This document shows positions 1-64,000 of a stretch of DNA of 64,000 bases, piece by piece. Source of the DNA: an uncultured delta proteobacterium (GTDB lineage Bacteria; Desulfobacterota; Desulfobaccia; Desulfobaccales; 0-14-0-80-60-11). How positions within the stretch are numbered: the stretch's first letter is position 1; each line of letters opens with the position of its first letter. Under the pieces are notes generated by a model. The model had not been told where the DNA came from and did not search any database. It saw nothing but the letters and a program-made list of their open reading frames with translations. The stretch is from the NCBI GenBank assembly GCA_963739295.1, contig CAVTZS010000015.1:13574-77573 (forward strand). Reading direction: 5' to 3'. The translations under genes were made by a program, and so were the position numbers.

Positions 1-1025
1 GAGGGGCCCTTGAAGGAGACGCTCTCAATGACGTCCGGGTATAAGGTGCCCTGGGCCAGGTATTCCACCCCCCCCAGTTTATCGGCCTCCGCGGCAAAGA
101 TGCGGATGAATTCATGGCCGATCGGACCCGCTTTTCTTCCGGGTCGGTGACCCCTTTAAGCAGTTGCAAGAAATCCTGCGCGGCGTCCACATGTATCAGA
201 TTCAGGTGATGGTGGTCCCGGAAGAGATGAAGCACCTCCTCCGCTTCCCCTCGGCGCAGCAAGCCGTTGTTCACGAAGATGCAGGTGAGGCGGTCGCCCA
301 CGGCCCGGTGCAGCAGCACCGCAGTGACGGAGGAATCCACCCCGCCGGACAGGGCGCAGATGACCCGCCCCTCTCCCACCTGCTGGCGGATGGATTGGGT
401 GGTGGCTTCAATAAAGGAACGCATGGTCCACAGGGGCTGAAGCCCGCAGATGCGAAAGAGAAAATTGGCCAGGATCTCCTTGCCCTGGGGAGTATGCTGC
501 ACCTCCGGGTGAAACTGTACTCCATAGAGTTTGCGGTGCTCATCCCGGACCGCCCCCACCTGACAGGTATCGCTGAAACCGATGACCTCAAAGCCCGGGG
601 CTAGCTGTTCCACCTTATCGCCGTGGCTCATCCACACGGTTTCGCTGCGATTAAGGCCATAGAAGAGGTCTTTAAAATCGGTGCAGGTAAAGGATTTGTG
701 GCCATATTCCCGGTGCGTCGCCGGAGCTACCCGGCCCCCCAGGAGATGGTTGAGGAGCTGAATCCCGTAACAGATGCCCAAAACCGGCACCCCCAGGTCA
801 AACAACGCCGGGTCGATACTGGGTGCCTCAGGCTCATAGACGCTGCGGGGCCCCCCAGACAGGATGATGCCCCGGGGCGCGAACTCCCGGATGCGCTCCA
901 AGGGCCATGAGAAACGGATGGATTTCGCAGTAAACTTTAAGTTCCCGCACCCGGCGAGCGATAAGTTGGGTGTACTGGGAGCCGAAATCCAGGATCAGAA
1001 CTTTTTCCTGATGGGGGTCAATCAT
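1..1025 (-). CDS. guaA: GMP synthase (glutamine-hydrolysing); 3' end runs off the left edge; frame broken twice
   Basis: Minus-strand start at 1025 gives [38 protein letters not shown]. Further guaA motifs ([52 protein letters not shown]) are readable only after changing frame near 905-915 and again near 121-131. Confidence 0.85.
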
Positions 1026-1111
1026 CCGGTTTGGGTCGGAGGTTCTAAGTTTTTTAATAAATTAACTAATTATAGCGGCCCAAGGGGAAAAAAGCAAACC
1101 CTAGGGCTTTC

Positions 1112-1138
1112 CCTTTCCGGGGCCGGAGGCCCCGAAGG
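1112..1138. repeat. solitary GC hairpin resembling the central module (GGGGCC-N3-GGCCCC core) of the composite intergenic repeat
   Basis: CCTTTCCGGGGCC-GGA-GGCCCCGAAGG. Confidence 0.4.
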
Positions 1139-1271
1139 CCGCGCCTAGGCTAGATTCCCTTGGGTTTGACAGGAAGGCCGGGGTTACCATTACCATTTGC
1201 CCCTTGATTGGACCGTAGGGGTTGATTGGTGGAGCTTCGTTATTATTTTAAATTCACCAGGAGGATAATCC

Positions 1272-1382
1272 ATGAAAGAGGGGTGGCAATTTCTTTCTTT
1301 TCGGTGGTGGCTGGTGCATTTTCTGGGTCTGGCCCTGGTGTACGCCGCAGGTCGCCTGGCGTCCCTTTGGTTTAAAGGGTGA
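1272..1382 (+). CDS. hypothetical 36-aa hydrophobic peptide
   Basis: ATG preceded by AGGAGGA. Translation is MKEGWQFLSFRWWLVHFLGLALVYAAGRLASLWFKG. It is below the ORF-track size cutoff and was read by hand. Confidence 0.3.
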   Translation: MKEGWQFLSFRWWLVHFLGLALVYAAGRLASLWFKG

Positions 1383-1385
1383 GCG

Positions 1386-1493
1386 GTGATCAGATATCTC
1401 AGGTATGTGCTTTTCCCGAAACCCGGCTGGTTTATCCTCCATGCCCTGGCCATTACCCTGGTGTTCCTGCTGGGCTATACCATCAAGTTTTAG
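1386..1493 (+). CDS. hypothetical 35-aa hydrophobic peptide
   Basis: GTG start 4 nt after the previous stop. Translation is VIRYLRYVLFPKPGWFILHALAITLVFLLGYTIKF. It is co-oriented with 1272 and 1503. Confidence 0.25.
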   Translation: MIRYLRYVLFPKPGWFILHALAITLVFLLGYTIKF

Positions 1494-1502
1494 GGTAAAT
1501 CT

Positions 1503-1898
1503 GTGAAAGCGCAGCGCCATCTACTCTGGGTGGCCCTGGTGCTCCTGGCCCTGGGCGGCACCCTGCTCCATTTCCGAATCCATCCTCCTTCTAAAGGTCT
1601 TACCTACCTCTGGCCCAACCTCTTTGGCTGGGTGGACCTGGTGCTGGTCAGCCTTTTGTTCCTAAACCGAAGCACCGCCATCCTGGGACTGCTGCTGAAC
1701 AGCTTTCTGGCCTTCCTGGGCATTATCCTGATGGGGGATTTCTCCCTCCATGCCACCCTGGCCGGCACGATTGCAGTCATGCCCCAGAAGAGCCTCTTGG
1801 GCTGGCTGCTAAGTACCACCCTCCCGGATATCTCCATCCTGGTGGTGGACTTCCTGGTGGGACTGGCGCTTTACCGGGCCATCCTGGCGGAACATTGA
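1503..1898 (+). CDS. hypothetical integral membrane protein
   Basis: 131-aa ORF with several long hydrophobic stretches (LLWVALVLLALGGTLL, LVLVSLLFL, LGLLLNSFLAFLGIILMG, ISILVVDFLVGLALY). Confidence 0.5.
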   Translation: MKAQRHLLWVALVLLALGGTLLHFRIHPPSKGLTYLWPNLFGWVDLVLVSLLFLNRSTAILGLLLNSFLAFLGIILMGDFSLHATLAGTIAVMPQKSLLGWLLSTTLPDISILVVDFLVGLALYRAILAEH

Positions 1899-1910
1899 GA
1901 TGGAAGATTT

Positions 1911-2103
1911 TGTGGGGGAGGGCCAGGGAGTTGAACTCCCTGCCCTCCCCCCACGCCCCCCTCCCAACCCGCTTAAGTTGACCCATAGAAGTCGGGGCCT
2001 CAGGCCCCGACTTCTATGGGTCAATTCTAAACATAAGGGGTTGGGGGTGGGGGTGAGGGGGAGGATTGTAAGTGGGCCTGCGGCCCCTGGCCCCCTCCCC
2101 CTC
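1911..2103 (+). repeat. composite intergenic repeat, full-length copy (hp1-hp2-hp3), forward
   Basis: hp1 is GGGGGAGGGCCAGGGAGttgaaCTCCCTGCCCTCCCCCC. hp2 is CCTCCCAACCCGCTTAAG, a 43-nt GC hairpin, then ATAAGGGGTTGGGGG. hp3 is GGGGGAGGATTGTAAGTGGGCCTGCGGCCCCTGGCCCCCTCCCCC. Confidence 0.9.
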
Positions 2104-2108
2104 AATTT

Positions 2109-3459
2109 CTATAACCTCCCCTCAGCCTGCAAGGCGTTTTTCAGGGCCAGGGCCTTTTCGGCCACGGCCATGGGGGTGGGGCCCAGGATGCGGATCATGG
2201 GCTCCTTGCCCACCTCGCCCTTATCGTAGATCAAGTCCGGGGGCGCTTCTCCGGGCTTCAGCACCGAGGCCACGCCCCAGGCCAGGGTGCCGCCTTCTTG
2301 GTCCTTGATTTCGTGCGGCTCCTGAGAACGGTCAAAGCTGGCCAGCCGCAGGTGCAGCAGGGGGGCCAGGCCTTCCAACCCCTCGAGATATTTGATATTC
2401 ATGGCGCACCGGAGGTCCGGGTGGGTTTCCATGGCGGCTAAGATGATGGCGGCGATGTGGCGGGAAGCGCCGAATGCCGGGGGCGCAGGGATGATCAGGC
2501 CCTGGGGGCTTTTCAGCAAGCGGCCTGGAAAGGCCGCCACATCCTGGGGCCCTTCGGGAAAAGGGGTGGCATAGCCCAGATTGGTCATAACTTCCGGCAC
2601 CAGGGACTCAATTCCTTCCTCTTGCAGGCGGGCCGCGGCGATTCGCAAAGACTCCAAGACCTCATAGCGGGACAACTCCCGGGCAAAGGGGGCATAGGGG
2701 TTGACCGGCCCCCGGCCCCGGCCCAGGGGTAGACCATAGCGGAGGGCCTGGGCCGTCAGGCGGCGGGCTTGATTTACCGCCTCCGGCATGGAGAGCCCCA
2801 GGGCCAGACCCGCGGCGCAGGCCGTGGCCAGGGCGCAGCCCGAGCCATGGTTGTGGGGCGCAGGCAGGCGGGCTCCCGGCAGTTGATAAGAATTCTTCCC
2901 ATCGGTGAGGAGGTCCACCGGCTCTCCCGGGCAGGTGGCCACCCTTGGCCAGGACCCAGCGGGGTCCCAGGGCTTGCAGGCGACGGGCCGCTTCTTCCAG
3001 GTGCGAGGGGCTAGTGATTTCCAGACCGGTGAGCCTGGCCGCCTCAAATACATTGGGGGTCAGGAGGTGCGCCAGGGGGAAGAGCTCCTCCCTCAGGGCC
3101 TTGACCCCGGCCTCCTCCAGCAAGGGGGAACCGTCGCTGGCGGCCAGGATGGGGTCCAGCACCAGGGGGAGGGAGAGCTCCTTAAGGAGCCGGGCCACCG
3201 TCTTAACAATCGCGGCCGTGCCCAACATGCCTATCTTGACGGCAGCCACCGGGAAATCACTCACCACCGCTTCCAGCTGGGCGGCCACCACCTCGGGGTC
3301 CACCGGGTGGACTGCCTGAACCCCCTGGCTATTCTGAACGGTTAGGGCGGTAGCCACGGTCAGGCCGTAGGTCCCCATGAGGGTGGCCACCTTCAAATCC
3401 TGCTGCAGGCCCGCGCCCGCGCCCGGATCGGAGCCGGCAATAATCAACACGGTCTTCAT
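2109..3459 (-). CDS. thiDN: ThiD (HMP/HMP-P kinase) fused to a ThiN-type thiamine-phosphate synthase domain; one apparent frameshift near 2925
   Basis: MKTVLIIAGSDPGAGAGLQQDLK...VLAKGGHLPG continues after a 1-nt frame change as EPVDLLTDGKNSYQLPG...HNHGSGCALATACAAGLA. A ThiN-like domain follows (VPEVMTNLGYA, DVAAFPGRL, FGASRHIAAIIL). Span is 1351 nt = 3n+1. Confidence 0.8.
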
Positions 3460-4442
3460 CACATCCTCCGGCCAAAGTGGAGACAACGCCGGGCCTCGCC
3501 TATCAAAGCCCGGCGCCAGTCCCAGGGAAGGTAATCATTTCGAGCAATGCGTAACTCAGCCAAGGCCATGTAAAAGGGGTTGAGAAGTACAAGGCGCTGG
3601 GCCAGGTCCGGGGGCGCCTGAACCGCGTTCAGGTATGAGGAAAAAAGGTGGCGGATGTAAGGTTCGGCCCGGCCCATCTCTCCGGTGCGCCAGCCCCAGG
3701 CGTGCTTCAGTTCGCCCGCCACCCAGGAAAGGTCCCAGAGGCGGTCCCCGATCCTGAGACGCTCCAGGTCCAGGGCCACCACCCGGCCCTCGGGAAAGAG
3801 GAAATTGGTGGGGGTGGCATCGCCGTGGATCAGTACCTGGCGGTCAGGAAATCTGCCCAAGCGGACTTCCCAGGCGACCCTTTCTTTTTCCAGGGCCCCC
3901 TCGTCCTCCGGCGTCAGCAGGCCCAGCCCCCGTAACTGGCCCCTGAGCTTATCCAGGTAATGGAGAGCCGGGTCAGGGGAGACCGGGCCTTCCGGGATGG
4001 GGCGGGTATGGAAGATCGCCAGGAGTTCGCCCAGGTTTTCCAGGCCGCGGTAAAGGAGGTCGCTCCCGCCATTGGCGCAGGCCTGGATCATGAGCTGGTC
4101 CAGGTGGGGGCCGGGTATATCCTCCAGCAGCAGACCCAGGCGCACTTGGGCGCGGCATCCCAGCAGCCGGGGTATCAGGCGCGCCCCCGTGCTCAGCCCC
4201 AAATCTGCGGCCCAGAGATAATTATCATATTCTCGCACCAGGCTCCGATCCCCGGGTGAACGGGGGGGATAGGCGAGGAAGAATTTCCCCACGGCTCGAG
4301 CCCTGCTTTGAGTGCAGACCAAGCGATAGACCTGGCGGGATGAGGGCAAGGGCTCCAGAATTATTTCTTCCGAGGGTGAGCCAGCATTCTCCGTAGGCAG
4401 CAGCTCGCCCAGCGCGCTGGCCAGGGGCTCACCCGCCAGCAA
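3459..4442 (-). CDS. phosphotransferase (APH/choline-kinase-like) family protein
   Basis: Kinase-like motifs HGDATPTNFLF and ALDLERLRIGDRLWDLS. ATGA stop/start overlap with thiDN. Confidence 0.6.
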   Translation of the reverse strand: MLAGEPLASALGELLPTENAGSPSEEIILEPLPSSRQVYRLVCTQSRARAVGKFFLAYPPRSPGDRSLVREYDNYLWAADLGLSTGARLIPRLLGCRAQVRLGLLLEDIPGPHLDQLMIQACANGGSDLLYRGLENLGELLAIFHTRPIPEGPVSPDPALHYLDKLRGQLRGLGLLTPEDEGALEKERVAWEVRLGRFPDRQVLIHGDATPTNFLFPEGRVVALDLERLRIGDRLWDLSWVAGELKHAWGWRTGEMGRAEPYIRHLFSSYLNAVQAPPDLAQRLVLLNPFYMALAELRIARNDYLPWDWRRALIGEARRCLHFGRRM

Positions 4443-4448
4443 ATCGGC

Positions 4449-5210
4449 TCATGGCCGGCCCCGGTCAAGGTGGCTCTGGGCCTCCAGGCAGCACCCCAGA
4501 GCGCCGTTGAACTGGGGGTGGGGGGGCACCGTGACCTGAAAATCGCTCCGTTCCGAAAGGAGCTGCACCACCGCCCGGTTTTGGGCCACTCCGCCCACAA
4601 AGACCAGGGTGCGGCAGGGGTAGCGGCGCACCATGGTCAGGGCCCGGCGAGCCACCGAGGCGTTGACCCCCGCGGCGATGCGGGCCGGGTCCACCCCTTC
4701 CAGGAGATGGCCGATGAGTTCACTTTCGCCAAAGATGGCACAGGTCTGGGAAATGTCCACCGGGTCCTGGGAGGCCGTGGCAAACTCAGTGAGGGGCATT
4801 TTTAAAAACCGCGCCATATTTTCCAGATAGCGGCCGGTGCCCGCGGCGCACCGGTCGTTGGTGAGAAAGTCAAACACCCGACCGTCTTTGATGTACAGCA
4901 CCTTGGTGTCCTGACCCCCCACTTCCAGGAGAATAAAATGGTTAAGCCCGGTCTGCTGGCGAGCCCCCAGGAAATGGGCCCGGATCTCGGTGATAGTGGG
5001 AAAATAATCCTGGAGCAGCTTCTTGCCATAGCCGGTGACTACCAGGGCCTCCGGTGGGGCCAGGCCCAGGCGCTCCCAATCAACGGCCAGGCCGCCATCT
5101 ATTCGGGCCAGATAATCCCGATAAAAAATAAGACTGTCCAACTGGCGCCGGCCAAAACCTCCCTCCCCCTTGGCATAAACCAGCTTGACAAACCGGCTGC
5201 CAAAGTCCAA
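4449..5210 (-). CDS. BadF/BadG/BcrA/BcrD-type ATPase (acyl-CoA dehydratase activase-like); start uncertain
   Basis: LGLDFGSRFVKLV, EVGGQDTKV, NDRCAAGTGRYLE and VFVGGVAQN. The first ~77 aa of the track ORF (4449..5450) are a translation of a repeat copy, so a TTG/CTG start near 5210-5216 is assumed. Confidence 0.7.
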   Translation of the reverse strand: MDFGSRFVKLVYAKGEGGFGRRQLDSLIFYRDYLARIDGGLAVDWERLGLAPPEALVVTGYGKKLLQDYFPTITEIRAHFLGARQQTGLNHFILLEVGGQDTKVLYIKDGRVFDFLTNDRCAAGTGRYLENMARFLKMPLTEFATASQDPVDISQTCAIFGESELIGHLLEGVDPARIAAGVNASVARRALTMVRRYPCRTLVFVGGVAQNRAVVQLLSERSDFQVTVPPHPQFNGALGCCLEAQSHLDRGRP

Positions 5211-5231
5211 CCCCAGGGCGGAGGGAGAGTG

Positions 5232-5418
5232 GTGGGGGGAGGGCCAGGGAGCTGAGCTCCCTGCCCTCCCCCCAGTTCCCCCTCCCAACCCGCGGATGGG
5301 GCTGGGGGAAGCGGGGCCAACGGCCCCGCTTCCCCCAGCCCAAAAAATATCAAGGGATTGGGGGTGGGGGTTTGGGGGAGGATTGTCAGGGGGCCTGCGA
5401 CCCCTGGCCCCCTCCCCC
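5232..5418 (+). repeat. composite intergenic repeat, full-length copy, forward
   Basis: Same three-module architecture as 1911-2103, with a different but self-complementary hp2 tip (GGGCTGGGGGAAGCGGGGCCaacGGCCCCGCTTCCCCCAGCCC). Confidence 0.9.
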
Positions 5419-5427
5419 AAGTCTTTA

Positions 5428-6432
5428 CTACGGCCGCAGGACATCGACAAAGGCCTCCAGGCGCATGCGGGTGCGGGAATCCAGGGGTGTGGGGCGGTCC
5501 CCTTCGATGGTCAAAATGGGTACTGGCAAGCGCTCCCGGAGCATCTGGTCAAACATCTGGCGGAAGCAAAAGCTCTGGGTGTAATGCACCAATCCGTCCA
5601 GGCGGCGCCTGGCCACCGCCTCCTCCAGATCCGCCAGACGCCCGAAAATATCGTAAGGATAAGTGTAATGGAGATATTGATCCACCAGATCCAGTTCCGG
5701 ATGGGGCATACTGAATTGCCGGGGGATTTCATGGAAGACCACGGCCGCCCCCAATTCTTCCAGGTAGTTCCACAGGTCGGTGAAGATGGGGGGGATGCCC
5801 GCAAATCCCAGGCGGACCCGGGCCGGGTGAGGCGGGCGTCCCTCTGCCTCCTCAAGAAAACTTGCCACCTTGCGAGAAAACGCCTCCACCTCGGATTCAA
5901 AATCCGAGCTGGCAATGAGAAACTTAAAATTCTCCTGGCCCCGCACCTGGCCCGACTCCCAGGTGAGGCGATCCAGGCGGCGCAAATCCCGGCGCAGAGG
6001 TTTAAGCCGGGCCTGAACCCGGGCCACCTCCGCCTCCTGGGTGCCCAGGCGAGCCATCAGGGCGGTTATCTCTTGATGCAGTTGCTCTCGGTCTTTGGGG
6101 TAGGGAAATTTGAAATGGATGACCTCTCGCCCCTGGGCCTCCAGGATTTCTCCCAGGGCCTGGGTGTAGGAGCAATCTCCCTGGCAGGCGACGATGACCA
6201 CCTGAATTTCCGGGTGGCCTTGAAGCGCCGCGTAGATGCCTTTGACCCAGGCGCAGATGGTGCGGGGAAAGCCCGCGCCTTCCGCGTCGCTCACCCGGCG
6301 GTAGGCCTCGGGTTCGCCAATGAACACATTATTCAGGTCCACCGGCACCAGCCCCGCGGCCAGTACCACCTCCACCGGAATGGTGGTGGTCAAGCCCACT
6401 TTGGTGCCGGGAGGGTAAGTTTTATGTTTCAT
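5428..6432 (-). CDS. 2-hydroxyacyl-CoA dehydratase family protein
   Basis: 334-aa ORF with family-typical segments (TTTIPVEVVLAAGLVPVDL, VVIVACQGDCSYT, HYTQSFCFRQ). It lies directly upstream of the activase-like gene. Confidence 0.7.
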   Translation of the reverse strand: MKHKTYPPGTKVGLTTTIPVEVVLAAGLVPVDLNNVFIGEPEAYRRVSDAEGAGFPRTICAWVKGIYAALQGHPEIQVVIVACQGDCSYTQALGEILEAQGREVIHFKFPYPKDREQLHQEITALMARLGTQEAEVARVQARLKPLRRDLRRLDRLTWESGQVRGQENFKFLIASSDFESEVEAFSRKVASFLEEAEGRPPHPARVRLGFAGIPPIFTDLWNYLEELGAAVVFHEIPRQFSMPHPELDLVDQYLHYTYPYDIFGRLADLEEAVARRRLDGLVHYTQSFCFRQMFDQMLRERLPVPILTIEGDRPTPLDSRTRMRLEAFVDVLRP

Positions 6433-6456
6433 AAGATAAATTTATAGTTTTCTGCC

Positions 6457-6577
6457 TGGGAAGGCGGGCTTTCAGCCCGACTTCCCAAAATCCCTGACGC
6501 AGATGGAAGGGTATGGGGGGAGGGCGGGTCAGGGGCGGTTCGGCGAACCGCCCCTACGCCCCTGGCCCTCCCCCCAC
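6457..6577. repeat. composite intergenic repeat, partial copy with nested palindrome
   Basis: An hp2-like hairpin TGGGAAGGCGGGCtttcaGCCCGACTTCCCA is followed by GGGGGGAGGGC...GCCCTCCCCCC arms. The arms enclose AGGGGCGGTTCGgCGAACCGCCCCT. Confidence 0.8.
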
Positions 6578-6580
6578 ATC

Positions 6581-7282
6581 TTATTCGCCCCTCCCAGGCC
6601 GTTGCCCGAAGATGGCGGTGCCCACCCGCACCAGGGTAGCCCCTTCCTCCACCGCCACCTCAAAGTCCCCGGACATGCCCATGGAAAGTTCGTTCAGGGG
6701 ACTGTCGGTTACCCCCCGGCGCCGCAGCCGGTCCCGGAGTTCTCTCAGCGCCCGGTAAAAAGGACGGACCCTTTCCGGGTCGGCAAAGTAAGGGGGCATG
6801 GTCATCAAGCCCAGCAGGCGCAAATGGGGGAGTCGGGAAATCTCCCGAACCAGGTCCGGCACCTCCTCCGGCGGGGCCCCGGATTTGGACGCCTCTCCGG
6901 CCAGGTTAACCTCGACGAGGATTTCTTGAATCTTATCAAGGCGGGCCGCGGCCTGCTCCAGGGCCTGGGCCAATTTTACCCGGTCCACGGAGTGGATCAG
7001 CTCAAAGAGCTCCACCACGGCCCTGGCCTTGTTGGTCTGCAGGTGGCCCACGAAGTGCCAGTTCACCCCCGGCCCCAGGGCCAGGATCTTGCCTCTGGCC
7101 TCCTGGAGATAATTCTCTCCGAAGAGGCGCTGGTCCGCGGCCACCGCCTCTTTCAGAAGTTCGCCGGGCACCGTCTTGCTCACCGCCACCAAGCGCACCT
7201 CCGCCGGGTCCCGGCCCACGGCCCGGGCCGCGGCCGCCAGGCGCTGTCTCACTTCCTCCAGGTTCCGGGCAATCTGGCTCAT
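6581..7282 (-). CDS. yggS: YggS-family pyridoxal-phosphate homeostasis protein
   Basis: RLVAVSKT, FGENYLQE, WHFVGHLQTNK, LSMGMSGDFEVAVEEGATLVRVGTAIFG. Confidence 0.85.
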   Translation of the reverse strand: MSQIARNLEEVRQRLAAAARAVGRDPAEVRLVAVSKTVPGELLKEAVAADQRLFGENYLQEARGKILALGPGVNWHFVGHLQTNKARAVVELFELIHSVDRVKLAQALEQAAARLDKIQEILVEVNLAGEASKSGAPPEEVPDLVREISRLPHLRLLGLMTMPPYFADPERVRPFYRALRELRDRLRRRGVTDSPLNELSMGMSGDFEVAVEEGATLVRVGTAIFGQRPGRGE

Positions 7283-7297
7283 ATTAGGTGTAGGTTA

Positions 7298-7342
7298 TGG
7301 GGGAGGGGGCTAAGGGCCTCAGGCCCCTGGCCCTCCCCCCAC
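7298..7342. repeat. composite intergenic repeat, solo hairpin derivative
   Basis: TGGGGGAGGGGGCTAAGGGCCtcaGGCCCCTGGCCCTCCCCCCAC. It contains the tatD stop codon. Confidence 0.8.
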
Positions 7343-8137
7343 AATCTCTTCCTCCGGCCTCCCGTCCAGGCCGAAGGCGGTCAGGGTATTTTGCCAGGTC
7401 TGGCTGGCCACTTCTTCCAGGGAGAGGTCCAGGATTTGCGCCAGTTGTTGGGCCGTGGCCCTGACGTAGGCCGGCTCATTGCGTTTCCCCCGCCAGGGCT
7501 GGGGAGGCAGATAGGGACAATCGGTCTCCACCAGCACTCGATCCAGGGGCAGTCTTTGGGCCACCTGGCGCAGAGCCTCCGCCTTGGGATAGGTGAGGGT
7601 GCCGGAGAAGGACAGGTACAGGCCCAGGTCCAGGAAGGCCTGGGCTTCTTCCAGGCTGCCGCCGAAGCAGTGCATCACCCCACCCCAAAGCCGGCTGCGG
7701 TATTCCCGGAGGATGGCCAGGGTGGCGCTGGTTGCCTCCCGGGTGTGAACCACCACGATTTTTTTCAGTCCATAAGCCCATTCCAGTTGCCGGCGAAACC
7801 AATGCTCCTGCACCGCCTCGGGGGCGCGGCGGCGATAGAAATCGAGGCCGGTCTCGCCCACGGCCACTACCTTGGGATCGGCGGCCAGGGAACTTAGGGC
7901 CTCCAAATCCTGGTCCTTGAGAGACCCCACCCCATGGGGATGAACCCCGATGGTGGCAAAGACCCCGGAGCACTTCCGGGCCGTGTTCAGGACCTGGCGG
8001 GATTGGTTTAAGCCGATCCCCACATTGATAATCAAAGCCACCCCAGCCTCCCGGGCCCGCTGCAACACCTCCCCTTGGTCGGGTTGGAGCTCCGGCAGAT
8101 CCAGGTGGGCATGGGCGTCAGCCAGGCGCATGGTCAT
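7319..8137 (-). CDS. tatD: TatD-family metal-dependent hydrolase
   Basis: MTMRLADAHAHLDLPE, GVHPHG, VAVGETGLDFYR, HTREA, ETDCPYLPP. The internal Met at 8137 is preferred over the track start at 8203. Confidence 0.8.
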   Translation of the reverse strand: MTMRLADAHAHLDLPELQPDQGEVLQRAREAGVALIINVGIGLNQSRQVLNTARKCSGVFATIGVHPHGVGSLKDQDLEALSSLAADPKVVAVGETGLDFYRRRAPEAVQEHWFRRQLEWAYGLKKIVVVHTREATSATLAILREYRSRLWGGVMHCFGGSLEEAQAFLDLGLYLSFSGTLTYPKAEALRQVAQRLPLDRVLVETDCPYLPPQPWRGKRNEPAYVRATAQQLAQILDLSLEEVASQTWQNTLTAFGLDGRPEEEIVGGGPGA

Positions 8138-8212
8138 ATCTTTAAGCTTATGGACGAATGTTCCCTTGCATGGTAAAATAAACAAAATTTCGGCGCCCTG
8201 CAAGGAGAGGCG

Positions 8213-9043
8213 GTGATTTCCAGGGTTTTTGGGATTTTTCTGATGTGCTGGGCTTACTTGGGGGTGCCCTCATTAGCGGTGGCCGAGGATTGGGGCCACA
8301 CCCCACCCAAATGGCAGGTTTTGAGCCGGGGCCTAAGTTTTTCTCTGGTGGAGGTGCTGCGGGACGGGGAAGAGGTGGGATACTTGGCCGTGGTGAAGAT
8401 AGACCCCGCCACTAATGCCTTCCGGGTCTTCCACCACGCGCCTAAGGCCATTACCGACTGGCAGAAAGAACTGAAGGCAGCCGTGGTATTCAATGCCTCC
8501 TATTATAGCCCCGATGGGAAACCTTGCGGCCTCATCCTGGCAGATGGCAAGCCCGTGGGACCGGCGCGCAATCCGCAAATGCGGGGTATGTTTGTGGCGG
8601 AACCCAAAGGCATGTCCCCGGATTTACCCCGGGCCACCATTCTCGACCTGACCCTCACTCGGGTCTCACCCCAGAATCTGCCCTGGAGCCAGGGGGTGCA
8701 ATCCTTCCCCCTGTTGCTGGATTCCCAGGGGCGCATTCGGGTGCGCCAGAGTGAGAAAACCGCTCCCCGCAGCGTCATCGCCACGGACCGCCAGGGCAAC
8801 ATCCTGGTCTTTAATACCAATAACGGTTATTTTACCTTATATGATTTGGCCCAATTTCTGAAAGAAAGCGACTTTGAGGTGGACACCGCGCTCAATCTGG
8901 ATGGCGGCAGCGAGGCGCAGCTTTATATCAAGGTCAAAGACTTCGAGCACTTCTCTCCCACCTATTGGGAGACGCAGATTGGCAGCTTCATAGATCGGAA
9001 GCAGTTTGAGTTGCCCACGGTGGTGGCAGTATTTCCCCGTTGA
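8213..9043 (+). CDS. phosphodiester glycosidase family (DUF2233/NAGPA-like) protein with N-terminal signal-like segment
   Basis: Hydrophobic N-terminus VFGIFLMCWAYLGVPSLAVA. C-terminal ALNLDGGSEAQLYI is typical of the family. Confidence 0.6.
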   Translation: MISRVFGIFLMCWAYLGVPSLAVAEDWGHTPPKWQVLSRGLSFSLVEVLRDGEEVGYLAVVKIDPATNAFRVFHHAPKAITDWQKELKAAVVFNASYYSPDGKPCGLILADGKPVGPARNPQMRGMFVAEPKGMSPDLPRATILDLTLTRVSPQNLPWSQGVQSFPLLLDSQGRIRVRQSEKTAPRSVIATDRQGNILVFNTNNGYFTLYDLAQFLKESDFEVDTALNLDGGSEAQLYIKVKDFEHFSPTYWETQIGSFIDRKQFELPTVVAVFPR

Positions 9044-9054
9044 GGTTTGAGGGC

Positions 9055-9726
9055 ATGGCAAGGTATCTTATTCTGGGCGCAGGAAAATTCGGCCGCCTGG
9101 CCTTGGAACGCCTGGCCCGGCAGGATGACGAGGCCAGCTTCCTGGTGGTGGATGAATCCTCCCAGGCCCTGGCCGCGGCTCGGGCCCTTTTCAATAATAA
9201 TCGGCTGCACGTGGTAAAGGCGGAGGCCGTGGCTTTCCTGCTGAAGTTTCTGAAGGAAGACCCCGGCTGGGACTGGACCATCCCCATGGTCCCGGTACAT
9301 GTGGCCTTTCAGTGGCTGTGGCAGGGCCCCCTGGCGGGATTGGGCTGGCATCTGGCGGAGGTCCCGGAAGCCGTAGAAAAACTGGCCCCCCATGCCCAGC
9401 ACGGCAAACAAGGCGAACTCTACCTGTCCCGGGCCACCCAGCTGTGCCCGGACGATTGCTCCGAACCGGATTTCTGTCCTGTGACGGGCGAGTCCCGGGA
9501 GGTTCCCTTGTATGTGGAATTGGCCGCGCTTAAAATCTCTGATTTTCAGGTCATGGTCGTGCCCAGCCGGCAGTTGGCCCCGGGAGTGGGAGGCTATCCC
9601 AGCGCCTGGTTGCCGGCCCTGGGTCAAGAGTTAACCTCCCTTCAGGGTAAAGTCTTGATCGCCACCGCGTGCCGCTGTCACGGGGTAGTTAATGCCCTGG
9701 CCCGGTGGCCCTGGGGACCCTTTTGA
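9055..9726 (+). CDS. hypothetical protein, N-terminal GxGxxG Rossmann-like motif, Cys-rich second half
   Basis: [20 protein letters not shown]; [15 protein letters not shown] and [11 protein letters not shown] at 9055 preceded by GAGG. The end overlaps the next ORF by 22 nt in another frame. Confidence 0.45.
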
Positions 9727-10667
9727 GCTTCGATTTTGCAGGGGTCATCGGCGTATCCGCCAGGATGCAGGAGATTTATCGTCTCCTGGAACTGGTGTCC
9801 GCTTCGGAGGCCACGGTACTGTTGCTGGGGGAAACCGGCACGGGCAAGGAGCTGGTGGCCCAGGCCATTCATCGCAACAGTCCCCGGTGCCAGGGTCCCT
9901 TTGTGGTGGTCAATTGCGCGGCCCTGCCGGAGACCTTGCTGGAGAGCGAACTCTTTGGCCATGAACGGGGGGCCTTTACCGGGGCCACCAGCCGGAAGGA
10001 GGGCCGGTTTTCCCTGGCCCACCGGGGCACCATGTTCCTGGACGAGATTGGCGACCTCAGCCTGGCTACCCAGGTTAAGATCCTGCGAGTCCTCCAGAAC
10101 CGGGAGTTCGAACCCCTGGGAAGCACTCGCACCCTGAAGGTGGAGGTGCGCATCATCGCCGCCACCAACCGGGACCTGGAAGCCATGGTGCGGGAGGGGC
10201 GCTTCCGCAACGACCTCTTTTATCGCCTCAATGTCTTCCCCGTGGTGCTGCCTCCCCTCCGGGAGCGGATGGAGGATCTGCCCTTGCTGGCCCAGCACTT
10301 CCTGGCCTGTTACCGGGAAAAGAGCGGGCGGCAGGTGAAAGAGCTCTCGGAAGAGGTGCTCCAGGCCTTTAATCGTTACTCCTGGCCGGGAAATATCCGG
10401 GAGCTGGAGAATGCCATCGAGCGGGGGGTAATAGTCTGCCAGAGGGAGACCCTCACCTTAAATGATCTGCCTCCAGGGTTGCAACGCTACGGGTTCTGGC
10501 CGCCGCCGGGCGAGGACGTGGAACCTGAATTGCCGGAACTGGAGAAGCAGTTGATCAGCCGCACCCTGGAAAAAGTGGCTGGCCAGCGCCTTCAGGCCGC
10601 AGAAATCCTGGGCATCTCCCTGGATGAGTTGAATCTCAAGATCCGCTCCTACCGTCTGGAGGACTGA
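9705..10667 (+). CDS. sigma-54-dependent transcriptional activator (AAA+ plus Fis-type HTH) without a sensor/receiver domain in this ORF
   Basis: [15 protein letters not shown] (Walker A), [15 protein letters not shown] (GAFTGA), FLDEIGDL (Walker B), C-terminal [22 protein letters not shown] start. Confidence 0.85.
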
Positions 10668-10678
10668 CAGGTGTCGTT

Positions 10679-11350
10679 ATGATCTTTCCGCCGCTGATCC
10701 TCCTAATGATGCTGGCCTTCTTTCTGGTGGCCCTGATCCTGCTCCCCTTCTTAATGGTGGGGCTCATGGGGGGGGCCTTCATGAAATTGGGGCTCTCCCC
10801 CGGCACGATGTTCTGGCTCCTCATCTTTACCCTGGTGGGCAGCCTGGTCAATATCCCCATCTATTCCCTGAAGGGCCGGGAGGTGGTGGGAGACCTGCTG
10901 GTTTCCTATTACGGCATGCGGGTCCGGGTGCCCCGGGTGCGGCGCCCCCAGGAGACCATCCTGGCCGTCAATGTGGGGGGCGCCGTAATCCCCGTGGGGC
11001 TTTGCCTCTATTTGCTGACCAAGATCGATTTTGGCCTCTACTTGCCCATCCTGGTGGCAGTAGTGACCGTGGTGGTGAATCGCCTGGCCCGGCCCATCCG
11101 GGGCCTGGGCATTGGCGTGCCGGGCCTCATTCCCCCGCTGGTGGCGGCCCTGGGGGCCTATCTCCTCTCCCCTCCGGAACTCAGGGCCGCCAGCGCCTAT
11201 ATCGCCAGCACCCTGGGAATTTTAATCGGCGCGGACCTCTTGAAGCTGGGAGAGATCGCCCAACTGGGCGCGCCGGTGGCTTCCATCGGCGGCGCCGGCA
11301 CCTTTGACGCCATCTTTTTGAGTGGCATCATCGCCGTATTGCTCAGTTAA
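10679..11350 (+). CDS. DUF1614-like integral membrane protein
   Basis: 223-aa polytopic ORF. The family assignment is recalled from its N-terminal pattern (FMKLGLSP...LVGSLVNIPI). Confidence 0.55.
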   Translation: MIFPPLILLMMLAFFLVALILLPFLMVGLMGGAFMKLGLSPGTMFWLLIFTLVGSLVNIPIYSLKGREVVGDLLVSYYGMRVRVPRVRRPQETILAVNVGGAVIPVGLCLYLLTKIDFGLYLPILVAVVTVVVNRLARPIRGLGIGVPGLIPPLVAALGAYLLSPPELRAASAYIASTLGILIGADLLKLGEIAQLGAPVASIGGAGTFDAIFLSGIIAVLLS

Positions 11351-11467
11351 TCCTGGTCAGGCGGGCTTAAGAAGGAACGATTTATTGGAGCGAGGCGGAC
11401 CTCGCGGCTATTACCCTCATTCAGGTAGCCACCAGGCCTAAACGGTATCTTGAGGGAGGTTGAGAAA

Positions 11468-11923
11468 ATGGCGGGTCGGATCAACCACAGCCTGTGGCAC
11501 AAGAGAGCGCCACGATGGGCGATCATCCTGGGCATACTGCTGCTCCCGGTGATTTTGGTGGCCTGGAGCGATGTCAGCGGCAACACCATCAACCCCCGCT
11601 TTGTCGCCAAGATCAAAGACGGGCAGACCACCAAGCATGAGATCCTGCTCTATTTTGGGGAACCGGACGAGGTGGAGCGCAACCCGGAGGGACTGATATT
11701 CAAGTACGCCAGTTACAAGGATGCCCCCCCCATGGGGATGCCGAAGGGGTTTCTGGATCGGGAGATCAACGAGCAATCCCCCCTCCCGTACTTTTTGGAT
11801 GAAGACAAGAAAGTAAAGAAGGTGCAGCCCAAGAAGGAGAGCAAAGTGCTGCGCAGCACCTTGACCATCCGCTTCAAGCCTGACGGGGAGACGGTGCTCA
11901 GCCACGAATATCAGGAATATTAA
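11468..11923 (+). CDS. hypothetical membrane-anchored protein with BamE/SmpA_OmlA-like segment
   Basis: ATG at 11468 lies 9 nt after GGGAGG. One TM (WAIILGILLLPVILVAW). KIKDGQTTKHEILLYFGEPDEV resembles the SmpA_OmlA core. Confidence 0.4.
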   Translation: MAGRINHSLWHKRAPRWAIILGILLLPVILVAWSDVSGNTINPRFVAKIKDGQTTKHEILLYFGEPDEVERNPEGLIFKYASYKDAPPMGMPKGFLDREINEQSPLPYFLDEDKKVKKVQPKKESKVLRSTLTIRFKPDGETVLSHEYQEY

Positions 11924-11935
11924 CGGGAGAGCCGG

Positions 11936-13291
11936 ATGACGGCCTTTTCGGACCTGGCCCAGGCCACGGCCTGGGTCTTTGACTTACAGAAATTCGGCAT
12001 CAAGTTCGGGCTGTCCTCCACCCGCCGCCTGCTGGCCCGGCTGGGCCTGCCATATCAGACGGGCCGCTATATCCACATCGCCGGCACCAACGGCAAGGGT
12101 TCGGTGGCAGCCATGCTGAGCGCCATTCTCACCCGGGCCGGCTATCCGGTGGGCCTGTTCACTTCCCCCCATCTGGTACATTTTAGGGAACGCTATCGCT
12201 TGAAGGATCTGGAGGTCTCGGAAGAGCGCCTGCTGGCTTTGATCAACGAGGTGCGGGCCGCGGTGGACGGGTCCGAGCCTCCCACCTTTTTTGAGTTCGC
12301 CGCGGCCCTGGCCTTTCTCTACTTTTTCCAGGAAGGCGCGGAGCCCATCATCCTGGAAACCGGCATGGGGGGGCGACTGGATGCCACCAATATCATTCGC
12401 CCCCGGGTAACGGTAATCACCAATGTTTCCCTGGACCATCAGGAATATTTGGGAAATAGTTTAACTGCCATTGCGGGAGAAAAGGCCGGGATCATTAAAG
12501 GCGGAGCGCCTTTAGTTACTTTTGCCAAGCAAAAACTGGTGCTGGACCTGCTCCGGCAGCGCTGCCGCCAGCGGGGCGCGCCCCTCTATCTGGGCGGGGT
12601 GGATTTTAAGGTTAGGGGGCGAGGCCAGCAGTTCGATTACCAGGGTCTCCACCAGAGACTCCAGGGCCTGACCCTGAGCCTGGCGGGGCGCCACCAGTAT
12701 CGCAATGCCGCCCTGGCCCTGGCAGTGCTGGAGATTCTGAACCGGGACGGCTTTACGGTAAGTGAGGCGGCGATCCGGGAAGGTCTCAAGCTGACCCGCT
12801 GGCCGGGCCGCCTGGAGCAGGTTCCCCAGGACCCCCAGGTTCTGCTGGACGGCGCGCACAATCCGGCGGCCGCCCTGACCCTGGCCCAGGCCTTGAAAAA
12901 TGGCCACCGCCAGGGGCGTCTCATCCTGGTGGTGGGCATCATGGCCGACAAGGACGTGGAGGGCATCCTGGCCCGGCTCCTGCCCCTGGCCCAGATGGTT
13001 ATCTTCACCCAGCCCCGCTATTTCCGGGCTGCGACCCCCCAGGACCTGGCCCGGCGGGCCCAACCATACAACCTTGAGATTATTCAGGTTCCCCAGGTGG
13101 CGGCGGCGGTCCGGCGGGCCCAGGAACTGGCCGGGCCCCAGGACCAGATCGTGGTCACCGGCTCCCTTTATACCGTGGGGGAGGCCCAGGAGTATTTTCA
13201 GGGGACGGGGGGAGAGGGCCAGGGGTCAAAGACCCCTGCCCCCACCTCAAGGGGAGAGTCAAAATGCGCATCTTTGTCTCCGGTTCTCTAG
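11936..13291 (+). CDS. folC: bifunctional folylpolyglutamate synthase / dihydrofolate synthase
   Basis: HIAGTNGKGSV P-loop, FTSPHLVHFRERY, ETGMGGRLDATN, LDGAHNPAA. The 3' end reads through a degenerate repeat copy. Confidence 0.85.
   Translation: MTAFSDLAQATAWVFDLQKFGIKFGLSSTRRLLARLGLPYQTGRYIHIAGTNGKGSVAAMLSAILTRAGYPVGLFTSPHLVHFRERYRLKDLEVSEERLLALINEVRAAVDGSEPPTFFEFAAALAFLYFFQEGAEPIILETGMGGRLDATNIIRPRVTVITNVSLDHQEYLGNSLTAIAGEKAGIIKGGAPLVTFAKQKLVLDLLRQRCRQRGAPLYLGGVDFKVRGRGQQFDYQGLHQRLQGLTLSLAGRHQYRNAALALAVLEILNRDGFTVSEAAIREGLKLTRWPGRLEQVPQDPQVLLDGAHNPAAALTLAQALKNGHRQGRLILVVGIMADKDVEGILARLLPLAQMVIFTQPRYFRAATPQDLARRAQPYNLEIIQVPQVAAAVRRAQELAGPQDQIVVTGSLYTVGEAQEYFQGTGGEGQGSKTPAPTSRGESKCASLSPVL
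13207..13247. repeat. degenerate solo hairpin of the intergenic repeat inside the folC 3' end
   Basis: GGGGGGAGAGGGCCAGGGGTCaaaGACCCCTGCCCCCACC. Confidence 0.6.
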
Positions 13292-14220
13292 CCTACGACC
13301 GCATCATGGATTTTCCTGGGCGGTTCGCGGATCACATCCTGCCGGAGAAGATCCACATCCTGAACGTCTGCTTCATGGTGAACGGCTTGACCGAGCGGTT
13401 CGGCGGCACCGCCGGCAATATCGCCTATAATCTGGCCCTGCTGGGGGAGAAACCCATCATCTTGGCCACCGCGGGGCGGGATTTCGGGCTTTACCAGGAG
13501 TGGCTCCGGCAGCTGGGTCTGCCCCTGGAGGGGATCAAGGAGATCCCCCAGGAGGTCACTGCCGGAGCCTATATCACCACGGATCAGAGCGACAACCAGA
13601 TCACCGGGTTCAATCCCGGGGCCATGAAGTACCCCTCCCAATATAGCTTCGACGGAGTATCCCCTAAGACGGCCCTGGCCATCGTGGCTCCTGGAAACCT
13701 GGAGGATATGTTGGTCTACACCCGGCAATATAAGGCCCTGGGGGTGCGCTACATCTTTGACCCGGGACAGTCCATCCCGGCCTGGGGCCAGGCCGAGCTC
13801 CAAGAGATGGCTGACGGCGCCCTGGCCTTGATTGCCAATGATTATGAACTGGAGATGTTTCGGAAAAAAACCGGCCTGGATGACGCCCGCCTCCTGGAAG
13901 GCACCGGCATGCTCATCACCACCCGGGGCGAGGAGGGCTCAGAGTTGCTTTCGGCCCAGGGGAGAGAACGGATCCCGCCGGCCAAGGCCCGAAAGGTGCT
14001 GGACCCCACCGGCGCGGGGGATGCTTACCGGGCGGGACTTCTCAAGGGGCTGGCCCGGGGTCTTACCTGGACCCTCTCGGCCCGGCTGGGCGCGGTTTTG
14101 GCCTCCTTTGCGGTGGAACAACAAGGCACCCAGGAACACCGGATGTCCTTCCAGGATCTCTGGGGGCGTTATACCCAGAACTTTGGTCCGCCTCCGGCGC
14201 TGCTTAAGGAAGTCCTATGA
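13264..14220 (+). CDS. PfkB-family carbohydrate/nucleoside kinase
   Basis: GGTAGNIAYNLALLG near the N-terminus and DPTGAGDAYRAG near the C-terminus. Confidence 0.8.
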   Translation: MRIFVSGSLAYDRIMDFPGRFADHILPEKIHILNVCFMVNGLTERFGGTAGNIAYNLALLGEKPIILATAGRDFGLYQEWLRQLGLPLEGIKEIPQEVTAGAYITTDQSDNQITGFNPGAMKYPSQYSFDGVSPKTALAIVAPGNLEDMLVYTRQYKALGVRYIFDPGQSIPAWGQAELQEMADGALALIANDYELEMFRKKTGLDDARLLEGTGMLITTRGEEGSELLSAQGRERIPPAKARKVLDPTGAGDAYRAGLLKGLARGLTWTLSARLGAVLASFAVEQQGTQEHRMSFQDLWGRYTQNFGPPPALLKEVL

Positions 14221-14555
14221 GCTACCCGAGCCTGGCTGCCGACACCTCCCCAACCGAGCTTTTGGGCCGGATTCAGGATCTTTTCCGGGAATTGGGCCTC
14301 TTCGAGCAAAGATTAGCCCTCACCCATGAGGGCCAGAAATACCTGTCCAGCTGCAACGGAGCTGCCTTCACCGTTTATCGCCTGAACGAAAACAGCCATG
14401 TGCCTCCCGGGATCCCGGGCTGGCCCGTTTGCCTGGTAACCGCGGAGGCGGTGATAGACGAAACCAGCCCGCCCTTTCTGGCCGAAGACGAATTCGCCTC
14501 GGGCCTTACCCTCCAAGACTGGCTCCGCCTGATCGAAGAGACGTTTCGGAAGTAA
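14217..14555 (+). CDS. hypothetical protein
   Basis: 112-aa ORF with ATGA overlap with the kinase gene. No motif recognised. Confidence 0.4.
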   Translation: MSYPSLAADTSPTELLGRIQDLFRELGLFEQRLALTHEGQKYLSSCNGAAFTVYRLNENSHVPPGIPGWPVCLVTAEAVIDETSPPFLAEDEFASGLTLQDWLRLIEETFRK

Positions 14556-14560
14556 TTTTT

Positions 14561-14753
14561 TGGGGGAGGGGGCCAGGGGTCGCAGGCCCACTTACAATCC
14601 TCCCCCAAACCCCCACCCCCAATCCCTTAAGTTAAATTTTGGACTGGAGAAGTCGGGGCCTTCTCAGGCCCCGACTTCTCCAGTCACTTAAGCGGGTTGG
14701 GAGGGGGGTGTGGGGGGAGGGCAGGGAGGTCACCTCCCTGGCCCTCCCCCCAC
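14561..14753 (-). repeat. composite intergenic repeat, full-length copy, reverse
   Basis: Reverse complement of the hp1-hp2-hp3 order. hp2 tip is CTGGAGAAGTCGGGGCCttctcaGGCCCCGACTTCTCCAG. Confidence 0.9.
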
Positions 14754-16631
14754 AGGCGGCGGGGCCTCCGGCGCAGGGCGAGGAGCTTCCGGAGGCGGCG
14801 TGGGCTCGGTATAGCTCATGGTGAACCGAAAATGGGGAAACAGCCGGGGCAGGCGCATCATGTTGAACACCATGACGCCGATGGCCAGTCGGTCCAGCCA
14901 GGAGGACATGGGCCAGCCCAGGTGCACCGTGACCTGGCGGTCGGCAAACTCATATTGCACCACCCGCAGCAGGGCCACCATGCGGTGATAAAGGCTCAGT
15001 TTGAGGAGCGGCAGGCGGAAATGGTTGGGGGCCATCTTGGGTGGGATGCCGGCCCGGGGAGAATACAAGGTCATGAAGGCGGCATTATCCTGAACCTCGT
15101 GACCCGCCTCCCCGGAGCGGCGGAAATAAATATGGATATCCGGGGAGGAAGATTCAGCCAGATACAAGATCATCTCCATCTCGCTGTCGCCTTTCTCGAT
15201 CTCCTTGCGTTCCGGGGCGCGCTTCTGGGCCATGAGGAAACCGCCCAGCAAGACTACCCCCGTGACCGTGGCCCACAGGATAGTTCCATGGATTTTCTTT
15301 GACGCCAGAAAGACAAAGCAACTTAAGAAGACGATCCACATGATCAGGGTCACCAGACGGCTGGTGTTGAAGTGGATCACCTCCTTGGTGCCCATGAAAT
15401 AGCGATAGATGATGAGGGACCCCATATTGATGCAGAAGCTGGCGATGAGTCCCAGGGCATACATGTCCGCCAGGGTCTCTTGCCGGCCCGCAGTGATAAA
15501 GATGATGAGAGAAAAGAAGGTGGCATTGGTCAGGTGGATGCGATAGAGGGACTGGCGGCGGTTGGTGGCGATGAGCCAGAAAAATCCATAGCGATGGGCC
15601 ACTCGCTCCAGCAATTCGCTGGAGGCCACAAACGCGGTATTGACCGCCATGATCAGGGTGAAGCTGGCCAGGGCCGCCACCGCGACTCCAAAGGGGATGC
15701 CGTTTATCAGGGTGGCGTAGTGGGTGATCAGGTCTCCTTCATGCGCCTTGAAATCAATATGTGCTGATAGGGCCAGGGCCGCCACCAGGGGGGTCACCAG
15801 GCCCACGGTGCAGGCCAGGAAGATATAAGCCTTGCCAGTCTCCCGCCAATTGCGCACCAGGCCGGCGGTCTGGAGTACGGATTCCACTCCGGAGTAGGCC
15901 AGGATACAGAAGGCCATGTTGGCGATGAAGATCTGATAACCCTGGAAGAAGGTACCCTGTCCCAAGAGCCGGCCCGCGGTCCAGACTTCATCTTTCATCC
16001 GCCCCAAGGTGGCGCTGTCCAGGGCCAGAACGCCGGAGGCGATCAGGTTAAGGAAGATGAACGCCGCGGCTATGAAAATCGTGAAGGTGACCCGGGCGTT
16101 TTCCCTGATGCCCATGATATTCAGTCCCGCTATGACCCAAATAATGACGAGTACCAGAATCATCAACACATTATGGGACAGGGCGAAAAAGGAGGCCGCG
16201 TTGGACACTGCACTCACCGCCGAAATACAGGCGGTGAGGATATAGTCCACCATGATGGAGGCCACGGCCACGAAGGAGGTCATGGGCCCCAGGACCAGGT
16301 AAGAAAAGGAATAGACCCCGCCGCCGATGAGCCCATGATGCTCTAAGATTTCGGCAATCTCCACCAGCCGGGTGGTCATGTAGTGGATGAACAAGGAGGT
16401 AAAGGCAATAAAGAAAATGGCGCTGGCGCCGATGAAGCGGAAGGCTTCCGCGGGGGCGTAAAACACCGAGGTGAGCTCATCCATCAGGGTGATGACCGCG
16501 ATGGACAGCCAGGTGAGCCACCATCGGCCATTTTGATAGTAGGAGAGCCGCCCCGGCTTGCGGAGCAACAGGAAAAAGACGGCCACCACGGCCAGGTTGA
16601 TTACCACCAGGACGCTGGTTTTCATATCCAA
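14730..16631 (-). CDS. APC-superfamily permease with C-terminal cytoplasmic domain (KimA-like, putative cation/K+ transporter), paralogue 1
   Basis: 633 aa, about 12 TM. GGGVYSFSYLVLGP...VDYILTACISAVSA resembles the KimA GGGAY...VDYILT pattern (recalled). The C-terminus runs into a repeat copy. Confidence 0.6.
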   Translation of the reverse strand: MDMKTSVLVVINLAVVAVFFLLLRKPGRLSYYQNGRWWLTWLSIAVITLMDELTSVFYAPAEAFRFIGASAIFFIAFTSLFIHYMTTRLVEIAEILEHHGLIGGGVYSFSYLVLGPMTSFVAVASIMVDYILTACISAVSAVSNAASFFALSHNVLMILVLVIIWVIAGLNIMGIRENARVTFTIFIAAAFIFLNLIASGVLALDSATLGRMKDEVWTAGRLLGQGTFFQGYQIFIANMAFCILAYSGVESVLQTAGLVRNWRETGKAYIFLACTVGLVTPLVAALALSAHIDFKAHEGDLITHYATLINGIPFGVAVAALASFTLIMAVNTAFVASSELLERVAHRYGFFWLIATNRRQSLYRIHLTNATFFSLIIFITAGRQETLADMYALGLIASFCINMGSLIIYRYFMGTKEVIHFNTSRLVTLIMWIVFLSCFVFLASKKIHGTILWATVTGVVLLGGFLMAQKRAPERKEIEKGDSEMEMILYLAESSSPDIHIYFRRSGEAGHEVQDNAAFMTLYSPRAGIPPKMAPNHFRLPLLKLSLYHRMVALLRVVQYEFADRQVTVHLGWPMSSWLDRLAIGVMVFNMMRLPRLFPHFRFTMSYTEPTPPPEAPRPAPEAPPPVGGGPGR

Positions 16632-18589
16632 GTTGTTCGTCTAACAGGCGGGGGATGAGATAATCTTGCGGTAAAACCCGCAAGATGTCCAGGGCTCAAT
16701 CCCAAAGCGGTTACTTTCAAGATCTCAGGCAGCCATCCCCGGGGCGCGCTGGGCAACGGGGTGCGCTTGAGGTACCTGATGATGAATTCAAACTGGGGGA
16801 AAAGGCGGGGCAGGCGCATCAGGTTGAAAACCATGACCCCGATGGCCAGGCGGTCCAGCCAGGAAGACAGGGGCCAGCCGATGTGCACCACCACCTTCCG
16901 GTCCCCCAGTTCATACTCCACTACCCGCAGCAGGGCCACCAGACGGTGATACAGGCTTATTTTGGTCAAGGGGAAGCGGAAATGGTTGGGGGCCACTTTC
17001 GGGGGTATGCCGCCCCGGGGAGAAAAAAACGTGATATAAGCCACATTGTCTTTGGCGAAGCCATGCTCCGGTTCTTCAGAGCGGCGGAAAATAAGATGAA
17101 TATCCGGGGCGCTGGACTCCGCCAGGAACAGGATCATCTCCATCTCGCTGTCGGCCTGGGCGATTTCCTTGCGCTCCGGGGCTCGCTTCCGCGCCACCAG
17201 GAACCCGGCCAGCAGCACCAGGCAGGTGACCGTGGCCCACAGAATGACCGCATAGTGCTTGTCCTTGGCCAGAAGGATAAAGCAGCTTAACAGGATGATC
17301 CATAATATCAGGGTGCCCAGACGGCTGGTGTAATAATGGATCACCTCCTTGGTGCCCATGAAGTAGCGGTAGATGATGAGAGAACCCATGTTGATGCAAA
17401 AGCTGGCGATGAGGCCCAGGGCATACATATCCGCCAGCAGCGCCTGGCTGCCGTGGGTAATAAAGATGATGCAGGAGAAAAAGCTGGCGCTGAGGATATG
17501 GATGCGGTACAGGGACTGCCGGCGGTTTAAGGCGATGAGCCAGAGAAAGCCATAGCGGTGGGCCACCCTTTCTAACAATTCGCTGGAGGCCACAAACGCG
17601 GTATTTATCGCCATGGTCAGGGTGAAGCTGGCCAGGGCGGCCACCGCTACTCCAAAAGGCACCCCATTCAGCATGGTGGCGTAATGGGTGATCAGGTCCC
17701 CCTCATGGGCCTTGAAATCAATGGGGGCCGACAGGGCCAGGGCCGCCACCAGAGGGGTGACGATGCCCACGGTGAGGGCCAGGAAGGTATAGGCCTTGCG
17801 AATATCCCGCCAGCTGCGCACCAGCCCGGCCGTCTGGAGCACGGATTCCACCCCGGAGTAAGCCAGGATGCAAAAGGCGACATTGGCGATAAAGTTGTCG
17901 TAGCTCCGGATAAAGGAGCCGGTGTGAAGATTCTTGGCCGTATCCAGGGCTGCCTGGGACATCACCCCCAGGGAGCCCCGGTCCAGGGCCAGGAGGCCGG
18001 AGGCGATGAGATTTAAGATGATGAAGACCGCGATCACAAAGACCATAAAGGTAAACCGGGCGTTATCCCGGATGCCCAGGATGTTCAAGCCCGCCACGGC
18101 CCAGATGATCACCAGCACCGACACCATGGTTTGCGGTCCGGTTAAAGAGAGGAAGGAGGCCGCGTTGGCCACCGCGCTCACCGCGGATATGCAGGCGGTG
18201 AGGATGTAGTCCACCATGATGGAAGCCACGGCCACAAAGGAGACCATGGGGCCCAGGACCAGGTAGGAGAAGGAATAGACGCCGCCGCCGATGAGGCCGT
18301 GATGCTCCAGGATCTCGGCGATCTCCGTGAGCCGGGTGCTCATAAAACGGATGAGCAGGCTGGTGATGGCGATATAGATGAGGGCGCTGGCCCCGATGAA
18401 GCGGTGGGCTTCCGCGGGCGCGTAAAAGACGGAGGTGAACTCGTCCATCAGGGTGATGACGGCCACCGCCAGAAAGGTGAGCCAGATGCGCCCTTGCTGG
18501 GAGTAAGAGAGCAGCTCCTTCTTGCGGAGCAAATAGATGAAAAAACCTGCCAGGGCCAGATTAAGGGCTAAGAGGAAATTGAATTTCAT
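16622..18589 (-). CDS. APC-superfamily permease with C-terminal cytoplasmic domain (KimA-like), paralogue 2
   Basis: 655 aa. Shares long identical runs with 14730..16631 (EIAEILEHHGLIGGGVYSFSYLVLGPM, FCILAYSGVESVLQTAGLVR, FKAHEGDLITHYAT). Overlaps it by 10 nt. Confidence 0.6.
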   Translation of the reverse strand: MKFNFLLALNLALAGFFIYLLRKKELLSYSQQGRIWLTFLAVAVITLMDEFTSVFYAPAEAHRFIGASALIYIAITSLLIRFMSTRLTEIAEILEHHGLIGGGVYSFSYLVLGPMVSFVAVASIMVDYILTACISAVSAVANAASFLSLTGPQTMVSVLVIIWAVAGLNILGIRDNARFTFMVFVIAVFIILNLIASGLLALDRGSLGVMSQAALDTAKNLHTGSFIRSYDNFIANVAFCILAYSGVESVLQTAGLVRSWRDIRKAYTFLALTVGIVTPLVAALALSAPIDFKAHEGDLITHYATMLNGVPFGVAVAALASFTLTMAINTAFVASSELLERVAHRYGFLWLIALNRRQSLYRIHILSASFFSCIIFITHGSQALLADMYALGLIASFCINMGSLIIYRYFMGTKEVIHYYTSRLGTLILWIILLSCFILLAKDKHYAVILWATVTCLVLLAGFLVARKRAPERKEIAQADSEMEMILFLAESSAPDIHLIFRRSEEPEHGFAKDNVAYITFFSPRGGIPPKVAPNHFRFPLTKISLYHRLVALLRVVEYELGDRKVVVHIGWPLSSWLDRLAIGVMVFNLMRLPRLFPQFEFIIRYLKRTPLPSAPRGWLPEILKVTALGLSPGHLAGFTARLSHPPPVRRTTWI

Positions 18590-18766
18590 CTGTCAGGTCT
18601 TTCCGTTAGGAGTGACAGGCTAAACACTCCGGGGGTTATCCCGCCTTAGCCTCAGAGTCCCCTTCCCCATGGAAATACTCAGGAATTTTAAACTCTGGAT
18701 GACGACATGACAACATTAAACTCGGTTTGCCTTGACAGGAGGAGGGCTTGGCCGTAGAAGGAATAG

Positions 18767-19354
18767 ATGAGGATCTGGATAGTCTTGACTTTATTGTTAA
18801 TATTAGCTCCCCACGCGAGTGCCGCGGCTCTGCGGATTAACCTGGTTCCCTGCGGTCCGGCGGCGCCGGCGGTCTTGGACTTCCTGAAAAGCGGCTTGCA
18901 GCAGGAATTTGCCGCGGAGGTGATCCAGAGTGAAGCGGTGCCCCTGCCGGCTACGGCCTATGATTCCCGGAGGCGGCAATACCGAGCTGAGACCTTTTTG
19001 CCCCTCCTCGCGCCTTACCGTCAAGGCCACAAGGATTTGGTGCTGGGAGTCACCGAGGTGGACCTCTATGTGCCGAATCTTAATTTTGTCTTCGGATTGG
19101 CGGACCCCCGGCAAAGATGCGCCATCATCTCCCTGGCCCGCCTCAACCCGGAAGTCTATGGACTTCCAGGCGCGCCCCATCTCTTTAAGGAACGGGCCCT
19201 GAAAGAAGCCGTCCACGAACTGGGTCACCTCCTGGGCCTGGGGCACTGCGCCAATCCCTCCTGTATCATGTTTTTCTCCAACTCCCTGGCGGACACCGAC
19301 CGCAAAGGCCCGGGCTTTTGCCCCGACTGCCGCCGTCGTGTGGGGCGGTTGTAG
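18767..19354 (+). CDS. amzA: archaemetzincin-family zinc metalloprotease
   Basis: HELGHLLGLGHCANPSCIMFFSNSLADTDRKGPGFCPDC matches the HExxHxxGxxxCxxxxCxM...CxxC signature. Confidence 0.8.
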   Translation: MRIWIVLTLLLILAPHASAAALRINLVPCGPAAPAVLDFLKSGLQQEFAAEVIQSEAVPLPATAYDSRRRQYRAETFLPLLAPYRQGHKDLVLGVTEVDLYVPNLNFVFGLADPRQRCAIISLARLNPEVYGLPGAPHLFKERALKEAVHELGHLLGLGHCANPSCIMFFSNSLADTDRKGPGFCPDCRRRVGRL

Positions 19355-19360
19355 GAATTT

Positions 19361-19552
19361 GTAGGGGGAGGGACAGGGACCTGAGGTCCCTGCCCTCCCC
19401 CTACAACCCCCTCCCCACCCGCATAAGTTAGCTGGGGGAAGGCGGGGCCAGAGGCCCCGCCTTCCCCGGCTCTAAAGAAAATCTTAAGGGGTTGGGGGAA
19501 GGGGTTTGGGGGAGGATTGTAAGTGGGTCTGCGACCCCTGGCCCCCTCCCCC
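19361..19552 (+). repeat. composite intergenic repeat, full-length copy, forward
   Basis: hp1 inner stem is GACCTGAGGTC. hp2 tip is GCTGGGGGAAGGCGGGGCCagaGGCCCCGCCTTCCCCGGC. Confidence 0.9.
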
Positions 19553-19558
19553 AATTCT

Positions 19559-21280
19559 TCATCCTTCCAATTCCCTCAACGCCTTACTTGCGAAGTCCAG
19601 GGAGGAGTCCAGGTCCAGGGCTTGTCTCAGCACGAACGCGGCTTCTTTCTGATGTCCCAGTCTGGCCAGGTTGATCCCTAAGTTGGCGTAGTCGATGGCG
19701 GAGCCGGGGTCCAGCTCGATGACCTTTTCGAAGCAGGCGACGGCCTGCTGATGGTCCTCAAGCTTGAAAAAGCAAAAGCCCAGCAGGTGATGGGCCTCTT
19801 TCAATCCGGGGTCCAGGGCCTGGGCTTGCTCCAAGGCGGCGACCGCGGCGGGGTAGTCTCCCAAGTCTTTGTGGCAGGCGCCCAGATGCACAAAGATGCT
19901 GGGAATCTCATGGGCAGGAGGGTTAAGCTCCAGGGATCTCTGAAAATGTTGCAGGGCCAGATCAGGCCGACCCAGATGCTCCAGGGTCAGGCCCAGGAAG
20001 AAGTGCACGTCGAAGCGCTCCGGAAACCTGAGGTTCAGCTTATTAAGGGCCGCCAGGGCATCCTGGGGCGGGGCGTAGAGGGCAGCCACCTTGGCCAGGT
20101 GAAAAATCACATTGGTATTGCGGGTGCGATCCAGAAAGTGGGTGCCGGGGATCAGGACATAGACCGCGGGGATGCCGATGGCCGGATGGGTCACCTCCAC
20201 GGCCAGCACCTCCAGATGGAGACGGGAAAGAGCCGAAAGGCAGTTACCAATCTCTTCCTTGAGGTTCGGGTGCGACAGGTTGGGCAGGGAATTTAGGGGT
20301 TTCAGGGGCCCAGGCTCCATCAAATAGGCGGCTTCCTCCAGGGTGCGATATTTCGGCAGGGTAGGGCGGTAGCTGGTGCGGCGGTGGAAATCCCCCGCCA
20401 GTTGGGCCACTTCGGTCAGGGCCCGGATCAGGGATTTGGTGGGATCAGTGGTGGTGCCGGCCGTGAAGACAATTTCGCTCTCCTGAGGAAAGGTAGCCGG
20501 ATCATAGGCCAGGGCCGCCACCGTGGGGATGCCGGTATCCAGGGAGAAGTCCCGGAGATAGACCTTAATGCCGTTTCTCTGGAATTTGGCCAGCAATTCC
20601 CGGGCCGCGGCATCCGTCACCGAGTCGGGGTCCAGACCCGGGGTGGAGCGGCGCTCATGGCTGATGACCGACCCCACATGGCGCTCCACCACCTCACACA
20701 AGGCTTGCAGCACCGCTTCTTCGGGACAGTTTCCCGCGGCCGGGCCGTTATATTCCTCGATCAGGTAAAACCAGTGGAGAGGGAGATAAACCGGCGCGCC
20801 GGTGGTCAAATTGGTGGCCGGGACAAAATAGAGCGGCCAGTCCTCATAGAGCCCGGCCGCGGCCAGGGCTTCTTGGGAATAATCGAAGAGGGAACGGGCC
20901 AGATAAGAAAAGCCTAAAACCTGGCCTGGGAGCTCCCGGGCCCGCGTGTAAACCAGCGGGCCTTCTTGAAGATAGGAAAAAAAGCTGAAGCGCTCCACCA
21001 GCTCCATCAGGGCGCTGGCCTCGGACTGGACCGGGGTGGCGCCTTTGCCCATCTGCTTCTGGGTGGGCACCACCCGCCGGGCGTCCACCCCCAGGAGGCT
21101 GATATAAATCGGGATATCCAGACGGCCGGAGTCGATGCGCATGGTTTCCTGCAAGATCTTAAGATCCAGCCGGGCCAGGCGCTCCCTCACCCGGGCGATG
21201 GTCTCCTGCGGGGTTAACAGCTTATCCTGGTCGTAGGTGTAGCCTTTAAAGGCGTCGGCAAGTTGCAGGGTTGGCAGCAT
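19559..21280 (-). CDS. YcaO-domain protein with C-terminal TPR repeats
   Basis: GKGATPVQSEASALMELVERFS is a YcaO ATP-binding-region pattern. The C-terminal ~170 aa show TPR-like A/L/G/Y periodicity (HFFLGLTLEHLGRPDLALQHFQRSLELNP...). Confidence 0.8.
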   Translation of the reverse strand: MLPTLQLADAFKGYTYDQDKLLTPQETIARVRERLARLDLKILQETMRIDSGRLDIPIYISLLGVDARRVVPTQKQMGKGATPVQSEASALMELVERFSFFSYLQEGPLVYTRARELPGQVLGFSYLARSLFDYSQEALAAAGLYEDWPLYFVPATNLTTGAPVYLPLHWFYLIEEYNGPAAGNCPEEAVLQALCEVVERHVGSVISHERRSTPGLDPDSVTDAAARELLAKFQRNGIKVYLRDFSLDTGIPTVAALAYDPATFPQESEIVFTAGTTTDPTKSLIRALTEVAQLAGDFHRRTSYRPTLPKYRTLEEAAYLMEPGPLKPLNSLPNLSHPNLKEEIGNCLSALSRLHLEVLAVEVTHPAIGIPAVYVLIPGTHFLDRTRNTNVIFHLAKVAALYAPPQDALAALNKLNLRFPERFDVHFFLGLTLEHLGRPDLALQHFQRSLELNPPAHEIPSIFVHLGACHKDLGDYPAAVAALEQAQALDPGLKEAHHLLGFCFFKLEDHQQAVACFEKVIELDPGSAIDYANLGINLARLGHQKEAAFVLRQALDLDSSLDFASKALRELEG

Positions 21281-21407
21281 GGGGGCTTATTCTCCGGGCA
21301 AATGTGACCTCACTCCTTACTTACACAATATATTTTCTAGATGCAATCCCTGGGGAGCCCTCAGTCGATTTTCTCTCCTTCAAGGAGGCCTCTGAAAAAG
21401 TCATCTT

Positions 21408-21594
21408 GAGGGAGGGGGCCAGGGGTCTGCGACCCCTGGCCCCCTCCCTCAAGCTCCCTCCCCCAACCCCTTGCAGGGTTAGAAAATGGCTGGAAAGTCG
21501 GGGCCATAGGCCCCGCCTTTCCAGCCCCTTCTGAGGGTTGGGAGAGGGGTGTGGGGGGAGGGCAGGGACCTCGGGTCCCTGGCCCTCCCCCCAC
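21408..21594 (-). repeat. composite intergenic repeat, full-length copy, reverse
   Basis: hp2 tip is GCTGGAAAGTCGGGGCCataGGCCCCGCCTTTCCAGC. hp1 inner stem is GACCTCGGGTC. Confidence 0.9.
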
Positions 21595-21617
21595 GAACCC
21601 ATTTCGCAGAGCTCTCT

Positions 21618-22355
21618 TCAAGATCTTGGGGCCAGGGGACCTGGCAGCCCAAAATCATCTCCCAGATAGGCGTCCTTCAGCCGGGGATGGGCCAGGAGTT
21701 CGGGGCCGGACCCTTCCAGCGCCAGGCGGCCGGTCTCCAGGACGTACCCGTAGTGGGCAATCTTCAAGGCCGCAAAGGCGTTCTGCTCCACCAGGAGGAT
21801 GGTGACCCCCCGCTGGTTAAGGCGGCCGATGATGCTAAAAACCTCCCGGACCAGGAGGGGGGCCAGGCCCAGGGAGGGCTCATCCAGGAGCAGCAGCCGG
21901 GGGTGGGACATCAGGGCCCGGCCCAGCGCCAGCATCTGCTGCTCTCCGCCGCTCAGGGTGCCGGCCGCCTGGCCCGGTCGCTCGGCCAGGCGGGGGAAAA
22001 GGTGGTAGAGCCATTCCAGGTCCCCCTGGATCTCCTTCTCAGGGCGAAAATAGGCTCCCAGAAGCAGGTTTTCATAAACGGTGAGGTGGGCGAAGATGCG
22101 GCGGCCCTCAGGAACCACGGCGATCCCCCGGCGGATGATCTCATGGGGCGCCAAACCCTGGATTTCCCGGCCGTCCATGAGGATCCGGCCGCTCTGGGGC
22201 GCGGCCAGGCCGATGATGGCCCGGATGGCGGTGGTCTTGCCGGAGCCGTTGGTCCCCAGCAGGGCCACGATCTGCCCTCCGGGCACGCTGAGGCTGAGCC
22301 CGTCCAGGGCCTGGATGGCCCCATAAGTCACTTTTAAATCCAATACTTCCAGCAT
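21618..22355 (-). CDS. livF: branched-chain amino acid ABC transporter ATP-binding protein
   Basis: GTNGSGKTT, LSGGEQQMLALGRAL, LLLLDEPSLGLAP. Confidence 0.85.
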   Translation of the reverse strand: MLEVLDLKVTYGAIQALDGLSLSVPGGQIVALLGTNGSGKTTAIRAIIGLAAPQSGRILMDGREIQGLAPHEIIRRGIAVVPEGRRIFAHLTVYENLLLGAYFRPEKEIQGDLEWLYHLFPRLAERPGQAAGTLSGGEQQMLALGRALMSHPRLLLLDEPSLGLAPLLVREVFSIIGRLNQRGVTILLVEQNAFAALKIAHYGYVLETGRLALEGSGPELLAHPRLKDAYLGDDFGLPGPLAPRS

Positions 22356-22363
22356 TGTGTTTT

Positions 22364-22467
22364 AGTAGCCAGTAGCCAGTAGCCAGTAGCAGTAGTCAGT
22401 AGTCAGTGGTCACATGGTAACTGATAACTGATAACTGGCAACTGAGAACTGGCTACTGACTACTGAC
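22364..22467. repeat. array of about 15 tandem heptamers with imperfect dyad symmetry
   Basis: Left half is AGTAGCC x3, AGTAGC, AGTAGTC x2, AGTGGTC. Right half is AACTGAT x2, AACTGGC, AACTGAG, AACTGGC, TACTGAC x2, which belongs to the reverse-complement family. The array fills the livG-livF spacer and covers the last livG codons. Confidence 0.85.
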
Positions 22468-23220
22468 CCCCAAATAGGCCCGGATGACCTCGGGGTCTTC
22501 CTGGATTTCGGCCGGGGTCCCTGAGGCGATGGTCAGGCCGTGGTCCAGCACGGTGAGGTGCCGGCACAGGCCCATGACCAGCCGCAGGTTGTGTTCGATC
22601 ACCAGCAGGGTCAGGCGGTAGCGCGCCTGGACCTCCTTCAAGAAGCTTATCAAATCCTGGGTTTCCTGGGGATTGAGGCCCGCGGCGGGCTCGTCCAGGA
22701 GCAGCAGGCGGGGCCGGGTGGCCAGGGCCCTGGCGATTTCCAGCCGGCGCTGGTGTCCGTAAGCAAGCTTGCCTGCGGGCTCCTGGGCCACCTTCTCCAA
22801 CCCCACTTCGCTGAGGAGAGCCAGCCCCTGGGCCAGTTGCTGCTGATTCTCCCGGCTATAGCGGGGCAGACGCAATACGGCCTCCCACCAGGCGGCGTGG
22901 CCCCGGCAATGGAAACCCACCAGCACATTGTCCAAAACGCTGAGTTCCCCAAACAGGCGGATATTCTGAAAAGTCCGGGCCACCCCCAGGGAAGTGATTT
23001 GATGCGGGGGCAGGCCCACAATATTTTTGCCGTTTAGAAAAACCTCTCCCTGGGTGGGCCTCAAGAAGCCGCTGATGATATTGAAAATCGTGGTCTTGCC
23101 CGCCCCATTGGGTCCGATGAGACCATAAAGACTATCTTCCGGAACTTCCAAGTGGAAATCCTCCAGGGCTAAAAGACCGCCGAAGCGCATGCCGAGGTTT
23201 TCAATCCTAATGAGGATCAT
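22453..23220 (-). CDS. livG: branched-chain amino acid ABC transporter ATP-binding protein
   Basis: MILIRIENLGMRFGG, GPNGAGKTT, LAYGHQRRLEIARAL, LLLLDEPAAG. The internal Met at 23220 is preferred over the track start at 23280. Confidence 0.85.
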   Translation of the reverse strand: MILIRIENLGMRFGGLLALEDFHLEVPEDSLYGLIGPNGAGKTTIFNIISGFLRPTQGEVFLNGKNIVGLPPHQITSLGVARTFQNIRLFGELSVLDNVLVGFHCRGHAAWWEAVLRLPRYSRENQQQLAQGLALLSEVGLEKVAQEPAGKLAYGHQRRLEIARALATRPRLLLLDEPAAGLNPQETQDLISFLKEVQARYRLTLLVIEHNLRLVMGLCRHLTVLDHGLTIASGTPAEIQEDPEVIRAYLGVSSQ

Positions 23221-23349
23221 ACGTAAATTAATCTTACAACCTCCATCCCTAGAAGGAAAGAGCCCCAGCAAGAAGAGCAATCAGATTATAGGGCTGGAAT
23301 TAGGGGTTCCGAAGAGATGGAAGGACGCTTAAGGGCATCGTGGAGGAAC

Positions 23350-23379
23350 AAAAAAGGCAGGGCCATGGGCGACCCTGCC
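23350..23379 (-). terminator. intrinsic terminator downstream of the PEP-CTERM gene
   Basis: Minus strand GGCAGGGtcgcccatggCCCTGCC followed by TTTTTT. Confidence 0.6.
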
Positions 23380-23409
23380 AGTCATGGTTAAGCCTCATGT
23401 TAGATTAGG

Positions 23410-24060
23410 TTATCTCCTCCTTTTTCTCCAGCCTACCACGCCCAGGAGGCCGGAGCCCAGGAGCCATAGGGTAGGCAGGACGGGCACTACCTGGGAACTG
23501 ACCGTTTCATTTGAACGTACGTATAACAAGTTATTATCATAATATATATTGCCACTATAAGCTTCGATATTACTCTGGGTCAATAGCTTGGGAAGGGGGG
23601 GAACCTCGCTATCGTCCCAAAATGACACGGGGACTTCCATACCAACTTCAACATCATATTGATTGCCAGAGATTTCGAAAGAAGATAAGGTCGCAAAGAA
23701 TTGGTCAAGGGTGGCTCCAGAGCTTGAGAACCAATTAAATAAGTAAGAAGGAAGAGATGAGCTGGGGGTGTAAGTCCCATCTGCATTGGTGCCGGAGAGG
23801 GTAAGGGTTAAGCCGTCCGGGTTATAAAATGCTTCGCTATATTGCAGACCTGAATTTACCGAAACGGGGGGAGAGGCCAGGGTAAAATTTAATATAAACG
23901 TGCCGGTGCCCGAGCCAATTCCCAAGGGGTCGATTGGGTTGCCAGAGTCGGCTTTGACAAAATTTTCCTGAATGTTGTAAGAGATGGTGTCCGCCTGGAG
24001 GGGATGGACCATCACGAGCGCCAGGGCCAAAGCCAACCAGATAAAAGTAGTTTTCTTCAT
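23410..24060 (-). CDS. secreted protein with PEP-CTERM sorting signal
   Basis: N-terminal signal peptide (MKKTTFIWLALALALVMVHPLQA). C-terminal VPVLPTLWLLGSGLLGVVGWRKRRR has the PEP-CTERM pattern. The gene is visibly AT-richer than its neighbours. SD is AAGGAGG. Confidence 0.7.
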   Translation of the reverse strand: MKKTTFIWLALALALVMVHPLQADTISYNIQENFVKADSGNPIDPLGIGSGTGTFILNFTLASPPVSVNSGLQYSEAFYNPDGLTLTLSGTNADGTYTPSSSLPSYLFNWFSSSGATLDQFFATLSSFEISGNQYDVEVGMEVPVSFWDDSEVPPLPKLLTQSNIEAYSGNIYYDNNLLYVRSNETVSSQVVPVLPTLWLLGSGLLGVVGWRKRRR

Positions 24061-24101
24061 GGCTTAAAAACCTCCTTACTTTCGGTTTAAACCGCCATTG
24101 T

Positions 24102-24137
24102 AAAAAAAACCGGATTGCCTCAACTCAGGCAACCCGG
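24102..24137 (-). terminator. riboswitch expression-platform terminator
   Basis: Minus strand CCGGGUUGCCU-gaguug-AGGCAAUCCGG (11 bp) followed by U8. The 5' arm overlaps the 3' strand of the aptamer. Confidence 0.7.
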
Positions 24138-24205
24138 CTATCTCCATCATTTAGAGACCCGTGGCTTTCCGTCCCCACCTTGCGATGGGTTTGGCCTTTT
24201 CTGAC
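24128..24205 (-). promoter_or_regulatory. c-di-GMP-I (GEMM-I) riboswitch aptamer
   Basis: Minus strand reads AAAGGCCAAACCCAUCGCAAGGUGGGGACGGAAAGCCACGGGUCUCUAAAUGAUGGAGAUAGCCGGGUUGCC. It tracks the recalled Vc2 pattern GGCAAACC-(GNRA hairpin)-GGGACGCAAAGCC-(hairpin)-AGCGGGGUUACC. Confidence 0.65.
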
Positions 24206-24328
24206 GATACACTGTTGTCATAACCGCAGGAAAATGTCAAGCAAAAAATGACAAAAAGTTTCAATAAAATAATAATTTTCAGGTATGGAGGTGGGAGCGG
24301 TCAGCCCCGACGAAGTGGGGGTCTTCCA

Positions 24329-25363
24329 CTATTTGGAAAGGAAGCGTTTAAAGGTGCGGCCGCAGATTTCCCAGGAGAATTCCCTCCTACCCAGAATACC
24401 CCGGCGGAAATAAATGATTACCAGGAGCAGCACTAAAGAGAGGATCACCATGCGCATGCCCGGGATGCCGGGGATGCTGAGGCCCAGGAGTTGCTGGGGC
24501 TCTTCCACGGCCCTGAGCCACTCTCCCGCCAGGGTGAAGAGCACCGCGCCCAGGACCGCGCCGGTGGTGGAGCCCAGACCGCCCACCACGATAATGATCA
24601 GAAGATTGAAGGTGAGAAAAAACGTGAACAGAGAGGGCGAAATGGTGGTGATCAGATGGGCCAGCAGCCCTCCCCCCATTCCAAAGAAGAAGGAGCTTAA
24701 GGTATAGGCCAGCATTAGGTGGCGAAAGGTATTCACCCCCATGGCCCGGGCCGCGGTTTCATCTTCCCGGATGGCCTGCATGGCCCGGCCGTAACTGGAT
24801 TTAACCAGGGCGGTGATCACCGCCACCGCGATGAGCGCCACCCCCCAGGACCACCAGAGATTGGTATAGGGGGAGAGGCCCTTGAGGCCCAGGGGGCCGT
24901 TGGTCAACCCCTGAAGATTGTTGGCCAGGACCCTAACCACCTCCCCAAAGCCCAAGGTGACGATGGCCAGGTAATCGCCCCGCACCCGCAAGACCGGAAA
25001 CCCGGTGAGGAAACCGAAGACCGCGGCCACCAGCCCCCCGGCCAGGAGGGCCCAGGGGAAGGGGAGGGACATCTGGCTTAAGGGCCCATAGAGGGGCGTG
25101 ATGATGAAGTTGATGGCCTTCTCCGCGGGCGTCAGGGTCAACAGGGCGGCGGTATAGGCCCCGAGGGTAATGAAGGCGTTGGGACCCAGGTGGAGCTGGC
25201 CGCAAACCCCGTTGATCAGATTATAACTCACCGCCAGGGTAATAAAGATGGCCATGTTGTTGAGGAGGCGCACCTGGTATTCGTCGCACCACTGGGAAGC
25301 TCCCCAGAGCAAGAGCCCCAGGACCCCGACCGCCCCCAGATTAAGCCAAGCTTTTCTCGTCAT
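24329..25363 (-). CDS. livM: branched-chain amino acid ABC transporter permease
   Basis: 344-aa polytopic ORF with a LivM-like core (GQLHLGPNAFITLGAYTAALL, REDETAARAMGVN). Confidence 0.85.
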   Translation of the reverse strand: MTRKAWLNLGAVGVLGLLLWGASQWCDEYQVRLLNNMAIFITLAVSYNLINGVCGQLHLGPNAFITLGAYTAALLTLTPAEKAINFIITPLYGPLSQMSLPFPWALLAGGLVAAVFGFLTGFPVLRVRGDYLAIVTLGFGEVVRVLANNLQGLTNGPLGLKGLSPYTNLWWSWGVALIAVAVITALVKSSYGRAMQAIREDETAARAMGVNTFRHLMLAYTLSSFFFGMGGGLLAHLITTISPSLFTFFLTFNLLIIIVVGGLGSTTGAVLGAVLFTLAGEWLRAVEEPQQLLGLSIPGIPGMRMVILSLVLLLVIIYFRRGILGRREFSWEICGRTFKRFLSK

Positions 25364-25374
25364 GGTGTTGGTTG

Positions 25375-25418
25375 GTGGGGGAGGGGGCTAAGGGCCATGG
25401 GCCCTTACCCCCTCCCCC
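25375..25418. repeat. composite intergenic repeat, solo hairpin derivative
   Basis: GTGGGGGAGGGGGCTAAGGGCCatgGGCCCTTACCCCCTCCCCC. Confidence 0.8.
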
Positions 25419-25427
25419 AAATGCCTT

Positions 25428-26324
25428 TCATAGCTTCTCCTCTCCCAACGCCTCCCCCAGCAGGCCGGTGGGGCGGGCCAGCAGGAGCAGGATTAGCAGG
25501 GCGAAGGCCAGGGCATCCCGGTAGCCGGCCCAGGAGGGGAAAAGGGCGACGATCAGGATCTCCAGCAGGCCCAAGATCAGCCCCCCTAAAACCGCGCCGG
25601 TCAGGTTGCCGATGCCTCCCAGGACCGCGGCAATGAAGGCCTTAAGTCCAGGGAGGATGCCCATGAAGGGATTGACCTGGGGGTATTTCATGGCCCACAG
25701 CAGGCCCCCGGCGCCGGCCAGCAAGGAGCCGGTAAGAAAAGTGAAGGCAATGATGCGGTTGACGTCGATGCCCAGGAGGCTGACGGTTTCCAGGTCCTGG
25801 GCGATGGCCCGCATGGCCCTTCCGGTCCGGGTACGATACACGATAAAAAACAGCAGGATTAAGAGTAAGGCGGTCACCAGGGGGATCAACAGACTGAGGC
25901 AAGGGATGAAGAGCCCGCCCCAGGCGAAGACCCCGGTAAAGGCGGCAGGCACCGGAAAGGGCTTGGGCCGGCCCCCGGCGATCACCAGGGCCAGGTTTTC
26001 CAGCAAAAAGGAGGCGGCGATGGCGGAAATGAGCAAGGAAATGCGAGGAGCCCGGCGCAGCGGCCGATAGGCTCCCCGCTCCAGCAACACCCCCAGCAGG
26101 CCGGTGAGGCCCACCGCCAGGCCGAAGGCCACGGGCCAGGGCCAGCTGAAGAGGCCCACCCCCATGACGCCCACGTAGGCCGCCACCATGAGCAAGTCCC
26201 CGTGGGCGAAGTTGATGAGCCTGAGGATGCCGTAAACCATGGTATAGCCGATGGCGATGAGGGCATAGAGACTGCCCAACGACAAGCCGTTGATCAACTG
26301 CTGCACCAGGGTGACGGAGTCCAT
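25428..26324 (-). CDS. livH: branched-chain amino acid ABC transporter permease
   Basis: LINGLSLGSLYALIAIGYTMVYGILRLINFAHGD. Confidence 0.85.
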   Translation of the reverse strand: MDSVTLVQQLINGLSLGSLYALIAIGYTMVYGILRLINFAHGDLLMVAAYVGVMGVGLFSWPWPVAFGLAVGLTGLLGVLLERGAYRPLRRAPRISLLISAIAASFLLENLALVIAGGRPKPFPVPAAFTGVFAWGGLFIPCLSLLIPLVTALLLILLFFIVYRTRTGRAMRAIAQDLETVSLLGIDVNRIIAFTFLTGSLLAGAGGLLWAMKYPQVNPFMGILPGLKAFIAAVLGGIGNLTGAVLGGLILGLLEILIVALFPSWAGYRDALAFALLILLLLARPTGLLGEALGEEKL

Positions 26325-26337
26325 AGCTTTTAGCCTA

Positions 26338-26518
26338 GGGATTGGGGGGCTATGGGCCGCAGGCCCTTAGCCCACATCCCTCGATCCCCTAAGTTTAATT
26401 TTGGGCTGGGGGAGTCGGGGCAAGCCTTGACTTCCCCAGCATTCTTAAGCGGGTTGGGAGGGGGGTGTGGGGGGAGGGCAGGGAGTTCAACTCCCTGGCC
26501 CTCCCCCCGCATCATCTA
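26338..26518 (-). repeat. composite intergenic repeat, full-length copy (hp3 degenerate), reverse
   Basis: hp2 tip is GCTGGGGGAGTCGGGGCaagCCTTGACTTCCCCAGC. hp1 inner stem is GAGTTCAACTC. Confidence 0.85.
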
Positions 26519-27739
26519 ATCCCCAATCAACTTCGAAAGCCCCAACAGGTTAATAATCTCCGGCATGACCTGGAGGCCAATTATCCGTCCCAGGCCGCCC
26601 CGGGCGCAGGCGCGCTCGCCGTATTGAGTGATATTATCGGTACGCACCAGGCCGTCCCCCACCATCATGAGGGGCACCGGGTCCCCGGAGTGGCGTTTCA
26701 GGGCGCACGGGGTGGAGTGGTCCGCGGTCACCACCAGCAGGTAAGGCGCGGTAAGGAGGAGGCGGGCCGCCACATCGATCTTTTCGATGAAGGCCAGCTT
26801 GCCCTTAAAGTCGCCGTCTTCTCCGAAGGTATCGGTGGCCTTGATATGAACGAAGGCGAAATCGTAAGGACCGGAGAGGGCCTTAAAGGCAGCCTGGAAT
26901 TTGGCCTCAATATCGGTATTGGGCAGGCCCGTGGCCCCCCGTACCTGAATGACCCTCATGCCGGTGAAGGCGCCGATGCCTTTATACAGGCCGCCGCCGG
27001 CGATGGTGCAGGCCTTGAGGCCGTAGCGCTGCTCAAATTTGTCGATTTGCTGATAATAGCCCGCGCCCCGGCCCAAGAGATAATTGGCCGGCGGCTTACC
27101 CTGGGCCAGGCGCTCCTGGTTCAAGGGATTGGCCTTAAGGATCCGGTGGGCCTCGGACAAAAGGTGATTGAGCACCCGGGCGGTGAAGGCCGCCTCCTTG
27201 GAGCCGTCCAGGGGGTGCACTTCATGGACCTTAACCCCCACTTCGTGGGGGTCATTGTCAGAAATAAGGCTGCTGAGCCCCGGACCCCTAAGGATAATGC
27301 CGGCCCGATGGCCGGTGCCGGGCTTAACCAGCAGGGTGACGCCCTGGTAAGTAAGGCCGTTCAGGTCTTTGACGAAAGGCCCGGTGTCGGTGATGCGCCC
27401 GGCCCGGCGGTCCACCACGATGAGATTATCGTCCACGGTGCCCAGGTTGCCCCGGAGGGCCACATCCCCGGGCTCCAGTTCCATGCCCAAGCCCGCTACC
27501 TCAATGGGGCCCCGGCCCGTGTAGTACTTATCGATATCATAGCCCAAGATGGCCAGGTGGCTGGTATCGCTGCCGGGCCGGGCGCCGATGCCGATGGCGT
27601 TCATGATGCCGGTAATGCCACGGGTGGCCAGGGCATCCAGGTTAGGGGTCCGGGCCGCCTCCAGGGGGGTCAGGTTTCCCAATTCCTTAATGGGGCGGTC
27701 CCCCAGACCGTCCATGACGATGAGCAGGGCCTTGTTCAT
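26516..27739 (-). CDS. apgM: cofactor-independent phosphoglycerate mutase, archaeal-type
   Basis: [40 protein letters not shown]. Confidence 0.85.
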
Positions 27740-27850
27740 GGAATGCTCCTCAGTTATCAGAGATCGCTGGGATATTATATTGATTACCAGTAAATATCAT
27801 GGATATTGCTGGTCGCCAGCCAATAGACCTTTGGGTGTTCCTCCATCCCG

Positions 27851-28477
27851 TCAAATAATTATCGGTTGATAGCCCTCAGGGGTGATGGTGGCAAAATAGT
27901 AGGGAGGTCCTACCTCTTCCTTGATCTGGGCCATTTTTTCCAGAAAATCTCGGCTCATTTTTAGAAGTTCATCCAGGTTGGCGCCTTCCTGGAGGGCCTT
28001 GAAGAGCCGCATCTCCATCCCCAGGTTCCGGGGCATAACTACCATCTGGCTGGCGGGAATCAGGCGCAGGGGAAGTTCATTTTCTTCGCTCGCCAGAAGA
28101 AACAGCCAAAAGGGGGGCGGGGGCTGATCCGGGGCGTAACCTGCCAGGATAAAGTAAATGCGCCGCAGGCCCTCGGGCTCAGGGCCATGTTGCTTAAGGT
28201 GGCGGGCATACCCCTGGGAGAGAAAGTCCCGGGCGAATTCCACCATTTCGTCAAGGTCCTCCCAACCCCGCCGCCGCTCGATTTCCCAGCGCAGGGACAG
28301 AGACAAGGGCACGCTCACGCCCGCGCCGCCGCTCAGAATAGCGCCATACTTCCCCAAGGGGAAAAGCTTTTCCACCTGAAAAAATTCCGGGCGGCCGGAG
28401 GCGTCAAATCGGGTGGCCCGGCTGTCCGTGGCCAGGGAAAGGCCGTGCTCATTAAACCCCGCCAGGGCCTGGGTCAT
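27851..28477 (-). CDS. hypothetical protein (weak proteasome/Ntn-hydrolase-like impression)
   Basis: The Met at 28477 is preceded by GAGGA. The upstream 22 aa of the track ORF are repeat-derived. No firm motif. Confidence 0.4.
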   Translation of the reverse strand: MTQALAGFNEHGLSLATDSRATRFDASGRPEFFQVEKLFPLGKYGAILSGGAGVSVPLSLSLRWEIERRRGWEDLDEMVEFARDFLSQGYARHLKQHGPEPEGLRRIYFILAGYAPDQPPPPFWLFLLASEENELPLRLIPASQMVVMPRNLGMEMRLFKALQEGANLDELLKMSRDFLEKMAQIKEEVGPPYYFATITPEGYQPIII

Positions 28478-28493
28478 GGGAATATCCTCGTTG

Positions 28494-28629
28494 TGTGGGG
28501 GAGGGCCAGGGAGGTGTTGAACTCCCCTGCCCTCCCCCCACACCCCCCTCCCAACCCGTGTAAGGGGTTGGGGGAGAGGGCTTGGGGGAGGATTGTAAGT
28601 GGGTCTGCGACCCCTGGCCCCCTTCCCCA
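28494..28629 (+). repeat. composite intergenic repeat, forward, lacking the hp2 tip hairpin
   Basis: hp1, then CCTCCCAACCCGTGTAAGGGGTTGGGGG, then hp3. Confidence 0.85.
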
Positions 28630-28630
28630 G

Positions 28631-29960
28631 TTACTTCTCCTCCACCATCTCAACCATTTCCGGCAGAGGTGCGGCCTGGGGATGGTAAAAGATTCGCATC
28701 TCCGCCGGGGCCAGGGGTAACTCCAGGCCGCGCCGGAGTTTCAGGGGCGGCCCTTCGGGGGTCAGGTCCCGCCAGGCCCCGGGCGGTCTGCCCAGCATCT
28801 CGAAAGTATCCGGCATGACCGCGGTCTGGGCTTCATGGGTAGCATTGATCACCGCCAGCACCCGGCCTCTTTCGTTATCTCTGGATTTAAGTAACATCAC
28901 CACCGGCTCATCCTCAGGGCTCAGCCGGACCTGGGGGCCCTCCTCCAGCAGCACCGGGCACCGGCGTTTCATGCGGTTCACCCGGGTGATGAACTCCGTC
29001 AGGTCATAAGTAGGGGTTTCCCAATCCTCGGGTCTCGTTTTGACCACGTGCAGGTGTTTCTGAAAACCGTACTCAAAGCCCATGGGCATCATCAAGCCGC
29101 TGGAGAAATAGGCGGCGAAGAGATAGCGTTGCCGGGCCACCTCCATGGCGCCGCCGCTCTCCGCCGCCAGCCTTGGGGTGTCGTGGGTCTCCGGGAAGCT
29201 GATGGAGGGGGCCACCCGCCGGAAGCGCTGGTACTGCTGCAAACACCAGTCTGCCTGGAAATCCCACCATTTGGAGCTGTTGTACAGGAAGTCGAAGCCC
29301 GCGAGACGAGAGTTGGGCGCATTCCTCCAAGCGGCAGCCCAGGGTCTCGGCAAAGAACCGGGCCCGGGGTTCCAGGCGCCGGGCCTCAGAGATCAGGCGC
29401 TCCCAGAACTCTCCGGGAATCTTGTAAGCGGCATCGGCCCGGAAACCCCTAAACCCCAGGCGCAGATATTTGGCCACCACCGTATGCCAGAAGTTAAGCA
29501 AACCCTCAGGATCAGGGGGCGGCCAATACTCCAGTTCCGCCAGGTCGCCCCATACCGTCACCCGGGTGGCATCCGCGGGATCGATGGCCCCGGGATGTTT
29601 AATCTGGCCGTCCTCGTCCTGGGCATACCATTCCGGATGCTCCTTAACCAGGGGGGAGTCGATGGCCGTGTGGTTGATTACCAGGTCCAGCATGACCTTC
29701 AGGCCCCGGCGGCCCGCGGCCTTAAGGAAATGCTCCAGGGCAGCCTCCGGGTCCTTTCCGGAATCGGGAAAAAAGAGGGGATTGAGGCCAAAGTAATCCT
29801 TGACGGCATATAGGCTCCCGGAAAGCCCAGGGGTGTGAATGGGATTCAGGTAGAGCCAGGTGAAGCCCATGGCCGCAATGCGCTTCAGGTGCTCCTCCCA
29901 CCGGGGGATGGGACCCAGCAGAGGGGGAAAGAGATTGTAGATGAGAGTGGCTTCAGGCAT
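28631..29960 (-). CDS. GH13 alpha-amylase-family enzyme (GlgE/maltosyltransferase-like); one apparent frameshift near 29300-29335
   Basis: GFTWLYLNPIHTPG, VMLDLVINHTA, GFRADAAYKIP, FFAETLG, then in another frame AGFDFLYNSSKWWDF, ISFPETHDTPRLA. Span is 1330 nt = 3n+1. Confidence 0.75.
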
Positions 29961-29982
29961 GAGTTACCTCGTTAGAGTTATG

Positions 29983-30045
29983 GTGGGGGAGGGCCAGGGA
30001 CCTGAGGTTGAATGGGCCTCCGGCCGGCCCTTAGCCCCCTCCCCC
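29983..30045. repeat. composite intergenic repeat, short hybrid copy
   Basis: GTGGGGGAGGGCCAGGGACCTGAGG...GGGCCTCCGGCCGGCCCTTAGCCCCCTCCCCC. It contains the malQ stop. Confidence 0.75.
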
Positions 30046-32309
30046 AGAATTTCCTTTCCCCCGATACCGATTTAATCGGGCCGCCAGGCGGGTCGTCTCC
30101 GGGGCCTGGCGCATCTGGTTCAAGGTCAGGGGCAGCTTCCGGCGCCAGTTGGGGTGCTCCTCCCTGGTGCCGGGCAGATTCTGCTGCTGGGCCCAGCCGA
30201 AGATCTCTTCCAGGCGTACTTCCAGCAGGGCGGCCTCGCTTTGGGCCAGATACTCCAGGACCGCGAGGCGTAATTCCTCCGGGCAGCATTGTACCGCATC
30301 GCCTTCCACCGGGAAATTAGGAGGTAAGAGCTCCCGTTGCAAAAGCGCCTCTAACAACTTCAGGCGATCCAGCTTCCGGGCCACGGTGTCCTTTTCCGCC
30401 AACTGGGGATCGGGATAAAGGTTTAAGGCTCGTTTAAGCTCAATATCCTTTTCCTGCCAGAAGCCAGCCAGCGTCGGCAGGTCGTGGGTGGTGACTGCGG
30501 CCACCGCCTTGGGGGGATAATCTTCCGGAGCGCGAAAGTCCCCGCCCCAGGTCCGTTCAAAGTAAAAGACCCGGTAGGAGAAGACCCCGGCTCGGCCCAG
30601 ATCCCGGCGGATGCGGGGGGCCACGGTGCCCAGGTCCTCCCCGATGATCAGGGTGCGGCGCCGGGCGCTCTCCAGGGCCAGGATGGCCAAAAGCTCCCGG
30701 GCCGGGTAGGTTACGTAAGCCCCGTGCCGGCGGTCTGGCCCGGGGGAATCCAGAACAACCGGAATAAGCCCATGACGTGGTCCAGGCGGAGCATGCCCTC
30801 CTCCGGCAAGTTGGCCCGCAGGGTGTCGATAAAGAATTGATATTTTGACTGCCGCAGGCGCTCCGGGATCATGGGGGGGAGCCCCCAGTTCTGGCCTTTG
30901 GGGTTGAAGCCATCGGGGGGCGCGCCGAGGGCGGCTCCCTGGGCGAAAAGTCCCGGATGGGCCCAGGTGTCAAATCCTCCCGGGTCCGCGCTTAGGGCCA
31001 GGTCCTGGTAAAGGGAGAAGGGGAGGCCCTGCTGGCGGGCCTGCTGGCAAACCTGGGTCAGTTGGGTGGTGGCCAGCCATTGTCCGTATTGGTGCAGGCG
31101 GATTTCCCGGCCGTGCTCCCGGAAGAAGGCGGCGACGGCAGGGGCTTCAGGTGCTTGATAGGCTGGGGGCCAGCTCCGCCAGTCACTTTGTTTAAAATGA
31201 TCGGCCAGCGCGCTATATAGCCCGAATTTAGCCAGAGACTCCCCCGACGCGGCCAGGAACCGGGCGAATTCCACCCCCCGGGAAGTCCGGGGCGCCTCCG
31301 GCGGCCCATGCCGAGACTCAAAGGTCTTATGCAGCAGTTCCAGAACTTGCCGCTTTAAACGATAAACTTTCGAATAGGCTACCAATTCCCTGGCCTGGAG
31401 GCGAGACTGGGCTAGACCGAAGTCCCGCCCCGTCAGAAAGGCTCGGGCTTCCGGAGAGTCCGTAAGTTCAGGGATCATTTCCAGGTTCAGGTATAAGAAA
31501 TTAAGGAAAGCGCGGCTGGTGGGGGCATAGGGGCTGGGGTCGGCGTTGGCCTCCGGTTGTGGCGCGTGCAGTGGATTTACCCCTACAAAAGCGGCTCCCA
31601 GCTCCTCGGCCCAGGTAATCAACTCCAGGAGATCGCCGAAATCCCCCATGCCCCAGTTACTTTCACTTCTAAGGGCATAGAGGGGCAGATTGAAGCCCCA
31701 GACCCGGCGGCCTGGGGTCAGCCAATCCGGCAGATAAACCCTGGCGGGGGCGATGATCAGGCGTGATTGCCCTGTTTCCTGGCGACTGCTGGCCTTAACT
31801 TGCAGGGTCAGGTCGTAATACCCCAACTCCAGGTCAGGGGGAAGGGGAAGCTCCAGCCGGGTCCGAAAACCTCTTTTCACCTGCAGGCTAACCGGCTTGA
31901 CCGGGAACTTGGCCCGGGCCTCCCAGGTCGACTTTTGGCCGGACTCATCCGTAATCTGCCCCTGAATCTCAACCGTTGGTGGCAGCTCCAAGGAGGGCGT
32001 CCAGGGATAGACGACCACTCGGGGGGCCCGGCCAGCCAGAGAGATTGCCTGAACCGGCGACAGCAAGGGGGGTAAGGACTGCCGGCGCCGTTCCTTTAGC
32101 TCCTGGTTCAGCCGGGCCGGATCCTCCCAGGGGAGGCCCATGGCGCGGAGCAGGGCTTGAAAGGTGGCCAGAGAAGTGCGCCGGCGCCGCCCGAAGTTAT
32201 CCCGATACTCCGGGGCAATGCCGCACAGGCGGCCCAAGGCCGCGATCTTGTCGGTGGTTTCTTGGTCGGGCATGAGGGCCAACTTAAACTGCCGCGGCGG
32301 CTTGGGCAA
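30031..32309 (-). CDS. malQ: 4-alpha-glucanotransferase (GH77); one apparent frameshift near 30718-30730
   Basis: GVNPLHAPQPEANADPSPYAPTSRAF, HVMGLFRLFWIPPGQTA, then in another frame GAYVTYPARELLAILALESARRRTLIIGEDLGTV. Span is 2279 nt = 3n+2. Start may be the Met at 32273. Confidence 0.85.
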
Positions 32310-35300
32310 TTACGCCGTCGGCGATGGTATAGCAAGCGATCAAGGCATCGCGGTACTGAAGGTCGTGGCGAACTCTGGCAAAAATCTCCCGGAATTCAGG
32401 ATGGCAGGAAAACAGCAGCACCTGCTGCTCCCGGGAAAATTCCAGGATCACCCTGGCCGCCTTAGCCCGGCGGGTGGGGTCAAACTTCACCAACACATCG
32501 TCCAGAATAACCGGCAGGGGCTCCAGGTGTCGGCCGAACTCCCGGGCCAGGCCCAGGCGAATCGCCAGGTAAACTTGATCCGCCAGCCCGGCGCTCCAGC
32601 AGATTTCCTCTTTGCGTCCCAAGGACGACCTATCTTCCAGTTGGATGCTGTCTTCGCCCACGGACGACACCAGACGGTAGCGGGCCTGGGCCATGGTGTT
32701 AAGAAACCGGTCGGCTTCTTGAATCACCTGGGGCTGCCGTTCCCGTTCGTAAACTGACCGGGCCTGCTCCAGGAGATGGCGGCAGACCATCAGGGTGGCC
32801 CAGCGCCGGGTGGCGTCGGCCAGTTGTTCTTTAAGAGTGCGCTGCTCCAGGAGCAACTCGCCCAGTTTCTCGTTCTGGGCCAGGTCGGCCAGCCTGCGGT
32901 TTAAATCGCCCACCTCCCGGTTATCTTTAGATAATGAGTCGGTTAACTCGTTTTGGCGTGATTCCAGTATTTCCTTCTCTGCCTGCAGGGCCGAGGGCTC
33001 AGTCTGGCTGAGCTCTTCTTCCAGGGCGGCCTGGGCTTCTTCGGTGCCGGCCAGGGTGCGCAGGGCAATCTCGTTGTCCTCGATTTCCTTCAGCCAATCG
33101 CGCCATTCCTGGTAAGAGGCGGCTTGGTGCCGAAATTCTTCTTCGTCTCGGGCCCCGGCTTTCTGGAACAATTCCCTCAGTTCACCCTCTTTGGGGTTTT
33201 CCTCTTCACCCAGCCGGGCCGCATGAGATTGGGCTTCAGTGAGTCGCCTTTCCAGGTCAATCTGCTGCCGTTGGGCTTTTAGGGCCTCTTCCAGGACCCG
33301 GCCCAGGGTCCGCAGGTCCTCCACCCCCACTTCCGGAGCCGCCGAGGTCCTCCCGCAAGAGTCCAGAATCTGGTGAATCTGGTCCCGGGTTTGGGTCAGG
33401 TAATTTCCCAGATCTCCCAGGCGTTGGCGGTACCCTTGAAGGTTGCCCTGGGCCACCCGGGCACTTTCCACGGCTTGCAGCACTGCCTCAAACCCCGGCG
33501 GGCGTACCTGGACCGAAAACTTACGCTCCCCCAGCCACTTTTCCCACTCACCCCGCAGCCGTTGAAGTTCCTGGGAGGCCTGGTCCGCTTCCCGGGCGGC
33601 TTTTTCCAGCTTCCCCCGGACCTCCAGGCATTGGGCTTCGGCCTTGACCCTTTCCCGTTCCCGGGTCTTCCACTCCTGCCACTGCCGGGCCGCGTCTTCC
33701 ACTCGCCCGGCCAGGCGTTCCAACTGGGTCAAGTCATGGGGCCGCTCCAGGGCCGCCTCCTGGGCCAGGCGGTCCAGTTCCCGGTCCAGGTCCTCCATCT
33801 GCCGGTCAAAGTGGTTTATTTCCTCAGCCAGCGTTTTATGGGCCTGGGCCACCTGCTCCTGGTCTTCCGAGAGGCGTTTAAGCTCCTCATGGCGCAAGCG
33901 GCGGCGCCAGAAATGGAAAAAAGCCGCCAGGCCCGCGCCCGCCAGGAGGGCCAGGCCCGCAGCAAGGTAAGCCCTCTGCCAGACGGCCAACACCCCCGCG
34001 GCGGTGAGCCCGGCTAGCAGTACGGGGAGCCACAGCCACCCGGGCCAGGGCTCCGGCGGTTCCTCCATCTGCCCCTTAAGCCGGGCCAGTCGAGCTGCTG
34101 CCTCTTGCTGGGCCGCCAGCTTATCCTTGCTTTGCGTGGCCAGCACCTCCCGTTGATGCAGAAGCGGGCGCAGCAGTCGCACTGCGTCCTGTTGGCCCTG
34201 CAACTGCCGGTCATCCGCCATGGGGGGCAAAGGAAGTTCCTGCCATTGCCGCTGGGCCTCCTCCGCCGCGGTTTCTGCGGTGGCCGCGTCCTCGCCTCGG
34301 CGGCGCGCCTCGGCCTGGGCCGCCTCAAAGTGACGTTCCGCCGCGTCCAACAGGCGCCCGAACTCCTGCACCCGCTGCCGCACCTGCACCGAAGTATCCA
34401 CCTGGGCCAGCCGGGCGGCATCCCAATCGGGTCCCAATTCCTTAAGGCGCCTTAAGAATTCTGCCTCTGCCTGCTGCATCTCGCTCTGAACTTTGGGATG
34501 ATCGCTAAGCGCCGAGGCCAGTTGTCCGGTTTCCCCCAGCAGGGCGGTGATGGCGTCTTGGTGGCTGATGATGACCTCGTCCACGGTGAGTCGGCTTAAT
34601 TCCTGGGCCAGACGCAGGGCTTCCCCTTGCTGGGCCTTCTGTTCCTGGCCCAGGCGGTCCAGGTCCTTTTTCAAATTATCCAGCCGTTCCAGGCCATTAG
34701 GGGGAAATTCCCCGGCGAACTCCAAACCTTTGGCTTTCCGGCACGCCAGAGAGCAGCGCACCCAGGGTTCCCGCGCCTGCTGTAGCTGTTCCAGCCGCTT
34801 AAGCTTCCGGCGGAGCTCCTCGGACTCGCTTTGGCATTGTTTGATCTGCTCCTCTAGTTGCTCCCTCTGTCTTTGGGCTGCGGCATATTCCGTAGCCAGT
34901 CCCCGGAGCTCCTTGATCTGGGCCTCGGCCTCTTTCAGATGCTTAAGCCCCTGATTAATCCGCTGCTGCGTCCCTCGCTGACTGAGGAGATTCCCCAGCT
35001 CTTTGTCCAGGTTTTGCATGGCCAGGGGAACCGAGGCCGCGCCCAGGCCCGCGCCCGCGGAAAACAGGCGTCCCCCCACGCCTTCCTGGGATAGCACGCC
35101 CAACCCCTGCAAGTCCTTAAGGTCTACGGCAAAAACGCGCTCGAAAGTATTGCGGTCAATACCGCCCAGTAATCGCTCCGCGGGGATGGCCTTTTCCGGG
35201 GCTCGCCCGGGTTCCGCAATGGTGGCCTGGCGCCCCACTCTTTCTACGGTGAACTGCTTGCCGTCTTGCCTTAGCAGCTGTAATCTGCCGCCATGGTTGC

Positions 35301-35496
35301 CGCCGCGCAGGGGGGGATAAAGATTGCGGATATCCCGTCGGGGGAAGCCGAACAGCACGGTGCGGATGAACTCCATCAGGGTGGTCTTGCCGCACTCGTT
35401 ATCCCCGAGAAACAGGACCAGGCCGCCGGAAAGGTCCTGTGCTCCTTGATCGTGGTAAATCCCAAACCCGTCGATATGGAAGCCGCTGATGATCAC
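32284..35496 (-). CDS. AAA/SMC-like ATPase with long coiled coil (YhaN/SbcC-like)
   Basis: N-terminal FLGDNECGKTTLMEFI (Walker A), about 700 aa of coiled coil rich in E/Q/R/L with a central hydrophobic pair, and C-terminal ILDDVLVKFD (Walker B-like). Confidence 0.7.
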   Translation of the reverse strand: MIISGFHIDGFGIYHDQGAQDLSGGLVLFLGDNECGKTTLMEFIRTVLFGFPRRDIRNLYPPLRGGNHGGRLQLLRQDGKQFTVERVGRQATIAEPGRAPEKAIPAERLLGGIDRNTFERVFAVDLKDLQGLGVLSQEGVGGRLFSAGAGLGAASVPLAMQNLDKELGNLLSQRGTQQRINQGLKHLKEAEAQIKELRGLATEYAAAQRQREQLEEQIKQCQSESEELRRKLKRLEQLQQAREPWVRCSLACRKAKGLEFAGEFPPNGLERLDNLKKDLDRLGQEQKAQQGEALRLAQELSRLTVDEVIISHQDAITALLGETGQLASALSDHPKVQSEMQQAEAEFLRRLKELGPDWDAARLAQVDTSVQVRQRVQEFGRLLDAAERHFEAAQAEARRRGEDAATAETAAEEAQRQWQELPLPPMADDRQLQGQQDAVRLLRPLLHQREVLATQSKDKLAAQQEAAARLARLKGQMEEPPEPWPGWLWLPVLLAGLTAAGVLAVWQRAYLAAGLALLAGAGLAAFFHFWRRRLRHEELKRLSEDQEQVAQAHKTLAEEINHFDRQMEDLDRELDRLAQEAALERPHDLTQLERLAGRVEDAARQWQEWKTRERERVKAEAQCLEVRGKLEKAAREADQASQELQRLRGEWEKWLGERKFSVQVRPPGFEAVLQAVESARVAQGNLQGYRQRLGDLGNYLTQTRDQIHQILDSCGRTSAAPEVGVEDLRTLGRVLEEALKAQRQQIDLERRLTEAQSHAARLGEEENPKEGELRELFQKAGARDEEEFRHQAASYQEWRDWLKEIEDNEIALRTLAGTEEAQAALEEELSQTEPSALQAEKEILESRQNELTDSLSKDNREVGDLNRRLADLAQNEKLGELLLEQRTLKEQLADATRRWATLMVCRHLLEQARSVYERERQPQVIQEADRFLNTMAQARYRLVSSVGEDSIQLEDRSSLGRKEEICWSAGLADQVYLAIRLGLAREFGRHLEPLPVILDDVLVKFDPTRRAKAARVILEFSREQQVLLFSCHPEFREIFARVRHDLQYRDALIACYTIADGVIAQAAAAV

Positions 35497-35499
35497 GGG

Positions 35500-36774
35500 C
35501 TAGCCTTCCTCGGGAAGCAATTGATCCAGAGCCAGGGTTTCCGCGTCACTTAGAATCTCCAGGAGGTCGGCTTCAGAAAGCTGCTCCAGATCCCGGGCAA
35601 TCAGGCGGTGCTCCGGACGCTGGCCCAACACTTGGCGCAGCCTGGCGCCAGGGTTAGCCTCACTCCGGATGGCCTGGGCGGCCCGGAGACAATCGCCGAC
35701 GAAATCCTGGACGGTGCGCCTTTGGGGGAGGTCGATCACTGGCCGGGTGTGGTTCTGCACCGATTCCACCCAGACAAAGTCCTGGCGTTCCATCTCATCC
35801 TCCCGTAAAGGCACCGCCAGGTCGCGCTCCGGGTCAGCCCGCCGCAATTCGGCATGCAGCTCGCCTCGTCCGCATAACTGCAATCTCAGTATGGCGGCCC
35901 GTCCCTGGGCCGCGGTCCGCACTTCCTCCCGCGCCCGGTAGAGCCGGTCCAGGAGACCATCCCAGTTATTCAAGTCAGTGAGGTCAATATCCTGGATAAA
36001 CCAGCGCACCACATCGGTGGCCACGAACTCCGGGGTGATTCTTCCTGACTGGTCCACCCGCACCAGATAACAGCCCCTGGCTCCCAGCTCCCGCCAGTTA
36101 CGCCCCTGGGTGTTGCCTGGATAGATGATGCAAGGACCGTGTTCCTTGAGGACTTGTTGGGCATGGACGTGCCCCAGGGCCCAGTAGTCCATCCTGCCGG
36201 CGAGCAAGTCCTCCAGGGTGCAGGGGGCATAATTATCGTGGTTGGGGTTTCCGCCCACGTTGCAGTGGAGCACCCCGATGGCAAAAGGGCCAGGGCCCTG
36301 GCGCGGGAATCTGGGGACGAGATTCTCTTTGATTTCCCGGACCGGATAGCTGATGCCATAAATATAGGCCAGGGGCGCGGCGTTACGGTTCAGCGCCACC
36401 ACCTGCTCCACCTGCCCGCCCCCGAAGCGGTGGACCAACTCGGGCATGCTCAGATTGGCCTCCCAGCCCGAGAGCGGGTCGTGATTGCCATGGACCACAA
36501 AGCACTTGATTCCGGCCGCCAAGGTGCGCCGGAGCGCCTCCCGGAAGCGCAACTGGGCCCGCAGGCTGCGGTCGGCGCCGTCATAGACGTCACCGGCCAC
36601 GATGATAAAGTCGACGCGCTCCTTGAGGGCGAGATCAATCACGTTATTAAAGGCCTGAAAGGTGGCCTCCCGCAGCACCGCGGCCACCTGGGGCTCCAAA
36701 GCGTGGAGCCCCTCGAAGGGGCTGTCCAGGTGCAGGTCGGCGCAATGCACAAAGCTAAATGAGGCGTCGTTCAT
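35500..36774 (-). CDS. metallophosphoesterase DNA-repair exonuclease (YhaO/SbcD-like)
   Basis: FVHCADLHLDSPF, IVAGDVYD, VHGNHDP, GHVH. Confidence 0.75.
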   Translation of the reverse strand: MNDASFSFVHCADLHLDSPFEGLHALEPQVAAVLREATFQAFNNVIDLALKERVDFIIVAGDVYDGADRSLRAQLRFREALRRTLAAGIKCFVVHGNHDPLSGWEANLSMPELVHRFGGGQVEQVVALNRNAAPLAYIYGISYPVREIKENLVPRFPRQGPGPFAIGVLHCNVGGNPNHDNYAPCTLEDLLAGRMDYWALGHVHAQQVLKEHGPCIIYPGNTQGRNWRELGARGCYLVRVDQSGRITPEFVATDVVRWFIQDIDLTDLNNWDGLLDRLYRAREEVRTAAQGRAAILRLQLCGRGELHAELRRADPERDLAVPLREDEMERQDFVWVESVQNHTRPVIDLPQRRTVQDFVGDCLRAAQAIRSEANPGARLRQVLGQRPEHRLIARDLEQLSEADLLEILSDAETLALDQLLPEEG

Positions 36775-36795
36775 AATGACTCGGGGAAATTGCTT

Positions 36796-36981
36796 TTGGG
36801 GGAGGGGGCAAGGGCCAGGTCGCAGACCCCTCCAGCCCCCTCCCCCAAACCCTTAATTTTTTTTAATTAAGCCGGGGGAGTTGGGGGACCTAAACCCCCA
36901 ACTCCCCCGGCTCCCTTATGCGGGTTGGGAGGGGGGTGTGGGGGGAGGGCAGGGGCCTCAGGTCCCTGGCCCTCCCCCCAC
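36796..36981 (-). repeat. composite intergenic repeat, full-length copy, reverse
   Basis: hp2 tip is CCGGGGGAGTTGGGGGACCtaaaCCCCCAACTCCCCCGG. hp1 inner stem is GGCCTCAGGTC. Confidence 0.9.
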
Positions 36982-36993
36982 AATAATTATTGC

Positions 36994-37290
36994 CTAGCGC
37001 GTCGGCGATCTTCTCATCTCTGTATAAGACAATCCCGCGGCAATTACCAGAGGAACTACTCCCAGGAAGATAAATACCAAATCTCCGGGCATGCGGCACC
37101 ATTCGATCATTTTTACAAAATCTTGAGTCACATAATCAAGGCCCCGGGCATGCCAGTAGCCGAGGTTTAAGACATTATAAAATTACAGGACGCCGCCGGG
37201 AAAGAGGTTGCCCAGCACAAAACATAACTCCGACAAGCCGCAGTAACCAGGGTTTGGGGGCGAAGGAGGGATATTTTTTCGAGAAAGGGA
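36994..37290 (-). pseudogene. C-terminal remnant of a nitric-oxide reductase large subunit (qNOR/NorB-like) with in-frame TAA
   Basis: Minus strand reads ...VLGNLFPGGVL-TAA-FYNVLNLGYWHARGLDYVTQDFVKMIEWCRMPGDLVFIFLGVVPLVIAAG. The GYWHAR...W.R.PGD..F..G..P pattern is recalled from qNOR C-termini. No upstream body is present. Confidence 0.45.
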
Positions 37291-37461
37291 TAAATTATCT
37301 TGAGAAGGTCTATAGTTCCGGGATGGTTATCATACCGCTCGTCTAAGGCCGGGAATTTCTGCTCTTGGCGGGGCGGAAAAACGATTCAGTAAGTATAAGG
37401 GACGGAGGACCATTTCTTGGTTTGGTCCTCACCTAGGTTCCTGAGGAGATATTCCTTATCT

Positions 37462-37650
37462 TTATCTTTCTTTCTCCGATTTTTTCTTCGTGTCTGCCGA
37501 CTCTTTAAGAATGACCACCATTATTACCACGAAGATTACCATCAGAAAGATGGCGGGGGTTAAGCCAGGGATTAGGCCAGATGTGGGTAAACCTACCAGA
37601 GCGCACCCTGGCACCGTAAACGAAAGGAAAATGGTCAAGGTGGCCTGCAT
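37462..37650 (-). CDS. hypothetical small membrane protein
   Basis: The Met at 37650 is preceded by AGGAGA. Translation begins MQATLTIFLSF...IFLMVIFVVIMVVIL and ends in a basic tail. Confidence 0.3.
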   Translation of the reverse strand: MQATLTIFLSFTVPGCALVGLPTSGLIPGLTPAIFLMVIFVVIMVVILKESADTKKKSEKER

Positions 37651-37728
37651 CTGAATTCTCCTGGGCCTCAGTGCCCCGTGGGGAACACCTCCAGATGGGC
37701 GCGCAAAAATGCCGGGGAGGTGCATTGA

Positions 37729-37950
37729 TTAATTAATTTTTCTCTTTCTCATTTCACCTTGCAGGTCATTCCGGGATCGGCCGTTGTGGCAACTCATGCA
37801 TACGAAGTTGCCTTCCGTCAACACGGCAATGGACCCTCCGGGAATTTCCTTTTCACATCGGAAACATCTAACCTCTGTCTGGTCATGCAGCCGAACGATT
37901 TTTAAGACCGAGTATTCCCTTTTCCAAGAATCCAATTTATAGATTTCCAT
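37729..37950 (-). CDS. hypothetical zinc-ribbon protein
   Basis: CFRCEKEIPGG...FVCMSCH (two CxxC pairs). The Met at 37950 is preceded by GGGAGGAAAG. Confidence 0.3.
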   Translation of the reverse strand: MEIYKLDSWKREYSVLKIVRLHDQTEVRCFRCEKEIPGGSIAVLTEGNFVCMSCHNGRSRNDLQGEMRKRKIN

Positions 37951-38042
37951 TAAATCTTTCCTCCCTCGGTTTCTCCTTTCCTCCGCTTCTACCATACATG
38001 AACAATTTCCTATAAATAAAATAGAAAATATCTATTGTTTTA

Positions 38043-38270
38043 AGGAAAAGTCATAGGAGAATTTAATCCAAAGCCAGGGCCCAGGGCGGCTTGCGCCAGG
38101 TGTGTGGGGGCCCCAGGGTCTAGGGCATGGGAGGCGTGGCCATGCCTGAGCCAATGGTGGCTAAGTTGGCCCTGGACCCCGGCCCGGCTTGCGGTGGCAC
38201 CGGGTATCCGCCAAGCCTGGGAAGGGTGCAAGGGGCCTCCTTTGCGGCGGGCAAACAAGGAGGTATCCAG
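38043..38270 (-). pseudogene. tyrosine recombinase (phage integrase family) C-terminal fragment
   Basis: RKGGPLHPSQAWRI...LSHHWLRHGHASHALDPGAPTHLAQAALG matches the HxLRH...GH catalytic region. The N-terminal domains and the catalytic Tyr segment are missing. Confidence 0.65.
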
Positions 38271-38299
38271 GCGGGGCTTAGCCCTTGAGGGCGGTTAAT

Positions 38300-39856
38300 T
38301 CAGCCCGTGGAGGCGCGGCTAGTTTTCTCCCGCAGTTCCATGACCGCAAAGTGGCGGGATTCCTTTACCGTTTGGTAGTATCCCTGAAGCCCATGGAAAA
38401 TTGCCCTGCCATCAACTCCCGGGTCACGCCTGAGAGATTGAGGGATGAAAGGCACAAACCAGGCTTCGAGATCAGGACCGTACCAGGTGATCACCAGCCA
38501 GCGGGCCCCTTTGGCCTTGGCCGCTTCTACCTGGGAGACGATATCCTGAAGGTTGGCCGAAGTTATCTCGGCATTCCAACCCTGGCGCTGGGACAGATAA
38601 AACATGGACGGGTCCATACTTTCGCCGATATTATTGCGGTCATGCAGACTTATGGAGAAAATGAGATCATCGGGGCGGCTGGCCTGCTTCACCGCTTCGG
38701 CTGCGGCCCACATAACCCGGTCATGCCTTAAGACATAAAGGCTGGTAATGATACAGCCTGAGGCGAAGAGCACAATGAGGCTATAGAACAGAATCGCTCG
38801 CCCCTTCTCCCATCTCCTTCTTATGGTTAAGAACCCCCTGGCCATGAAAAAAGCAAAAATGGGAACCGTTACATATAAGTAGTAATATTGATCGCTGACG
38901 GTGGGGACGGTCACGAAGTACAGGGGGATGCCGGCGAGGAGCAAACCTTCCTGCCCTGTCAGCCGCCCAAGGCCCACAATAAAGAACAGCACTCCGATTC
39001 CACTGCAAACGATTGCCCCAATAGTGTAAATGGGTTTGATGTAGTACCGCAGCGTCAGAAATCGGCTCATATCGCCGAGGAGAAATATGTCGAAAGGGGT
39101 TTCTAATTCGGGATGAGTCAACTGCCCTCGAAAAAGATACCAGGCCACAAAGGGAACCAGAAAGAGGCAGGTGGCGGCCACCACCTCCTTGATCTGGGGC
39201 ATCCGCCAACGCCCATCTTTGATAAGGCAAGCAGCGATCATGATGGGGAGATAAGGCACAATGATGGGAAACTTTGCCAGTCCTGCCACCAACAGGCTGA
39301 GACAAAAAAAGACAAAATGTTTCCCTGAAGCTTGGTCCCGCCATTCGGCAAGGCAGAAAAGGGCGAGCATCTGGAACATCAAACCGAAGGCGTCAGGTTG
39401 CACCGCGGTTCGCATGAGCAAACCTACCGGGCAACATATGAAAAACAGGGCGGTGGCGGTCGCTAAAGGATCACCGTAATATTTTTTTACTAAGGCAAAA
39501 AGAAGCCCCAAGGTGACGAGGGAGGCAATGAGGCTGATCAATTTGCTCCAAAACACAGTCTTCTGAAAGGCCAGAAAGAGTACCCCGGTGACAAAATTAT
39601 AAAAAGGGAATTCCAAGACCAGCGTTGGTTTGTCATAACCATGGACATTGAGGTAAAGGCCTTTCAAGGAAAAACCTTCCCGGGCGAAGTTCTCCGAGAG
39701 CATTGCCGTTTGTGTCTGTCGTGCGATGGTGGGGGTGATGGGAGGAGAAAAGAGGTCATATAAGGAAACCACAATAAGAAGTCCCATCAGCAAAAGAAGA
39801 AGTTCTCGGGACGAGGTACCAAAAAAACTGGTCAAATAGTGGTTGGTTTTAATCAT
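38300..39856 (-). CDS. GT-C-fold glycosyltransferase-like membrane protein (ArnT/PMT_2-like) with C-terminal soluble domain
   Basis: 518 aa with about 11 hydrophobic segments, followed by a ~130-aa hydrophilic C-terminus. The family call rests on topology and a weak N-terminal loop resemblance. Confidence 0.5.
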   Translation of the reverse strand: MIKTNHYLTSFFGTSSRELLLLLMGLLIVVSLYDLFSPPITPTIARQTQTAMLSENFAREGFSLKGLYLNVHGYDKPTLVLEFPFYNFVTGVLFLAFQKTVFWSKLISLIASLVTLGLLFALVKKYYGDPLATATALFFICCPVGLLMRTAVQPDAFGLMFQMLALFCLAEWRDQASGKHFVFFCLSLLVAGLAKFPIIVPYLPIMIAACLIKDGRWRMPQIKEVVAATCLFLVPFVAWYLFRGQLTHPELETPFDIFLLGDMSRFLTLRYYIKPIYTIGAIVCSGIGVLFFIVGLGRLTGQEGLLLAGIPLYFVTVPTVSDQYYYLYVTVPIFAFFMARGFLTIRRRWEKGRAILFYSLIVLFASGCIITSLYVLRHDRVMWAAAEAVKQASRPDDLIFSISLHDRNNIGESMDPSMFYLSQRQGWNAEITSANLQDIVSQVEAAKAKGARWLVITWYGPDLEAWFVPFIPQSLRRDPGVDGRAIFHGLQGYYQTVKESRHFAVMELREKTSRASTG

Positions 39857-40019
39857 AAGGCCATTTCTAGGCGTATGAAGAGGAAGATGTTCACATTATC
39901 CTTAGGCAACGTCGATTTCTTCCGACCTACGCTATTGGTGAGTGTGGCGGTAAGTAAAGGCTAAGGGCATTTCACTTACGTTTCAAAGTGGGATAAAAAC
40001 TCGATAACACTATCAGGTA

Positions 40020-40640
40020 CTAAGTCTTAAAAAAGCCGAATTTTTTCATCAAAAGTGGTCCAAAAGAGGGGGCAGCTTCATAAGGATAATCACAGTATTT
40101 GCATATTGGTATCATTTTTCTGTTGCCCGCAGATAACTTTCGCCGATATTCGATAAATCTTTGATTGTTCCATATTTCTAATAAACTGTTGTCATGAACA
40201 TTGCCCATGACATATTCCCCATAAAAATCCTGACAGCACAACAGAACGTCACCCTTCCAATTTATTACCATGTCACGGGAAGGTCTGAGGCAAGGAATTC
40301 CTAATGTTACCCCCCTTTTAAATATTTTTCCTGCTCTATCGATTTTCTGAATATCTCTACCTTTGATGACCTTGATGTTAATTGGATATTTTTTTTCAAG
40401 TAAAGTAAGTTCTGGTTTTTCAATATTATCATGGTTGGTTACATCAAAAAAGTCCACTCCTTTATTAATTAACTCTATAAACAAATCCTCTTTAAGCATG
40501 TCACCATTTGTGTAAATAACAACAAAACAATTGGGGATATATCTTTTTCATTGGTTCACTATTGCCAATTTTAAAAAAATGAGCACTGCATAGTTTTCTT
40601 CATTAATTCATTCATATTCCCGAAGAAATCATTCTTTGAG
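40020..40640 (-). pseudogene. radical SAM / SPASM-like enzyme remnant
   Basis: 40020..40499 encodes the C-terminal half (CLRPSRDMVINWKGDVLLCCQDFYG, IPICKYCDY). In-frame upstream reads ...YIPNCFVVIYTNGDMLKED after a stop. No intact CxxxCxxC segment remains. Confidence 0.55.
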
Positions 40641-40783
40641 AAGCATCCTACCCGGGATTATGCGGCAGAAATGCCTTTGGGGGCCCCTTTTACCGAGTTT
40701 CACCCCGACAAGGTTCCTCTTCTTGTCGCCAAATTGTCTGGTCAGGGGCATGAAAGAACTAATTCCGAGAGGGAATAACTGAT

Positions 40784-41122
40784 TCATAATCCGTTGCTCC
40801 GGACCACCGGGCGAGGGTCATCAACTATTGCAGGACCGGGGAGCGGATGGAGGTTTATGGATTTATCGGAGCCTTTATCTTTATCCCCCCAAAACAGTAA
40901 CCCTGAGGTTTGACTTGCCGCCCGAATCAGGACCACCAAAAAGACAAGGTATCCAAAGAAGCAATAGAAAGGCATACCGTACTTCCGCGAGAGGGGGCAT
41001 TGAATCAGGCCACTAGGGTGGCTCAGGCCGGCGCCTTTCTTTATCCAAAAGCGCACAACCTCATCAGTTTTACCCAGATTTTCATAAGGAAGGTTGGAAA
41101 TAAGGTTGGAAATTATAAACAT
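40784..41122 (-). CDS. hypothetical protein
   Basis: 112-aa ORF next to tRNA-His with no recognisable motif. It may be non-coding. Confidence 0.2.
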   Translation of the reverse strand: MFIISNLISNLPYENLGKTDEVVRFWIKKGAGLSHPSGLIQCPLSRKYGMPFYCFFGYLVFLVVLIRAASQTSGLLFWGDKDKGSDKSINLHPLPGPAIVDDPRPVVRSNGL

Positions 41123-41169
41123 GAATTAAGCAGGGGTTGCGGGATTAGCCGTAACCCCTTGATTTTCTT

Positions 41170-41246
41170 TGGGGTGAGCGACGGGACTTGAACCCGCGAC
41201 CGCCGGGGCCACAACCCGGTGCTCTGCCACCTGAGCTACGCCCACC
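41170..41246 (-). tRNA. tRNA-His (anticodon GTG) with encoded G-1 and CCA
   Basis: Hand-folded cloverleaf: G(-1), acceptor GTGGGCG/CGCTCAC, D arm GCTC-AGGTGGCA-GAGC, anticodon arm CCGGG-TTGTGGC-CCCGG, variable CGGTC, T arm GCGGG-TTCAAGT-CCCGT, discriminator C, CCA. Confidence 0.9.
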
Positions 41247-41417
41247 ATCTAAGGTTTAATTAACACATAATTCCTCCCCTGGCAAGGCCGTGGAATCACC
41301 AGACGATCAGGGGGTCATGGCCCAGAGCCTGCAAATAATGACCCTGGGCAAGCATCTGCCCTTTACAAGCGCGGCATTTGGTCATAGCATTGAAATTAGC
41401 GGGGGTAGGGAGAGAAC

Positions 41418-42431
41418 ATGCATAAGGCCAGATTTTGGGAAAGCTTAGAAGACCAGAAGGTGCAGTGCCATCTGTGCGCCCACGAATGCCAGATCAACTC
41501 GGGCAAAAGGGGCCTCTGCCATACCCGGGAAAACCAAGAGGGCACCCTTTACTCCCTGAATTACGGCAGAGTCATCGCCGAGCACATCGACCCCATCGAG
41601 AAAAAGCCGCTGTTCCATTTCCTGCCCGGCACCCGCTCTTATTCCATCGCCACCGTGGGCTGCAACTTCATGTGCCTCCATTGCCAGAACTATGATATTT
41701 CCCAGTATCCCCGCGTCCATGAGGGCAGGATCGCCGGCGTGGAGCGGGAGCCGGAGGCCATTGTGGCCTACGCCCTGGCCAGCCATTCGGCCAGCATTTC
41801 CTACACTTACACCGAGCCCACGATCTTCCTGGAGTACGCTCAGGACACCGGCCGTCTGGCCCGGGAGCATGGCCTGCGCAACGTCTTCGTGTCCAATGGC
41901 TACATGACGGAGCAATCCGCCACGGCCCTGGCAGAATTTATTGATGCCGACAACGTGGATTTAAAAAGCATAAAGGATGATTTTTACCGGAAGGTATGCA
42001 AGGCCAAGCTCCAGCCGGTGCTGGATACCATCATCAGGTTGAAGCAGTTGGGGGTCTGGCTGGAGGTGACCACCTTGGTCATTCCCGGGCATAACGATTC
42101 CACTTCGGAACTTACCAAAATCGCCCAGTTCATCAGACAGCTGGGGCCAGGCACCCCCTGGCATGTCACCGCGTTTCACCCCACCTTTAAGATGATGGAC
42201 CGCGCCCCCACGCCCGCGGCCACCCTGCGCAAGGCCCGCCAGATCGGGCTGGAGGAGGGGTTGCGCTATGTCTATATCGGCAATATCCCAGGAGAGGGCG
42301 GAGAGAATACTTACTGTTATAGCTGCCGGGAGCTGCTCATCGAGCGCCTGGGCTACACCATCCGGGTCTACCGGCTAAAAGACGGCCGCTGTCCCCAGTG
42401 TAAGACCCTCATTGACGGGGTGTGGAAATAG
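41418..42431 (+). CDS. AmmeMemoRadiSam system radical SAM enzyme
   Basis: VQCHLCAHECQI, DPIEKKPLFHF, GCNFMCLHCQNYDISQ (CxxxCxxC), C-terminal CPQC. Confidence 0.85.
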   Translation: MHKARFWESLEDQKVQCHLCAHECQINSGKRGLCHTRENQEGTLYSLNYGRVIAEHIDPIEKKPLFHFLPGTRSYSIATVGCNFMCLHCQNYDISQYPRVHEGRIAGVEREPEAIVAYALASHSASISYTYTEPTIFLEYAQDTGRLAREHGLRNVFVSNGYMTEQSATALAEFIDADNVDLKSIKDDFYRKVCKAKLQPVLDTIIRLKQLGVWLEVTTLVIPGHNDSTSELTKIAQFIRQLGPGTPWHVTAFHPTFKMMDRAPTPAATLRKARQIGLEEGLRYVYIGNIPGEGGENTYCYSCRELLIERLGYTIRVYRLKDGRCPQCKTLIDGVWK

Positions 42432-42607
42432 GCATAATTGCCCATCCAAGTCCCCCTGGTTTAAAAGGATTTAGCTGAATTTTTTAAGGGAAGGAGGAAG
42501 TTGGCCTGAACTGATTTTTGAGTTTATCCTTAACTCCTAAGCTTCTCCCCCCAGTCAAGGATGGCAGGGAGCTTCCAGAAGTCCCTTAACTAGGAGGTAA
42601 GCCCCCC

Positions 42608-43951
42608 ATGGATGTTCTGATGCTCTCTCGCCTGCAGTTCGCAGTGGCCACTTTCTTCCATTTCCTCTTTGTGCCCCTGACCCTGGGCCTGTCCATTCTC
42701 ATCGCCGTCATGGAGACCATTTACGTCCGGACCGGGGACGAGGATTACCGCCGCATGGCGAAATTCTGGGGCAGGCTGTTCGTCATCAACTTTGCCATTG
42801 GCGTGTTGACCGGCATTACCCTGGAATTTCAATTCGGCACCAACTGGTCCCGGTATTCCCGGTATGTGGGGGACATCTTCGGCTCTCTCCTGGCCATTGA
42901 GGCCACCCTGGCATTTTTCCTGGAATCCACCTTCCTGGCGGTCTGGGTCTTTGGCTGGAACAAGCTCTCCCCCCGGCTCCATGCCCTGTGCATCTGGCTG
43001 GTGGCCTTGGCCTCGAACCTCTCGGCCTTGTGGATCTTGATTGCCAACTCCTGGATGCAGCACCCGGTGGGCTTCACTATCCGCGGGGGCCGGGCCGAAC
43101 TCACGGACTTTCTGGCCGTGGTCACCCAGCCCTTTGCCATCCAGCAATTCTTCCATGTCATCAGCGGGGCTTACATCCTGGCGGGCTTTTTCGTCATGGG
43201 CGTCAGCGCCTATCACCTGCTGCGCCAGCAACACCGCCCCTTTTTCACCAAGTCTTTCCGCCTGGGCCTGATCCTGGCCCTGGTCTTCTCCATCGCCGAG
43301 ATCTTCCAGGGTCATCTCCACGCCGGCGCTGTGGCCCAAATTCAACCCACCAAGCTGGCGGCCATGGAATCCCTCTGGGAGACCAAGGCTGGGGCGCCCA
43401 TGTGGCTGTTCCTCATTCCGGATGAGGAAAACGAGCGGAACCTGGTGGAATTCGGGGCCATTCCCGATGCCCTGAGCATCCTGGCCTTCCATTCTCCCCA
43501 GGCCACGGTTCAGGGGCTCAAGGATTTCCCCAAGGACGAGAGGCCCCCGGTGACCCTGACTTTTTTGGCCTTCAGGCTGATGGTGGGCCTCGGCCTGCTC
43601 TTTGTCCTGCTCTCGGTAATCGCCTGGTTTAAGCGAAATCAGCTGGAGTCCAGCCCCCGCTTCCTGAAGGTGCTGCTCTATGCCATCCCGCTGCCCTATG
43701 TGGCCTTGCAGGCGGGCTGGCTCGTCACCGAGGTGGGCCGGCAGCCCTGGATCGTCTATGGGCTGATGAAGACCCAGCAGGCCGTGTCCCCCATTGCCGC
43801 CTCCCAGGTCGGGGCCACGTTGGCGGCCTTTATCGTGGTTTACCTGGCCCTGGGAATTATCGCCTTCTACCTCATCCGTAAATATGCCGTGCTCGGGCCT
43901 GAACCGGAAGGGGTGCTGACGAAATCAGGGGAGGAGCTGAGTCATGCTTGA
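42608..43951 (+). CDS. cydA: cytochrome bd-type quinol oxidase subunit I
   Basis: LSRLQFAVATFFHFLFVPLTLGL, WMQHPVG, GWLVTEVGRQPW. Confidence 0.9.
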   Translation: MDVLMLSRLQFAVATFFHFLFVPLTLGLSILIAVMETIYVRTGDEDYRRMAKFWGRLFVINFAIGVLTGITLEFQFGTNWSRYSRYVGDIFGSLLAIEATLAFFLESTFLAVWVFGWNKLSPRLHALCIWLVALASNLSALWILIANSWMQHPVGFTIRGGRAELTDFLAVVTQPFAIQQFFHVISGAYILAGFFVMGVSAYHLLRQQHRPFFTKSFRLGLILALVFSIAEIFQGHLHAGAVAQIQPTKLAAMESLWETKAGAPMWLFLIPDEENERNLVEFGAIPDALSILAFHSPQATVQGLKDFPKDERPPVTLTFLAFRLMVGLGLLFVLLSVIAWFKRNQLESSPRFLKVLLYAIPLPYVALQAGWLVTEVGRQPWIVYGLMKTQQAVSPIAASQVGATLAAFIVVYLALGIIAFYLIRKYAVLGPEPEGVLTKSGEELSHA

Positions 43952-44969
43952 GAGCGTGTGGTTTATCCTGTGGGGCGTCCTGTGGGCGGTTTACTTCATG
44001 CTGGACGGGTTTGATCTGGGACTGGGGACCCTGATGCCGGTGCTGGCCCAGAACCACACGGAGCGGCGTCTCATCTACCAGGTCATGGGTCCCTTTTGGG
44101 ATGGCAACGAGGTCTGGCTCATCACCGCCGGGGGAGTGACCTTTGCCGCCTTCCCCACCACCTACGCGGTGATGTTCAGCGGCTTGTATTCGGCCTTAAT
44201 GCTCATTCTGTTCGCCCTGATCCTTAGGGGTGTGGCCTTTGCCTTCCGGGGGGCGGTGGATAACCCCCGCTGGAAGTGCCTTTGGGATGCTTGCCTGGTC
44301 ATCGGCAGCTTCCTGCCGGCGCTGCTCTTTGGGGTGGCCTTTGCCAATATTTTCCAGGGCATTCCCATTGATGCCCAAGGGATTTATCACGGCAACCTCT
44401 TAACCCTCTTAAATCCTTACGGAACTGCTGGTGGGGTACTTTTTGTTTTGCTGTTTCTGGTTCATGGCTCCTTGTGGCTGGCGGTTAAATCCCAAGGAGA
44501 GCTGCACCGCCGCGCCGCGGCCATGGCCCGGAGGCTCTGGCCCCTGCTCCTCGTCATGGCTGTGGTGTTCCTGTTGGCCACCCGGCGCCTGACCCATCTT
44601 TACGATAATTACCTGAAATATCCGGTGCTTTTTATTATTCCGGTCATCACGGTGGTGGCCCTGATCCTGACCCGGGCGTTCATGCGGAAGGCTGCCTGGT
44701 GGAAAGCCTGGTTTGCCTCTTGCGCCACCATTGCCACCGCCGTCCTGTTTGGGGTGGTGGGTCTTTACCCGAATCTCTTGCCGTCCAGTCTGGATCCGGC
44801 CGATAGCCTGACCGTGTTCAACTCGGCCTCAAGTCCCTTGACTTTGAAGATCATGCTCATCGTGGCCCTGATCTTTGTGCCCCTGGTCATTGCCTACCAG
44901 GTGTGGGTGCACTATCTCTTCCGGGAAAAGGTGAAGGAAGAGGATTTAGCCCACGGCGAGGGATATTAA
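43944..44969 (+). CDS. cydB: cytochrome bd-type quinol oxidase subunit II
   Basis: VWFILWGVLWAVYFMLDGFDLGLG, WDGNEVWLI. Overlaps cydA by 8 nt. Confidence 0.9.
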   Translation: MLESVWFILWGVLWAVYFMLDGFDLGLGTLMPVLAQNHTERRLIYQVMGPFWDGNEVWLITAGGVTFAAFPTTYAVMFSGLYSALMLILFALILRGVAFAFRGAVDNPRWKCLWDACLVIGSFLPALLFGVAFANIFQGIPIDAQGIYHGNLLTLLNPYGTAGGVLFVLLFLVHGSLWLAVKSQGELHRRAAAMARRLWPLLLVMAVVFLLATRRLTHLYDNYLKYPVLFIIPVITVVALILTRAFMRKAAWWKAWFASCATIATAVLFGVVGLYPNLLPSSLDPADSLTVFNSASSPLTLKIMLIVALIFVPLVIAYQVWVHYLFREKVKEEDLAHGEGY

Positions 44970-44976
44970 AAGAAAG

Positions 44977-45004
44977 TTTTCGGTTTTCGGTTTTCGGTTT
45001 TCTG
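44977..45004. repeat. heptamer tandem array TTTTCGG x3 plus TTTTCTG
   Basis: Starts 8 nt after the cydB stop. Confidence 0.8.
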
Positions 45005-45045
45005 TGGGTTAGGATCAGTCTCCCTTCAGGCCTGAGCGTACTCAT

Positions 45046-45080
45046 CCTCCCCCTTGATGGGGGAGGGTAGGGTGGGGGTG
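45046..45080. repeat. mini hairpin related to the intergenic repeat (possible bidirectional terminator between cydB and cobO)
   Basis: CCTCCCCCttgatGGGGGAGG followed by GTAGGGTGGGGGTGA. Confidence 0.5.
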
Positions 45081-45101
45081 AAATAGACTTTTAGCTCCTG
45101 G

Positions 45102-45638
45102 CTACCATTCAATACCCCGGCGGGCCGGGATTCCGGCGTGGTAGTAATGCTTGAGGGGCCGCATTTCGGTGACCAGATCGGCCAGGGCCACCAGCTCTGG
45201 CGGGGCCTGGCGCCCGGTAAGGACCACCTCCACCCACGGGGGCCTCTCCCTAAGGAGAGCCAGGGCTTCTTCCAGGGGGATGAGCCGGTGAGTCAAGGCC
45301 AGGTTGATTTCGTCCAGGATCACCAGGTCATGGTCCCCGGCGGAGATCACCTGTCGGGCCAGGTCCCAGGCCTCCCGGACCAGGGCCAGGTCCTCGGGAG
45401 CCGGAGATCTGAGATTGATCAGTCCAGGGCGCCCAAAGGTGCGCACGGTGAAATCCGGCGCCAGACGGGCCGCGGCCCTGGCTTCCCCCGTCTCCCGGCC
45501 TTTTATGAACTGCACCATAAAGACCTTTAGCCCCTGACCCACGGCTCGCAGGGCCAGGCCAAAGGCGCAGGTGGTCTTGCCCTTGCCATCCCCGGTGTAA
45601 ACCTGAATCAGTCCTTGGGGCAATCGTTCTTTTGCCAT
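45102..45638 (-). CDS. cobO: cob(I)yrinic acid a,c-diamide adenosyltransferase
   Basis: IQVYTGDGKGKTTCAFGLALRAVGQGLKVFMVQFIKG, ILDEINLA. Confidence 0.85.
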   Translation of the reverse strand: MAKERLPQGLIQVYTGDGKGKTTCAFGLALRAVGQGLKVFMVQFIKGRETGEARAAARLAPDFTVRTFGRPGLINLRSPAPEDLALVREAWDLARQVISAGDHDLVILDEINLALTHRLIPLEEALALLRERPPWVEVVLTGRQAPPELVALADLVTEMRPLKHYYHAGIPARRGIEW

Positions 45639-45688
45639 GGCATGGTTTTTCCTTTATAGCCGGTCAGGGCCAGCGTTGCAGGCGGTTC

Positions 45689-45875
45689 GTGGGGGGAGGG
45701 CCAGGGACCTGAGGTCCCTGCCCTCCCCCCACACCCCCCTCCCAACCCGCAGAAGGGGCTGGAAAGGCGGGGCCTATGGCCCCGACTTTCCAGCTATTTT
45801 CTGACCCTGTAGGGGGTTGGGGGAGGGAGTTTGAGGGAGGGGGCAGGGGCCCACCGGCCCCTGGCCCCCTCCCTC
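45689..45875 (+). repeat. composite intergenic repeat, full-length copy, forward
   Basis: hp2 tip is GCTGGAAAGGCGGGGCCtatGGCCCCGACTTTCCAGC. Confidence 0.9.
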
Positions 45876-45877
45876 AA

Positions 45878-47017
45878 TCACTTCTTCAGCAACTCCCGGG
45901 CGATCACTAGGCGCATGATTTCGTTGGTGCCTTCGTAGATGGGGCCGGCCTTGGCGTCCCGGAGGTACCGTTCCATGGGGTAATCTTTGAGGTAGCCGTA
46001 GCCCCCCAGGATCTGCACCCCTTCCAGGGCGGCGGCCATGGCACAGTCGGTGGCGAATCTTTTGGCCATGGCCGCGGCCACGCCGTAAGGCTGGTTCTGG
46101 TCTTTGAGCCAGGCGGCCTTCATAACCAGCAGGGCCGAGGCTTCCAGATCGGTGGCCATGTCCGCCAGCTTCCACTGGGTGGCCTGGAACTGGGCGATGG
46201 GCTGGCCGAACTGTTCCCGGCGGCGTCCGTAAGAGAGGGCCTCGGCCAGCACCGCCCTGCCCAAGCCCACGGCAATGGCCGCCGAGCCCACCCGGGCCGC
46301 ATCCAGGGCGGCTAACGCCACCCTGAGGCCCTGATTCTCCTTTCCCAGGAGGGCATCGGCGGGCAGGCGGGCCTCCGCAAAATGCAAGGAAACGGAGCCG
46401 GCGCTGCGCAGGCCCAGTTTATCCTCCAGTGGCCCACGGGTGATTTTCGGAGTGGTCAGGTCGACAACGAAGGAGCTGATGCCTTTGGGGGTCCGCTCCG
46501 GGTCGGTAACCGCCGGGACCACCGCATAGCGGGCCACATGACCGGAGGTCACGAAGTTTTTCTGGCCCGTAAGCACCCACTCCGGGCCATCCTGCCGGGC
46601 CACGGTTTGGAGGCGGGCCGCGTCGGAGCCGGCCTCGGGTTCGGTCAGGGCAAAACAGCCGAAGATTTCGCCTTTGGCGATAGGTGGCAGGTAGTTGAGC
46701 TTCTGCGCCTCGGTGCCGAATTGCATCACGGCGGTGCCGAAAATGGAGTGGTTCACATGCAGGATCAGGGCGGAAGAAGGGCAGGCCTGGGCCAGTTCCA
46801 TCTGGGCCAGGACATAGGTGACGTAATCCATGCCCGCGCCGCCGTATTCCTTAGGCAAGGCCAGCCCGAACATACCTTCGTGGGCCCAGGTCTTGAGGAT
46901 TTCCTGGGGAAACCGGGCCTCCCGATCCAGCCGGGCGGCTTCTGCTTTGGCCTCCTGGGCCAGACGCCGGGCCTTTTCCTGAACCGCCTGTTGCTCCGGG
47001 GATAAAGAAAAATCCAT
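45878..47017 (-). CDS. acyl-CoA dehydrogenase
   Basis: 379 aa. ALTEPEAGSD, C-terminal YEGTNEIMRLVIAREL. Confidence 0.85.
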   Translation of the reverse strand: MDFSLSPEQQAVQEKARRLAQEAKAEAARLDREARFPQEILKTWAHEGMFGLALPKEYGGAGMDYVTYVLAQMELAQACPSSALILHVNHSIFGTAVMQFGTEAQKLNYLPPIAKGEIFGCFALTEPEAGSDAARLQTVARQDGPEWVLTGQKNFVTSGHVARYAVVPAVTDPERTPKGISSFVVDLTTPKITRGPLEDKLGLRSAGSVSLHFAEARLPADALLGKENQGLRVALAALDAARVGSAAIAVGLGRAVLAEALSYGRRREQFGQPIAQFQATQWKLADMATDLEASALLVMKAAWLKDQNQPYGVAAAMAKRFATDCAMAAALEGVQILGGYGYLKDYPMERYLRDAKAGPIYEGTNEIMRLVIARELLKK

Positions 47018-47039
47018 GGGATCTACCTCCCATTTTGGG

Positions 47040-47172
47040 GATTGTCCTGCTGAAAGTGGGCAAGGTTAGGGGAGCCGGAGTAAATCGCGCTCTCACTTGC
47101 CCTGCAAACCATCCTAATCATATTCCGGCAACTCGGTCAACGGGAAAGGGCTGGACATCCTTTCCTTTTTCG
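47040..47172 (+). promoter_or_regulatory. structured 5' leader of cobUTS, candidate cobalamin riboswitch/attenuator
   Basis: GGGCAAG...CTTGCCC stem encloses UUAGGGGAGCCGGAGUAAAUCGCGCUC. Later GUCAACGGGAAAGGGC. Resemblance to recalled cobalamin-riboswitch core blocks is only partial, and no clear B12 box was seen. Confidence 0.35.
47142..47170 (+). terminator. terminator-like hairpin inside the cobU leader
   Basis: GGGAAAGG-gctggacat-CCTTTCC followed by TTTTT, 46 nt upstream of the cobU start. There is no upstream plus-strand gene to terminate. Confidence 0.5.
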
Positions 47173-47215
47173 GATAAGTCAAGATATCTTAAGAGTTTGA
47201 CGGAAAAGGGAAGGC

Positions 47216-47761
47216 GTGGAGCGAACCGGGCCGAATTTTCGGGTGGCCCTGATTCTGGGCGGCACCAGGAGCGGCAAAAGCCGCTATGGCCTGTCCCTGG
47301 CGGCCCAGTTTCCCCTGCCCCGGCTCTTTGTGGCCACCGCCGAGGCCGGGGATGCCGAGATGGCGGCCCGCATTGAACAGCACCGCAAAGAGCGGGGGCC
47401 GGATTGGGACACCCGGGAAGCTCCTCTAGCGCTGCCCCAGGCCCTGGCCGAAGCTCAGGACAAGTACGGGGTCATCCTGGTGGACTGCCTCACCCTGTGG
47501 TTGACTAACCTGATGCTCCGGGAAAATGCCCCGGAAGGAGAACTGGAGGCCAACTGCCAGAGCCTGCTCAGGGTGGTGGAGCACGCCACCACGCCCCTAA
47601 TCCTGATCAGCAATGAGGTGGGATGGGGGATCGTGCCGGAGAACCCCCTGGCCCGCCAGTTCCGGGACCGGGCCGGGATGCTCCACCAACGCCTGGCCCA
47701 GGTGGCCGACCTGGTGACCCTAATGGTAGCCGGATTGCCTTTGACCATAAAGGGCGGGTGA
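47216..47761 (+). CDS. cobU: adenosylcobinamide kinase / adenosylcobinamide-phosphate guanylyltransferase
   Basis: LILGGTRSGKSRYG P-loop, ILVDCLTLWLTN, LISNEVGWGIVPENPLARQFRD. GTG start. Confidence 0.85.
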   Translation: MERTGPNFRVALILGGTRSGKSRYGLSLAAQFPLPRLFVATAEAGDAEMAARIEQHRKERGPDWDTREAPLALPQALAEAQDKYGVILVDCLTLWLTNLMLRENAPEGELEANCQSLLRVVEHATTPLILISNEVGWGIVPENPLARQFRDRAGMLHQRLAQVADLVTLMVAGLPLTIKGG

Positions 47762-47766
47762 TGGAT

Positions 47767-47828
47767 TTGGGGGAGGGCAGGTAGGGGCGGTTCGCGAACC
47801 GCCCCTACGTCCCTGGCCCTCCCCCCAC
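47767..47828. repeat. intergenic repeat, solo hairpin with nested perfect palindrome
   Basis: TTGGGGGAGGGCAG-GTAGGGGCGGTTCGCGAACCGCCCCTAC-GTCCCTGGCCCTCCCCCCAC. Confidence 0.85.
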
Positions 47829-47857
47829 AACTATTAAATTTCCTTGAGGTCTTATTC

Positions 47858-48919
47858 ATGATGACTGATTTATCCCAGGTAATTTCCCGGATAGAGCCCA
47901 TCGATCCCACCTGGCTGGCCCAGGCCCAGGAGCGGCTGGATTTCCTCACCAAGCCTCCCGGCAGTTTGGGCCGGCTGGAAGAACTGGCGGCCCGATATGT
48001 GGCCATCCGCCAGGAACTGATGCCCACCCTGGAGAAGAAGCGGATCGTGGTCTTTGTCGCGGACCATGGGGTGGTGGCCGAGGGGGTCAGCGCCTTTCCC
48101 CAGGAGGTCACCTTCCAGATGGTCTACAATTTCTTGCGGGGGGGCGCGGGCATCAACGTTCTGGGCCGGCATGTGGGCGCCACGGTGGAAGTGGTGGATA
48201 TCGGGGTAGTCTATGACTTCGGGGAGGAGCCCGGACTCATCTCCCGGAAGGTGGCCTATGGCTCCCGCAACCTGGCTCAGGAGCCCGCCTTGACCCAGGA
48301 AGAGGCCGTAAAAGCCGTGATGGTGGGGGTAGAGCGGGCCCAGGAGGCCTGCGCCGCCGGGGTGGACGCCCTGGCGGCCGGGGACATGGGCATCGGCAAC
48401 ACCACCCCGGCTGCGGCCCTGGCCGCAGTCTTCACCGGACGGCCGGTGGCCGCAGTCACCGGCCGGGGCACCGGCATCGGCGATGCCGCCTTGCGCCACA
48501 AGGTGGCGGTGATTAATCGCGCCCTGTCCCTGCACAAGCCCAAGGCGGAGGAACCCCTGGCCGCGCTGGCCCAGGTGGGTGGGTTGGATATTGCCGGCAT
48601 TGCCGGATTAATCCTGGGGGCCGCGGCGTGTCGGCGCCCACTGATGCTGGACGGCTTCATCGCCACCGCGGGTGCCTTGGTCGCAGCCCGTTTGGCCCCC
48701 GCGGCGGTGGACTACCTCATTGCCGCCCACCGTTCGGTGGAGCCGGGGCATCAGACCATGCTGGACGCCTTGGGGTTGAAGCCCTTGCTGAACTTGGGAA
48801 TGCGCCTGGGAGAGGGTACCGGGGCCGCCTTAGGGATGGGGCTGCTGGAGGCCGGGATGAAGATCTACCGGGAGATGGCCACCTTCGCCGAGGCCAGAGT
48901 GGCGGAAAAGCCGGCATGA
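47858..48919 (+). CDS. cobT: nicotinate-nucleotide--dimethylbenzimidazole phosphoribosyltransferase
   Basis: LTKPPGSLGRLEEL, GDMGIGNTTPAAAL, MRLGEGTGAA. Confidence 0.9.
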   Translation: MMTDLSQVISRIEPIDPTWLAQAQERLDFLTKPPGSLGRLEELAARYVAIRQELMPTLEKKRIVVFVADHGVVAEGVSAFPQEVTFQMVYNFLRGGAGINVLGRHVGATVEVVDIGVVYDFGEEPGLISRKVAYGSRNLAQEPALTQEEAVKAVMVGVERAQEACAAGVDALAAGDMGIGNTTPAAALAAVFTGRPVAAVTGRGTGIGDAALRHKVAVINRALSLHKPKAEEPLAALAQVGGLDIAGIAGLILGAAACRRPLMLDGFIATAGALVAARLAPAAVDYLIAAHRSVEPGHQTMLDALGLKPLLNLGMRLGEGTGAALGMGLLEAGMKIYREMATFAEARVAEKPA

Positions 48920-49653
48920 AATGCACCCTGCCCCTGGCCCTGACCTTCCTCACCATCCTGCCCTGGCCCCGGCTGGGTTTGGCCGGGCCGGAAGATCTGG
49001 CCCGCTCCATGTTCTGGTTCCCCTGGGTGGGGGCCTTGTTGGGTGGCATTTATGGGGTAGCCTGGGCCGGGCTCCACAAAATCCTCCCTGCCCCCGCGGC
49101 GGCCGCCCTCCTCCTGGGTTTGACGGTATGGCTCACGGGCGCCCTCCACCAGGACGGCTTGGCGGACACCGCAGACGGCCTGGCCGGGGGTGCAAACCCC
49201 GCGGAGCGCCTGCAAATTATGAAAGACTCCCACCTGGGCACCTTCGGGGTGGTGAGCCTGATCCTGGTGCTTCTCTTAAAATTTGCCTTTTTTCTGGCCT
49301 GGGCCGATAAGGGGGCGGGCAGGATTCTCTTCCTCTATCCGGTGATCAGCCGCTGGGGGATGGTGTATCTGGCCTTCCTGTCGCCCTACGCCCGCCCCGA
49401 GGGTGGTCTGGGCCAGGCCATGACCACCGGGGTCGATGGCAAGGTGGTGGCCGGCGCCACCTTGAGCGCCCTGGCCCTGGCCCTGGTTATTTATGGCTTC
49501 CGGGGGCTGGTGCTCCTTGCCGTGGCCGCTCTCTGTGTTTGGCTGGGGAGCCTATATTTCCAGAAAAAGTTGGGCGGGGTCACCGGCGACGTCCTGGGCG
49601 CCGGCAATGAGCTGCTGGAAGTACTGGCCCTGGGAGGAAGCTTGTTTTTTTAG
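48916..49653 (+). CDS. cobS: adenosylcobinamide-GDP ribazoletransferase (cobalamin synthase)
   Basis: ATGA overlap with cobT. LTFLTILPW, HQDGLADTADGL, GGVTGDVLGA. The track ORF 48628..49653 over-extends upstream. Confidence 0.85.
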   Translation: MKCTLPLALTFLTILPWPRLGLAGPEDLARSMFWFPWVGALLGGIYGVAWAGLHKILPAPAAAALLLGLTVWLTGALHQDGLADTADGLAGGANPAERLQIMKDSHLGTFGVVSLILVLLLKFAFFLAWADKGAGRILFLYPVISRWGMVYLAFLSPYARPEGGLGQAMTTGVDGKVVAGATLSALALALVIYGFRGLVLLAVAALCVWLGSLYFQKKLGGVTGDVLGAGNELLEVLALGGSLFF

Positions 49654-49658
49654 TCTTT

Positions 49659-49687
49659 TTGACAAATGATTACGGTTCAGTTATAAT
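49659..49687 (+). promoter_or_regulatory. sigma-70-type promoter (consensus -35 and -10)
   Basis: TTGACA (49659-49664), 17-nt spacer, TATAAT (49682-49687). GAGGA SD at 49703, ATG at 49717. Confidence 0.6.
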
Positions 49688-49695
49688 TGAAATAA
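49683..49695 (+). repeat. 13-bp direct repeat ATAATTGAAATAA, left copy
   Basis: Identical 13-mer at 51348-51360. Confidence 0.6.
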
Positions 49696-49716
49696 CTCCT
49701 TTGAGGAATTAGTAAT

Positions 49717-50868
49717 ATGCCACGCACTATAGAAACGAGTGTAAATCCCAAAGTATTGCAATGGGCTAGAGAGAGTATTGGATTGGGAGTTAATAATGTC
49801 GCTAAAAAAGTGAAATTAAAAGAGGAAGCAATAAGAAAATGGGAATCGGGTGAGGGTAAAATTAGGTTAACTCAGCTAGAAAAACTTGCCGATATTTATA
49901 AACGACCATTAGCAGCATTTTTCCTATCGAGCCCACCAAAAGAACCACCATTACCTGATGATTTCCGTGGATTAGCAAAAGGTCAATTAGCATTTTCTTC
50001 AAAAACATTACTTGGAATTAGAAGAGTAAGATATATTCAATCATTATATTTTGATTTGGCTGCATCAATGAATGTTCGGCCGAATGCGAAAATAAAAAAA
50101 ATAGAACTATCGAATAATCCAGAACTATTGGCAAATGAGATAAGAAATCAATTAAACATTCATATAGAAGACCAATTCCAATGGAATGACGAAAGAAGCG
50201 CCCTTATCGAATGGAAAAAAATAATAGAAAGCCAAGGGGTATTAGTTTTAGAAATTGCTATGCCTTTAGAAGAAGCAAGGGCTTTCTCATTGGCTGGCGA
50301 AGGAATACCGGTTGTTGTGCTCAATTACAGCGATTACCCTAATGGAAGGATTTTTTCAATATTTCACGAATATGCTCATATTCTGCTTAATCATGGCGGA
50401 ATATGTAATCCTTTGGCAGAAGAGACAGAGGAAATCTCAATAGAAAAATTCTGTAACCATTTTGCTGGAGGTTTTTTAGTTCCAAAGACTGCCTTATTAA
50501 AGTTAAATGAAGAATATGATAAGAAGTATGATATTGATAAAAAATTAACTAAACTTGCTAGCAAATTTAAAGTTAGTAGACAAGTAATCTTAAGACGATT
50601 ACTATCGTTGGAATTAATTAACAAAGATTATTTCCAAAGAAAGAATCAAGAGTTAATTGCTGAATTTAAAAGAATTAAAAGACAGATAAGAGGGAGGGCT
50701 GTTCCTTCCGAACAGTGTATTCGGAAAAATGGATTTTACTTTGTTTCACTAGTTTTAGATGCTTATAGAGGAGGTAAAATAACCTATAGCGATGTTTCGG
50801 ATTACTTAGGTATAAAACTTAAATATGTTCCTAAGGTTGAAGAACGCCTTGGGGAAATATTTTCTTAA
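49717..50868 (+). CDS. XRE-type HTH fused to ImmA/IrrE-family zinc metallopeptidase
   Basis: N-terminal HTH-like VLQWARESIGLGVNNVAKKVKLKEEAIRKWESGEGKIRLTQLEKLADIY. HEYAHILLNH is the HExxH motif. Confidence 0.75.
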   Translation: MPRTIETSVNPKVLQWARESIGLGVNNVAKKVKLKEEAIRKWESGEGKIRLTQLEKLADIYKRPLAAFFLSSPPKEPPLPDDFRGLAKGQLAFSSKTLLGIRRVRYIQSLYFDLAASMNVRPNAKIKKIELSNNPELLANEIRNQLNIHIEDQFQWNDERSALIEWKKIIESQGVLVLEIAMPLEEARAFSLAGEGIPVVVLNYSDYPNGRIFSIFHEYAHILLNHGGICNPLAEETEEISIEKFCNHFAGGFLVPKTALLKLNEEYDKKYDIDKKLTKLASKFKVSRQVILRRLLSLELINKDYFQRKNQELIAEFKRIKRQIRGRAVPSEQCIRKNGFYFVSLVLDAYRGGKITYSDVSDYLGIKLKYVPKVEERLGEIFS

Positions 50869-51339
50869 ATGAATAAAGGCTTGTTTCAGAAATATTGCAT
50901 AGACACAAGTTCTCTAATAGAATTAAGGCATTACCCTCGGGTAACATTCCCTTCATTGTGGGAGAAGATTGAGGAACTTATAGGTCAGGGAATTCTAATA
51001 GCTCCTAGGGAGGTATATAGGGAACTTAAGCAACAAGCAGACGATATATATTTTTGGGCAAAGAATAATAAAACAATGTTTAAGGCTATAAATGGAAAAG
51101 AGTTATCAGAAGTGAAAGATATTTTAAAAGTTTATCCAGACCTTATTAATTATAATAAAACTACACCCGACGCCGATCCTTTCATCATTGCTTTAGCTAA
51201 GCATAGAGCATGTACTGTTATTACTCAAGAAAGATTGAAGCCTTCTGGTAAACCAAAAATTCCAAATGTTTGCAAAGATTATGGAATTAACTGTATTGAT
51301 TTATTAAGTTTATTTATTGAGCAAGAATGGTCTTTTTGA
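50869..51339 (+). CDS. DUF4411-family (PIN-like nuclease fold) protein
   Basis: ATG immediately follows the upstream TAA. YCIDTSSLIEL, DADPFIIALAK, VITQE match the recalled DUF4411 pattern. Confidence 0.7.
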   Translation: MNKGLFQKYCIDTSSLIELRHYPRVTFPSLWEKIEELIGQGILIAPREVYRELKQQADDIYFWAKNNKTMFKAINGKELSEVKDILKVYPDLINYNKTTPDADPFIIALAKHRACTVITQERLKPSGKPKIPNVCKDYGINCIDLLSLFIEQEWSF

Positions 51340-51347
51340 AAAAGTGG

Positions 51348-51360
51348 ATAATTGAAATAA
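51348..51360 (+). repeat. 13-bp direct repeat ATAATTGAAATAA, right copy
   Basis: Identical to 49683-49695. Confidence 0.6.
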
Positions 51361-51453
51361 TGATGGAATATTATTTATGATGAAATAGTGATAACCTATT
51401 GATATAATATTAAAAATATAGAATAATTAAGTTAGATAAAAAAGGAGTACAAT

Positions 51454-52564
51454 ATGTTACCTGAAATAGCCGAAATCCGGGCCAAATTGAAAGAATTTAA
51501 AGATAAGCTCACGCTCCTCCGAGGGCATCTTTGATCTGGAGGACAAGCAGGCCAGATTAGCAGAGTTAGAAAAGCAACTGGCCACGCCGGGACTGTGGGA
51601 GGATGCCACCCAGGCCGCCGACCTCTTAAGAGAGCGCAGCGCCCTGACCCAGGTGGTGGAAGATTGCCAGCAGCACTTTAAGCAGGTGGAGGACCTGGAA
51701 GTCCTGCTGGACCTAGCCCTGGAAGAGGACGATCAAGGGGCCCTGAAGGATGTGGCCCAGGACCTGGCCGTCCTGGAGGAAACCTATCAGGGTTGGGAGC
51801 TCAAGCTCCTTTTTACCGAAGAAGACCAGAAGAACGCCATCATTACCATCCATGCCGGCGCCGGCGGCACTGAGGCCCAGGATTGGGCCGAAATCTTGCT
51901 GCGCATGTATCTGCGCTATGCGGAACGCAAGGCCTTCAAGACCGAGACCCTGGACCTGTTGGTCGGGGACGAAGCCGGGATCAAGAGCGTCACCTTTACG
52001 GCCTCGGGAGACCACGCCTACGGCTATTTGAAGAGTGAAAGCGGCATCCACCGCCTGGTGCGCATCTCTCCTTTCGATGCCAGTGGCCGCCGCCATACCT
52101 CCTTTGCCGCGGTTCAGGTGCTGCCGGAGGTGGATGAAAAAATTGAGATCGACCTCAACGAGAAGGACTTGCGGATCGATACCTTCCGGGCCAGCGGCCC
52201 CGGCGGGCAACACGTTAATAAGACCAGCTCCGCGGTGCGCATCACCCACCTGCCCAGCGGCATTGTCGTCACCTCCCAAACCGAAAGATCGCAGCACCGC
52301 AATAAAGAGCTGGCCATGAAGGTCTTGCGGGCCCGCCTCTACAGTCTGGAGCAGCGCAAGCGGGAAGAAAAGAAACAGGAGCTGCAAGAGTCTCAGAAAG
52401 AAATCGCCTGGGGCAGCCAGATCCGTTCCTATACCCTTCAGCCCTACCGCCTGGTGAAGGACCACCGCACCAAGCACGAGGAAGGCAACGTGGATGCGGT
52501 CCTGGACGGCGACCTGGACCCCTTCGTGGAAGCCTATTTGATGCAGCCCGGGGAGGCTAAGTAG
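51454..52564 (+). CDS. prfB: peptide chain release factor 2, with programmed +1 frameshift (51454..51531 joined to 51533..52564)
   Basis: AAGGAG SD. MLPEIAEIRAKLKEFKDKLTLLRGHL, then in-frame TGA at 51532. The +1 frame continues DLEDKQARLAELEKQL... with SPF and GGQ motifs (SPFDASGRRHTSF, GPGGQHVNKTSSAVRITH). Confidence 0.9.
51522..51535 (+). promoter_or_regulatory. prfB autoregulatory +1 frameshift site
   Basis: GAGGG (SD-like), CAT, then CTT TGA T. Same layout as the classical AGGGGG-UAU-CUU-UGA-C site. Confidence 0.85.
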
Positions 52565-52645
52565 GTTGATGGGAGGGCTGGGGGCTGCGGCCTTTACCCC
52601 TGCGCAGCCGCATCTCAGGGCCATAAGTCCCAAAGAGGAGCATTC

Positions 52646-54376
52646 ATGAAAGTTTCCAGGTCGGCGCTTTTGGGGTTGGGGGCTCTGGTCGTGCTGGTGG
52701 CCGCCCTCTGGTACACCAGTCGTGCGGTTACCCCCAAGGAAGCCACCCGGGAGGACGTGCTGACCGAAGCCAGAGATGGCGGCTACCGGATCATCGACAC
52801 GGAAGAACTTTGGGAATATTGCCGCCAAGGCGCCCAAGACCTGCTGCTGGTGGACGTCCGGCCCGAGTGGGACTACCAGAAAGGTCATATCCAAGGGGCG
52901 GTTAACTTTCCTCTGGAACCCACCGCCTGGTCCAGATGGTGGAAAAAAGAGGCCCTGGAAAATTTTCTGGGACCTGATCGAAACCGGATAATCGTCTTTT
53001 ACTGAGCCGGGCTGGCCTGAGTCCGGAGCGACTCGGCGGCCCGGGTGGCCGTTAGAATCGGTTATAAGAACGTCTGCCGTGACCCCAGGGGCTTCCCGGA
53101 GTGGCAGTCCCGGGGTTTGCCGGTGGAACGCCCCTCGCTTGAACTCGCCGCCATCTCCCTGGACCCCAAGATTCCCGGGCCCTTATATGGCTGGGCCATG
53201 ATTTGGACGCTGCTGATGATCTTTGTCGGGGGCGTGGCTCTCAATCTGACCCCGTGCGTCTATCCCCTCCTGCCCATCACCGTCTCCTGTTTCGGGGGTC
53301 GCAGCGGCCAGACCCGGGGCCGGCTGGTGATCCACGGGCTGCTCTATGTAGGGGGCCTGTGTCTCACCAACTCCCTCCTGGGGGTGGCGGCGGCCCTGAC
53401 CGGGGGCCTTATGGGGGCCATGTTGCAAAGCCCCTGGGTGCTGGTGGCCGTGGCCGCGATCCTGGTCTTTTTTGCCACCAGCATGTTTGGCTTCTGGGAA
53501 CTGCGTCTGCCCGGGGGCCTGACCCGGGCCGCGGCCAAATCTTGCGCCGGTTACTTCGGCAGCCTGTTCATGGGATTGACCCTGGGGGTGGTGGCCGCGC
53601 CCTGCGTCGGTCCCTTTGTGCTGGGCCTGCTTACCTGGGTGGCCAGCCTGGGCTCCCCGCTCCTGGGTTTTATGGTGTTCTTCACTCTGAGCCTGGGCCT
53701 GGGTCTGCCTCTCTTCTTCCTGGCGGTCTTTTCCGGGAGCTTGGAAAAGCTTCCCCGTTCGGGGGAATGGCTTATCTGGGTGCGCCAGCTCATGGGCTGG
53801 GTCCTCCTCGGCATGGCCGCCTATTTTATCAGGCCGGTTCTTTTCGATCCTTGGGGAGTAATCCTCCTGGCGGCCATCGCCCTGGGAGCGGGGGTGCACC
53901 TGGGCTGGCTCGACCATACCATGGCCCATTTCCGGGCTTTTCCGTGGCTGAAGGCTGGCGCGGCGCTGGCGGGCCTCCTCCTGGCCCTCCTCTTCCTGGC
54001 AACCTGGGCGCTGCGCAGCCCCGGAATGGTCTGGCAGCCTTATTCCGAGGAGCTTCTGGCGGAAGCCAGGTTGCAGGGAAAACCGGTAATTATCGACTTT
54101 TATGCTATCTGGTGCGCCCCGTGCCAGGAAATGGAAAAGACTACCTTTCGTAATCCAGATATTGTTAAAATCGCGGCCCGGAATTTTATTACCATCAGGG
54201 TAGATCTCACCCGGTCCGGGAACCCCCTCAACCAGCGGTTGCTGAGGCAGTATGGGATCAAAGGGGTGCCCACGGTGATATTTTTGGATAGCCAGGGCCA
54301 GGAGCGCCCTGACCTGCGCCAGGTGGGTTACCTGCCGGCCGAGCAATTCCGTAACCGGATGGCCCAGATAAAATGA
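52646..54376 (+). CDS. rhodanese - DsbD/CcdA-type transmembrane core - thioredoxin fusion; two in-frame TGA codons (53003, 53018) read as putative selenocysteine
   Basis: One frame throughout (53045-52646 = 399). It reads ...RNRIIVFY-TGA-AGLA-TGA-VRSDSAARVAVRIGYKNV...FPEWQSRGLPVE. The first ORF stops at the rhodanese active-site loop and the second begins mid-domain. Downstream: LNLTPCVYP, AAPCVGP (DsbD core), FYAIWCAPCQ (Trx). Confidence 0.65.
53014..53041 (+). promoter_or_regulatory. SECIS-like hairpin after TGA 53003
   Basis: GGCC-UGAGUC-cggagc-GACUCG-(gc)-GGCC. The stem includes the second TGA. Confidence 0.4.
53035..53053 (+). promoter_or_regulatory. SECIS-like hairpin after TGA 53018
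   Basis: GGCGGCC-cgggu-GGCCGUU, starting 15 nt after the TGA. Confidence 0.45.
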
Positions 54377-54439
54377 ATGGAAGACAAAATGGGTCGCAGA
54401 CCCTTCGGCCCATATAGGAAAGGAAATTTAGGAGGTAAC

Positions 54440-54757
54440 ATGCTGAAGGTCAGGTGCTTCCTTAACGAACCCAACGGCAAACCCTGAAAGCATTTTCTCA
54501 AGATGGTGCCCAGGTTGGGCCAAAAATACCCCCTTGAGACGGAATTCATCTCCAAGCCTAAGGCCGAATACCAGACCGAGGAATACTTTGAGCTGGACCT
54601 GCCCGTGGCCCCCGCGGTGATGGTGGGCGAAGAGATCGTGGTGGAAGGCTCGGACGTGACGGAAGACACCCTGGAGGCGAAAATTCGCCTACACCTGGGC
54701 CTGCCTCCCCTGGAGCAGGCAAAAAAGGGAATTCTGAGCCGCTGGCTCGGGAAGTGA
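54440..54757 (+). CDS. small thioredoxin-fold-like protein with in-frame TGA (54485), putative selenoprotein
   Basis: Strong SD TAGGAGGT 6 nt before ATG 54440. MLKVRCFLNEPNGKP-TGA-KHFLKMVPRLGQKYP... is in frame with track ORF 54503..54757, which itself has no SD. PAVMVGEEIVVEGSDVTEDTLEAKI resembles the C-terminal half of small Trx/Grx-like proteins. Confidence 0.5.
54506..54521 (+). promoter_or_regulatory. SECIS-like hairpin after TGA 54485
   Basis: G-(u bulge)-GCCCA-ggu-UGGGC-C. The loop lies 26-28 nt after the TGA. Confidence 0.45.
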
Positions 54758-54766
54758 GGAGATTGT

Positions 54767-54808
54767 TTGGGGGAGGGCAGGGAGCTCAGCTCCCTGGCCC
54801 TCCCCCCA
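54767..54808. repeat. intergenic repeat, solo hp1 hairpin
   Basis: TTGGGGGAGGGCAGGGAGCTCAGCTCCCTGGCCCTCCCCCCA. Confidence 0.85.
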
Positions 54809-54864
54809 ACATTCCTTTAACCATCGCTTAAACCCGCTAGGACCCAGCGGGGTTATTTGGTGGG

Positions 54865-55707
54865 TCAGGTGGAGCCGGGTTTGCAGAAGCTTTCTTTTCC
54901 AGGTTCCACCAGGATTTGGGCCTGGGCCTCGATGGATGCTTGCGCCTTGGCATCCACCAGTTTTTCCCCGTAGAACAGAGCGCCTTCCGTATAGGCCGAG
55001 CTTTTGAATCCCGTATAGCCGGCCAAACCCGCCCGGTGGAAGCCAACCTGGAGCATGAGGGCCAGGAAATCCTTTCCTGGTATGGCCCCGCCGATTCACT
55101 GATACCAGTTTTCCGCCTTGCCGGCTATCTCAGGCGGCAGGTCTTGCACCAGAACCATGTCGGCCAGCATCAGGCGACCCCCGGCCTTCAGCACTCGCTG
55201 CGCTTCCCTTAAGGCCTTTTCTTTATCCAAAGTCAGGTTGAAGACCCCGTTGGAGATAATCACGTCAAATTCGTTATCCGGGAAGGGCAGAGATTCGGCT
55301 TCGCCCACCTGGAAGGTGACGTTTTCTAAACCCAGCAGGGCGAGGTTGGCCCTGGCCTTCTCGATCATCTCCGGCGTCACGTCCAGGCCCACCACCCGGC
55401 CCCGGGGGCCCACCAGCTTGGCGGCCACCAGGGTGTCAAAGCCATTCCCGCAGCCAATATCCAGGACGGCCTCTCCCGCATAGAGCGGGCCCAGGCTGAA
55501 GGGATTTCCCACCCCGCAGAAGGAGTCCACGATGGGTTTAGGAAAAACCCGGATAATTTCCGGAGGATATTTTTGCTGCCTGAGCCCCTCTTCCCCGATG
55601 GGGTACTGGAAGCAGCAGGCGGTGCCCGAGGCCGCCACCCGGGAATATTTTTCCCGGATGCCATCCCGGATGGTGACCCTTTCTTGATCCGTCAGGTGTT
55701 GCGTCAT
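54865..55707 (-). CDS. ArsM-like SAM-dependent methyltransferase with in-frame TGA (55098..55096), putative selenoprotein
   Basis: VLDIGCGNGFD (motif I), N-terminal CC pair, FCGVGNP, then ...AENWYQ-TGA-IGGAIPGKDFLALMLQVGF. This aligns with the ArsM W.GC(V/I)AGA...GF segment. The two track ORFs (55096..55707 and 54865..55056) are in one frame. The SNC(V/I)xNL cysteine is Gly here (ISNGVFNL). Confidence 0.7.
55062..55080 (-). promoter_or_regulatory. SECIS-like hairpin after TGA 55098..55096
   Basis: Minus strand CCAGGAAA-gga-UUUCCUGG, starting 16 nt after the TGA. Confidence 0.45.
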
Positions 55708-55746
55708 GGCGCCTCTCTTAAGGATGCTTACTAACTCAAGTTTATA

Positions 55747-56319
55747 TTATTTCTTTGCCTCTTTCAGCTTTTTGCCCGCGCTCCAGGCCTTCCCGGCGTG
55801 CTCTCCCACGGTCCAGTAGTTATTGTCCGGCATGGTCAGGAGCAAGGGATTCATTTTGCGGATGTCAAGCTTGCCGTCCGTGAGGTAGCGTTCCTCGGTG
55901 TAGCTGGAGACGATTTCGCCCACGAACAGGTGATTGCCGGGGAACTCCACGATGTCCACCAGCTGACATTCCAGGCACAGGGGGCACTCCTTGATCATCG
56001 GCGCGGTTTTAAGTTCTCCGTAAAAGACCTGAAAGAGGCTGGATTTATCGGCTTTCCGGCCCGAGACCAGCCCGCAATAGTCAGTCTGGGCTACCAGGTC
56101 GGCGCTGGGAAAGTTCACGCTGAAGGTGCGGTTCTCCCGGATGCCGATGGGGGTGAAATGGCCCTGGTTGAGAGACACGGCCAGAAGGGGAGGGTTGAGG
56201 TTGACCCGGGTCAGCCAGGCCACGGCCAGGAAATTGGGCCGCCCGGCCACGTTGGCCCCCACCAGGGTCACGGGCATGGGATAGACAAAGACGTTGGTGC
56301 CAAGATTAATCTTGTTCAT
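55747..56319 (-). CDS. flavin reductase-like (FMN-binding split-barrel) protein
   Basis: MNKINLGTNVFVYPMPVTLVGANVAGRPNFLAVAW. ATGA overlap with the upstream paralogue. Confidence 0.75.
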   Translation of the reverse strand: MNKINLGTNVFVYPMPVTLVGANVAGRPNFLAVAWLTRVNLNPPLLAVSLNQGHFTPIGIRENRTFSVNFPSADLVAQTDYCGLVSGRKADKSSLFQVFYGELKTAPMIKECPLCLECQLVDIVEFPGNHLFVGEIVSSYTEERYLTDGKLDIRKMNPLLLTMPDNNYWTVGEHAGKAWSAGKKLKEAKK

Positions 56320-56885
56320 CAGAGATCCTTTCCTATGGAGAAGGCCAGGCCCAGGTATTTCCCGATACCGTGATAGGTGCGGATTTCCGGGCCAAAGATA
56401 ATGGGTCTCACCTTTTCGATGTCGGGGAAGCCGGTCTCTCCCAGAACGGTTGCCTCGGCCTTGACGTCCAGGATTTTCCCGATGAATTGGGTATGCAGGC
56501 CGATCTCCAGGGTATGAATCACCTGGCATTCCAAAATCAGCGGGAACTCCTTAATGAACGGCGCGTCCACCAGACTGCTGCTCACCGGCGTGAGCCGGGA
56601 GACGGCGAATTTGTTCACTTCCTCTCCCGTGACCATCCCGAAGTAATCCGCGGCCTTGACGTGCTCTTCCGAAGGTATGTTGATGGTAAAGGCCTTCCGG
56701 GCCACGATGTTGCCGTAGGAGTAAGTGGCTTTCCTAAGAGAGACGGCTACGCAGGGCGGGCTGGAGCAGCAGATGGAGGCCCAGGCCGCGGTCATCACGT
56801 TGGGTTTGCCGTCTGGCCCATAGGTCCCCACCACCCAGACCGGGGTGGGGAAGGCCAGGGTCCGGGGGCCTAAAGATTTCTTCAT
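56319..56885 (-). CDS. flavin reductase-like (FMN-binding split-barrel) protein
   Basis: The Met at 56885 is preceded by AGGAGG. MKKSLGPRTLAFPTPVWVVGTYGPDGKPNVMTAAW. Confidence 0.75.
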   Translation of the reverse strand: MKKSLGPRTLAFPTPVWVVGTYGPDGKPNVMTAAWASICCSSPPCVAVSLRKATYSYGNIVARKAFTINIPSEEHVKAADYFGMVTGEEVNKFAVSRLTPVSSSLVDAPFIKEFPLILECQVIHTLEIGLHTQFIGKILDVKAEATVLGETGFPDIEKVRPIIFGPEIRTYHGIGKYLGLAFSIGKDL

Positions 56886-57028
56886 GGCGACACCTCCTGT
56901 TAAAGAAATTAAGACTTCGGGGCAAAAAAACAAGAAATTAAAGAGAGCGGCCGGCATGAATGGGTTAGCAGCCAGGGCTTAATCCTGAAAGTTATAATAA
57001 TAAGCCTTCATTTTTTTCTTGCAATATA

Positions 57029-57044
57029 ATGAGCATATGCTCAT
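57029..57044. promoter_or_regulatory. perfect 16-bp palindrome, candidate operator upstream of the DUF134 gene
   Basis: ATGAGCATATGCTCAT overlaps TATAAT (57025-57030) and ends 8 nt before ATG 57053. Confidence 0.35.
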
Positions 57045-57052
57045 AATAAGTT

Positions 57053-57532
57053 ATGTCCCGACCCAAATGTTGCCGCCGGGTGGCTGGCCTCCCGGATTTC
57101 CTCCTTTTTAAACCCGCAGGGCTACCTGCCGCGGAGCTGGAGGAAATCGTCCTGACCATGGACGAATTCGAGGCCCTCCGCCTGGCTGATCTTTTGGGGC
57201 TTTACCAGGAACAGGCCGCCGCCGGTATGCATATCTCCCGGCAGACCTTCGGGCGCATCCTGGAGGGTGCCCACCACAAGGTGGCCCGGGCCCTGGTGGA
57301 GGGAAAAATCCTACGCATTGACGGAGGTAAAGTGGAGATGCCCACAATCAGAAAATTTCAATGCTTCGACTGCCAGCATATCTGGACCGTCCCTTACGGA
57401 ACGGGAAGGCCGGGCGATTGTCCCGCGTGCCATAGAGGCAATATCTGCCGCGTGGAGGCAGAGCGCGGACCTGGGGGTCCGGGTGCAGGTGGTCCTAGCC
57501 GCCGGTGCCGGCGCGGCCAGATGCAGAAATAA
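57053..57532 (+). CDS. DUF134 (UPF0251) putative DNA-binding protein with C-terminal Cys-rich extension
   Basis: MSRPKCCRRV...FKPAG, DEFEALRLADLLGLYQEQAAAGMHISRQTFGRIL, then CFDCQ...CPAC. Confidence 0.75.
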   Translation: MSRPKCCRRVAGLPDFLLFKPAGLPAAELEEIVLTMDEFEALRLADLLGLYQEQAAAGMHISRQTFGRILEGAHHKVARALVEGKILRIDGGKVEMPTIRKFQCFDCQHIWTVPYGTGRPGDCPACHRGNICRVEAERGPGGPGAGGPSRRCRRGQMQK

Positions 57533-57572
57533 CTTTTCGAAAATTTCAATTTTTCTTCAAGAGGAGAGGTCT

Positions 57573-57959
57573 ATGAAGATTGCGGTAGCTTCGGATGATG
57601 GTATCGTTCTCGCCCCGCATTTCGGCCGCAGCCGATACTTCCTGGTGTTTGACGTCCTGGAAGGCCATATCTCCGGCCCGGAGACCCGCGCCAACGGATT
57701 CACTGCGTTTGCCCACGGGGAATGCGGCTCCCAGTCACACGGCCACCACGCCCATAGTCATGACGCCCTGGTGTCGGCCCTGCATGATTGCCAGGTGGTT
57801 ATGGCCGGGGGCATGGGTAGACGGGCGGCCCTTGATCTGCAAGACCACGGCATTCAGCCACTGGTGGTGCCTTTCGCCGGCCCTGCAGTGGAGGCCGTCA
57901 AGGCGTACCTGTCCGGGTCCATCAAATCCCTGGATACCTGGTGCTGCGGCCATCAGTAA
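57573..57959 (+). CDS. NifB/NifX-type dinitrogenase Fe-Mo cofactor-binding domain protein
   Basis: GAGGAGAGG SD. MKIAVASDDGIVLAPHFGRSRYFLVFDV, VVMAGGMGRRAALDLQDHGI. Confidence 0.75.
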   Translation: MKIAVASDDGIVLAPHFGRSRYFLVFDVLEGHISGPETRANGFTAFAHGECGSQSHGHHAHSHDALVSALHDCQVVMAGGMGRRAALDLQDHGIQPLVVPFAGPAVEAVKAYLSGSIKSLDTWCCGHQ

Positions 57960-57977
57960 CACGAATTAGGTGTCTTT

Positions 57978-58005
57978 GCTGAAAGCTGAAAGCTGACCGC
58001 TGAAA
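57978..58005. repeat. heptamer tandem array GCTGAAA x2, GCTGACC, GCTGAAA
   Basis: Starts 19 nt after the stop at 57959. Confidence 0.75.
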
Positions 58006-58092
58006 GCCATTTTCATAGAAAAGCCTGCGGTTCTAGAAATTATCGATATGAACCAGGCTTGGTATTAAGCAATTTCTGAAGGGGAAAGCACG

Positions 58093-58135
58093 TAGGGGCG
58101 GTTCGCGCACCGCCCCTGCATCCCCGACCCTCCAC
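58093..58135. repeat. nested-palindrome unit of the intergenic repeat, nearly alone
   Basis: GTAGGGGCGGTTCGCGCACCGCCCCTGC followed by ATCCCCGACCCTCCAC. Confidence 0.7.
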
Positions 58136-58169
58136 TTCTCTGAGAATTTCTACGTTTCTTCCTTCGGGC

Positions 58170-58382
58170 TCACCAGGCTGGAAACTTCTTAAGCTTTTCC
58201 TCTTCTTCGGGCGTGAGATGGCGTTTCCCCCCCAGGGAATCAAAGTTTGCACAGCTATGCTCGTCCCGGGCGAATTGCGTTGCACTCCCATCCCAGGGTT
58301 CTTGGTGAAGACATTTTCCCATTCGTAGCGAGGCCGGGTCCGGCGCAAAATGCTTGCAATCCACACAGCGAATCAGGTCCAT
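58170..58382 (-). CDS. hypothetical small Cys-containing protein
   Basis: 70 aa. CVDCKHF...GKC...SC. Confidence 0.35.
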   Translation of the reverse strand: MDLIRCVDCKHFAPDPASLRMGKCLHQEPWDGSATQFARDEHSCANFDSLGGKRHLTPEEEEKLKKFPAW

Positions 58383-58647
58383 AGCGCCTCCTTATTAATT
58401 GAAGGGTGTTAGCGGGACCAAGCTATCTGGTCCCTTTTCCCACCTGCGAGCCCAAGGTGGGGTGGGGTTATTTTAAACGTCAGGCGTAATCAAGTTTAAT
58501 ATTAGGTCGCAGGGCGAAAAACGCCACCCGGTTTCTGGGTAATCTCCCCCGCCTCCTGTCGCGGTCCATGGGTGAAGCGTCACCGTGAACCGCGCCTCAA
58601 CCTGAGCCGGCAGCAGGGGCCCAGGCCGGCATCCCAGAGGTAAGGCT

Positions 58648-59301
58648 TTAGAGAATCGTCTCTTCCCCTTTTTGGGCGTTGATGGCCACGAAACCCCCTT
58701 CCCCAAAACCAGGTTTAACCGGCTCCAGGGCCGTGATCTCCTTAAGGGGCTTAAAGATGGTCTGGCAAACTTGGAAGTTCTTAAAAGCCAGCCCTTCGAG
58801 CCATCCTATCACCTGCTGCGCCGGGTAAAAGCGGGCCTGGGCATAAAATCTGCTTTCCTGTTTGCTGGCTTCATATTGCCGGCCCAGGGGGCTGTCTCCA
58901 TCAATCATGCCGATGAGTATCCGCCCTTGCGGCTTCAGGACTCGCGCTGCTTCCGCCAGGGCCCGGAAGGGGTCTGAAAGAAAACAGAGGACGGTTACCA
59001 TCAGGACCAGGTCGAAGGCCGCGGCGACAAAGGGCAATGATTCCGCCCTGGCCTGGCAGATTTTTACTCCCCGCTTCCGGGCGATTTCTGCCATCGCTTG
59101 GGCTGGCTCTACCCCAAGGTCGATTCCCAGAGGAATGGCAAACCTTCCGGTGCCCACTCCGACCTCCAGGCTTCTCCCTCCTGGAATAAGGAATCTTTTT
59201 AGCGCCAGGATTTCCGACTCATAGGCGATCTGGTTCCGATCAAACCAGGCATCATATTCCTGAGCTGATTTCTCAAATATTTGGATAACTTTATCAATCA
59301 T
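58648..59301 (-). CDS. class I SAM-dependent methyltransferase
   Basis: SLEVGVGTGRF (motif I), FDLVLMVTVLCF, LKPQGRILIG. The Met at 59301 is preferred. Confidence 0.7.
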   Translation of the reverse strand: MIDKVIQIFEKSAQEYDAWFDRNQIAYESEILALKRFLIPGGRSLEVGVGTGRFAIPLGIDLGVEPAQAMAEIARKRGVKICQARAESLPFVAAAFDLVLMVTVLCFLSDPFRALAEAARVLKPQGRILIGMIDGDSPLGRQYEASKQESRFYAQARFYPAQQVIGWLEGLAFKNFQVCQTIFKPLKEITALEPVKPGFGEGGFVAINAQKGEETIL

Positions 59302-59440
59302 AGGGAAAAGAAACCAAGGATGCCGGAGGAGGCAGATGGCTGGCAAAATGTTTCGATGACAAATGCCGGTAATAAAAGGAGCCTGGCCAACTTAAGATTC
59401 GCCAGGCTCTTAAGGATTACCGCAGGGGACCTAATTTAGC

Positions 59441-60799
59441 TTATTCCTCTTCCTCGAATTCGATCCCGTCCCGTTCGAACTGGGCGTCACGCTCGGTGTG
59501 GGCCGCCTCGATTTCCTCCTCGCTCCAGGGCTCATAGTCCAGCACTTTGGACACCAGTTCCCAAAGGTATAGGGTCTCTTCGTAGTTGCCCATGTCATGG
59601 ACCTTGGGCAGCCCCTTCATGATCTGGTCTCGACAGTTGTGGCAGGGGGCCACGACAATCTCCGCGCCGGTGTCCTTGATCTGGTCTGCCTTCACCTTGC
59701 CGTAGGCCAGGCGCTCCTGGTCGTAGGGCATGGCCCAGGCGCCGCCCCCGGCGCCGCAACAGAAGTTGTTCAGGGGGTCGTCGCACATCTCGCGGTACAG
59801 GCTCTCGTCAATGCACTGTTTTGAAATCCAGCGGCACATCTCTCCGTTGTTAGGTTCATCCTTATAAAGCATATAGGACTTGCGCACGTAGTTGCAAGGG
59901 TCGTGCACCGTGAAGGTGTGGTGGATTTTAGTCTTGTCCAGCTTGATTCGGCCGGATTTGATGTATTCTATTAGCAGATCCATGATGCTCACTACCTTGA
60001 ATTCGTCGAAAACTTCCGGAAACCAATTGTTGAACCCGACCCGGGTTGCAAAGTAGGCGTGCCCTCATTCGGGGTACAAGATGGTTTTCGCCTTTACTCG
60101 TCGGGCGTTCTCGATGATCCGACTCACCTGTTCCTTCCAGGACGGGTCGTCACCGGAGAACAGCCCCCAGTTAACCCCTTCCCAGTTAGTCGAGGACACG
60201 GTCCAGTCTTCCTTGGCGGCATAGAAGATGCGCCACCAGAACTTCATGTCGTCGGGCTCGCCGAAGGGCTCCTTGGAGTTAATGGTGACGATGATGTTGG
60301 CCCCTTCCTTGTCCACCGGCACATAGAAGCCGGGGCAGGGCTGCTCCTCGTCTTCCTCCATCTCCTTGCCCAACTCTGCCAGGAGGAACAGGAAATCATC
60401 CCTGGGAATGCCGAGGTTGTTGCCCCTCTGCAGATTCATCATGGTGCCCTTATGGATGGGTCCGGGGACCTTGTCCCGCTCCCGCAACGTGCGGCAGGCC
60501 CGGAAGGTCTTCATTAATTTAATCCCCATGGGGCACTGATACTCGCAGCGGCCGCACAGGGTGCAGACCCAGGGCCACTTGGAGTCAATGACCTCCTGCT
60601 CCATACCGAAGACTATGGCCCGGATGGCCTTGCGGGAATCCCAGCCGGTCTCCGAGCCCGGCATGGTGACCAGGCCGGTGGCGGGGCAGCCTCCGGCGCA
60701 GGTGCCACAGGTATAACAGCGATCCGCCAACTCGGGGGCAATCCCGATTTTGCGGTGCTTCCTGTCTACCCTGACCTCTTGTATGACATCCTCTGCCAT
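59441..60799 (-). CDS. HdrD/GlpC-like Fe-S oxidoreductase (2x[4Fe-4S] plus CCG domain) with in-frame TGA (60067..60065), putative selenoprotein
   Basis: CYTCGTCAGGCP and CTLCGRCEYQCP, ...KTILYPE-TGA-GHAYFATRV..., then HDPCNYVRK and FCCGAGGG. The two track ORFs (60065..60799 and 59441..59992) are in one frame (60064-59992 = 72). Confidence 0.7.
60030..60051 (-). promoter_or_regulatory. SECIS-like hairpin after TGA 60067..60065
   Basis: Minus strand UUG-(c bulge)-AACCCG-ggu-CGGGUU-CAA. The loop lies 24-26 nt after the TGA. Confidence 0.5.
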
Positions 60800-61314
60800 T
60801 TTTCCTCCAAGATATATTCTTTAAGGCTTAATAATTTTCTTCAGCTCAAGTTAGGGTGTCGGTATCCCGCTTGCTCCGCAGACCTGCGCCCCCTCCGGTT
60901 AAATCCAGCCCCGGTGATTATCAGAGTTACCAGGACAAATTTTGGATTTGTATCTAATTATATATATATAAAATTACCACCAAAAATAAAAGATTTTTAA
61001 TTAAGCCTTTTTGATTATAGGCCCCCCACCCCCCATGTCAAGCAGAAAATACCAATTTTCACAAACCGCTTTTGGCTTGGGCCAAGGCTCCCATTGACTC
61101 AGAGCAGAGTTGATTTTATCCCGAAGCCTGGGCCAAGGGCTGCTGAGGGCTAGAATCACCTTAGGTCGGGCACCCGATAATGGTAAATTATGATATCTTT
61201 TAGGTAACAGGTATTTAAAGGAACCTGGCAATCCTTATCTTGGGGTACGGTTGGCGGCCGTGCCCGGTGTCAAGAAGGAGCAAAGGGAAAGCCAGGTGAG
61301 GGTGATACGCCAAG

Positions 61315-62499
61315 ATGTCTCAAGAGATCGAGGCCAGACTGGAGTTGTTGCGAAAATTGGGCACGCGCCTGGCCGCGCGGCGGAAAGCCCTGGTGGCCGC
61401 GGCCGGCGAAGATACCGGCACCCCTTGCACCATCGCCGGCCTGGAAGTGGACCTGGCGGTGGACCATCTCCAGACTATGCATCTGGAGGCGCCCCAGGTG
61501 GCGGGCAAAGCCCCTTATGGCACGGTGGCCGCCATCTTCCCCTATGACGCCCCTCCCATCATGCTGGCCCGGGTGGGAGGCGCCGCGGTTCTGGGCGGGA
61601 ACCTTTTTCGGTTCAGTTGCTCTTCCCAGATTCCCCGTACTGCCAGCCTGCTTGCAGATATAGTCGCGCCCTTTTCCGAGTTCGAAGCAGTACTATGGGC
61701 GGATAACCGCCGTTTTGGAGAGGATTGCCTACGCAACCCCCAGGTGCGGGTTCTGTTCATCTCGGGAGGCGGCGAGTTGGGGAAGGCCTATGCCCAGGAG
61801 GCTCACGCCTTCGATAAGCTCTTTTTCGCCGGGCCCAGCGGCCTGCCGCCGGTCCTGCTGTTCAAGGACGCCCCCCTGGATAAGGCGGTGAGGTTTGTAG
61901 TCCGGCGGGCCTTCATCAATGGCGGCCAGTATTGCACCACCCTGAAAAGGGCCTACATCCACCGGGAAATCTATGAGGCGGCCCGGGACCTTATCCTAAA
62001 AGAGATGGAATACATCCAGGTGGGGGACCCCCGGGACCTCAGAACCTGGATCGGCCCCATCAAGGTGGCCCGCACCCGCAAGCTCCTGGAACGGGCCCTG
62101 GCCGCCCTGAAAGAGCCCCACTTTTTACTGCCCCCCCGCCAGGACGGTGAATGGCAGGGTCCCTTCCTGGTGGAGACTCCCGAGCCTCCGGACCTGGAAC
62201 TCTTCGGGCCTCTGTTGGCCTTGTGCCCGGTGGCCAGCGACGCCGAGGCGGTGTCCCGCGGCCTTGCCACCCGTTATCCCTTCCTGCTGAGTTTCTTCGG
62301 CACCCCCCCACCCGGGGCCCGGGAAGAGCTCACCACCACCTTTGGCATGGTTTACGACAATCCCGACTTTCTCTTCACTCCCCTGCGGCTCCCCTTTGGC
62401 GGAAAAAAGGCCAGCGGCTGGATTATTGAGAATCGCAAGGGGCAATTGACCAAACGGGACGGCGCCTTTATCTACAGCGCCGAACTGGTGCGAGGGTGA
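61315..62499 (+). CDS. aldehyde dehydrogenase family protein (short form)
   Basis: 394 aa. FINGGQYCTTLKRAYIH contains the catalytic-Cys region. Confidence 0.65.
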   Translation: MSQEIEARLELLRKLGTRLAARRKALVAAAGEDTGTPCTIAGLEVDLAVDHLQTMHLEAPQVAGKAPYGTVAAIFPYDAPPIMLARVGGAAVLGGNLFRFSCSSQIPRTASLLADIVAPFSEFEAVLWADNRRFGEDCLRNPQVRVLFISGGGELGKAYAQEAHAFDKLFFAGPSGLPPVLLFKDAPLDKAVRFVVRRAFINGGQYCTTLKRAYIHREIYEAARDLILKEMEYIQVGDPRDLRTWIGPIKVARTRKLLERALAALKEPHFLLPPRQDGEWQGPFLVETPEPPDLELFGPLLALCPVASDAEAVSRGLATRYPFLLSFFGTPPPGAREELTTTFGMVYDNPDFLFTPLRLPFGGKKASGWIIENRKGQLTKRDGAFIYSAELVRG

Positions 62500-62508
62500 C
62501 GGAGTTTT

Positions 62509-62692
62509 AGGGGAGGGGGCTAAGGGCCGCAGGCCCACTTACAATCCTCCCCAAACCCCACCCCCAATCCCTTATGATTATGATTTAACGGAAAAGGCGG
62601 GGCCAAAGGCCCTGCCTTTTCCGACCCCATAAGCGGGTTGGGAGGGGGGCTTGGGGGGAGGGCAGGGACCTCAGGTCCCTGGCCCTCCCCCC
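62509..62692 (-). repeat. composite intergenic repeat, full-length copy, reverse
   Basis: hp2 tip is CGGAAAAGGCGGGGCCaaaGGCCCTGCCTTTTCCG. hp1 inner stem is GACCTCAGGTC. Confidence 0.9.
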
Positions 62693-63381
62693 AACCAATC
62701 TATGCGACATGCCGCATAAATTCCTGGCCTCAGACCTATCAAGAAGCGGTGGCCTTGCAGGAGGCGCTACAGCACCGGGTGGAGCTTACTCCCCTGGCCC
62801 ACCTGCCCCGCCTGGTGGGCGGCGCGGATGCCATCTGCGACCGGGAGGACCGGCGGATCTTCGGAGCCATCGCGGTTTATAGATATCCGGAATTGGAACT
62901 CGTCGAAGAGGTAGGGGTTTCGGGGGAGTGTCCTTTTCCTTACCGCACCGGCCTGCTCAGCTTCCGGGAGATTCCCATCCTGGCGGCGGCTTGGCAAAAA
63001 TTGCGTGAGGCGCCGGAGGTGTTGCTGGTGGACGGCCAGGGCATTGCCCATCCCCGGGGCCTGGGCCTGGCCAGCCATTTGGGACTGGTGTTAGATCTGC
63101 CCACCATCGGCGTGGCCAAAAGTAGGCTGGTGGGGGATGGTCCGGAACCGGACTGGCAGGCGGGCGCCGCCAGCCCGCTGATTTGGCAGGGAAATTTGGT
63201 GGGACTGATCCTTCGGACTCAAAGGGGAAAGAAGCCCCTCTATCTTTCCCCAGGGCATCGAATAACTTTACCGGAATGCCGGGAGATCGTTTTGCGGTGT
63301 GTTACCCGATACCGGATTCCTTTGCCTCTGCGCCAGGCGGACCTTCTAACCCGGCGCCTGAGGGCGGCAACTCCGCCTTAG
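62638..63381 (+). CDS. nfi: endonuclease V; start uncertain (track start lies inside a repeat copy)
   Basis: EAVALQEAL, VGGADA, GLLSFREIP, LLVDGQGIAHPRGLGLASHLGL, PTIGVAKS. Confidence 0.8.
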   Translation: MGGGLGGRAGTSGPWPSPQPIYATCRINSWPQTYQEAVALQEALQHRVELTPLAHLPRLVGGADAICDREDRRIFGAIAVYRYPELELVEEVGVSGECPFPYRTGLLSFREIPILAAAWQKLREAPEVLLVDGQGIAHPRGLGLASHLGLVLDLPTIGVAKSRLVGDGPEPDWQAGAASPLIWQGNLVGLILRTQRGKKPLYLSPGHRITLPECREIVLRCVTRYRIPLPLRQADLLTRRLRAATPP

Positions 63382-63574
63382 GCCGGGGCTCCTGGCGAAG
63401 CCGCGAGGGAGGGCCAGGGCTGAGAAGCCACTCCCGATACATGGGACAGATGGGGTAGCGGCAGTTCGAGCATTGCCGCATGGCCGAGTCCCATTCCCAC
63501 CAGAGGCAACTCTGGCAGACCCCCTTGATTTTTCCGTTCAGGCAGACGATCCCCACATCCCCGAAATTCACCAT
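63302..63574 (-). CDS. hypothetical small Cys-rich protein (doubtful)
   Basis: MVNFGDVGIVCLNGKIKGVCQSCLWWEWDSAMRQCSNCRYPICPMY. The 3' part overlaps the nfi end convergently, and the SD is poor. Confidence 0.2.
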   Translation of the reverse strand: MVNFGDVGIVCLNGKIKGVCQSCLWWEWDSAMRQCSNCRYPICPMYREWLLSPGPPSRLRQEPRPKAELPPSGAGLEGPPGAEAKESGIG

Positions 63575-63728
63575 CCCCCAGATCTCTCTAAAAAAAATAT
63601 TTTCTAGAACAAAGAACCTACCTAATCCCCCAATTAGAATAAAAAAAAAGCCGAAGTCAAATTTTTTTCCATCAAAGGCGAGAAACAAGGAGGGAGTGGT
63701 TAATCTCATCCCCCGCCATCCCGTCAGG

Positions 63729-64000
63729 TCAAAAGAAATCGCTTTTTTTGAAGACCAGGGGTTGGGCTTGGGGGTGAAGGACTTTGGCGTCCACCACTTC
63801 CCCCACAAAGAGGGTGTGGTCCCCGGCAGGAAAAGTGTCCACCAGCTTCAGATCCAGGTAGGCGTAAGCTTGGGGCAGGATGGGAGCTCCGGTGGTGGCG
63901 GTGACATATTCCAGGCCGGCAAATTTGTCCACCTTGCGGCCGCTCTTGTATCCGAAGCGTTTCCCCAACTCCACCTGGTCGCTGGTGAGCACATTGATGG
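63729..64000 (-). CDS. flavin reductase-like domain protein, 5' end runs off the right edge
   Basis: ...INVLTSDQVELGKRFGYKSGRKVDKFAGLEY...AGDHTLFVGEVVDAKVL. Confidence 0.6.
   Translation of the reverse strand, partial: INVLTSDQVELGKRFGYKSGRKVDKFAGLEYVTATTGAPILPQAYAYLDLKLVDTFPAGDHTLFVGEVVDAKVLHPQAQPLVFKKSDFF

Follow-up and report, generated by a model that had tools for sequence, protein, structure and literature searches.

A lineage-specific three-hairpin repeat of the REP/BIME-like class at gene ends in Desulfobaccales chromosomes

Introduction

BOX elements of Streptococcus pneumoniae consist of three modules in a fixed order (boxA-boxB-boxC), are intergenic and form a stable structure; variants lacking the middle module occur, and their mover is unknown. 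Correia elements (CREE/NEMIS) of Neisseria and ERIC/IRU elements of enterobacteria are intergenic sequences of 100–200 bp with inverted-repeat ends, which are co-transcribed with adjacent genes and present in hundreds of copies, both full-length and internally deleted. Correia elements additionally show a TA duplication and classical 26-bp TIRs.

Here we describe a repeat of about 190 nt, built of three DNA hairpins (hp1, hp2, and hp3), that dots gene ends throughout a 64-kb stretch of DNA (the window) from an uncultured member of the Desulfobaccales related to sulfate reducers. It is no new kind of system, but a new family within the known class of small palindromic repeats (REP/BIME/MITE-like). 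We favor, with a probability of roughly 0.6, its interpretation as a lineage-specific, non-autonomous palindromic mosaic of REP/BIME type, spread in trans by a putative RAYT-type enzyme and tolerated at gene ends.

Results

As shown in Table 1, the window contains 17 sites, ten with full or near-full copies and seven with shorter forms, which together make up 2.26 kb (3.5%) of its sequence. With the hp1 16-mer and up to three mismatches allowed, 42 matches were found vs. 6.3 expected, and none of 100 shuffles gave as many. The ten longer copies reported in the initial annotation were all present, with coordinates within 3 nt and orientations as claimed (five forward, five reverse); its module order hp1-hp2-hp3 and motifs were correct and its solo hairpins at 7298, 25375, 29983, 47767, and 54767 real. 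The repeat is multicopy as it had stated, but its count of about 19 was replaced by 17 sites after the hairpin at 13208–13246 and the composite at 6458–6577, which lacks hp3, had been added. GC skew keeps a single sign throughout the window, while the copies are split 5:5 by orientation. The repeat is also the break point of many short-read contigs.

Table 1. Copies of the repeat in the window, parts of the exemplar copy, and a solitary repeat of a second family.
Feature	Position	Strand	Context or description
Full copy (hp1-hp2-hp3)	1911..2103	+	Fills convergent-gene gap; stops 15 nt to the left, 7 nt to the right
Full copy	5232..5420	+	Within operon, between HGD-D (stop 7 nt off) and BcrAD-type activator genes
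Degenerate composite	6458..6577	-	hp1 arms with GTAG-REP (6528-6557) as apex, then hp2-core-like hairpin
Solo hairpin	7298..7342	-	hp1 left arm and hp3-type right arm
Solo hairpin	13208..13246	+	Within 3′ tail of Mur-ligase-like ORF
Full copy	14560..14753	-	Between convergent genes
Full copy, exemplar	19361..19554	+	Convergent M54 peptidase/YcaO-TPR gap; stops 6 and 4 nt away
hp1 of exemplar	19361..19404	+	20-bp stem, one bulged C
hp2 left arm	19407..19427	+	CCCCCTCCCMACCCGC-TAAG; sequence conserved; inverted repeat of the right arm
hp2 core	19430..19471	+	GC-rich hairpin; hypervariable sequence, compensatory changes
A/T-rich spacer	19472..19482	+	3′ side of core only; read from sequence
hp2 right arm	19483..19505	+	CTTAAGGGRTTGGGGGWGGGGG
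hp3 of exemplar	19506..19554	+	Outer arms GGGGGAGG / CCCCCTCCCCC
Full copy	21406..21594	-	ABC-ATPase gene stop 23 nt, YcaO start 125 nt away
Solo hp3-type hairpin	25376..25420	-	Between two permease genes of branched-chain amino-acid ABC transporter operon
Near-full copy, hp3 degenerate	26345..26508	-	7 nt from phosphoglycerate mutase gene stop
Core-less copy	28497..28629	+	hp2 core deleted between two CTTAAG motifs
Chimera	29984..30046	+	hp1 left arm and loop joined to hp3 apex and right arm
Full copy	36796..36981	-	21 nt upstream of metallophosphoesterase gene start
Full copy	45689..45877	+	0 nt from acyl-CoA dehydrogenase gene stop; cobalamin adenosyltransferase gene start 50 nt away
hp1 with GTAG-tagged REP as apex	47767..47828	-	REP GTAGGGGCGGTTCGCGAACCGCCCCTAC at 47781-47808
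Solo hp1	54767..54808	-	9 nt past a stop codon
Solitary GTAG-tagged REP	58092..58119	.	
Full copy	62507..62693	-	7 nt past aldehyde dehydrogenase gene stop; upstream of endonuclease V

The element extends from GGGGGAGGG to CCCTCCCCC, and its minimum-free-energy structure, exemplified by the copy at 19361, is a series of three tandem hairpins (−74.4 kcal/mol, z −8.35, folded as DNA; −144 kcal/mol, z −9.7, folded as RNA). The outer arms of hp1 (GGGGGAGGG(C/A)CAGGG / CCCTGCCCTCCCCC) are near-invariant between species, and its apex pairs covary. In the hp2 core, both-side changes were detected in 12 of 13 pairs. The element has a polarity, since the A/T-rich spacer occurs on one side of this core only; as read from the sequence, the spacer provides no U-tract, whichever strand is transcribed. 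The interior of hp3 is variable (internal loop ATTGTAAGT, apex GGGYCTGCGRCCC), while its left arm forms, with the right arm of hp2, a canonical G-quadruplex (G4) motif. The elements contain 27 of the window's 40 canonical G4 motifs. Complementarity extends weakly for about 10 nt beyond the ends (RRGAnnTTGT to the left, ACAAnnTCYY to the right). Up to five hairpins were seen in a single copy in one relative.

Comparison of 40 copies from about 20 species showed that the pairing is maintained. Pairing was observed in 94.6% of cells vs. 84.0% in shuffles, and double changes in 111 cells vs. 27.6 in shuffles; none of 500 shuffles reached 111, and sliding of the partners gave only 22–42. Ten pairs of the hp1 outer stem were free of any both-side change and thus appear to mark a sequence-specific recognition foot. 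No fixed GTAG tag was found in hp1 among the 40 copies; in 22 of them the G-run follows GT(G/A), which elsewhere covaries within the stem. The hairpins of this alignment have no excess of G-U pairs.

At 16 of the 17 sites a stop codon lies within 25 nt or is overlapped by the element; the copy at 36796 is the only one without a called stop codon within this distance. In co-directional gene pairs of the window, two elements are forward and four reverse relative to transcription. The initial annotation had placed the copies only between genes, which holds for most of them, but four ORFs enter a hairpin. The TatD ORF (7319..8203, minus strand) takes its final codons (IVGGGPGA) and TGA stop from the 7298 hairpin, and the permease ORF (14730..16631, minus strand) terminates inside hp1 with the tail VGGGPGR; translation of both places the stop codon in the hairpin loop. 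The 13208 hairpin is translated as part of the Mur-ligase-like ORF (11936..13291, plus strand), which is longer than its orthologue in the relative L097, while the ORF of a 3′ MalQ fragment (30031..30690, minus strand) overlaps the chimera by 16 nt.

Orthologous sites showed long persistence of the repeat together with turnover in its presence and orientation. Species whose flanking genes share only 72–78% nucleotide identity carry the repeat at the same intergenic sites. In the window and in L039, a full copy occupies the HGD-D/BcrAD gap in the same orientation, while the orientation in L097 is opposite; a second such case is a site shared by L022 and L077. A full copy is present in L058 where L012 and L076 carry solos, and in L063 where L047 carries a solo. 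In L097, the repeat is absent from the sites that correspond to 7298 and 6458–6577 of the window, with a 9-nt intergenic gap at the latter. Within the window, the copies at 21406 and 45689 are 91% identical and hence the youngest pair; this was the best pair, and none of the copies looked very recent.

That the same sites are filled in different species could equally reflect selection by the host. The three hairpins would then be a cis element kept for a role at gene ends, such as protection of mRNA 3′ ends from exonucleases, operon punctuation, a hairpin/G-quadruplex switch, or binding of nucleoid proteins, with mobility secondary or extinct. The compensatory changes that preserve pairing, the proximity to stop codons, the concentration of G4 motifs in so small a part of the window, and the extreme stability of the RNA fold all agree with this. 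On the other hand, orientation relative to transcription varies and flips between species at the same site, and sites of relatives are empty or solo-only, with replacement not visible. Moreover, a U-tract is missing after every hairpin, whichever strand is read, the G-U excess expected of a selected RNA strand is absent, and in four ORFs the native end is disrupted by a copy. Given both sets of data, we regard host selection as a rather unlikely primary cause.

The repeat units occur in either orientation in solo, deleted, chimeric, and nested forms. Two of the ten longer copies are defective, that at 26345 in hp3 and that at 28497 in hp2; the core-less deletion type of the latter was found also in L031, L034, and L079. 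The chimera is an internal-deletion derivative. Together with the core loss and the orthologous sites occupied by full copies vs. solos, it supports the proposal that the solos arose by deletion.

The family is restricted to the lineage and conserved across the order Desulfobaccales. It is present in about 24 species-level Desulfobaccales/Thermodesulfobacteriota MAGs, and the exact hp1 pattern was found in >94 stretches, every one from Thermodesulfobacteriota/Desulfobaccales MAGs. No match was obtained in viral contigs, phages, plasmids, or E. coli genomes, no Rfam family matched at threshold, and we found no paper that names the family, in line with the earlier failure to assign it to a named one. 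The ending of many short-read contigs at the repeat might suggest an assembly artefact, a concern already raised in the initial annotation, but this is excluded, since independent assemblies of about 24 species, from long as well as short reads, show an identical architecture. Imperfect palindromes directly after stop codons, and a faint resemblance of hp2 (CCCAAC ... GTTGGG, read from the sequence) to attC core sites, could point to integron attC-like recombination sites of gene cassettes. However, the orientations are mixed (5:5), the neighbors are syntenic housekeeping genes and not variable cassettes, and an integrase was not found. Both explanations are contradicted by these data and appear hardly tenable.

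Next to the modular repeat itself, the absence of a target-site duplication and of a transposase in the window had been noted before, and both observations hold. By eye, a duplication was discerned neither at the youngest pair nor in the flanks of 39 of 40 copies (the remaining copy lacked an anchor), and the composition profile of the flanks revealed no direct repeat. Pfam annotation of 40 window genes detected no transposase, and neither the window nor about 805 kb of related sequence yielded a longer element with the same ends or a transposase. These results bear on a classical MITE, i.e., an internally deleted DDE transposon with the outer arms GGGGGAGGGCCAGGG ... CCCTGGCCCCCTCCCCC as TIRs, moved by a full-length IS elsewhere. 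Inverted-repeat ends with weak complementarity outward, a length of about 190 bp, placement between genes, and occurrence in both orientations would fit such an element. Yet, the missing duplication argues against membership in this class, as does the lack of a transposase or longer relative; in addition, each end is a complete palindrome that is found also alone and is thus REP-like, not TIR-like. A MITE origin is therefore improbable.

A search for a cognate RAYT or another transposase had been suggested. RAYT (HUH tyrosine) transposases are indeed encoded in the lineage (161.7 bits on NF047646 for L050), including a RAYT-YraN fusion with >100 homologues, but they are linked to other, GTAG-tagged REPs. 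At 15 of 15 RAYT loci inspected in relatives, such other REPs (ATAGGGCGGCCCGTGGCCGCC or GTAGGGGCG...) were flanking or embedded, and at none did hp1 or hp3 serve as the REPs. The GTAG-tagged REPs form a second, rarer repeat family that is often nested in the hp1 apex; by hand count in 805 kb, about 8 of about 35 sites (a fifth to a quarter) lie exactly there. The inner 30 nt of hp1 aligned to the REP embedded in the RAYT-YraN gene with a score of 30.5 (shuffle mean 12.7, reached in 0 of 500 shuffles). Similarity of hp1 to other REP variants was weaker (the score was attained in 14 and in 136 of 500 shuffles); all are short GC-rich palindromes.

Discussion

The earlier description of the repeat as a BIME/REP- or MITE-like modular intergenic element is upheld, and its behavior is that of a REP/BIME-type mosaic of palindromic units. 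Under this preferred interpretation, the hp1, hp2, and hp3 units would be DNA hairpins, and the family would have spread in Desulfobaccales chromosomes and long been maintained there. A host-encoded enzyme could copy the elements in trans by recognizing the invariant foot of the hp1 and hp3 hairpins, the likeliest candidate being a RAYT-type HUH tyrosine transposase acting on single-stranded hairpins that may be extruded in vivo. Copies would survive only where they are harmless, in the short gap that separates a stop codon from the following gene, and there they would be co-transcribed as highly stable 3′-UTR or intercistronic hairpins that might affect termination or the stability of the mRNA. 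They would decay into core-less, chimeric, and solo forms as the repeated arms within a copy recombine, and insertion sites may be re-used over time.

Among known systems, BOX elements can be likened to the repeat by description only: both have three distinct modules in fixed order, variants without the middle module, a stable structure, and an intergenic location, but the host phyla are unrelated, and the modules described here are self-contained hairpins, of which the end modules are mutually related. Correia and ERIC elements share with it the length of 100–200 bp, intergenic position, inverted-repeat ends, full as well as internally deleted forms, and presumably also co-transcription with adjacent genes and a copy number in the hundreds; unlike Correia elements, it has autonomous palindromes as ends and no duplication. 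IS200/IS605-derived palindrome-associated elements (e.g., Deinococcus small repeats) likewise have subterminal hairpins at both ends and a candidate mover of the HUH family, and they too lack a duplication and a TIR-type transposase signature. They differ in that, on flank inspection, the left end of our family has no conserved target tetra- or pentanucleotide, orientation is unbiased despite the one-sign GC skew, and a TnpA/TnpB partner was not seen.

The closest parallel is to REP/BIME sequences of Enterobacteria and Pseudomonas (REPIN-RAYT). In contrast to these, the family has as its unit not a doublet but a fixed composite of three hairpins, about 190 nt long, carries no invariant GTAG/CGTC tag, has no sequence similarity to E. 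coli genomes, and, unlike in REP-RAYT pairs, the RAYT genes of its lineage accompany other REPs. At the same time, both consist of short, bulged, GC-rich imperfect palindromes in high copy number, with a conserved stem foot and a variable apex, located extragenically just past stop codons and within operons. Both occur singly as well as in mosaics with conserved linkers, without target-site duplication, and both persist vertically over a long time in one lineage that possesses RAYT genes.

Inventory, Folding and Covariation of the Repeat

As listed in the table, nhmmer searches with module HMMs gave 17 element sites in the window, together 2.26 kb or 3.5% of its 64 kb. The ten copies described in the initial annotation proved real and correctly placed, and in a MAFFT alignment all ten share the module order hp1, hp2, hp3, in which hp2 comprises a left arm (hp2L), a core and a right arm (hp2R). 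The copies at 21406 and 45689 are the most alike pair in the window (91% identity). When up to three mismatches were allowed, the hp1 arm matched 42 times vs. 6.3 expected, and none of 100 shuffles attained 42. Homopolymer lengths in the window may include long-read errors; malQ and an amylase gene look split. In the region 28631-32309 (-), malQ (Glyco_hydro_77) is found in two ORFs (30711..32309 and 30031..30690) and the hDGE-amylase gene is broken into overlapping ORFs, while the amylase orthologue in L095, a locus from a related genome, is intact (437 aa). The broken genes are pseudogenes or else reflect homopolymer indels introduced by a long-read assembly.

Positions of three-hairpin elements, GTAG-REPs (a second, rarer palindromic repeat family) and genes for a fusion of a REP-associated HUH tyrosine transposase (RAYT) with YraN
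Feature	Sequence	Positions	Strand
Full copy	Window	1914-2101	+
Full copy	Window	5232-5420	+
Full copy	Window	14560-14753	-
Full copy	Window	19361-19554	+
Full copy	Window	21406-21594	-
Full copy	Window	36796-36981	-
Full copy	Window	45689-45877	+
Full copy	Window	62507-62693	-
Copy with degenerate hp3	Window	26345-26508	-
Copy without hp2 core	Window	28497-28629	+
Solo hairpin	Window	7298-7342	
Solo hairpin	Window	13208-13246	
Solo hairpin	Window	25376-25420	
Solo hairpin	Window	54767-54808	
Chimera of hp1 left arm and hp3 right arm	Window	29984-30046	
hp1 carrying a foreign palindrome in its apex	Window	47767-47828	
Degenerate composite, missing from the initial annotation	Window	6458-6577	
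GTAG-REP	Window	47781-47808	
GTAG-REP	Window	6528-6557	
GTAG-REP	Window	58092-58119	
RAYT-YraN fusion	Related locus L110	3001-3957	
RAYT-YraN fusion	Related locus L111	3001-3957	
RAYT-YraN fusion	Related locus L112	3001-3999	

A full copy folds as three tandem hairpins, with -74.4 kcal/mol as DNA (z -8.35) and -144.1 kcal/mol as RNA (z -9.7). Although the hp1 left arm is complementary to the hp3 right arm, the minimum-free-energy fold consists of three separate hairpins and not of the one long hairpin that a REPIN doublet of inverted REPs would form. The first, hp1, is a stem of 20 bp with one bulged C. The conserved arms of hp2, CCCCCCTCCCAACCCGCTTAAG and CTTAAGGGATTGGGGGWGGGGG, are complementary to each other and enclose a GC-rich core hairpin and an A/T-rich spacer, which lies on the 3′ side only and gives the element its polarity. 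In hp3, outer arms of the form G5AGG / CCTC5 surround a variable interior.

Covariation was counted in 40 aligned full copies, taken from the window and from about 20 other species. The helices of hp1 and of the hp2 core were imposed, and shuffled columns and slid partners served as controls. Results showed that 94.6% of the cells were paired, vs. 84.0% for shuffled columns and 45.6–64.8% for slid partners. Both sides had changed in 111 cells, compared with 27.6 in shuffled columns (0 of 500 attained 111) and 22–42 with slid partners. In the hp1 outer stem, none of the ten pairs showed a change on both sides, i.e., this foot is conserved as sequence. The hp1 apex is conserved as structure only (one pair is CG 23 times and GC 16 times), and so are 12 of the 13 hp2 core pairs. 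For the hp2 outer stem, inspection of the alignment by eye gave no covariation at the variable T/A position, and both arms look conserved in sequence. G-U pairs were rare in the hp1 and hp2-core helices, with no one-strand excess. An invariant foot with freely covarying apices is the pattern that would be expected for a hairpin bound by protein at its base; it points to no particular transcribed strand.

Every full copy carries one short-loop G-quadruplex (G4) motif per strand, at the hp2R/hp3 and hp1/hp2L junctions; in the exemplar copy at 19361 these are 19488-19512 (+) and 19397-19420 (-). Elements hold 27 of the 40 canonical G4 motifs of the window. The sequence TTAAGGGATTG after the A/T tract may be an IHF-like site; it resembles WATCAANNNNTTR by eye only, one copy being exact and the consensus having two mismatches. 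Read from the sequence, no hairpin of the element is followed by the U-tract of an intrinsic terminator: in forward sense the A/T spacer comes after the hp2 core and is mixed and A-rich, in reverse sense it precedes the core, and the sequence after hp1 and hp3 is C-rich or A-rich. We therefore rejected the idea that the hp2 core is a native gene terminator around which hp1 and hp3 were inserted, also because cores are common to unrelated loci (21406 and 45689; several loci of the metagenome-assembled genome (MAG) MFD00032).

Ends and Flanking Sequences

At its outer ends the element has inverted repeats, the arms GGGGGAGGGCCAGGG and CCCTGGCCCCCTCCCCC. As the initial annotation had noted, no target-site duplication is visible next to them: for 39 of the 40 aligned copies (one lacks an anchor), neither inspection of the flanks by eye nor their composition profile gave one. 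Nor does a duplication mark the points where homology stops in the 21406/45689 pair, in which homology extends from 7 nt ahead of hp1 to about 14 nt past hp3, where it fades. The absence of a transposase was likewise borne out among the 40 window gene products scanned, which also include no integrase. We found no autonomous full-length element with the same ends, either in the window (40 genes) or in about 805 kb of related loci, where repeats above 250 nt were considered. A classical DDE-type MITE would account for the inverted-repeat ends, yet with no duplication seen and no autonomous partner found we regard this origin as quite improbable.

On the outward 5′ side, each outer flank is poor in C, and the two combine into a weak inverted repeat, RRGAnnTTGT preceding the GGGGG of the left end and ACAAnnTCYY following the CCCCC of the right end. 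Copies of MAG MFD00032.bin.1.71 (loci L028, L037, L054, L057, L063, and L074) have an added AT-rich hairpin, hp0, approximately TTCTCTTTGC-NNN-GCAAAGAGAA, which lies in inverted orientation on the outer side of hp1, of hp3, or of both. The family can therefore form a five-hairpin mosaic. There is no hp0 in the window, and the weak flank signal in other copies may be an hp0 remnant.

Placement Relative to Genes

Gene boundaries in the window come from a crude calling based on ORFs and GC3, with corrections from Pfam and synteny. Elements are confined to gene ends: 16 of the 17 sites overlap a stop codon or lie at most 25 nt from one, and several span the entire gap between convergent genes, leaving 4–7 nt. 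Their neighbors are ordinary chromosomal genes, encoding, for example, thiamine and cobalamin enzymes, 2-hydroxyacyl-CoA dehydratase and its activator, ABC transporters, a YcaO-TPR protein, acyl-CoA and aldehyde dehydrogenases, and endonuclease V.

The initial annotation had placed the copies only between genes. This holds as far as their position at gene ends is concerned, but four ORFs extend into a hairpin. In the TatD ORF (tail ...IVGGGPGA* at 7319-7345) and in a permease ORF (tail ...VGGGPGR* at 14730-14753), translation continues in frame through the hp1 left arm and stops at a TGA in the loop. A Mur-ligase-like ORF continues across the solo hairpin at 13208, and ORF 30031..30690 (-) overlaps the chimera by 16 nt. 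Tails of the form ...GGGPGx* also end long ORFs at loci of other species (L008, L051, L073, L077, L079, and L091). The arm in frame with a stop in the loop, found in several species, indicates that the repeat recurrently provides new C-termini and stop codons. Also in the window, 14730-18589 (-) holds two amino-acid permease genes (633 and 655 aa), paralogous and in tandem; the 74–88% DNA identity reported over repeat blocks indicates a tandem duplication.

Orientation is not fixed. Between co-directional genes of the window the element is read forward by the transcript twice and reversed four times, and overall the orientation is 5:5 in a window with single-sign GC skew. Integron attC sites were rejected given this 5:5 orientation, the syntenic housekeeping neighbors and the lack of an integrase in the window. 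The data contradict an assembly artefact as well, and we give next to no credence to either explanation.

Host Range and Turnover at Orthologous Sites

The exact hp1 pattern was compared with 185,579 species genomes, a scan that sets a lower bound on the taxonomic range. Among the matches listed, there were more than 94 stretches from about 24 species, all from MAGs labeled Desulfobaccales, Desulfobaccia, Thermodesulfobacteriota, or the older "delta proteobacterium"; within these matches the family is restricted to this lineage. Long-read assemblies with contigs up to 1.55 Mb were among the hp1-positive ones, and many short-read contigs end in the repeat. The order hp1-hp2L-hp2R-hp3 recurs in related genomes, together with solo and partial forms. 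The next relatives of the YcaO-TPR protein of the window (76–82% identity) are also named Desulfobaccales or Thermodesulfobacteriota.

We found no hp1 match in IMG/VR viral contigs and no blastn match to the element in phage records and plasmids, and a phage or plasmid origin was rejected on these grounds. A survey of MITEs reported 25 in Desulfobaccales phages (PMC11602168), with no link to the three-hairpin family. A full copy likewise gave no blastn match in 5,426 E. coli genomes. That the repeat belongs to no named family, as first supposed, agrees with Rfam, in which the element had no match at the gathering threshold, and with a literature search that returned no relevant name. Matches of the element below threshold were to miRNA precursors only, i.e., generic hairpins.

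The only Rfam hits of the window to pass the threshold were a c-di-GMP riboswitch and tRNA-His. The former is a c-di-GMP-I-GGC aptamer (RF03167; 24124-24204 (-); 75.8 bits, gathering score 59) located upstream of a 216-aa ORF (23410..24060 (-)) with unusually low third-position GC. The tRNA-His gene (41170-41245 (-)) adjoins a low-GC stretch (37400-42400; 47–55% vs. about 60%) with PMT_2 glycosyltransferase-like, SPASM-domain and radical-SAM genes and small unknown ORFs, possibly an island acquired at the tRNA gene. A separate two-gene cassette of 38% GC (49717-51339 (+)) encodes an HTH_3 and Peptidase_M78 (ImmA/IrrE-like) protein, followed by a DUF4411 protein, and looks like a horizontally acquired toxin-antitoxin or defense-type pair.

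Coding DNA of the relatives is about 71–81% identical to that of the window, and several intergenic sites are still occupied in more than one species. The window sites 1911 and 5232 are both occupied in the related locus L039; the orientation agrees, but the hp2 cores and hp3 interiors differ. In the HGD-D/BcrAD gap (window 5232), locus L097 carries a full copy in the opposite orientation. Similarly, at a site common to L022 and L077, the two copies face opposite ways and are truncated differently. One site has a full copy in L058 and solo hairpins in L012 and L076, and at another site a full copy in L063 corresponds to a solo hairpin in L047. In L097, the gaps orthologous to the 7298 hairpin and to the 6458-6577 composite are short and element-free. 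These comparisons indicate long persistence combined with gain, loss, truncation and re-use of sites. As about 30% of the window intergenic gaps are occupied, it is not improbable that the same permissive gap was struck independently.

Conserved sites, maintained pairing and the concentration of G4 motifs in elements are what a host-selected function would leave, be it mRNA-end protection, operon punctuation, a hairpin/G-quadruplex switch or a protein-binding site. Yet orientation varies, copies are lost without replacement and ORF ends are damaged, and we consider such a function unlikely.

RAYT Genes and GTAG-REPs in Related Genomes

A tblastn search with E. coli RayT in about 805 kb of sequence revealed two types of RAYT. 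The first, at L050:2968-3474 (-), is a bona fide RAYT (NF047646, 161.7 bits vs. a cut-off of 80) between trpC and trpF. It has 11 metagenomic relatives (L099-L109), seven of which (L099-L104 and L107) are visibly located between the same two genes. These RAYT genes are bracketed by ATAGGGCGGCCCGTGGCCGCC-type REPs, which are absent from the window. In L050 and L103 the gene is flanked, in addition, by a duplicated fragment from the 3′ end of trpC. The second type, at L077:5542-6573 (-), is a RAYT-like domain fused in frame to YraN/UPF0102, with Pfam Y1_Tnp above and NF047646 below threshold. The fusion is a single-copy gene with more than 100 homologues of 316–333 aa; in three further genomes it lies in the operon ffh-rpsP-khpA-rimM-trmD-rplS-rnhB-[RAYT-YraN]-rsmI. 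Its coding sequence contains GTAG-tagged REPs (GTAGGGGCGGACCTGCGTGTCCGCCC), which lie near residue 100 and where the two domains join. We found no paper describing a fusion of this type. Since RAYTs were found in relatives, the enzyme class that moves REPs is present in the lineage.

Neither hp1 nor hp3 was detected at 15 RAYT loci of the two types (L050 and L099-L109; L077 and L110-L112). All REPs there are of the ATAGGGCGGCC... or GTAGGGGCG... kind, flanking the gene or embedded in it. The GTAG-REPs have the form GTAGGGGCG...CGCCCCTAC with a variable apex; they are classical GTAG-tagged REPs and rarer than the three-hairpin family. By hand count in the sequence examined, GTAG-REPs take the place of the hp1 apex at about 8 of about 35 sites, between a fifth and a quarter of them, which suggests that hp1 is a favored landing place for GTAG-REPs, or their relative. 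An alignment of the inner 30 nt of hp1 with the REP embedded in the RAYT-YraN gene scored 30.5 (shuffle mean 12.7; 0 of 500 attained it); likeness to other REP variants was weaker, and the sequences compared are short GC-rich palindromes.

Proposed Origin and Significance

We favor, with a probability of roughly 0.6, the reading that the family is a trans-mobilized mosaic of hairpin units tolerated at gene ends. An HUH/RAYT-type enzyme would generate the copies in trans, with hairpins extruded in single-stranded DNA as its substrate; a RAYT in particular is a tentative candidate for this step, which we would sooner doubt than assume. Surviving insertions would be only those that fall after a stop codon and ahead of the following ribosome-binding site, and recombination between repeated arms could have produced the core-less, chimeric and solo forms. 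Between cistrons and in 3′ UTRs, the hairpins, which are very stable, would be carried passively. E. coli REPs slow 3′ exonucleases, and by analogy the hairpins described here may do so as well.

The RAYT-YraN protein combines an HUH tyrosine-transposase domain with a PD-(D/E)XK-type YraN nuclease in the conserved rnhB-yraN-rsmI operon. It is a long shot that the three-hairpin element is its partner, the two forming a new vertically inherited repeat-enzyme pair in which G4-bearing hairpins were recruited to mark or process gene 3′ ends. The gene, with REPs in its coding sequence, nevertheless offers a concrete lead on the domestication of repeats and their enzymes.

The family makes up several percent of these genomes and breaks short-read assemblies of abundant uncultured sulfate reducers of sediment and soil. 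It alters the 3′ ends of real genes, and knowing it improves assembly, gene calling and annotation of Desulfobaccales. It also extends persistent, vertically inherited repeats of the REP/BIME type far beyond the Proteobacteria, in which they have mostly been studied. Because the foot is kept as sequence and the apices only as structure, it provides a natural test of what sustains such repeats.

Comparison With Known Repeat Systems

With REP/REPIN-RAYT systems the element shares short imperfect palindromes, high copy number and an extragenic location at gene ends. REPs carry a GTAG/CGTC tag at the hairpin foot, and 22 of the 40 aligned copies have GT(G/A) before the G-run. The remaining copies have TT, CT or GC, covarying with the 3′ side, so that these bases act as stem pairs rather than as a fixed tag. 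A cognate RAYT flanked by the same palindromes, another trait of REPIN-RAYT systems, was not found for hp1/hp3 in the related loci. As in BIMEs, palindromic units are joined by conserved linkers in a fixed order (hp1-linker-hp2-linker-hp3), with core-less, chimeric, solo and hp0-extended forms across species; unlike BIMEs, the element has no homology to enterobacterial REPs or linkers (blastn, 5,426 E. coli genomes). It shares terminal inverted repeats with MITEs, but not the flanking target-site duplication. Its likeness to BOX, Correia and ERIC elements is one of architecture. The closest systems are thus REP/BIME and REPIN-RAYT in behavior and modular repeats such as pneumococcal BOX in architecture. 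The three-hairpin repeat is best filed as a new family among the small palindromic interspersed repeats, distinguished by its fixed three-hairpin design, its order-wide conservation and its G4 motifs.

Follow-up and report, generated by a model that had tools for sequence, protein, structure and literature searches.

Intergenic palindromic repeats with covarying stems in an uncultured delta proteobacterium resemble REP and REPIN elements

ERIC/IRU elements, Correia-type elements and MITEs are imperfect intergenic palindromes of 100-200 bp that occur in both orientations and carry internal indels. Classical DDE-type MITEs have a target-site duplication and a parent insertion sequence with matching ends; HUH-type single-strand transposition is not known to leave such a duplication. 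REP, ERIC and Correia elements have been reported to act at mRNA 3' ends, in operon punctuation or as terminators, and binding of host proteins has been proposed for BIMEs. Compensatory changes in REP/REPIN-type repeats are already documented: REPINs have conserved inverted ends and a variable spacer that is required to form the hairpin, and in them 'compensatory changes ... are common' (PMC3116915). TnpA-REP reads GTAG and a bulge on folded single-stranded DNA, with the upper stem serving as non-specific structure, and integron attC sites have been named as an analogue (PMC8266576).

The window, by which we mean the whole 64-kb stretch analysed, contains 10 composite copies (~200 nt) of one intergenic palindromic repeat family with conserved, G/C-rich cores and ~7 solo or partial hairpins of the same family. 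A further ~75 composites were recovered from 100 loci in ~25 Desulfobaccales-type MAGs, to which the family is confined among the genome-collection matches listed. The basic unit of ~60 nt consists of a hairpin, the stem of which reads GT[G/A]GGGGGAGGGCCAGGG...CCCTGCCCTCCCCCAC and bulges out one C, and a C-rich tail that comes after it. Single units occur; in the composite, two of them in opposite directions enclose a central hairpin (hp2) and form a pseudo-dyad in the order hp1, C-rich tail, hp2, G-rich tail and hp3. Its left half is an inverted copy of its right half, with consistent sequence differences between them (AAGGCGGGG vs AAGTCGGGG), and it is bounded by terminal inverted repeats (5' TTTKT-GGGGGGAGGG ... 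CCCTCCCCC-AMAAA 3'). An A/T-rich spacer lies on one side of hp2 only and is mostly A-rich after hp2. The hp1 head is preceded by T at -1 in 50 of 65 copies and by G at -2 in 37 of 65; GTGG is the commonest form, TTGG is also common, and GTAG heads are a minority (e.g. c4). The fold of c3 as DNA reaches -83.9 kcal/mol (z = -13.4). Around some composites lies another layer of inverted hairpin units, giving palindromes nested in palindromes. The members in the window are as follows.

1907-2107, plus strand: composite c1 (R1 204 bits, sequence, structure), with hp1 at 1912-1954, the C-rich tail (P2 5' arm) at 1956-1970, hp2 at 1976-2026, the G-rich tail (P2 3' arm) at 2037-2053 and hp3 at 2055-2103; it occupies the whole gap between convergent genes, 1503-1898 (plus) and ThiN 2109-3053 (minus; Pfam)
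5227-5424, plus strand: composite c2 (R1 196 bits), antisense to transcription in the gap between HGD-D 5428-6432 and a BcrAD-type ATPase gene, both on the minus strand (Pfam); orthologous site filled in L006, L061 and L037
6514-6582, minus strand: solo hairpin of hp1 type, its right arm degenerate and its loop containing a REP-like palindrome (GTAGGGGCGG...CCGCCCC)
7297-7343, unstranded: solo hairpin whose two arms are different stem subtypes
13206-13252, unstranded: degenerate solo family hairpin
14556-14758, minus strand: composite c3 (R1 212 bits), between convergent genes; a permease ORF (14730-16631, minus) stops at a TGA inside its hp1 loop
19356-19558, plus strand: composite c4 (R1 208.5 bits; hp1 head GTAGGGGG...CCCCCTAC), occupying the gap between convergent M54 peptidase 18767-19354 (plus) and YcaO 19559-21280 (minus) genes (Pfam)
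21402-21599, minus strand: composite c5 (R1 179.8 bits), sense to transcription, flanked by an ABC ATPase gene (21618-22355, minus) and YcaO
25375-25421, unstranded: solo hairpin, hp3 subtype (GGGGGAGGGGGCTAAGGGCC...; 33.5 bits)
26343-26515, minus strand: degenerate composite c10 (R1 107.4 bits), hp1 intact, hp2 and right half decayed
28489-28634, plus strand: composite c6 (R1 131.9 bits), without hp2, the two tails joined by GTGTAA
29976-30053, plus strand: a fusion of the hp1 5' half with the hp3 3' half, which looks like an internally deleted composite
36792-36986, minus strand: composite c7 (R1 154.6 bits), its hp2 divergent yet fully paired (CCGGGGGAGTTGGGGG / CCCCCAACTCCCCCGG)
45684-45881, plus strand: composite c8 (R1 183.4 bits), antisense to transcription between acyl-CoA dehydrogenase (45878-47017, minus) and CobA (45102-45638, minus; Pfam); it shares its hp2 and hp3 subtype with c5
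47764-47834, minus strand: solo hp1 whose loop contains the REP-like palindrome TAGGGGCGGTTCGCGAACCGCCCCTA (47782-47807)
54764-54810, minus strand: solo hp1, inner stem AGC TGA GCT
62503-62699, minus strand: composite c9 (R1 197.3 bits), directly 3' of the stop codon of an aldehyde dehydrogenase gene (61315-62499, plus; Pfam)

The family looks like a new REP/REPIN-like relative of the bacterial REP/BIME/REPIN repeats. On balance, we regard it as a lineage-specific set of high-copy, non-coding palindromic DNA repeats built like REP doublets (REPINs) and BIMEs. As in REPINs, two conserved inverted units surround a less conserved, hairpin-forming spacer (PMC3116915), and the elements are extragenic, numerous, found as singlets and as inverted doublets that can fold into one long hairpin, and without target-site duplication. 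A conserved lower stem with a bulge beneath a sequence-free upper stem is likewise common to both (PMC8266576), the GT[G/A]G-type head resembles that of REPs, and RAYT genes are present in the clade. The family differs from REPINs in its larger unit (a ~45-nt hairpin plus a 15-nt tail), in a composite of three hairpins and a long-range helix, and in a head that is mostly GTGG or TTGG rather than GTAG. In E. coli BIMEs, which are mosaics of y and z REPs, slightly different palindromic units also alternate in inverted orientation with short linkers, are intergenic and often lie at gene 3' ends, and the consistent left/right differences recall y and z (PMC8266576). However, BIME sequences are unrelated to ours, and the stems here are much longer, more G/C-rich and accompanied by a central hypervariable hairpin.

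Other element classes match less well. The family shares the size, placement, orientations and indels of ERIC, Correia and MITE elements, but we detect no target-site duplication (mean longest shared direct k-mer between flanks 3.2, vs 3.07 with a maximum of 3.29 in shuffled pairings) and found no parent insertion sequence. A DDE-dependent MITE was rejected: terminal inverted repeats are present, no duplication is detectable, and no transposase-encoding parent with the same ends was found in the limited sample of ~0.8 Mb of element-rich loci, nor among the flanking genes, which are housekeeping genes. Like integron attC sites, the repeats conserve structure, carry extrahelical bases that mark one strand and vary in their central part, whereas here the cores are also conserved in sequence. 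We rejected attC because the copies are single and dispersed among housekeeping genes rather than in cassette arrays, with no integrase in the flanking genes scanned.

The first-pass annotation had proposed that the inner stem of hp1 varies while remaining self-complementary, and an unbiased search bears this out. The search pattern specified the outer arms alone and left the centre unconstrained; it returned 118 matches, in which 67 different centres occur. Of the 79 copies in the 9-nt class, 76 have a Watson-Crick pair at 2-8 (shuffle mean 37, maximum 50), as C-G in 46, G-C in 26 and A-T in 4. All the sequences first quoted are present, those of hp2 included, but several of the seven hp1 centres are one sequence on opposite strands (GAGTTGAACTC / GAGTTCAACTC; GAGCTGAGCTC / GAGCTCAGCTC), and the oriented window copies fall into four inner-stem types, AGT/ACT, AGC/GCT, ACC/GGT and AGG/CCT. 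Pairing also holds in hp2, although the part thought to vary, the tip (CGGGGCC-loop-GGCCCCG), is conserved and the lower stem varies. All 55 hp2 left arms are distinct, and these 55 hairpins have a mean energy of -34.2 kcal/mol with their own arm vs -21.5 kcal/mol with the arm of another copy.

Covariation across the whole element is strong in an alignment of 63 copies compared with 500 shuffles and slid controls. Paired cells make up 94.3% (84.7±0.3 in shuffles, 48-69% in slid controls), 46 of 70 pairs change on both sides (23.6±2.5 in shuffles), and 355 cells are double changes (91.6±8.2 in shuffles); none of the 500 shuffles reaches the observed values. Pairing is thus kept despite sequence variation in the inner stem of hp1, the lower stem of hp2 and the inner stem of hp3, across dozens of distinct haplotypes. 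The variation therefore does not come from wholesale copying of a few subfamilies, the outcome that had been named as fatal to the idea. In orthologous copies, the variable regions differ nearly as much as those of randomly chosen copies and are still paired. The view that structure and not primary sequence is selected holds only for its first half, since the outer stems of hp1 and hp3 and the tails (CCCCCCTCCCAACCC / GGGaTTGGGGGaGGGGG) are near-invariant across ~25 genomes. We conclude that both sequence and structure are constrained.

The explanation that we somewhat favour is a folded-DNA, REP/REPIN-like element with protein-read cores and upper stems in which only pairing counts. The element would work as a folded single strand of DNA or an extruded cruciform, and a sequence- and structure-specific protein would recognize the conserved lower stems, bulge and tails. 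The best candidate for this reader may be an HUH/RAYT-like single-strand DNA enzyme, with a host DNA-binding protein as the alternative; which protein this is, and that the elements are mobilised, are inferences. In this scheme the upper stems and hp2 would not be read base by base, pairing being sufficient, and copies that lose pairing would no longer be propagated or retained, leaving survivors with compensated changes. REPs associated with the clade's RAYTs (GTAGGGGCG...CGCCCCTAC) share the GT[A/G]GGGG...CCCC[T/C]AC head with hp1 and are nested in hp1 loops. None of six RAYT or RAYT-like loci, all from genomes other than that of the window, is flanked by the present family, in contrast to the REP-RAYT arrangement: the RAYTs of L080, L183 (D. 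acetoxidans), L184, L185 and L186 and the frameshifted RAYT-like gene of L056 are flanked by other REPs (ATAGGGCGG.../GTAGGGGCG...). Neither these loci nor ~0.8 Mb of element-rich loci ties a mobilising enzyme to the hp1/hp2/hp3 family, and no multi-copy transposase-like ORF family occurs in the latter, a limited genome sample. This lack, the predominance of GTGG and TTGG heads and the co-occupancy of the c1 and c2 sites count against the folded-DNA explanation, as do a T·G in the tail helix, which is a wobble in the RNA of one strand, and elements adjoining stop codons.

The structure had been left open as RNA or cruciform DNA, and the mismatches and gene contexts favour DNA. An unlikely rival is that the elements function within mRNAs, where very stable hairpins would serve as 3'-end protection, operon punctuation or terminators and selection on the RNA fold would yield covariation. 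Elements do lie immediately after stop codons, at least one gene 3' end faces the element in 56 of 68 scorable contexts, folding is extremely stable, and the conserved tail-helix T·G is a legitimate wobble only in RNA of one strand. Canonical terminators are no commoner than chance in the first 20 kb, which would make another 3'-end device useful, and the two sites filled in three or four diverged genomes could be read likewise. However, the residual mismatches in the variable stems are DNA-like, with no excess of G·T over A·C (hp1 13 vs 17, hp2 22 vs 15), and the trend reverses once copies are oriented by their flanking genes (transcript-sense G·U 25 vs A·C 45). By a crude ORF heuristic for gene orientation, the 68 scorable contexts divide into 20 ++, 17 --, 19 +- and 12 -+, so that sense and antisense copies are equally frequent (20 vs 17), orientation relative to transcription is random, and 12 copies sit in divergent, promoter-side gaps. 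Double changes, too, include many transversion swaps and leave hardly any one-sided intermediates, which likewise disfavours RNA. The hairpins lack a downstream T tract, the YcaO site is patchily occupied, and Rfam gave no family match, its sub-threshold hits being generic hairpin-like matches to miRNA precursors only. The absence of a G·T preference and the random gene orientation argue for constraint on pairing at the DNA rather than the RNA level. Two specific RNA candidates were rejected: an intrinsic terminator (0 of 4 composites in 1-20000 flagged, no T tract and a mostly A-rich spacer after hp2) and a structured non-coding RNA family (G·T similar to A·C, 20 vs 17 orientations and no Rfam match).

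Covariation could also arise if one arm were copied from the other by a DNA process without selection on pairing, for instance by fold-back priming during propagation or by template-switch correction of quasi-palindromes. This alternative, raised in the first-pass annotation, would account for the scarcity of one-sided intermediates in hp2 (7 cells vs 123 double changes), for the many transversion swaps among double changes (G-C to C-G or T-A), for the near-random divergence of paired orthologous regions and for composites within a further inverted hairpin layer. We consider it very improbable because fold-back copying would erase conserved asymmetries, and three persist inside or beside the covarying stems: the extra, bulged C in the hp1 5' arm, a G·A mismatch in hp2 (of the 34 scorable copies, 17 have it and 21 have some mismatch at the site) and the tail-helix T·G (56 of 63 copies). 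The one-sided hp2 spacer and the consistent differences between halves also speak against it, and the residual mismatches resemble the raw mutational spectrum with no sign of active correction. It is only slightly less doubtful that an undescribed folded-DNA-acting mechanism distinct from the clade RAYT propagates or maintains the family by setting palindromic modules within existing palindromes, in their loops or at their centres. If so, this would explain the layering of REPs in hp1 loops, of hp2 in the tail helix and of composites inside an outer inverted hairpin pair, and it might also actively preserve the complementarity of the arms, letting stems drift near-neutrally without ever unpairing. 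About equally doubtful is a family of immobile DNA sites whose cores bind a host nucleoid, gyrase or recombination factor and whose inheritance is now vertical, apart from occasional loss of copies and gene conversion among them. The cores conserved across ~25 genomes, the lack of a linked transposase and of a detectable target-site duplication, and the c1 and c2 sites, at which three or four genomes of only ~77% identity carry a copy in the same orientation, fit such a family; this shared occupancy could reflect long-term retention for host function rather than mobility. Against this, 20.5 kb of Desulfobacca acetoxidans holds no copy although the clade's RAYT is present there, and presence and orientation vary at orthologous gaps. 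Downstream of YcaO, a member is present at ~15 of 62 readable orthologous metagenome loci, either a full composite in either orientation or a solo hairpin, and the remainder carry other repeats or nothing. At one orthologous gap, L099 has a full composite, L077 a single inverted unit and L100 none, and solo, dimeric, truncated and nested forms of the kind seen in this family are typical of active turnover.

The window has a G+C content of about 60% and carries ordinary chromosomal genes (ThiN, a 2-hydroxyglutaryl-CoA dehydratase-like pair, amino-acid permeases, YcaO, ABC transporter components, CobA, acyl-CoA dehydrogenase, aldehyde dehydrogenase and endonuclease V). Its intergenic regions hold ten composites of about 200 nt (c1-c10, five on the plus and five on the minus strand) and about seven solo or truncated hairpins, all of one family. 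The composite is described here with hp1 at its 5' end.

Parts of the composite, 5' to 3'
hp1: 5'-most part, GT[G/A]GGGGGAGGGCCAGGG-centre-CCCTGCCCTCCCCCAC; the 5' arm has one extra C (the C preceding AGGG)
C-rich tail: after hp1, CCCCCCTCCCAACCC
hp2: central hairpin, after the C-rich tail
A/T-rich spacer: after hp2, on one side only
G-rich tail: after the spacer, GGGaTTGGGGGwGGGGG; pairs with the C-rich tail
hp3: 3'-most hairpin, after the G-rich tail

Apart from small, consistent differences, the right half repeats the left half in reverse complement, which makes the composite a pseudo-dyad of two units of about 60 nt around hp2. One window copy, c6, is a composite without hp2, and single units are also found by themselves. 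Folded as single-stranded DNA, one copy reaches -83.9 kcal/mol (z = -13.4 against shuffles).

The hairpin stems covary between copies, as the first-pass annotation had claimed, and three tests agree on this. For hp1 the test is unbiased, as the search pattern fixed the outer arms and left the centre unspecified. The 118 matches listed contain 67 distinct centres. In the 79 centres of nine bases, Watson-Crick pairing is found at each of the three inner positions in 76-77 copies; for pair 2-8 the count is 76 of 79, against a shuffle mean of 37 and maximum of 50, made up of C-G (46), G-C (26) and A-T (4). Over the whole element, 63 copies aligned to a covariance model have 94.3% of cells paired (84.7 ± 0.3% when shuffled), changes on both sides in 46 of 70 pairs (23.6 ± 2.5) and 355 double-change cells (91.6 ± 8.2), values that none of 500 shuffles reached. 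Sliding the 3' partners by 1-3 columns lowers pairing to 48-69%. This alignment was fitted to the structure and leans towards pairing, a bias from which the hp1 and hp2 tests are free. The hp2 hairpins have a mean fold of -34.2 kcal/mol with their own arms and -21.5 kcal/mol as chimeras with the right arm of another copy.

The agreement of the three tests therefore argues against a few subfamilies copied wholesale: there are dozens of distinct hp1 centres, and all 55 hp2 hairpins have distinct left arms. Some subfamilies do exist: c5 and c8 have hp2 and the subtype of hp3 in common, and a separate hp2 class is peculiar to one MAG. Two details of the first-pass annotation need revision. Its hp1 variants are indeed varied and paired, but several of them are each other's reverse complement, so that the window has only four inner-stem types. 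It also placed the variation of hp2 in the tip, which is in fact conserved (CGGGGCC-loop-GGCCCCG); the lower stem is the part that varies.

The proposal that structure rather than primary sequence is selected holds for the pairing constraint, but sequence is constrained as well; the level of constraint is that of DNA rather than RNA. Across about 25 genomes there is hardly any variation in the two tails or in the outer stems of hp1 and hp3. In the tail helix, double changes occur in 2 of 15 pairs and most pairs are invariant. Copies at orthologous sites resemble one another no more than randomly paired copies do, with core identities of 84-95% (88.5% for all pairs) and variable-region identities of 54-73% (57% for all pairs). 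The cores are thus kept by a family-wide constraint, whereas divergence in the variable parts is close to saturation and yet leaves them paired.

Complementary stems would also result if each arm were templated from the other, the alternative offered in the first-pass annotation. This is unlikely. Three asymmetries have been conserved inside the covarying stems or next to them, namely the bulged C of hp1, the G·A mismatch at one hp2 position (G·A in 17 of 34 scorable copies, any mismatch in 21 of 34) and the T·G of the tail helix; hp2 moreover has its spacer on one side only. Arm-to-arm copying would erase all of them. Local template-switch correction, limited to short patches, may take place.

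Conserved cores beside near-saturated yet paired stems form a clean natural experiment, in which the spectrum of mismatches can tell a constraint on DNA from one on RNA. Four results point to constraint at the DNA level. Wobble is not preferred among the non-Watson-Crick cells of the variable stems (G·T 13 and A·C 17 in hp1; G·T 22 and A·C 15 in hp2); the overall split of about one third each of G·T, A·C and other mismatches looks like raw mutation. When copies between two same-strand genes are oriented by those genes, transcript-sense G·U occurs 25 times against 45 for A·C. Copies are oriented at random with respect to the genes beside them (sense 20, antisense 17, convergent 19, divergent 12), as called in the loci by a simple heuristic of longest ORF and GC3 that will include errors. 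Finally, hp2 has 123 double-change cells against 7 one-sided ones, including many swaps of G-C to C-G or T-A for which a wobble intermediate is impossible. A constraint on RNA would accord with the striking regularity with which the elements adjoin stop codons, with two window sites at which three or four genomes of about 77% identity have a copy in the same orientation, and with the tail-helix T·G, which is present in 56 of 63 copies and is a legitimate pair in RNA only. Against it stand the four results, which favour DNA.

The elements were also considered as intrinsic terminators, but the hairpins lack a following T tract, and this reading was rejected. Four composites lie in the first 20 kb, and not one was flagged as terminator-like. 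Window positions 1-20000 contain 21 terminator-like sites (hairpin plus T tract) against 22.1 ± 6.0 in shuffled sequence, and canonical intrinsic terminators therefore appear scarce in this stretch.

A scan of one genome per species with the hp1 pattern recovered at least 101 loci. The matches listed come without exception from Desulfobaccales-type MAGs, whose labels vary (Desulfobaccales, Desulfobaccia, Syntrophobacterales, Thermodesulfobacteriota or 'delta proteobacterium'). The covariance model built from the window copies identified at least about 75 further full composites in these loci. The window's own genome is not part of the set, whose closest relatives among the matches listed have about 77% DNA identity. 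The family was not found in viral contigs by pattern scans or in plasmids by blastn. Rfam searches of the element, at gathering thresholds and at permissive E-values, returned only sub-threshold, generic hairpin matches to miRNA precursors, and a literature search on Desulfobaccales repeats yielded no more than a brief reference to MITEs in phages of these bacteria.

Occupancy was followed downstream of YcaO in 80 metagenomic orthologues, most with 70-84% protein identity; an exact-protein lookup of the window YcaO product returned no record. Downstream sequence was readable in about 62, and about 15 of these have a family member, either a full composite in either orientation or a solo hairpin. 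The remaining sites have other repeat families or nothing. Likewise, a gap that separates two conserved genes contains a full composite in one locus (L099), a single inverted unit in another (L077) and no member in a third (L100). No target-site duplication was found around the elements. Sites therefore change their occupancy over times comparable to those of species divergence, and the route taken leaves no duplication behind. The element ends could not be defined by a clean match of a filled with an empty site, because the flanks in the loci compared were too diverged.

No transposase adjoins the elements in the window, and all-against-all ORF clustering found no multi-copy ORF family in the loci. 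Together with phmmer using E. coli RayT and an HMM from 90 RAYT homologues, this search found only the RAYT of the clade, which comes with a different REP. The homologue in locus L080 matches E. coli RayT at E = 8e-40, and among its relatives is the RAYT annotated in Desulfobacca acetoxidans (L183). RAYT lies between trpC and trpF in four genomes, which suggests vertical inheritance. A different palindrome family, ATAGGGCGGCCCGYGGCCGCC / GTAGGGGCG...CGCCCCTAC, flanks all five of these RAYT genes (L080, L183-L186) as well as a RAYT-like gene with a frameshift (L056).

RAYT-flanking palindromes
L080 2968-3504; L183-L186; L056 3810-4410: GTAGGGGCG-loop-CGCCCCTAC, with the classic GTAG head

Copies of the window family were not found in 20.5 kb around the D. 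acetoxidans RAYT, and in this sample the species appears to lack it. The RAYT-associated family is rare in the window: an exact copy lies at 47782-47807 and a degenerate one at about 6535-6565, each nested in the loop of an hp1. Both families have the head GT[A/G]GGGG...CCCC[T/C]AC, so that recognition of the two by one RAYT is conceivable from their sequences.

The REPIN/BIME class is the closest match, and we file the family as a three-hairpin, dyad-symmetric, nested palindromic repeat of REPIN/BIME-like kind. It works like that class but differs from REPINs in one defining respect, because the RAYT genes found are flanked by another REP. A classical MITE was rejected, as there is neither target-site duplication nor a parent insertion sequence. 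Compensatory changes in REPINs were described in 2011 (PMC3116915), and the covariation is thus no new principle; the family and its modular nesting are undescribed. TnpA-REP reads the GTAG and bulge on folded single-stranded DNA, with the upper stem as non-specific structure (Corneloup et al., PMC8266576). A partner protein, if found, would extend what is known of folded single-stranded DNA recognition by RAYT, IS200/IS605 transposases and IntI. The family is a large and unusually modular addition to bacterial interspersed palindromic repeats, from an uncultured sulfate-reducing lineage.

Smaller modules are nested in the composites or enclose them. The loop of hp1 or hp3 repeatedly contains the 13-nt motif TTTTTYGTAAGTG, in either orientation; the motif also appears as a bulge in place of part of the left arm of hp3. 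A third small palindrome is nested in hp1 and hp3 loops and also stands alone in intergenic DNA. An outer pair of inverted small hairpins encloses whole composites, giving three nested palindrome layers.

Nested modules (L numbers are loci of related MAGs)
Window 14581-14589 (hp3 of c3, ATTGTAAGT); L006 4580-4789; L039; L061; L067; L070: examples of the TTTTTYGTAAGTG motif
L037, L024, L057, L092, L107, L112, L140: palindrome CACAGGC-loop-GCCTGTG(CCAC)
L099 2255-2560; L147 2185-2425; L152 1645-1890: composites enclosed by TTTGCTCCGCAAAGA ... TCTTTGCGAGCAAA

The G-rich tail and the start of hp3 (GGGGTTGGGGGTGGGGGTGAGGGGGAGG) match a canonical G-quadruplex motif at 2037-2064 of the window and at the equivalent position in every composite; the left half has the same motif on the opposite strand. 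A quadruplex would compete with the hairpin for this sequence.

Repeats of this sort disrupt MAG assembly and mislead programs that call ORFs. In the window, many spurious ORFs cross the elements, created or lengthened by the stop-free G/C-rich repeats (e.g. 1900-2229 +, 5185-6447 +, 19225-19554 - and 62638-63381 +), a trap for automatic gene calling. The amino-acid permease genes 14730-16631 and 16622-18589 (both -) are tandem paralogues with repeated blocks 74-88% identical at an offset of 1964 bp; the downstream ORF (14730-16631) enters c3 and ends at a TGA in the hp1 loop. G+C is only 0.50-0.53 at 36001-44000 and 48001-52000, neither of which contains a composite, and these stretches may be acquired DNA. 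The former contains a tRNA (41173-41245, -) and a PMT_2-family glycosyltransferase gene. Outside the elements, Rfam reported one tRNA and one c-di-GMP riboswitch in the window. The latter is a c-di-GMP-I-GGC aptamer at 24124-24204 (-), scoring 75.8 bits against a gathering score of 59, and lies immediately upstream of an ORF on the same strand (23410-24060, -).

What the first reader, a model, noticed from the sequence alone, without database searches (positions are those of the whole stretch)
49654..51440. AT-rich HTH-ImmA/IrrE plus DUF4411 (PIN-like) two-gene cassette inserted between cobS and prfB
Composition drops abruptly at the cobS stop.

The cassette carries a textbook promoter: TTGACA, a 17-nt spacer, then TATAAT. 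It encodes a 383-aa XRE-HTH/ImmA-IrrE metallopeptidase (HEYAHILLNH) whose TAA abuts the ATG of a 156-aa DUF4411 protein (YCIDTSSLIEL, DADPFIIALAK, VITQE). An identical 13-mer ATAATTGAAATAA brackets the pair, at 49683 overlapping the -10 box and at 51348.

This gene pairing has been predicted from comparative genomics to be a toxin-antitoxin or abortive-infection-type module, with a protease/repressor controlling a PIN-like nuclease. To my knowledge it is not experimentally characterised. It is the clearest horizontally acquired candidate defence module in the window.
Basis: partly seen in the sequence, partly recalled or inferred. Interest (0 to 1): 0.65.

Follow-up and report, generated by a model that had tools for sequence, protein, structure and literature searches.

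The report
VapBC52-type toxin-antitoxin cassette upstream of prfB
An AT-rich, horizontally acquired two-gene cassette (a large HTH–zinc-peptidase antitoxin followed by a PIN-like DUF4411 RNase toxin) sits between cobS and prfB of a GC-rich Desulfobaccales bacterium. It belongs to a toxin-antitoxin/phage-defence family whose Mycobacterium tuberculosis member (VapBC52) was solved and characterised in 2026, so only its repeated appearance at this one chromosomal spot is new.

Summary
GC falls from about 0.65 to about 0.32 at the cobS stop, and GC3 falls from about 0.80 to 0.24. The promoter is a perfect TTGACA-17-TATAAT. The 383-aa HTH_3 + Peptidase_M78 gene ends in a TAA that abuts the ATG of a 156-aa DUF4411 gene. 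A 13-mer brackets the pair.

The interpretation (mobile TA/abortive-infection module) is right, but "not experimentally characterised" is out of date. Both proteins are full-length homologues of M. tuberculosis VapB52/VapC52 (PDB 9VZY, 9VZZ; NAR 2026). In that system a PIN tRNase dimer is neutralised 1:2 by a three-domain antitoxin, and ssDNA triggers the antitoxin's zinc peptidase to cut off its own N-terminal domain.

Every residue named in that mechanism is present here: HEXXH, the Glu ligand, the cysteine switch, the FR linker motif and the D/E/D/E PIN quartet.

What is new is positional. Of 19 related Desulfobaccales cobS–prfB junctions, 14 are plainly empty. Four carry divergent, equally AT-rich versions of this cassette, with at least two different insertion points. 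One carries an unrelated AT-rich insert. In three of the four cassettes, head and tail share imperfect direct repeats. The tail probably supplies the prfB promoter.

Verdict: new member of a known kind, with modest interest.

The parts
48916..49653 (+). cobS (adenosylcobinamide-GDP ribazoletransferase), left flank; its ATG overlaps the cobT stop
   Evidence: ORF and translation. CobS homologues at 62-78% identity in 34 Desulfobaccales/Thermodesulfobacteriota loci. GC 0.65, GC3 0.80.
49653..49695 (+). Cassette head. Repeat block 1 (GTCTTTTTGACAAA, 49653-49666) starts at the last base of the cobS stop codon. Repeat block 2 is the 13-mer ATAATTGAAATAA (49683-49695).
   Evidence: Shuffle tests. 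The head sequence TAG|..TTTTGACAAA is conserved in L036 and L047.
49659..49687 (+). Consensus sigma-70-type promoter TTGACA-17-TATAAT for the cassette
   Evidence: 12/12 match. The -35 TTGACA is conserved in L036 and is TTAACA in L047. The scan found no consensus promoter in L016 upstream of gene A.
49717..50868 (+). Gene A: 383-aa VapB52/RmrA-like antitoxin. Five-helix XRE HTH N-terminal domain (res 10-70), linker with F83-R84 (49963-49968), M78 zinc-peptidase core with H217-E218-x-x-H221 (50365-50379), C230 (50404-50406) and E243 (50443-50445), and a four-helix C-terminal domain (res about 330-383).
   Evidence: Pfam. PADLOC RmrA 1.4e-24. phrog_2439 2.7e-54. 9vzy_A E 8e-40 for the single sequence and 2.4e-74 for the profile, full length. 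Invariant residues in 57 homologues. AF2 pLDDT 91.5. Foldseek top hits CapP, IrrE and PprI.
50869..51339 (+). Gene B: 156-aa DUF4411 PIN-like toxin (VapC52-like), with catalytic D12 (50902-50904), E52 (51022-51024), D103 (51175-51177) and E121 (51229-51231)
   Evidence: Pfam DUF4411 1.5e-34. The four acidic residues are invariant in 55 homologues. AF2 pLDDT 93.2. Foldseek top hits are VapC PIN toxins. 9vzy_D E 2.7e-20 for the single sequence and 1.3e-42 for the profile.
51330..51360 (+). Cassette tail repeat. Block 1 (GTCTTTTTGAAAAA, 51330-51343) spans the gene B stop codon. Block 2 is the 13-mer (51348-51360). The gap between blocks is 4 nt here, against 16 nt in the head.
51340..51454 (+). 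AT-rich 115-nt tail/spacer with several promoter-like sites (for example ATGAAA-17-TATAAT at 51380-51408 with TG) and the prfB Shine-Dalgarno sequence. There is no terminator, so this is the probable source of prfB transcription.
   Evidence: promoter-like sites; no terminator between B and prfB. Partial homology to the L016 tail. No significant single-strand fold, z -0.48.
51455..52564 (+). prfB (RF2), right flank, with the programmed +1 frameshift site CTT TGA T at 51529-51535
   Evidence: Read from the sequence. The CTTTGA site is present in all 17 related loci examined. The N-terminus MLPEIAEIRAKLKEFKDKL is close to that of L002.

Best explanation
The segment 49653-51454 is a horizontally acquired, self-contained two-gene type II toxin-antitoxin / abortive-infection cassette of the VapBC52 type. 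That type is the DUF4411-toxin branch of the RosmerTA-like systems with HTH-M78 antitoxins.

Shown:
- Gene A and gene B are co-directional, abutting (TAA-ATG), and sit behind a consensus promoter.
- Both are full-length homologues of the crystallised M. tuberculosis VapB52/VapC52.
- All residues assigned a role in that system are conserved.

Inferred from the homologue:
- B forms a dimer of a Mg2+/Mn2+-dependent PIN RNase that cuts tRNAs in the anticodon or variable loop.
- One A molecule neutralises a B dimer. Its HTH N-terminal domain binds the outer face, and its four-helix C-terminal domain plugs the active site.
- A's zinc peptidase is held shut by a cysteine-switch loop (C230).
- Single-stranded DNA from phage replication or DNA damage opens it. 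A then cuts its own linker near F83-R84 and loses its grip on B. Free B arrests translation, aborting the infection or stalling growth.

Inferred from comparative genomics:
- The cassette arrived from an AT-rich gene pool.
- It lies in a spot (cobS 3' end / prfB upstream) that has taken up related cassettes more than once in Desulfobaccales.
- Its AT-rich tail now provides the sequence immediately upstream of prfB, and probably a promoter for it.
For: - Domains.
- Antitoxin class: PADLOC RmrA hits at 1e-24 and NCBIfam spr1629 repressor/antitoxin, below cut-off.
- Homology to PDB 9VZY chains A and D over the full length. 9VZY and 9VZZ are the VapBC52 and VapC52-D6A structures.
- Mechanism of the homologue.
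- Conserved H217/E218/H221, C230, E243 and R84, with F83 present here. Conserved D12/E52/D103/E121.
- High-confidence models with the same architecture and the same structural neighbours as the paper reports.
- Strict A-to-B linkage: 38 of 38 IMG/VR loci, plus L016, L036, L043, L047 and L090.
- The family is found on plasmids and in one phage record, and inside a type III R-M-like operon.
- Foreign origin: GC3 of 0.23-0.25 against about 0.80 in the flanking genes, 14 plainly empty junctions, and WIN and L016 are not sister taxa.
Against: - No experiment on this protein pair exists. Identity to the Mtb proteins is modest, with E-values of 8e-40 and 2.7e-20 for the single sequences, so trigger and RNA target may differ.
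- Phage protection in the paper came from toxin overexpression in M. smegmatis, not from the native operon.
- Gene B hits no PADLOC model.
- The neighbourhood here is housekeeping, not a defence island.
- F83 of the 'FR' motif is below 90% conserved in the family alignment.
Confidence: 0.72

Rival explanations
1. It is a purely selfish addiction or stabilisation module. The pair persists because loss of the labile or cleavable antitoxin frees the toxin. It gives the host no phage-defence or stress function here. Its position directly upstream of essential prfB only adds to its retention.
For: The cassette is solitary in a housekeeping operon context. The distribution is patchy and TA-like, including plasmids. 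Defence by the native operon has not been shown, even for VapBC52.
Against: The antitoxin keeps an intact, sensor-like peptidase with a cysteine switch, which a simple addiction module does not need. Relatives sit in prophages and in an R-M operon. RosmerTA systems with this antitoxin class defend against phage.
Confidence: 0.15
2. It is a RosmerTA-like system triggered by something other than ssDNA, such as a specific phage protein or redox/zinc signalling as in IrrE. Its RNA or DNA target may also differ from tRNA.
For: Partner swapping is rife in this antitoxin family. An A homologue occurs with DUF2283 neighbours and no DUF4411, and hyperpromiscuity is documented. The cysteines C246 and C334 are conserved in addition to the switch C230. 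Identity to VapB52 is only moderate. PIN toxins differ widely in target.
Against: The ssDNA-binding relatives CapP and PprI are the closest structural neighbours of the peptidase core. The switch Cys, the ligand set and the linker motif are all conserved.
Confidence: 0.1
3. It is the immunity or regulatory remnant (ImmR/ImmA-like switch) of a decayed prophage or integrative element, and the PIN gene is a passenger. The module no longer works as a toxin-antitoxin pair.
For: phrog_2439 'transcriptional regulator' hit over the full length. The family is present in 38 IMG/VR contigs. Head and tail direct repeats resemble att remnants.
Against: No other phage or element genes flank it; the insert is only 1.8 kb between intact cobS and prfB. 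Both ORFs are intact with all catalytic residues. HTH and peptidase are fused in one chain rather than split into ImmR and ImmA. The A-B pair travels as a unit in all contexts seen.
Confidence: 0.03

Closest known systems
M. tuberculosis VapBC52 (Rv2515c/Rv2514c; PDB 9VZY, 9VZZ; Singh et al., NAR 2026, PMC13273310)
   Same: - Same two-gene order.
- The antitoxin has the same three-domain layout: five-helix HTH N-terminal domain, M78 peptidase core with HEXXH, Glu and the cysteine switch, and a four-helix C-terminal domain.
- The FR linker motif is present.
- The toxin is a DUF4411 PIN with the same acidic quartet and the C-terminal helix.
- Full-length sequence homology and the same structural neighbours.
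   Different: - Only distant sequence identity to the Mtb proteins.
- The host is a GC-rich, anaerobic Desulfobaccales bacterium, yet the cassette is AT-rich and demonstrably foreign.
- VapB52 has an extra 23-residue disordered N-terminus.
- The cassette sits at a recurrently used cobS-prfB junction and carries its own consensus promoter.
- No biochemical data exist for this member.
RosmerTA (RmrT/RmrA; Millman et al. 2022; Ernits et al. 2023, PMC10440598)
   Same: The antitoxin has an XRE HTH plus an ImmA/IrrE zinc peptidase. Gene A hits 16 PADLOC RmrA models down to 1.4e-24. The systems are two-gene, phage-defensive TA modules with interchangeable toxins. NetFlax notes an association of the ImmA node with PIN-like domains.
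   Different: Gene B matches no PADLOC model, so none of the RmrT models in PADLOC-DB v2. The validated RmrT toxins are of unknown function or depolarise membranes, and are not PIN RNases. Gene order in RosmerTA is variable; here it is strictly antitoxin first.
DUF4411.1 three-component TA prediction (Matelska, Steczkiewicz & Ginalski 2017, PMC5499597)
   Same: This is exactly the predicted arrangement: DUF4411.1 downstream of a fused HTH-DUF955 (COG2856/ImmA) gene, with four conserved acidic residues.
   Different: That work was prediction only. It framed the HTH, the protease and the nuclease as three regulatory components, rather than as an antitoxin that clamps the toxin and cleaves itself.
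CapH/CapP (CBASS regulators), IrrE/DdrO, ImmR/ImmA
   Same: M78/IrrE-type peptidase core. Closest structural matches are 7T5T, 3DTI and 8SLN. The logic is activation by ssDNA or damage through a cysteine-switch loop.
   Different: In those systems the protease cuts a separate HTH repressor to de-repress genes. Here the HTH and the protease are one chain, and the inferred output is release of a bound toxin. Foldseek aligned only about 175 residues to these proteins. The model's C-terminal part is a four-helix bundle, whereas CapP has a GAF domain.
Canonical VapBC
   Same: PIN-fold toxin with VapC structures as best structural matches. The inferred activity is that of a tRNase.
   Different: The antitoxin is 383 aa with enzymatic activity, not an 8-13 kDa RHH/AbrB/Phd protein. 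In the homologue the stoichiometry is 1:2 with an open toxin dimer.

Membership tests
VapBC52-type (HTH-M78 antitoxin + DUF4411 toxin) | Antitoxin homologous to VapB52 over its full length (N-terminal, middle and C-terminal domains) | tested here: met
   phmmer against 9vzy_A gives E 8e-40, aligning residues 10-377 to 3-386. The profile gives 2.4e-74. The AF2 model has a five-helix N-terminal domain and a four-helix C-terminal domain.
VapBC52-type (HTH-M78 antitoxin + DUF4411 toxin) | Toxin is a DUF4411 PIN domain homologous to VapC52, with the catalytic acidic residues | tested here: met
   Pfam DUF4411 1.5e-34. 9vzy_D E 2.7e-20 for the single sequence and 1.3e-42 for the profile. D12/E52/D103/E121 are invariant in 55 sequences. 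PIN fold.
VapBC52-type (HTH-M78 antitoxin + DUF4411 toxin) | Zinc site HEXXH plus Glu, and the cysteine-switch Cys | tested here: met
   H217, E218, H221, C230 and E243 are invariant in 57 homologues. They align with H216/H220, C229 and E245 of VapB52.
VapBC52-type (HTH-M78 antitoxin + DUF4411 toxin) | 'FR' motif in the linker between the N-terminal and middle domains (proposed self-cleavage site) | tested here: met
   The window has D82-F83-R84, aligned to the DFR of VapB52. D82 and R84 are invariant; F83 is the majority residue but below 90%. The linker has lower pLDDT.
VapBC52-type (HTH-M78 antitoxin + DUF4411 toxin) | Antitoxin gene immediately upstream of the toxin gene on the same strand | tested here: met
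   TAA-ATG abutment. 38 of 38 viral loci and all other loci examined show the same order.
VapBC52-type (HTH-M78 antitoxin + DUF4411 toxin) | Toxicity, neutralisation, 1:2 complex, ssDNA-triggered self-cleavage, tRNA cleavage | not testable with these tools
   Known only for the Mtb homologue.
RosmerTA | RmrA-type antitoxin (HTH + zinc peptidase) | tested here: met
   16 PADLOC RmrA models hit, best 1.4e-24, covering residues 9-317.
RosmerTA | Partner matches a recognised RmrT toxin model | tested here: not met
   Gene B has no PADLOC-DB v2 hit at E <= 0.01. DefenseFinder's RmrT models could not be searched.
Canonical VapBC | Small (about 70-110 aa) DNA-binding VapB antitoxin that wraps the VapC dimer | tested here: not met
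   The antitoxin is 383 aa with an M78 peptidase core.
ImmR/ImmA, DdrO/IrrE, CapH/CapP switches | Separate HTH repressor gene as the protease substrate, with a GAF-like sensor domain on the protease | tested here: not met
   HTH and peptidase are fused in one ORF, with no neighbouring small HTH gene. The model's C-terminal part is a four-helix bundle. Foldseek matches to CapP and IrrE cover only about 175 residues.
Integron gene cassette | attC: an imperfect inverted repeat at the 3' end that folds as a single strand | tested here: not met
   The tail 51337-51454 folds no better than shuffles (z -0.48). No long inverted repeat lies in the tail. No integrase is nearby.

The most novel reading that the evidence does not exclude
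The cassette may be a recombinase-less mobile unit that repeatedly lands in the roughly 60-bp stretch between the cobS tail and prfB in Desulfobaccales.

- It would do so through att-like head and tail direct repeats. The left copy overlaps the cobS stop and the right copy overlaps the toxin stop.
- After insertion it brings its own AT-rich upstream sequence and promoter for the essential prfB gene.
- The cassette would then be protected twice: by toxin addiction, and by 'positional addiction', because deleting it would strip prfB of its promoter.
- The duplicated 13-mer (a possible HTH operator at the cassette's -10 and again upstream of prfB) could couple RF2 expression to the state of the antitoxin.
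Probability: 0.12. Interest if true: 0.55.

Novelty: new member of a known kind. Interest (0 to 1): 0.33.

Why it matters
- It extends a just-characterised, mechanistically unusual TA/defence family (a self-cleaving, ssDNA-sensing antitoxin with a PIN tRNase) to uncultured sulfate-reducer relatives. The mechanistic residues are invariant across 55-57 homologues, and the toxin family counts about 8,100 cluster representatives at 50% identity.
- The locus gives a clean natural example of presence/absence at one junction: 14 plainly empty, four filled with divergent cassettes and one with an unrelated insert. This could be used to study how recombinase-less TA cassettes move, and why they settle next to essential translation genes.
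- Practically, it warns annotators that 'DUF4411 + ImmA/IrrE' now has a named, structurally solved prototype.

Tried and rejected
1. The idea that the L016 cassette had hijacked the native prfB promoter ('TTTTCTGGTAAAAT') was rejected. That string is the conserved cobS C-terminal codons plus the stop codon, and it sits at the cobS end in seven cassette-free relatives.
2. The claim that the cassette truncated cobS in the window was dropped. The nearest relative, L002, has 15 extra C-terminal residues, but many cassette-free relatives have equally short CobS ends.
3. Homologous-recombination import with an end point inside prfB cannot be inferred. The first 75 nt of prfB are low-GC in every relative (0.39-0.57), and the window's N-terminus matches L002.
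4. The integron-cassette/attC reading was rejected. The tail does not fold.
5. The vertical-versus-horizontal question could not be settled by phylogeny. The NJ tree of CobT+PrfB is a poorly supported star (bootstraps 8-69%). It shows only that WIN and L016 are not sisters and that each has an empty nearest neighbour.
6. The metagenome scan with the DUF4411 alignment failed because no stretch was conserved enough. The retry with the single protein found only three distant loci.
7. The exact-match look-up of CobS found nothing.
8. A literature search for the PDB codes found nothing relevant. The link to the paper came from the 'DUF4411' full-text hit and its data-availability section.
9. The 13-mer as a family-wide operator is not supported. 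It is absent from L016, L036 and L047, whose heads and tails carry different repeats.
Full report
**1. The observation**

The region is as described. GC in 300-nt windows is 0.58-0.69 through cobS. It drops to 0.26-0.42 between about 49550 and 51650, then returns to about 0.60 in prfB. Third-codon-position GC is 0.82, 0.80 and 0.77 for cobT, cobS and prfB, against 0.23 and 0.25 for the two cassette genes.

The scan finds TTGACA (49659), 17 nt, TATAAT (to 49687), a 12/12 match. ORF A runs 49717-50868 (383 aa) and ORF B runs 50869-51339 (156 aa). The TAA of A is followed directly by the ATG of B. Pfam gives HTH_3 plus Peptidase_M78 for A, and full-length DUF4411 (1.5e-34) for B.

The 13-mer ATAATTGAAATAA occurs only at 49683 and 51348 in 64 kb, against 0.02 expected. 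A second repeated block lies just upstream of each copy: GTCTTTTTGACAAA at 49653-49666 and GTCTTTTTGAAAAA at 51330-51343. The left copy begins on the last base of the cobS stop codon. The right copy spans the stop codon of B. In 3000 shuffles of the two flanks, a 13-nt exact match arose twice and the two-block collinear arrangement never arose.

An independent metagenome contig (Logan ERR10755944, 1891 bp) is 100% identical across both junctions. The arrangement is therefore not an assembly artefact of one data set.

**2. What the genes are**

A hits 16 PADLOC RmrA (RosmerTA antitoxin) models, down to 1.4e-24. It also hits the NCBIfam 'spr1629 family repressor/antitoxin' model below its cut-off, and phrog_2439 over its full length. 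B hits no PADLOC model, but does hit phrog_11126.

The decisive result came from the solved-structure search. A profile of A homologues matches chain A of PDB 9VZY over the full length (E 2.4e-74; 8e-40 for the single sequence). The B profile matches chain D of the same entry and 9VZZ, both labelled 'DUF4411 family protein' (E 1.3e-42; 2.7e-20 for the single sequence). These entries belong to Singh et al., Nucleic Acids Res. 2026 (PMC13273310), on M. tuberculosis VapBC52, Rv2515c/Rv2514c.

That paper reports the following:
- VapC52 is a PIN-fold tRNase that cuts anticodon or variable loops.
- One VapB52 binds a VapC52 dimer (1:2).
- The five-helix N-terminal domain of VapB52 binds the outside of the dimer, and its four-helix C-terminal domain occludes the active site.
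- The middle domain is an IrrE/CapP-like zinc peptidase. Its ligands are H216, H220 and E245, and a 'cysteine switch' residue C229 closes it.
- ssDNA triggers self-cleavage of the N-terminal domain at a linker that carries a conserved 'FR' motif.
- Toxin overexpression makes M. smegmatis resistant to phage D29.

**3. Testing those features here**

In an alignment of A with 56 homologues, H217, E218, H221, C230, E243, D82 and R84 are invariant. The HMMER alignment places them opposite the VapB52 residues named above, including DFR opposite DFR.

The AlphaFold model of A (pLDDT 91.5) has five N-terminal helices (residues 11-69). The linker around F83-R84 has lower confidence. The loop after C230 has low confidence (block mean 61). 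The C-terminus has four helices (residues 330-382). Its best PDB matches are CapP 7T5T, IrrE 3DTI, PprI-ssDNA 8SLN and PrpR. These are the same neighbours the paper lists for the VapB52 middle domain.

In 55 B homologues, D12, E52, D103 and E121 are invariant. The B model (pLDDT 93.2) matches VapC toxins and PAE2754. Every membership feature that can be tested in silico is met. The biochemical features cannot be tested here.

**4. Linkage and distribution**

All 38 IMG/VR loci that encode a DUF4411 relative have a full-length A-family gene (374-505 aa) ending just upstream on the same strand. The same holds in every other locus examined.

The toxin family has 8109 representatives (50%-identity clusters) at E <= 1e-3. 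A has 1531 homologues at E <= 1e-10. Members occur on 16 plasmids and one phage record. In another Thermodesulfobacteriota MAG the pair sits between an N6_N4 methyltransferase and a ResIII helicase, a defence-type context. One A homologue has DUF2283 neighbours and no DUF4411, which fits the partner swapping documented for this antitoxin class.

The pairing was predicted as a TA system by Matelska et al. 2017.

**5. The locus in relatives**

CobS places the host among uncultured Desulfobaccales; the best match is 78% identical. cobT-cobS-prfB synteny is conserved.

Nineteen junctions were compared:
- Fourteen are plainly empty, with spacers of 59-307 nt and GC 0.34-0.63. (In L017 the cobS end could not be placed cleanly.)
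- L031 has an unrelated 932-nt AT-rich insert encoding a 208-aa ORF with no Pfam match.
- Four carry this cassette clade: the window, L016, L036 and L047.

These four cassettes are each other's closest relatives in the databases. B identity to the window is 65-71% and then falls to 55% or less. A identity is 54-61% and then about 53%. All four have GC3 of 0.16-0.29.

Their junctions differ.
- In L016 the cassette follows an intact long-form cobS stop.
- In L047 the cassette is followed by about 65 nt of AT-rich tail. Then come a displaced cobS 3' remnant, a GC-rich native spacer about 85% identical to the empty L002 spacer, and an L002-like prfB start. That insertion therefore lies inside the cobS tail.
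- L036, whose cassette proteins are 89% identical to those of L047, instead abuts prfB directly.

A CobT+PrfB tree is poorly resolved. It does not make the window and L016 sisters, and the nearest neighbour of each is empty.

At 54-65% protein identity, synonymous sites between the window and L016 cassettes should be saturated. In-situ divergence in hosts with GC3 near 0.8 should then have raised cassette GC3, and it has not. I therefore favour several independent arrivals from an AT-rich pool at one hotspot over a single ancient insertion followed by many losses. This is inference. Selection for AT-richness is the alternative.

**6. Head and tail**

The left ends are conserved: TAG|TCTTTTTGACAAAT in the window, TAG|GGTTTTGACAAAAAT in L036 and TAG|GGTTTTAACAAAAAT in L047. 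The -35 box therefore belongs to the cassette, and in these three a stop codon for cobS lies at the cassette edge.

Gapped local alignment of head against tail beats shuffles in the window (3/500), L036 (1/500) and L016 (16/500). It does not in L047, the one case that keeps the native prfB upstream region.

The window's tail has several promoter-like sites and no terminator before prfB, and it does not fold like an attC site. The simplest reading is that the head/tail repeats are traces of the insertion process (an att-like core or microhomology) or a duplicated promoter/operator, and that the tail now drives prfB. Neither reading is shown.

**7. Verdict**

The system is no longer uncharacterised: it is a new member of the VapBC52 / DUF4411-HTH-M78 family. 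The residual novelty is the recurrent, junction-variable occupation of the cobS-prfB spacer by an un-ameliorated AT-rich cassette. Interest is modest (0.33).

Noticed in passing
window 51455-52564 (site at 51529-51535): prfB carries the classical programmed +1 frameshift (CTT TGA T) 25 codons in, preceded by an SD-like GAGGG (51521-51525). The ORF lister therefore splits the gene. The CTTTGA site is present in all 17 related loci examined.
   Followed up: partly
window about 39900-40800; ORF 40020-40499 (-); tRNA-His 41170-41245 (-): A second AT-rich island (GC 0.33-0.40 against a window mean of 0.59) encodes a 159-aa protein with a SPASM iron-sulfur domain (Pfam 4.4e-18). It lies next to tRNA-His and may be another acquired segment.
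   Followed up: partly
window 24124-24204 (-): c-di-GMP-I-GGC riboswitch aptamer, 75.8 bits against a gathering score of 59.
   Followed up: no
L031 6775-7706 (ORF 6989-7615): A different 932-nt AT-rich insert (GC 0.38) occupies the same cobS-prfB spacer in another relative. It encodes a 208-aa protein with a hydrophobic N-terminus and no Pfam or PADLOC match. This supports the idea that the spacer is a general landing spot for foreign DNA.
   Followed up: partly
L090 2301-8194: In a Thermodesulfobacteriota MAG (GCA_050735355.1) the homologous A-B pair is wedged between an N6_N4 DNA methyltransferase and a ResIII helicase. This is a TA cassette inside a type III R-M-like operon.
   Followed up: no
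L092-L094 (A homologue at L092 2960-4114): An A-family protein (51% identical) has no DUF4411 partner. Small DUF2283 genes lie on both sides of it, which may be a toxin swap or an orphan antitoxin.
   Followed up: no
gene A, residues C246 and C334 (window 50452-50454 and 50716-50718): Besides the switch cysteine C230, two more cysteines are invariant or nearly so across 57 homologues. The excerpts of the VapBC52 paper that I read do not discuss them. They could form a second metal or redox site.
   Followed up: no
L001, L036, L047, L041 and many entries: A striking share of metagenome contigs carrying this cassette family are cassette-sized (1.7-2.9 kb) and end within tens of bases of the flanking genes. 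This may reflect assembly breaks at strain-variable or compositionally abrupt boundaries.
   Followed up: no
CobS C-termini, loci L002-L031: CobS in these relatives comes in a short form (ending about ...LAGALMLT*) and a long form with about 14 extra residues ending FW*/FF*. The variation is independent of the cassette.
   Followed up: partly
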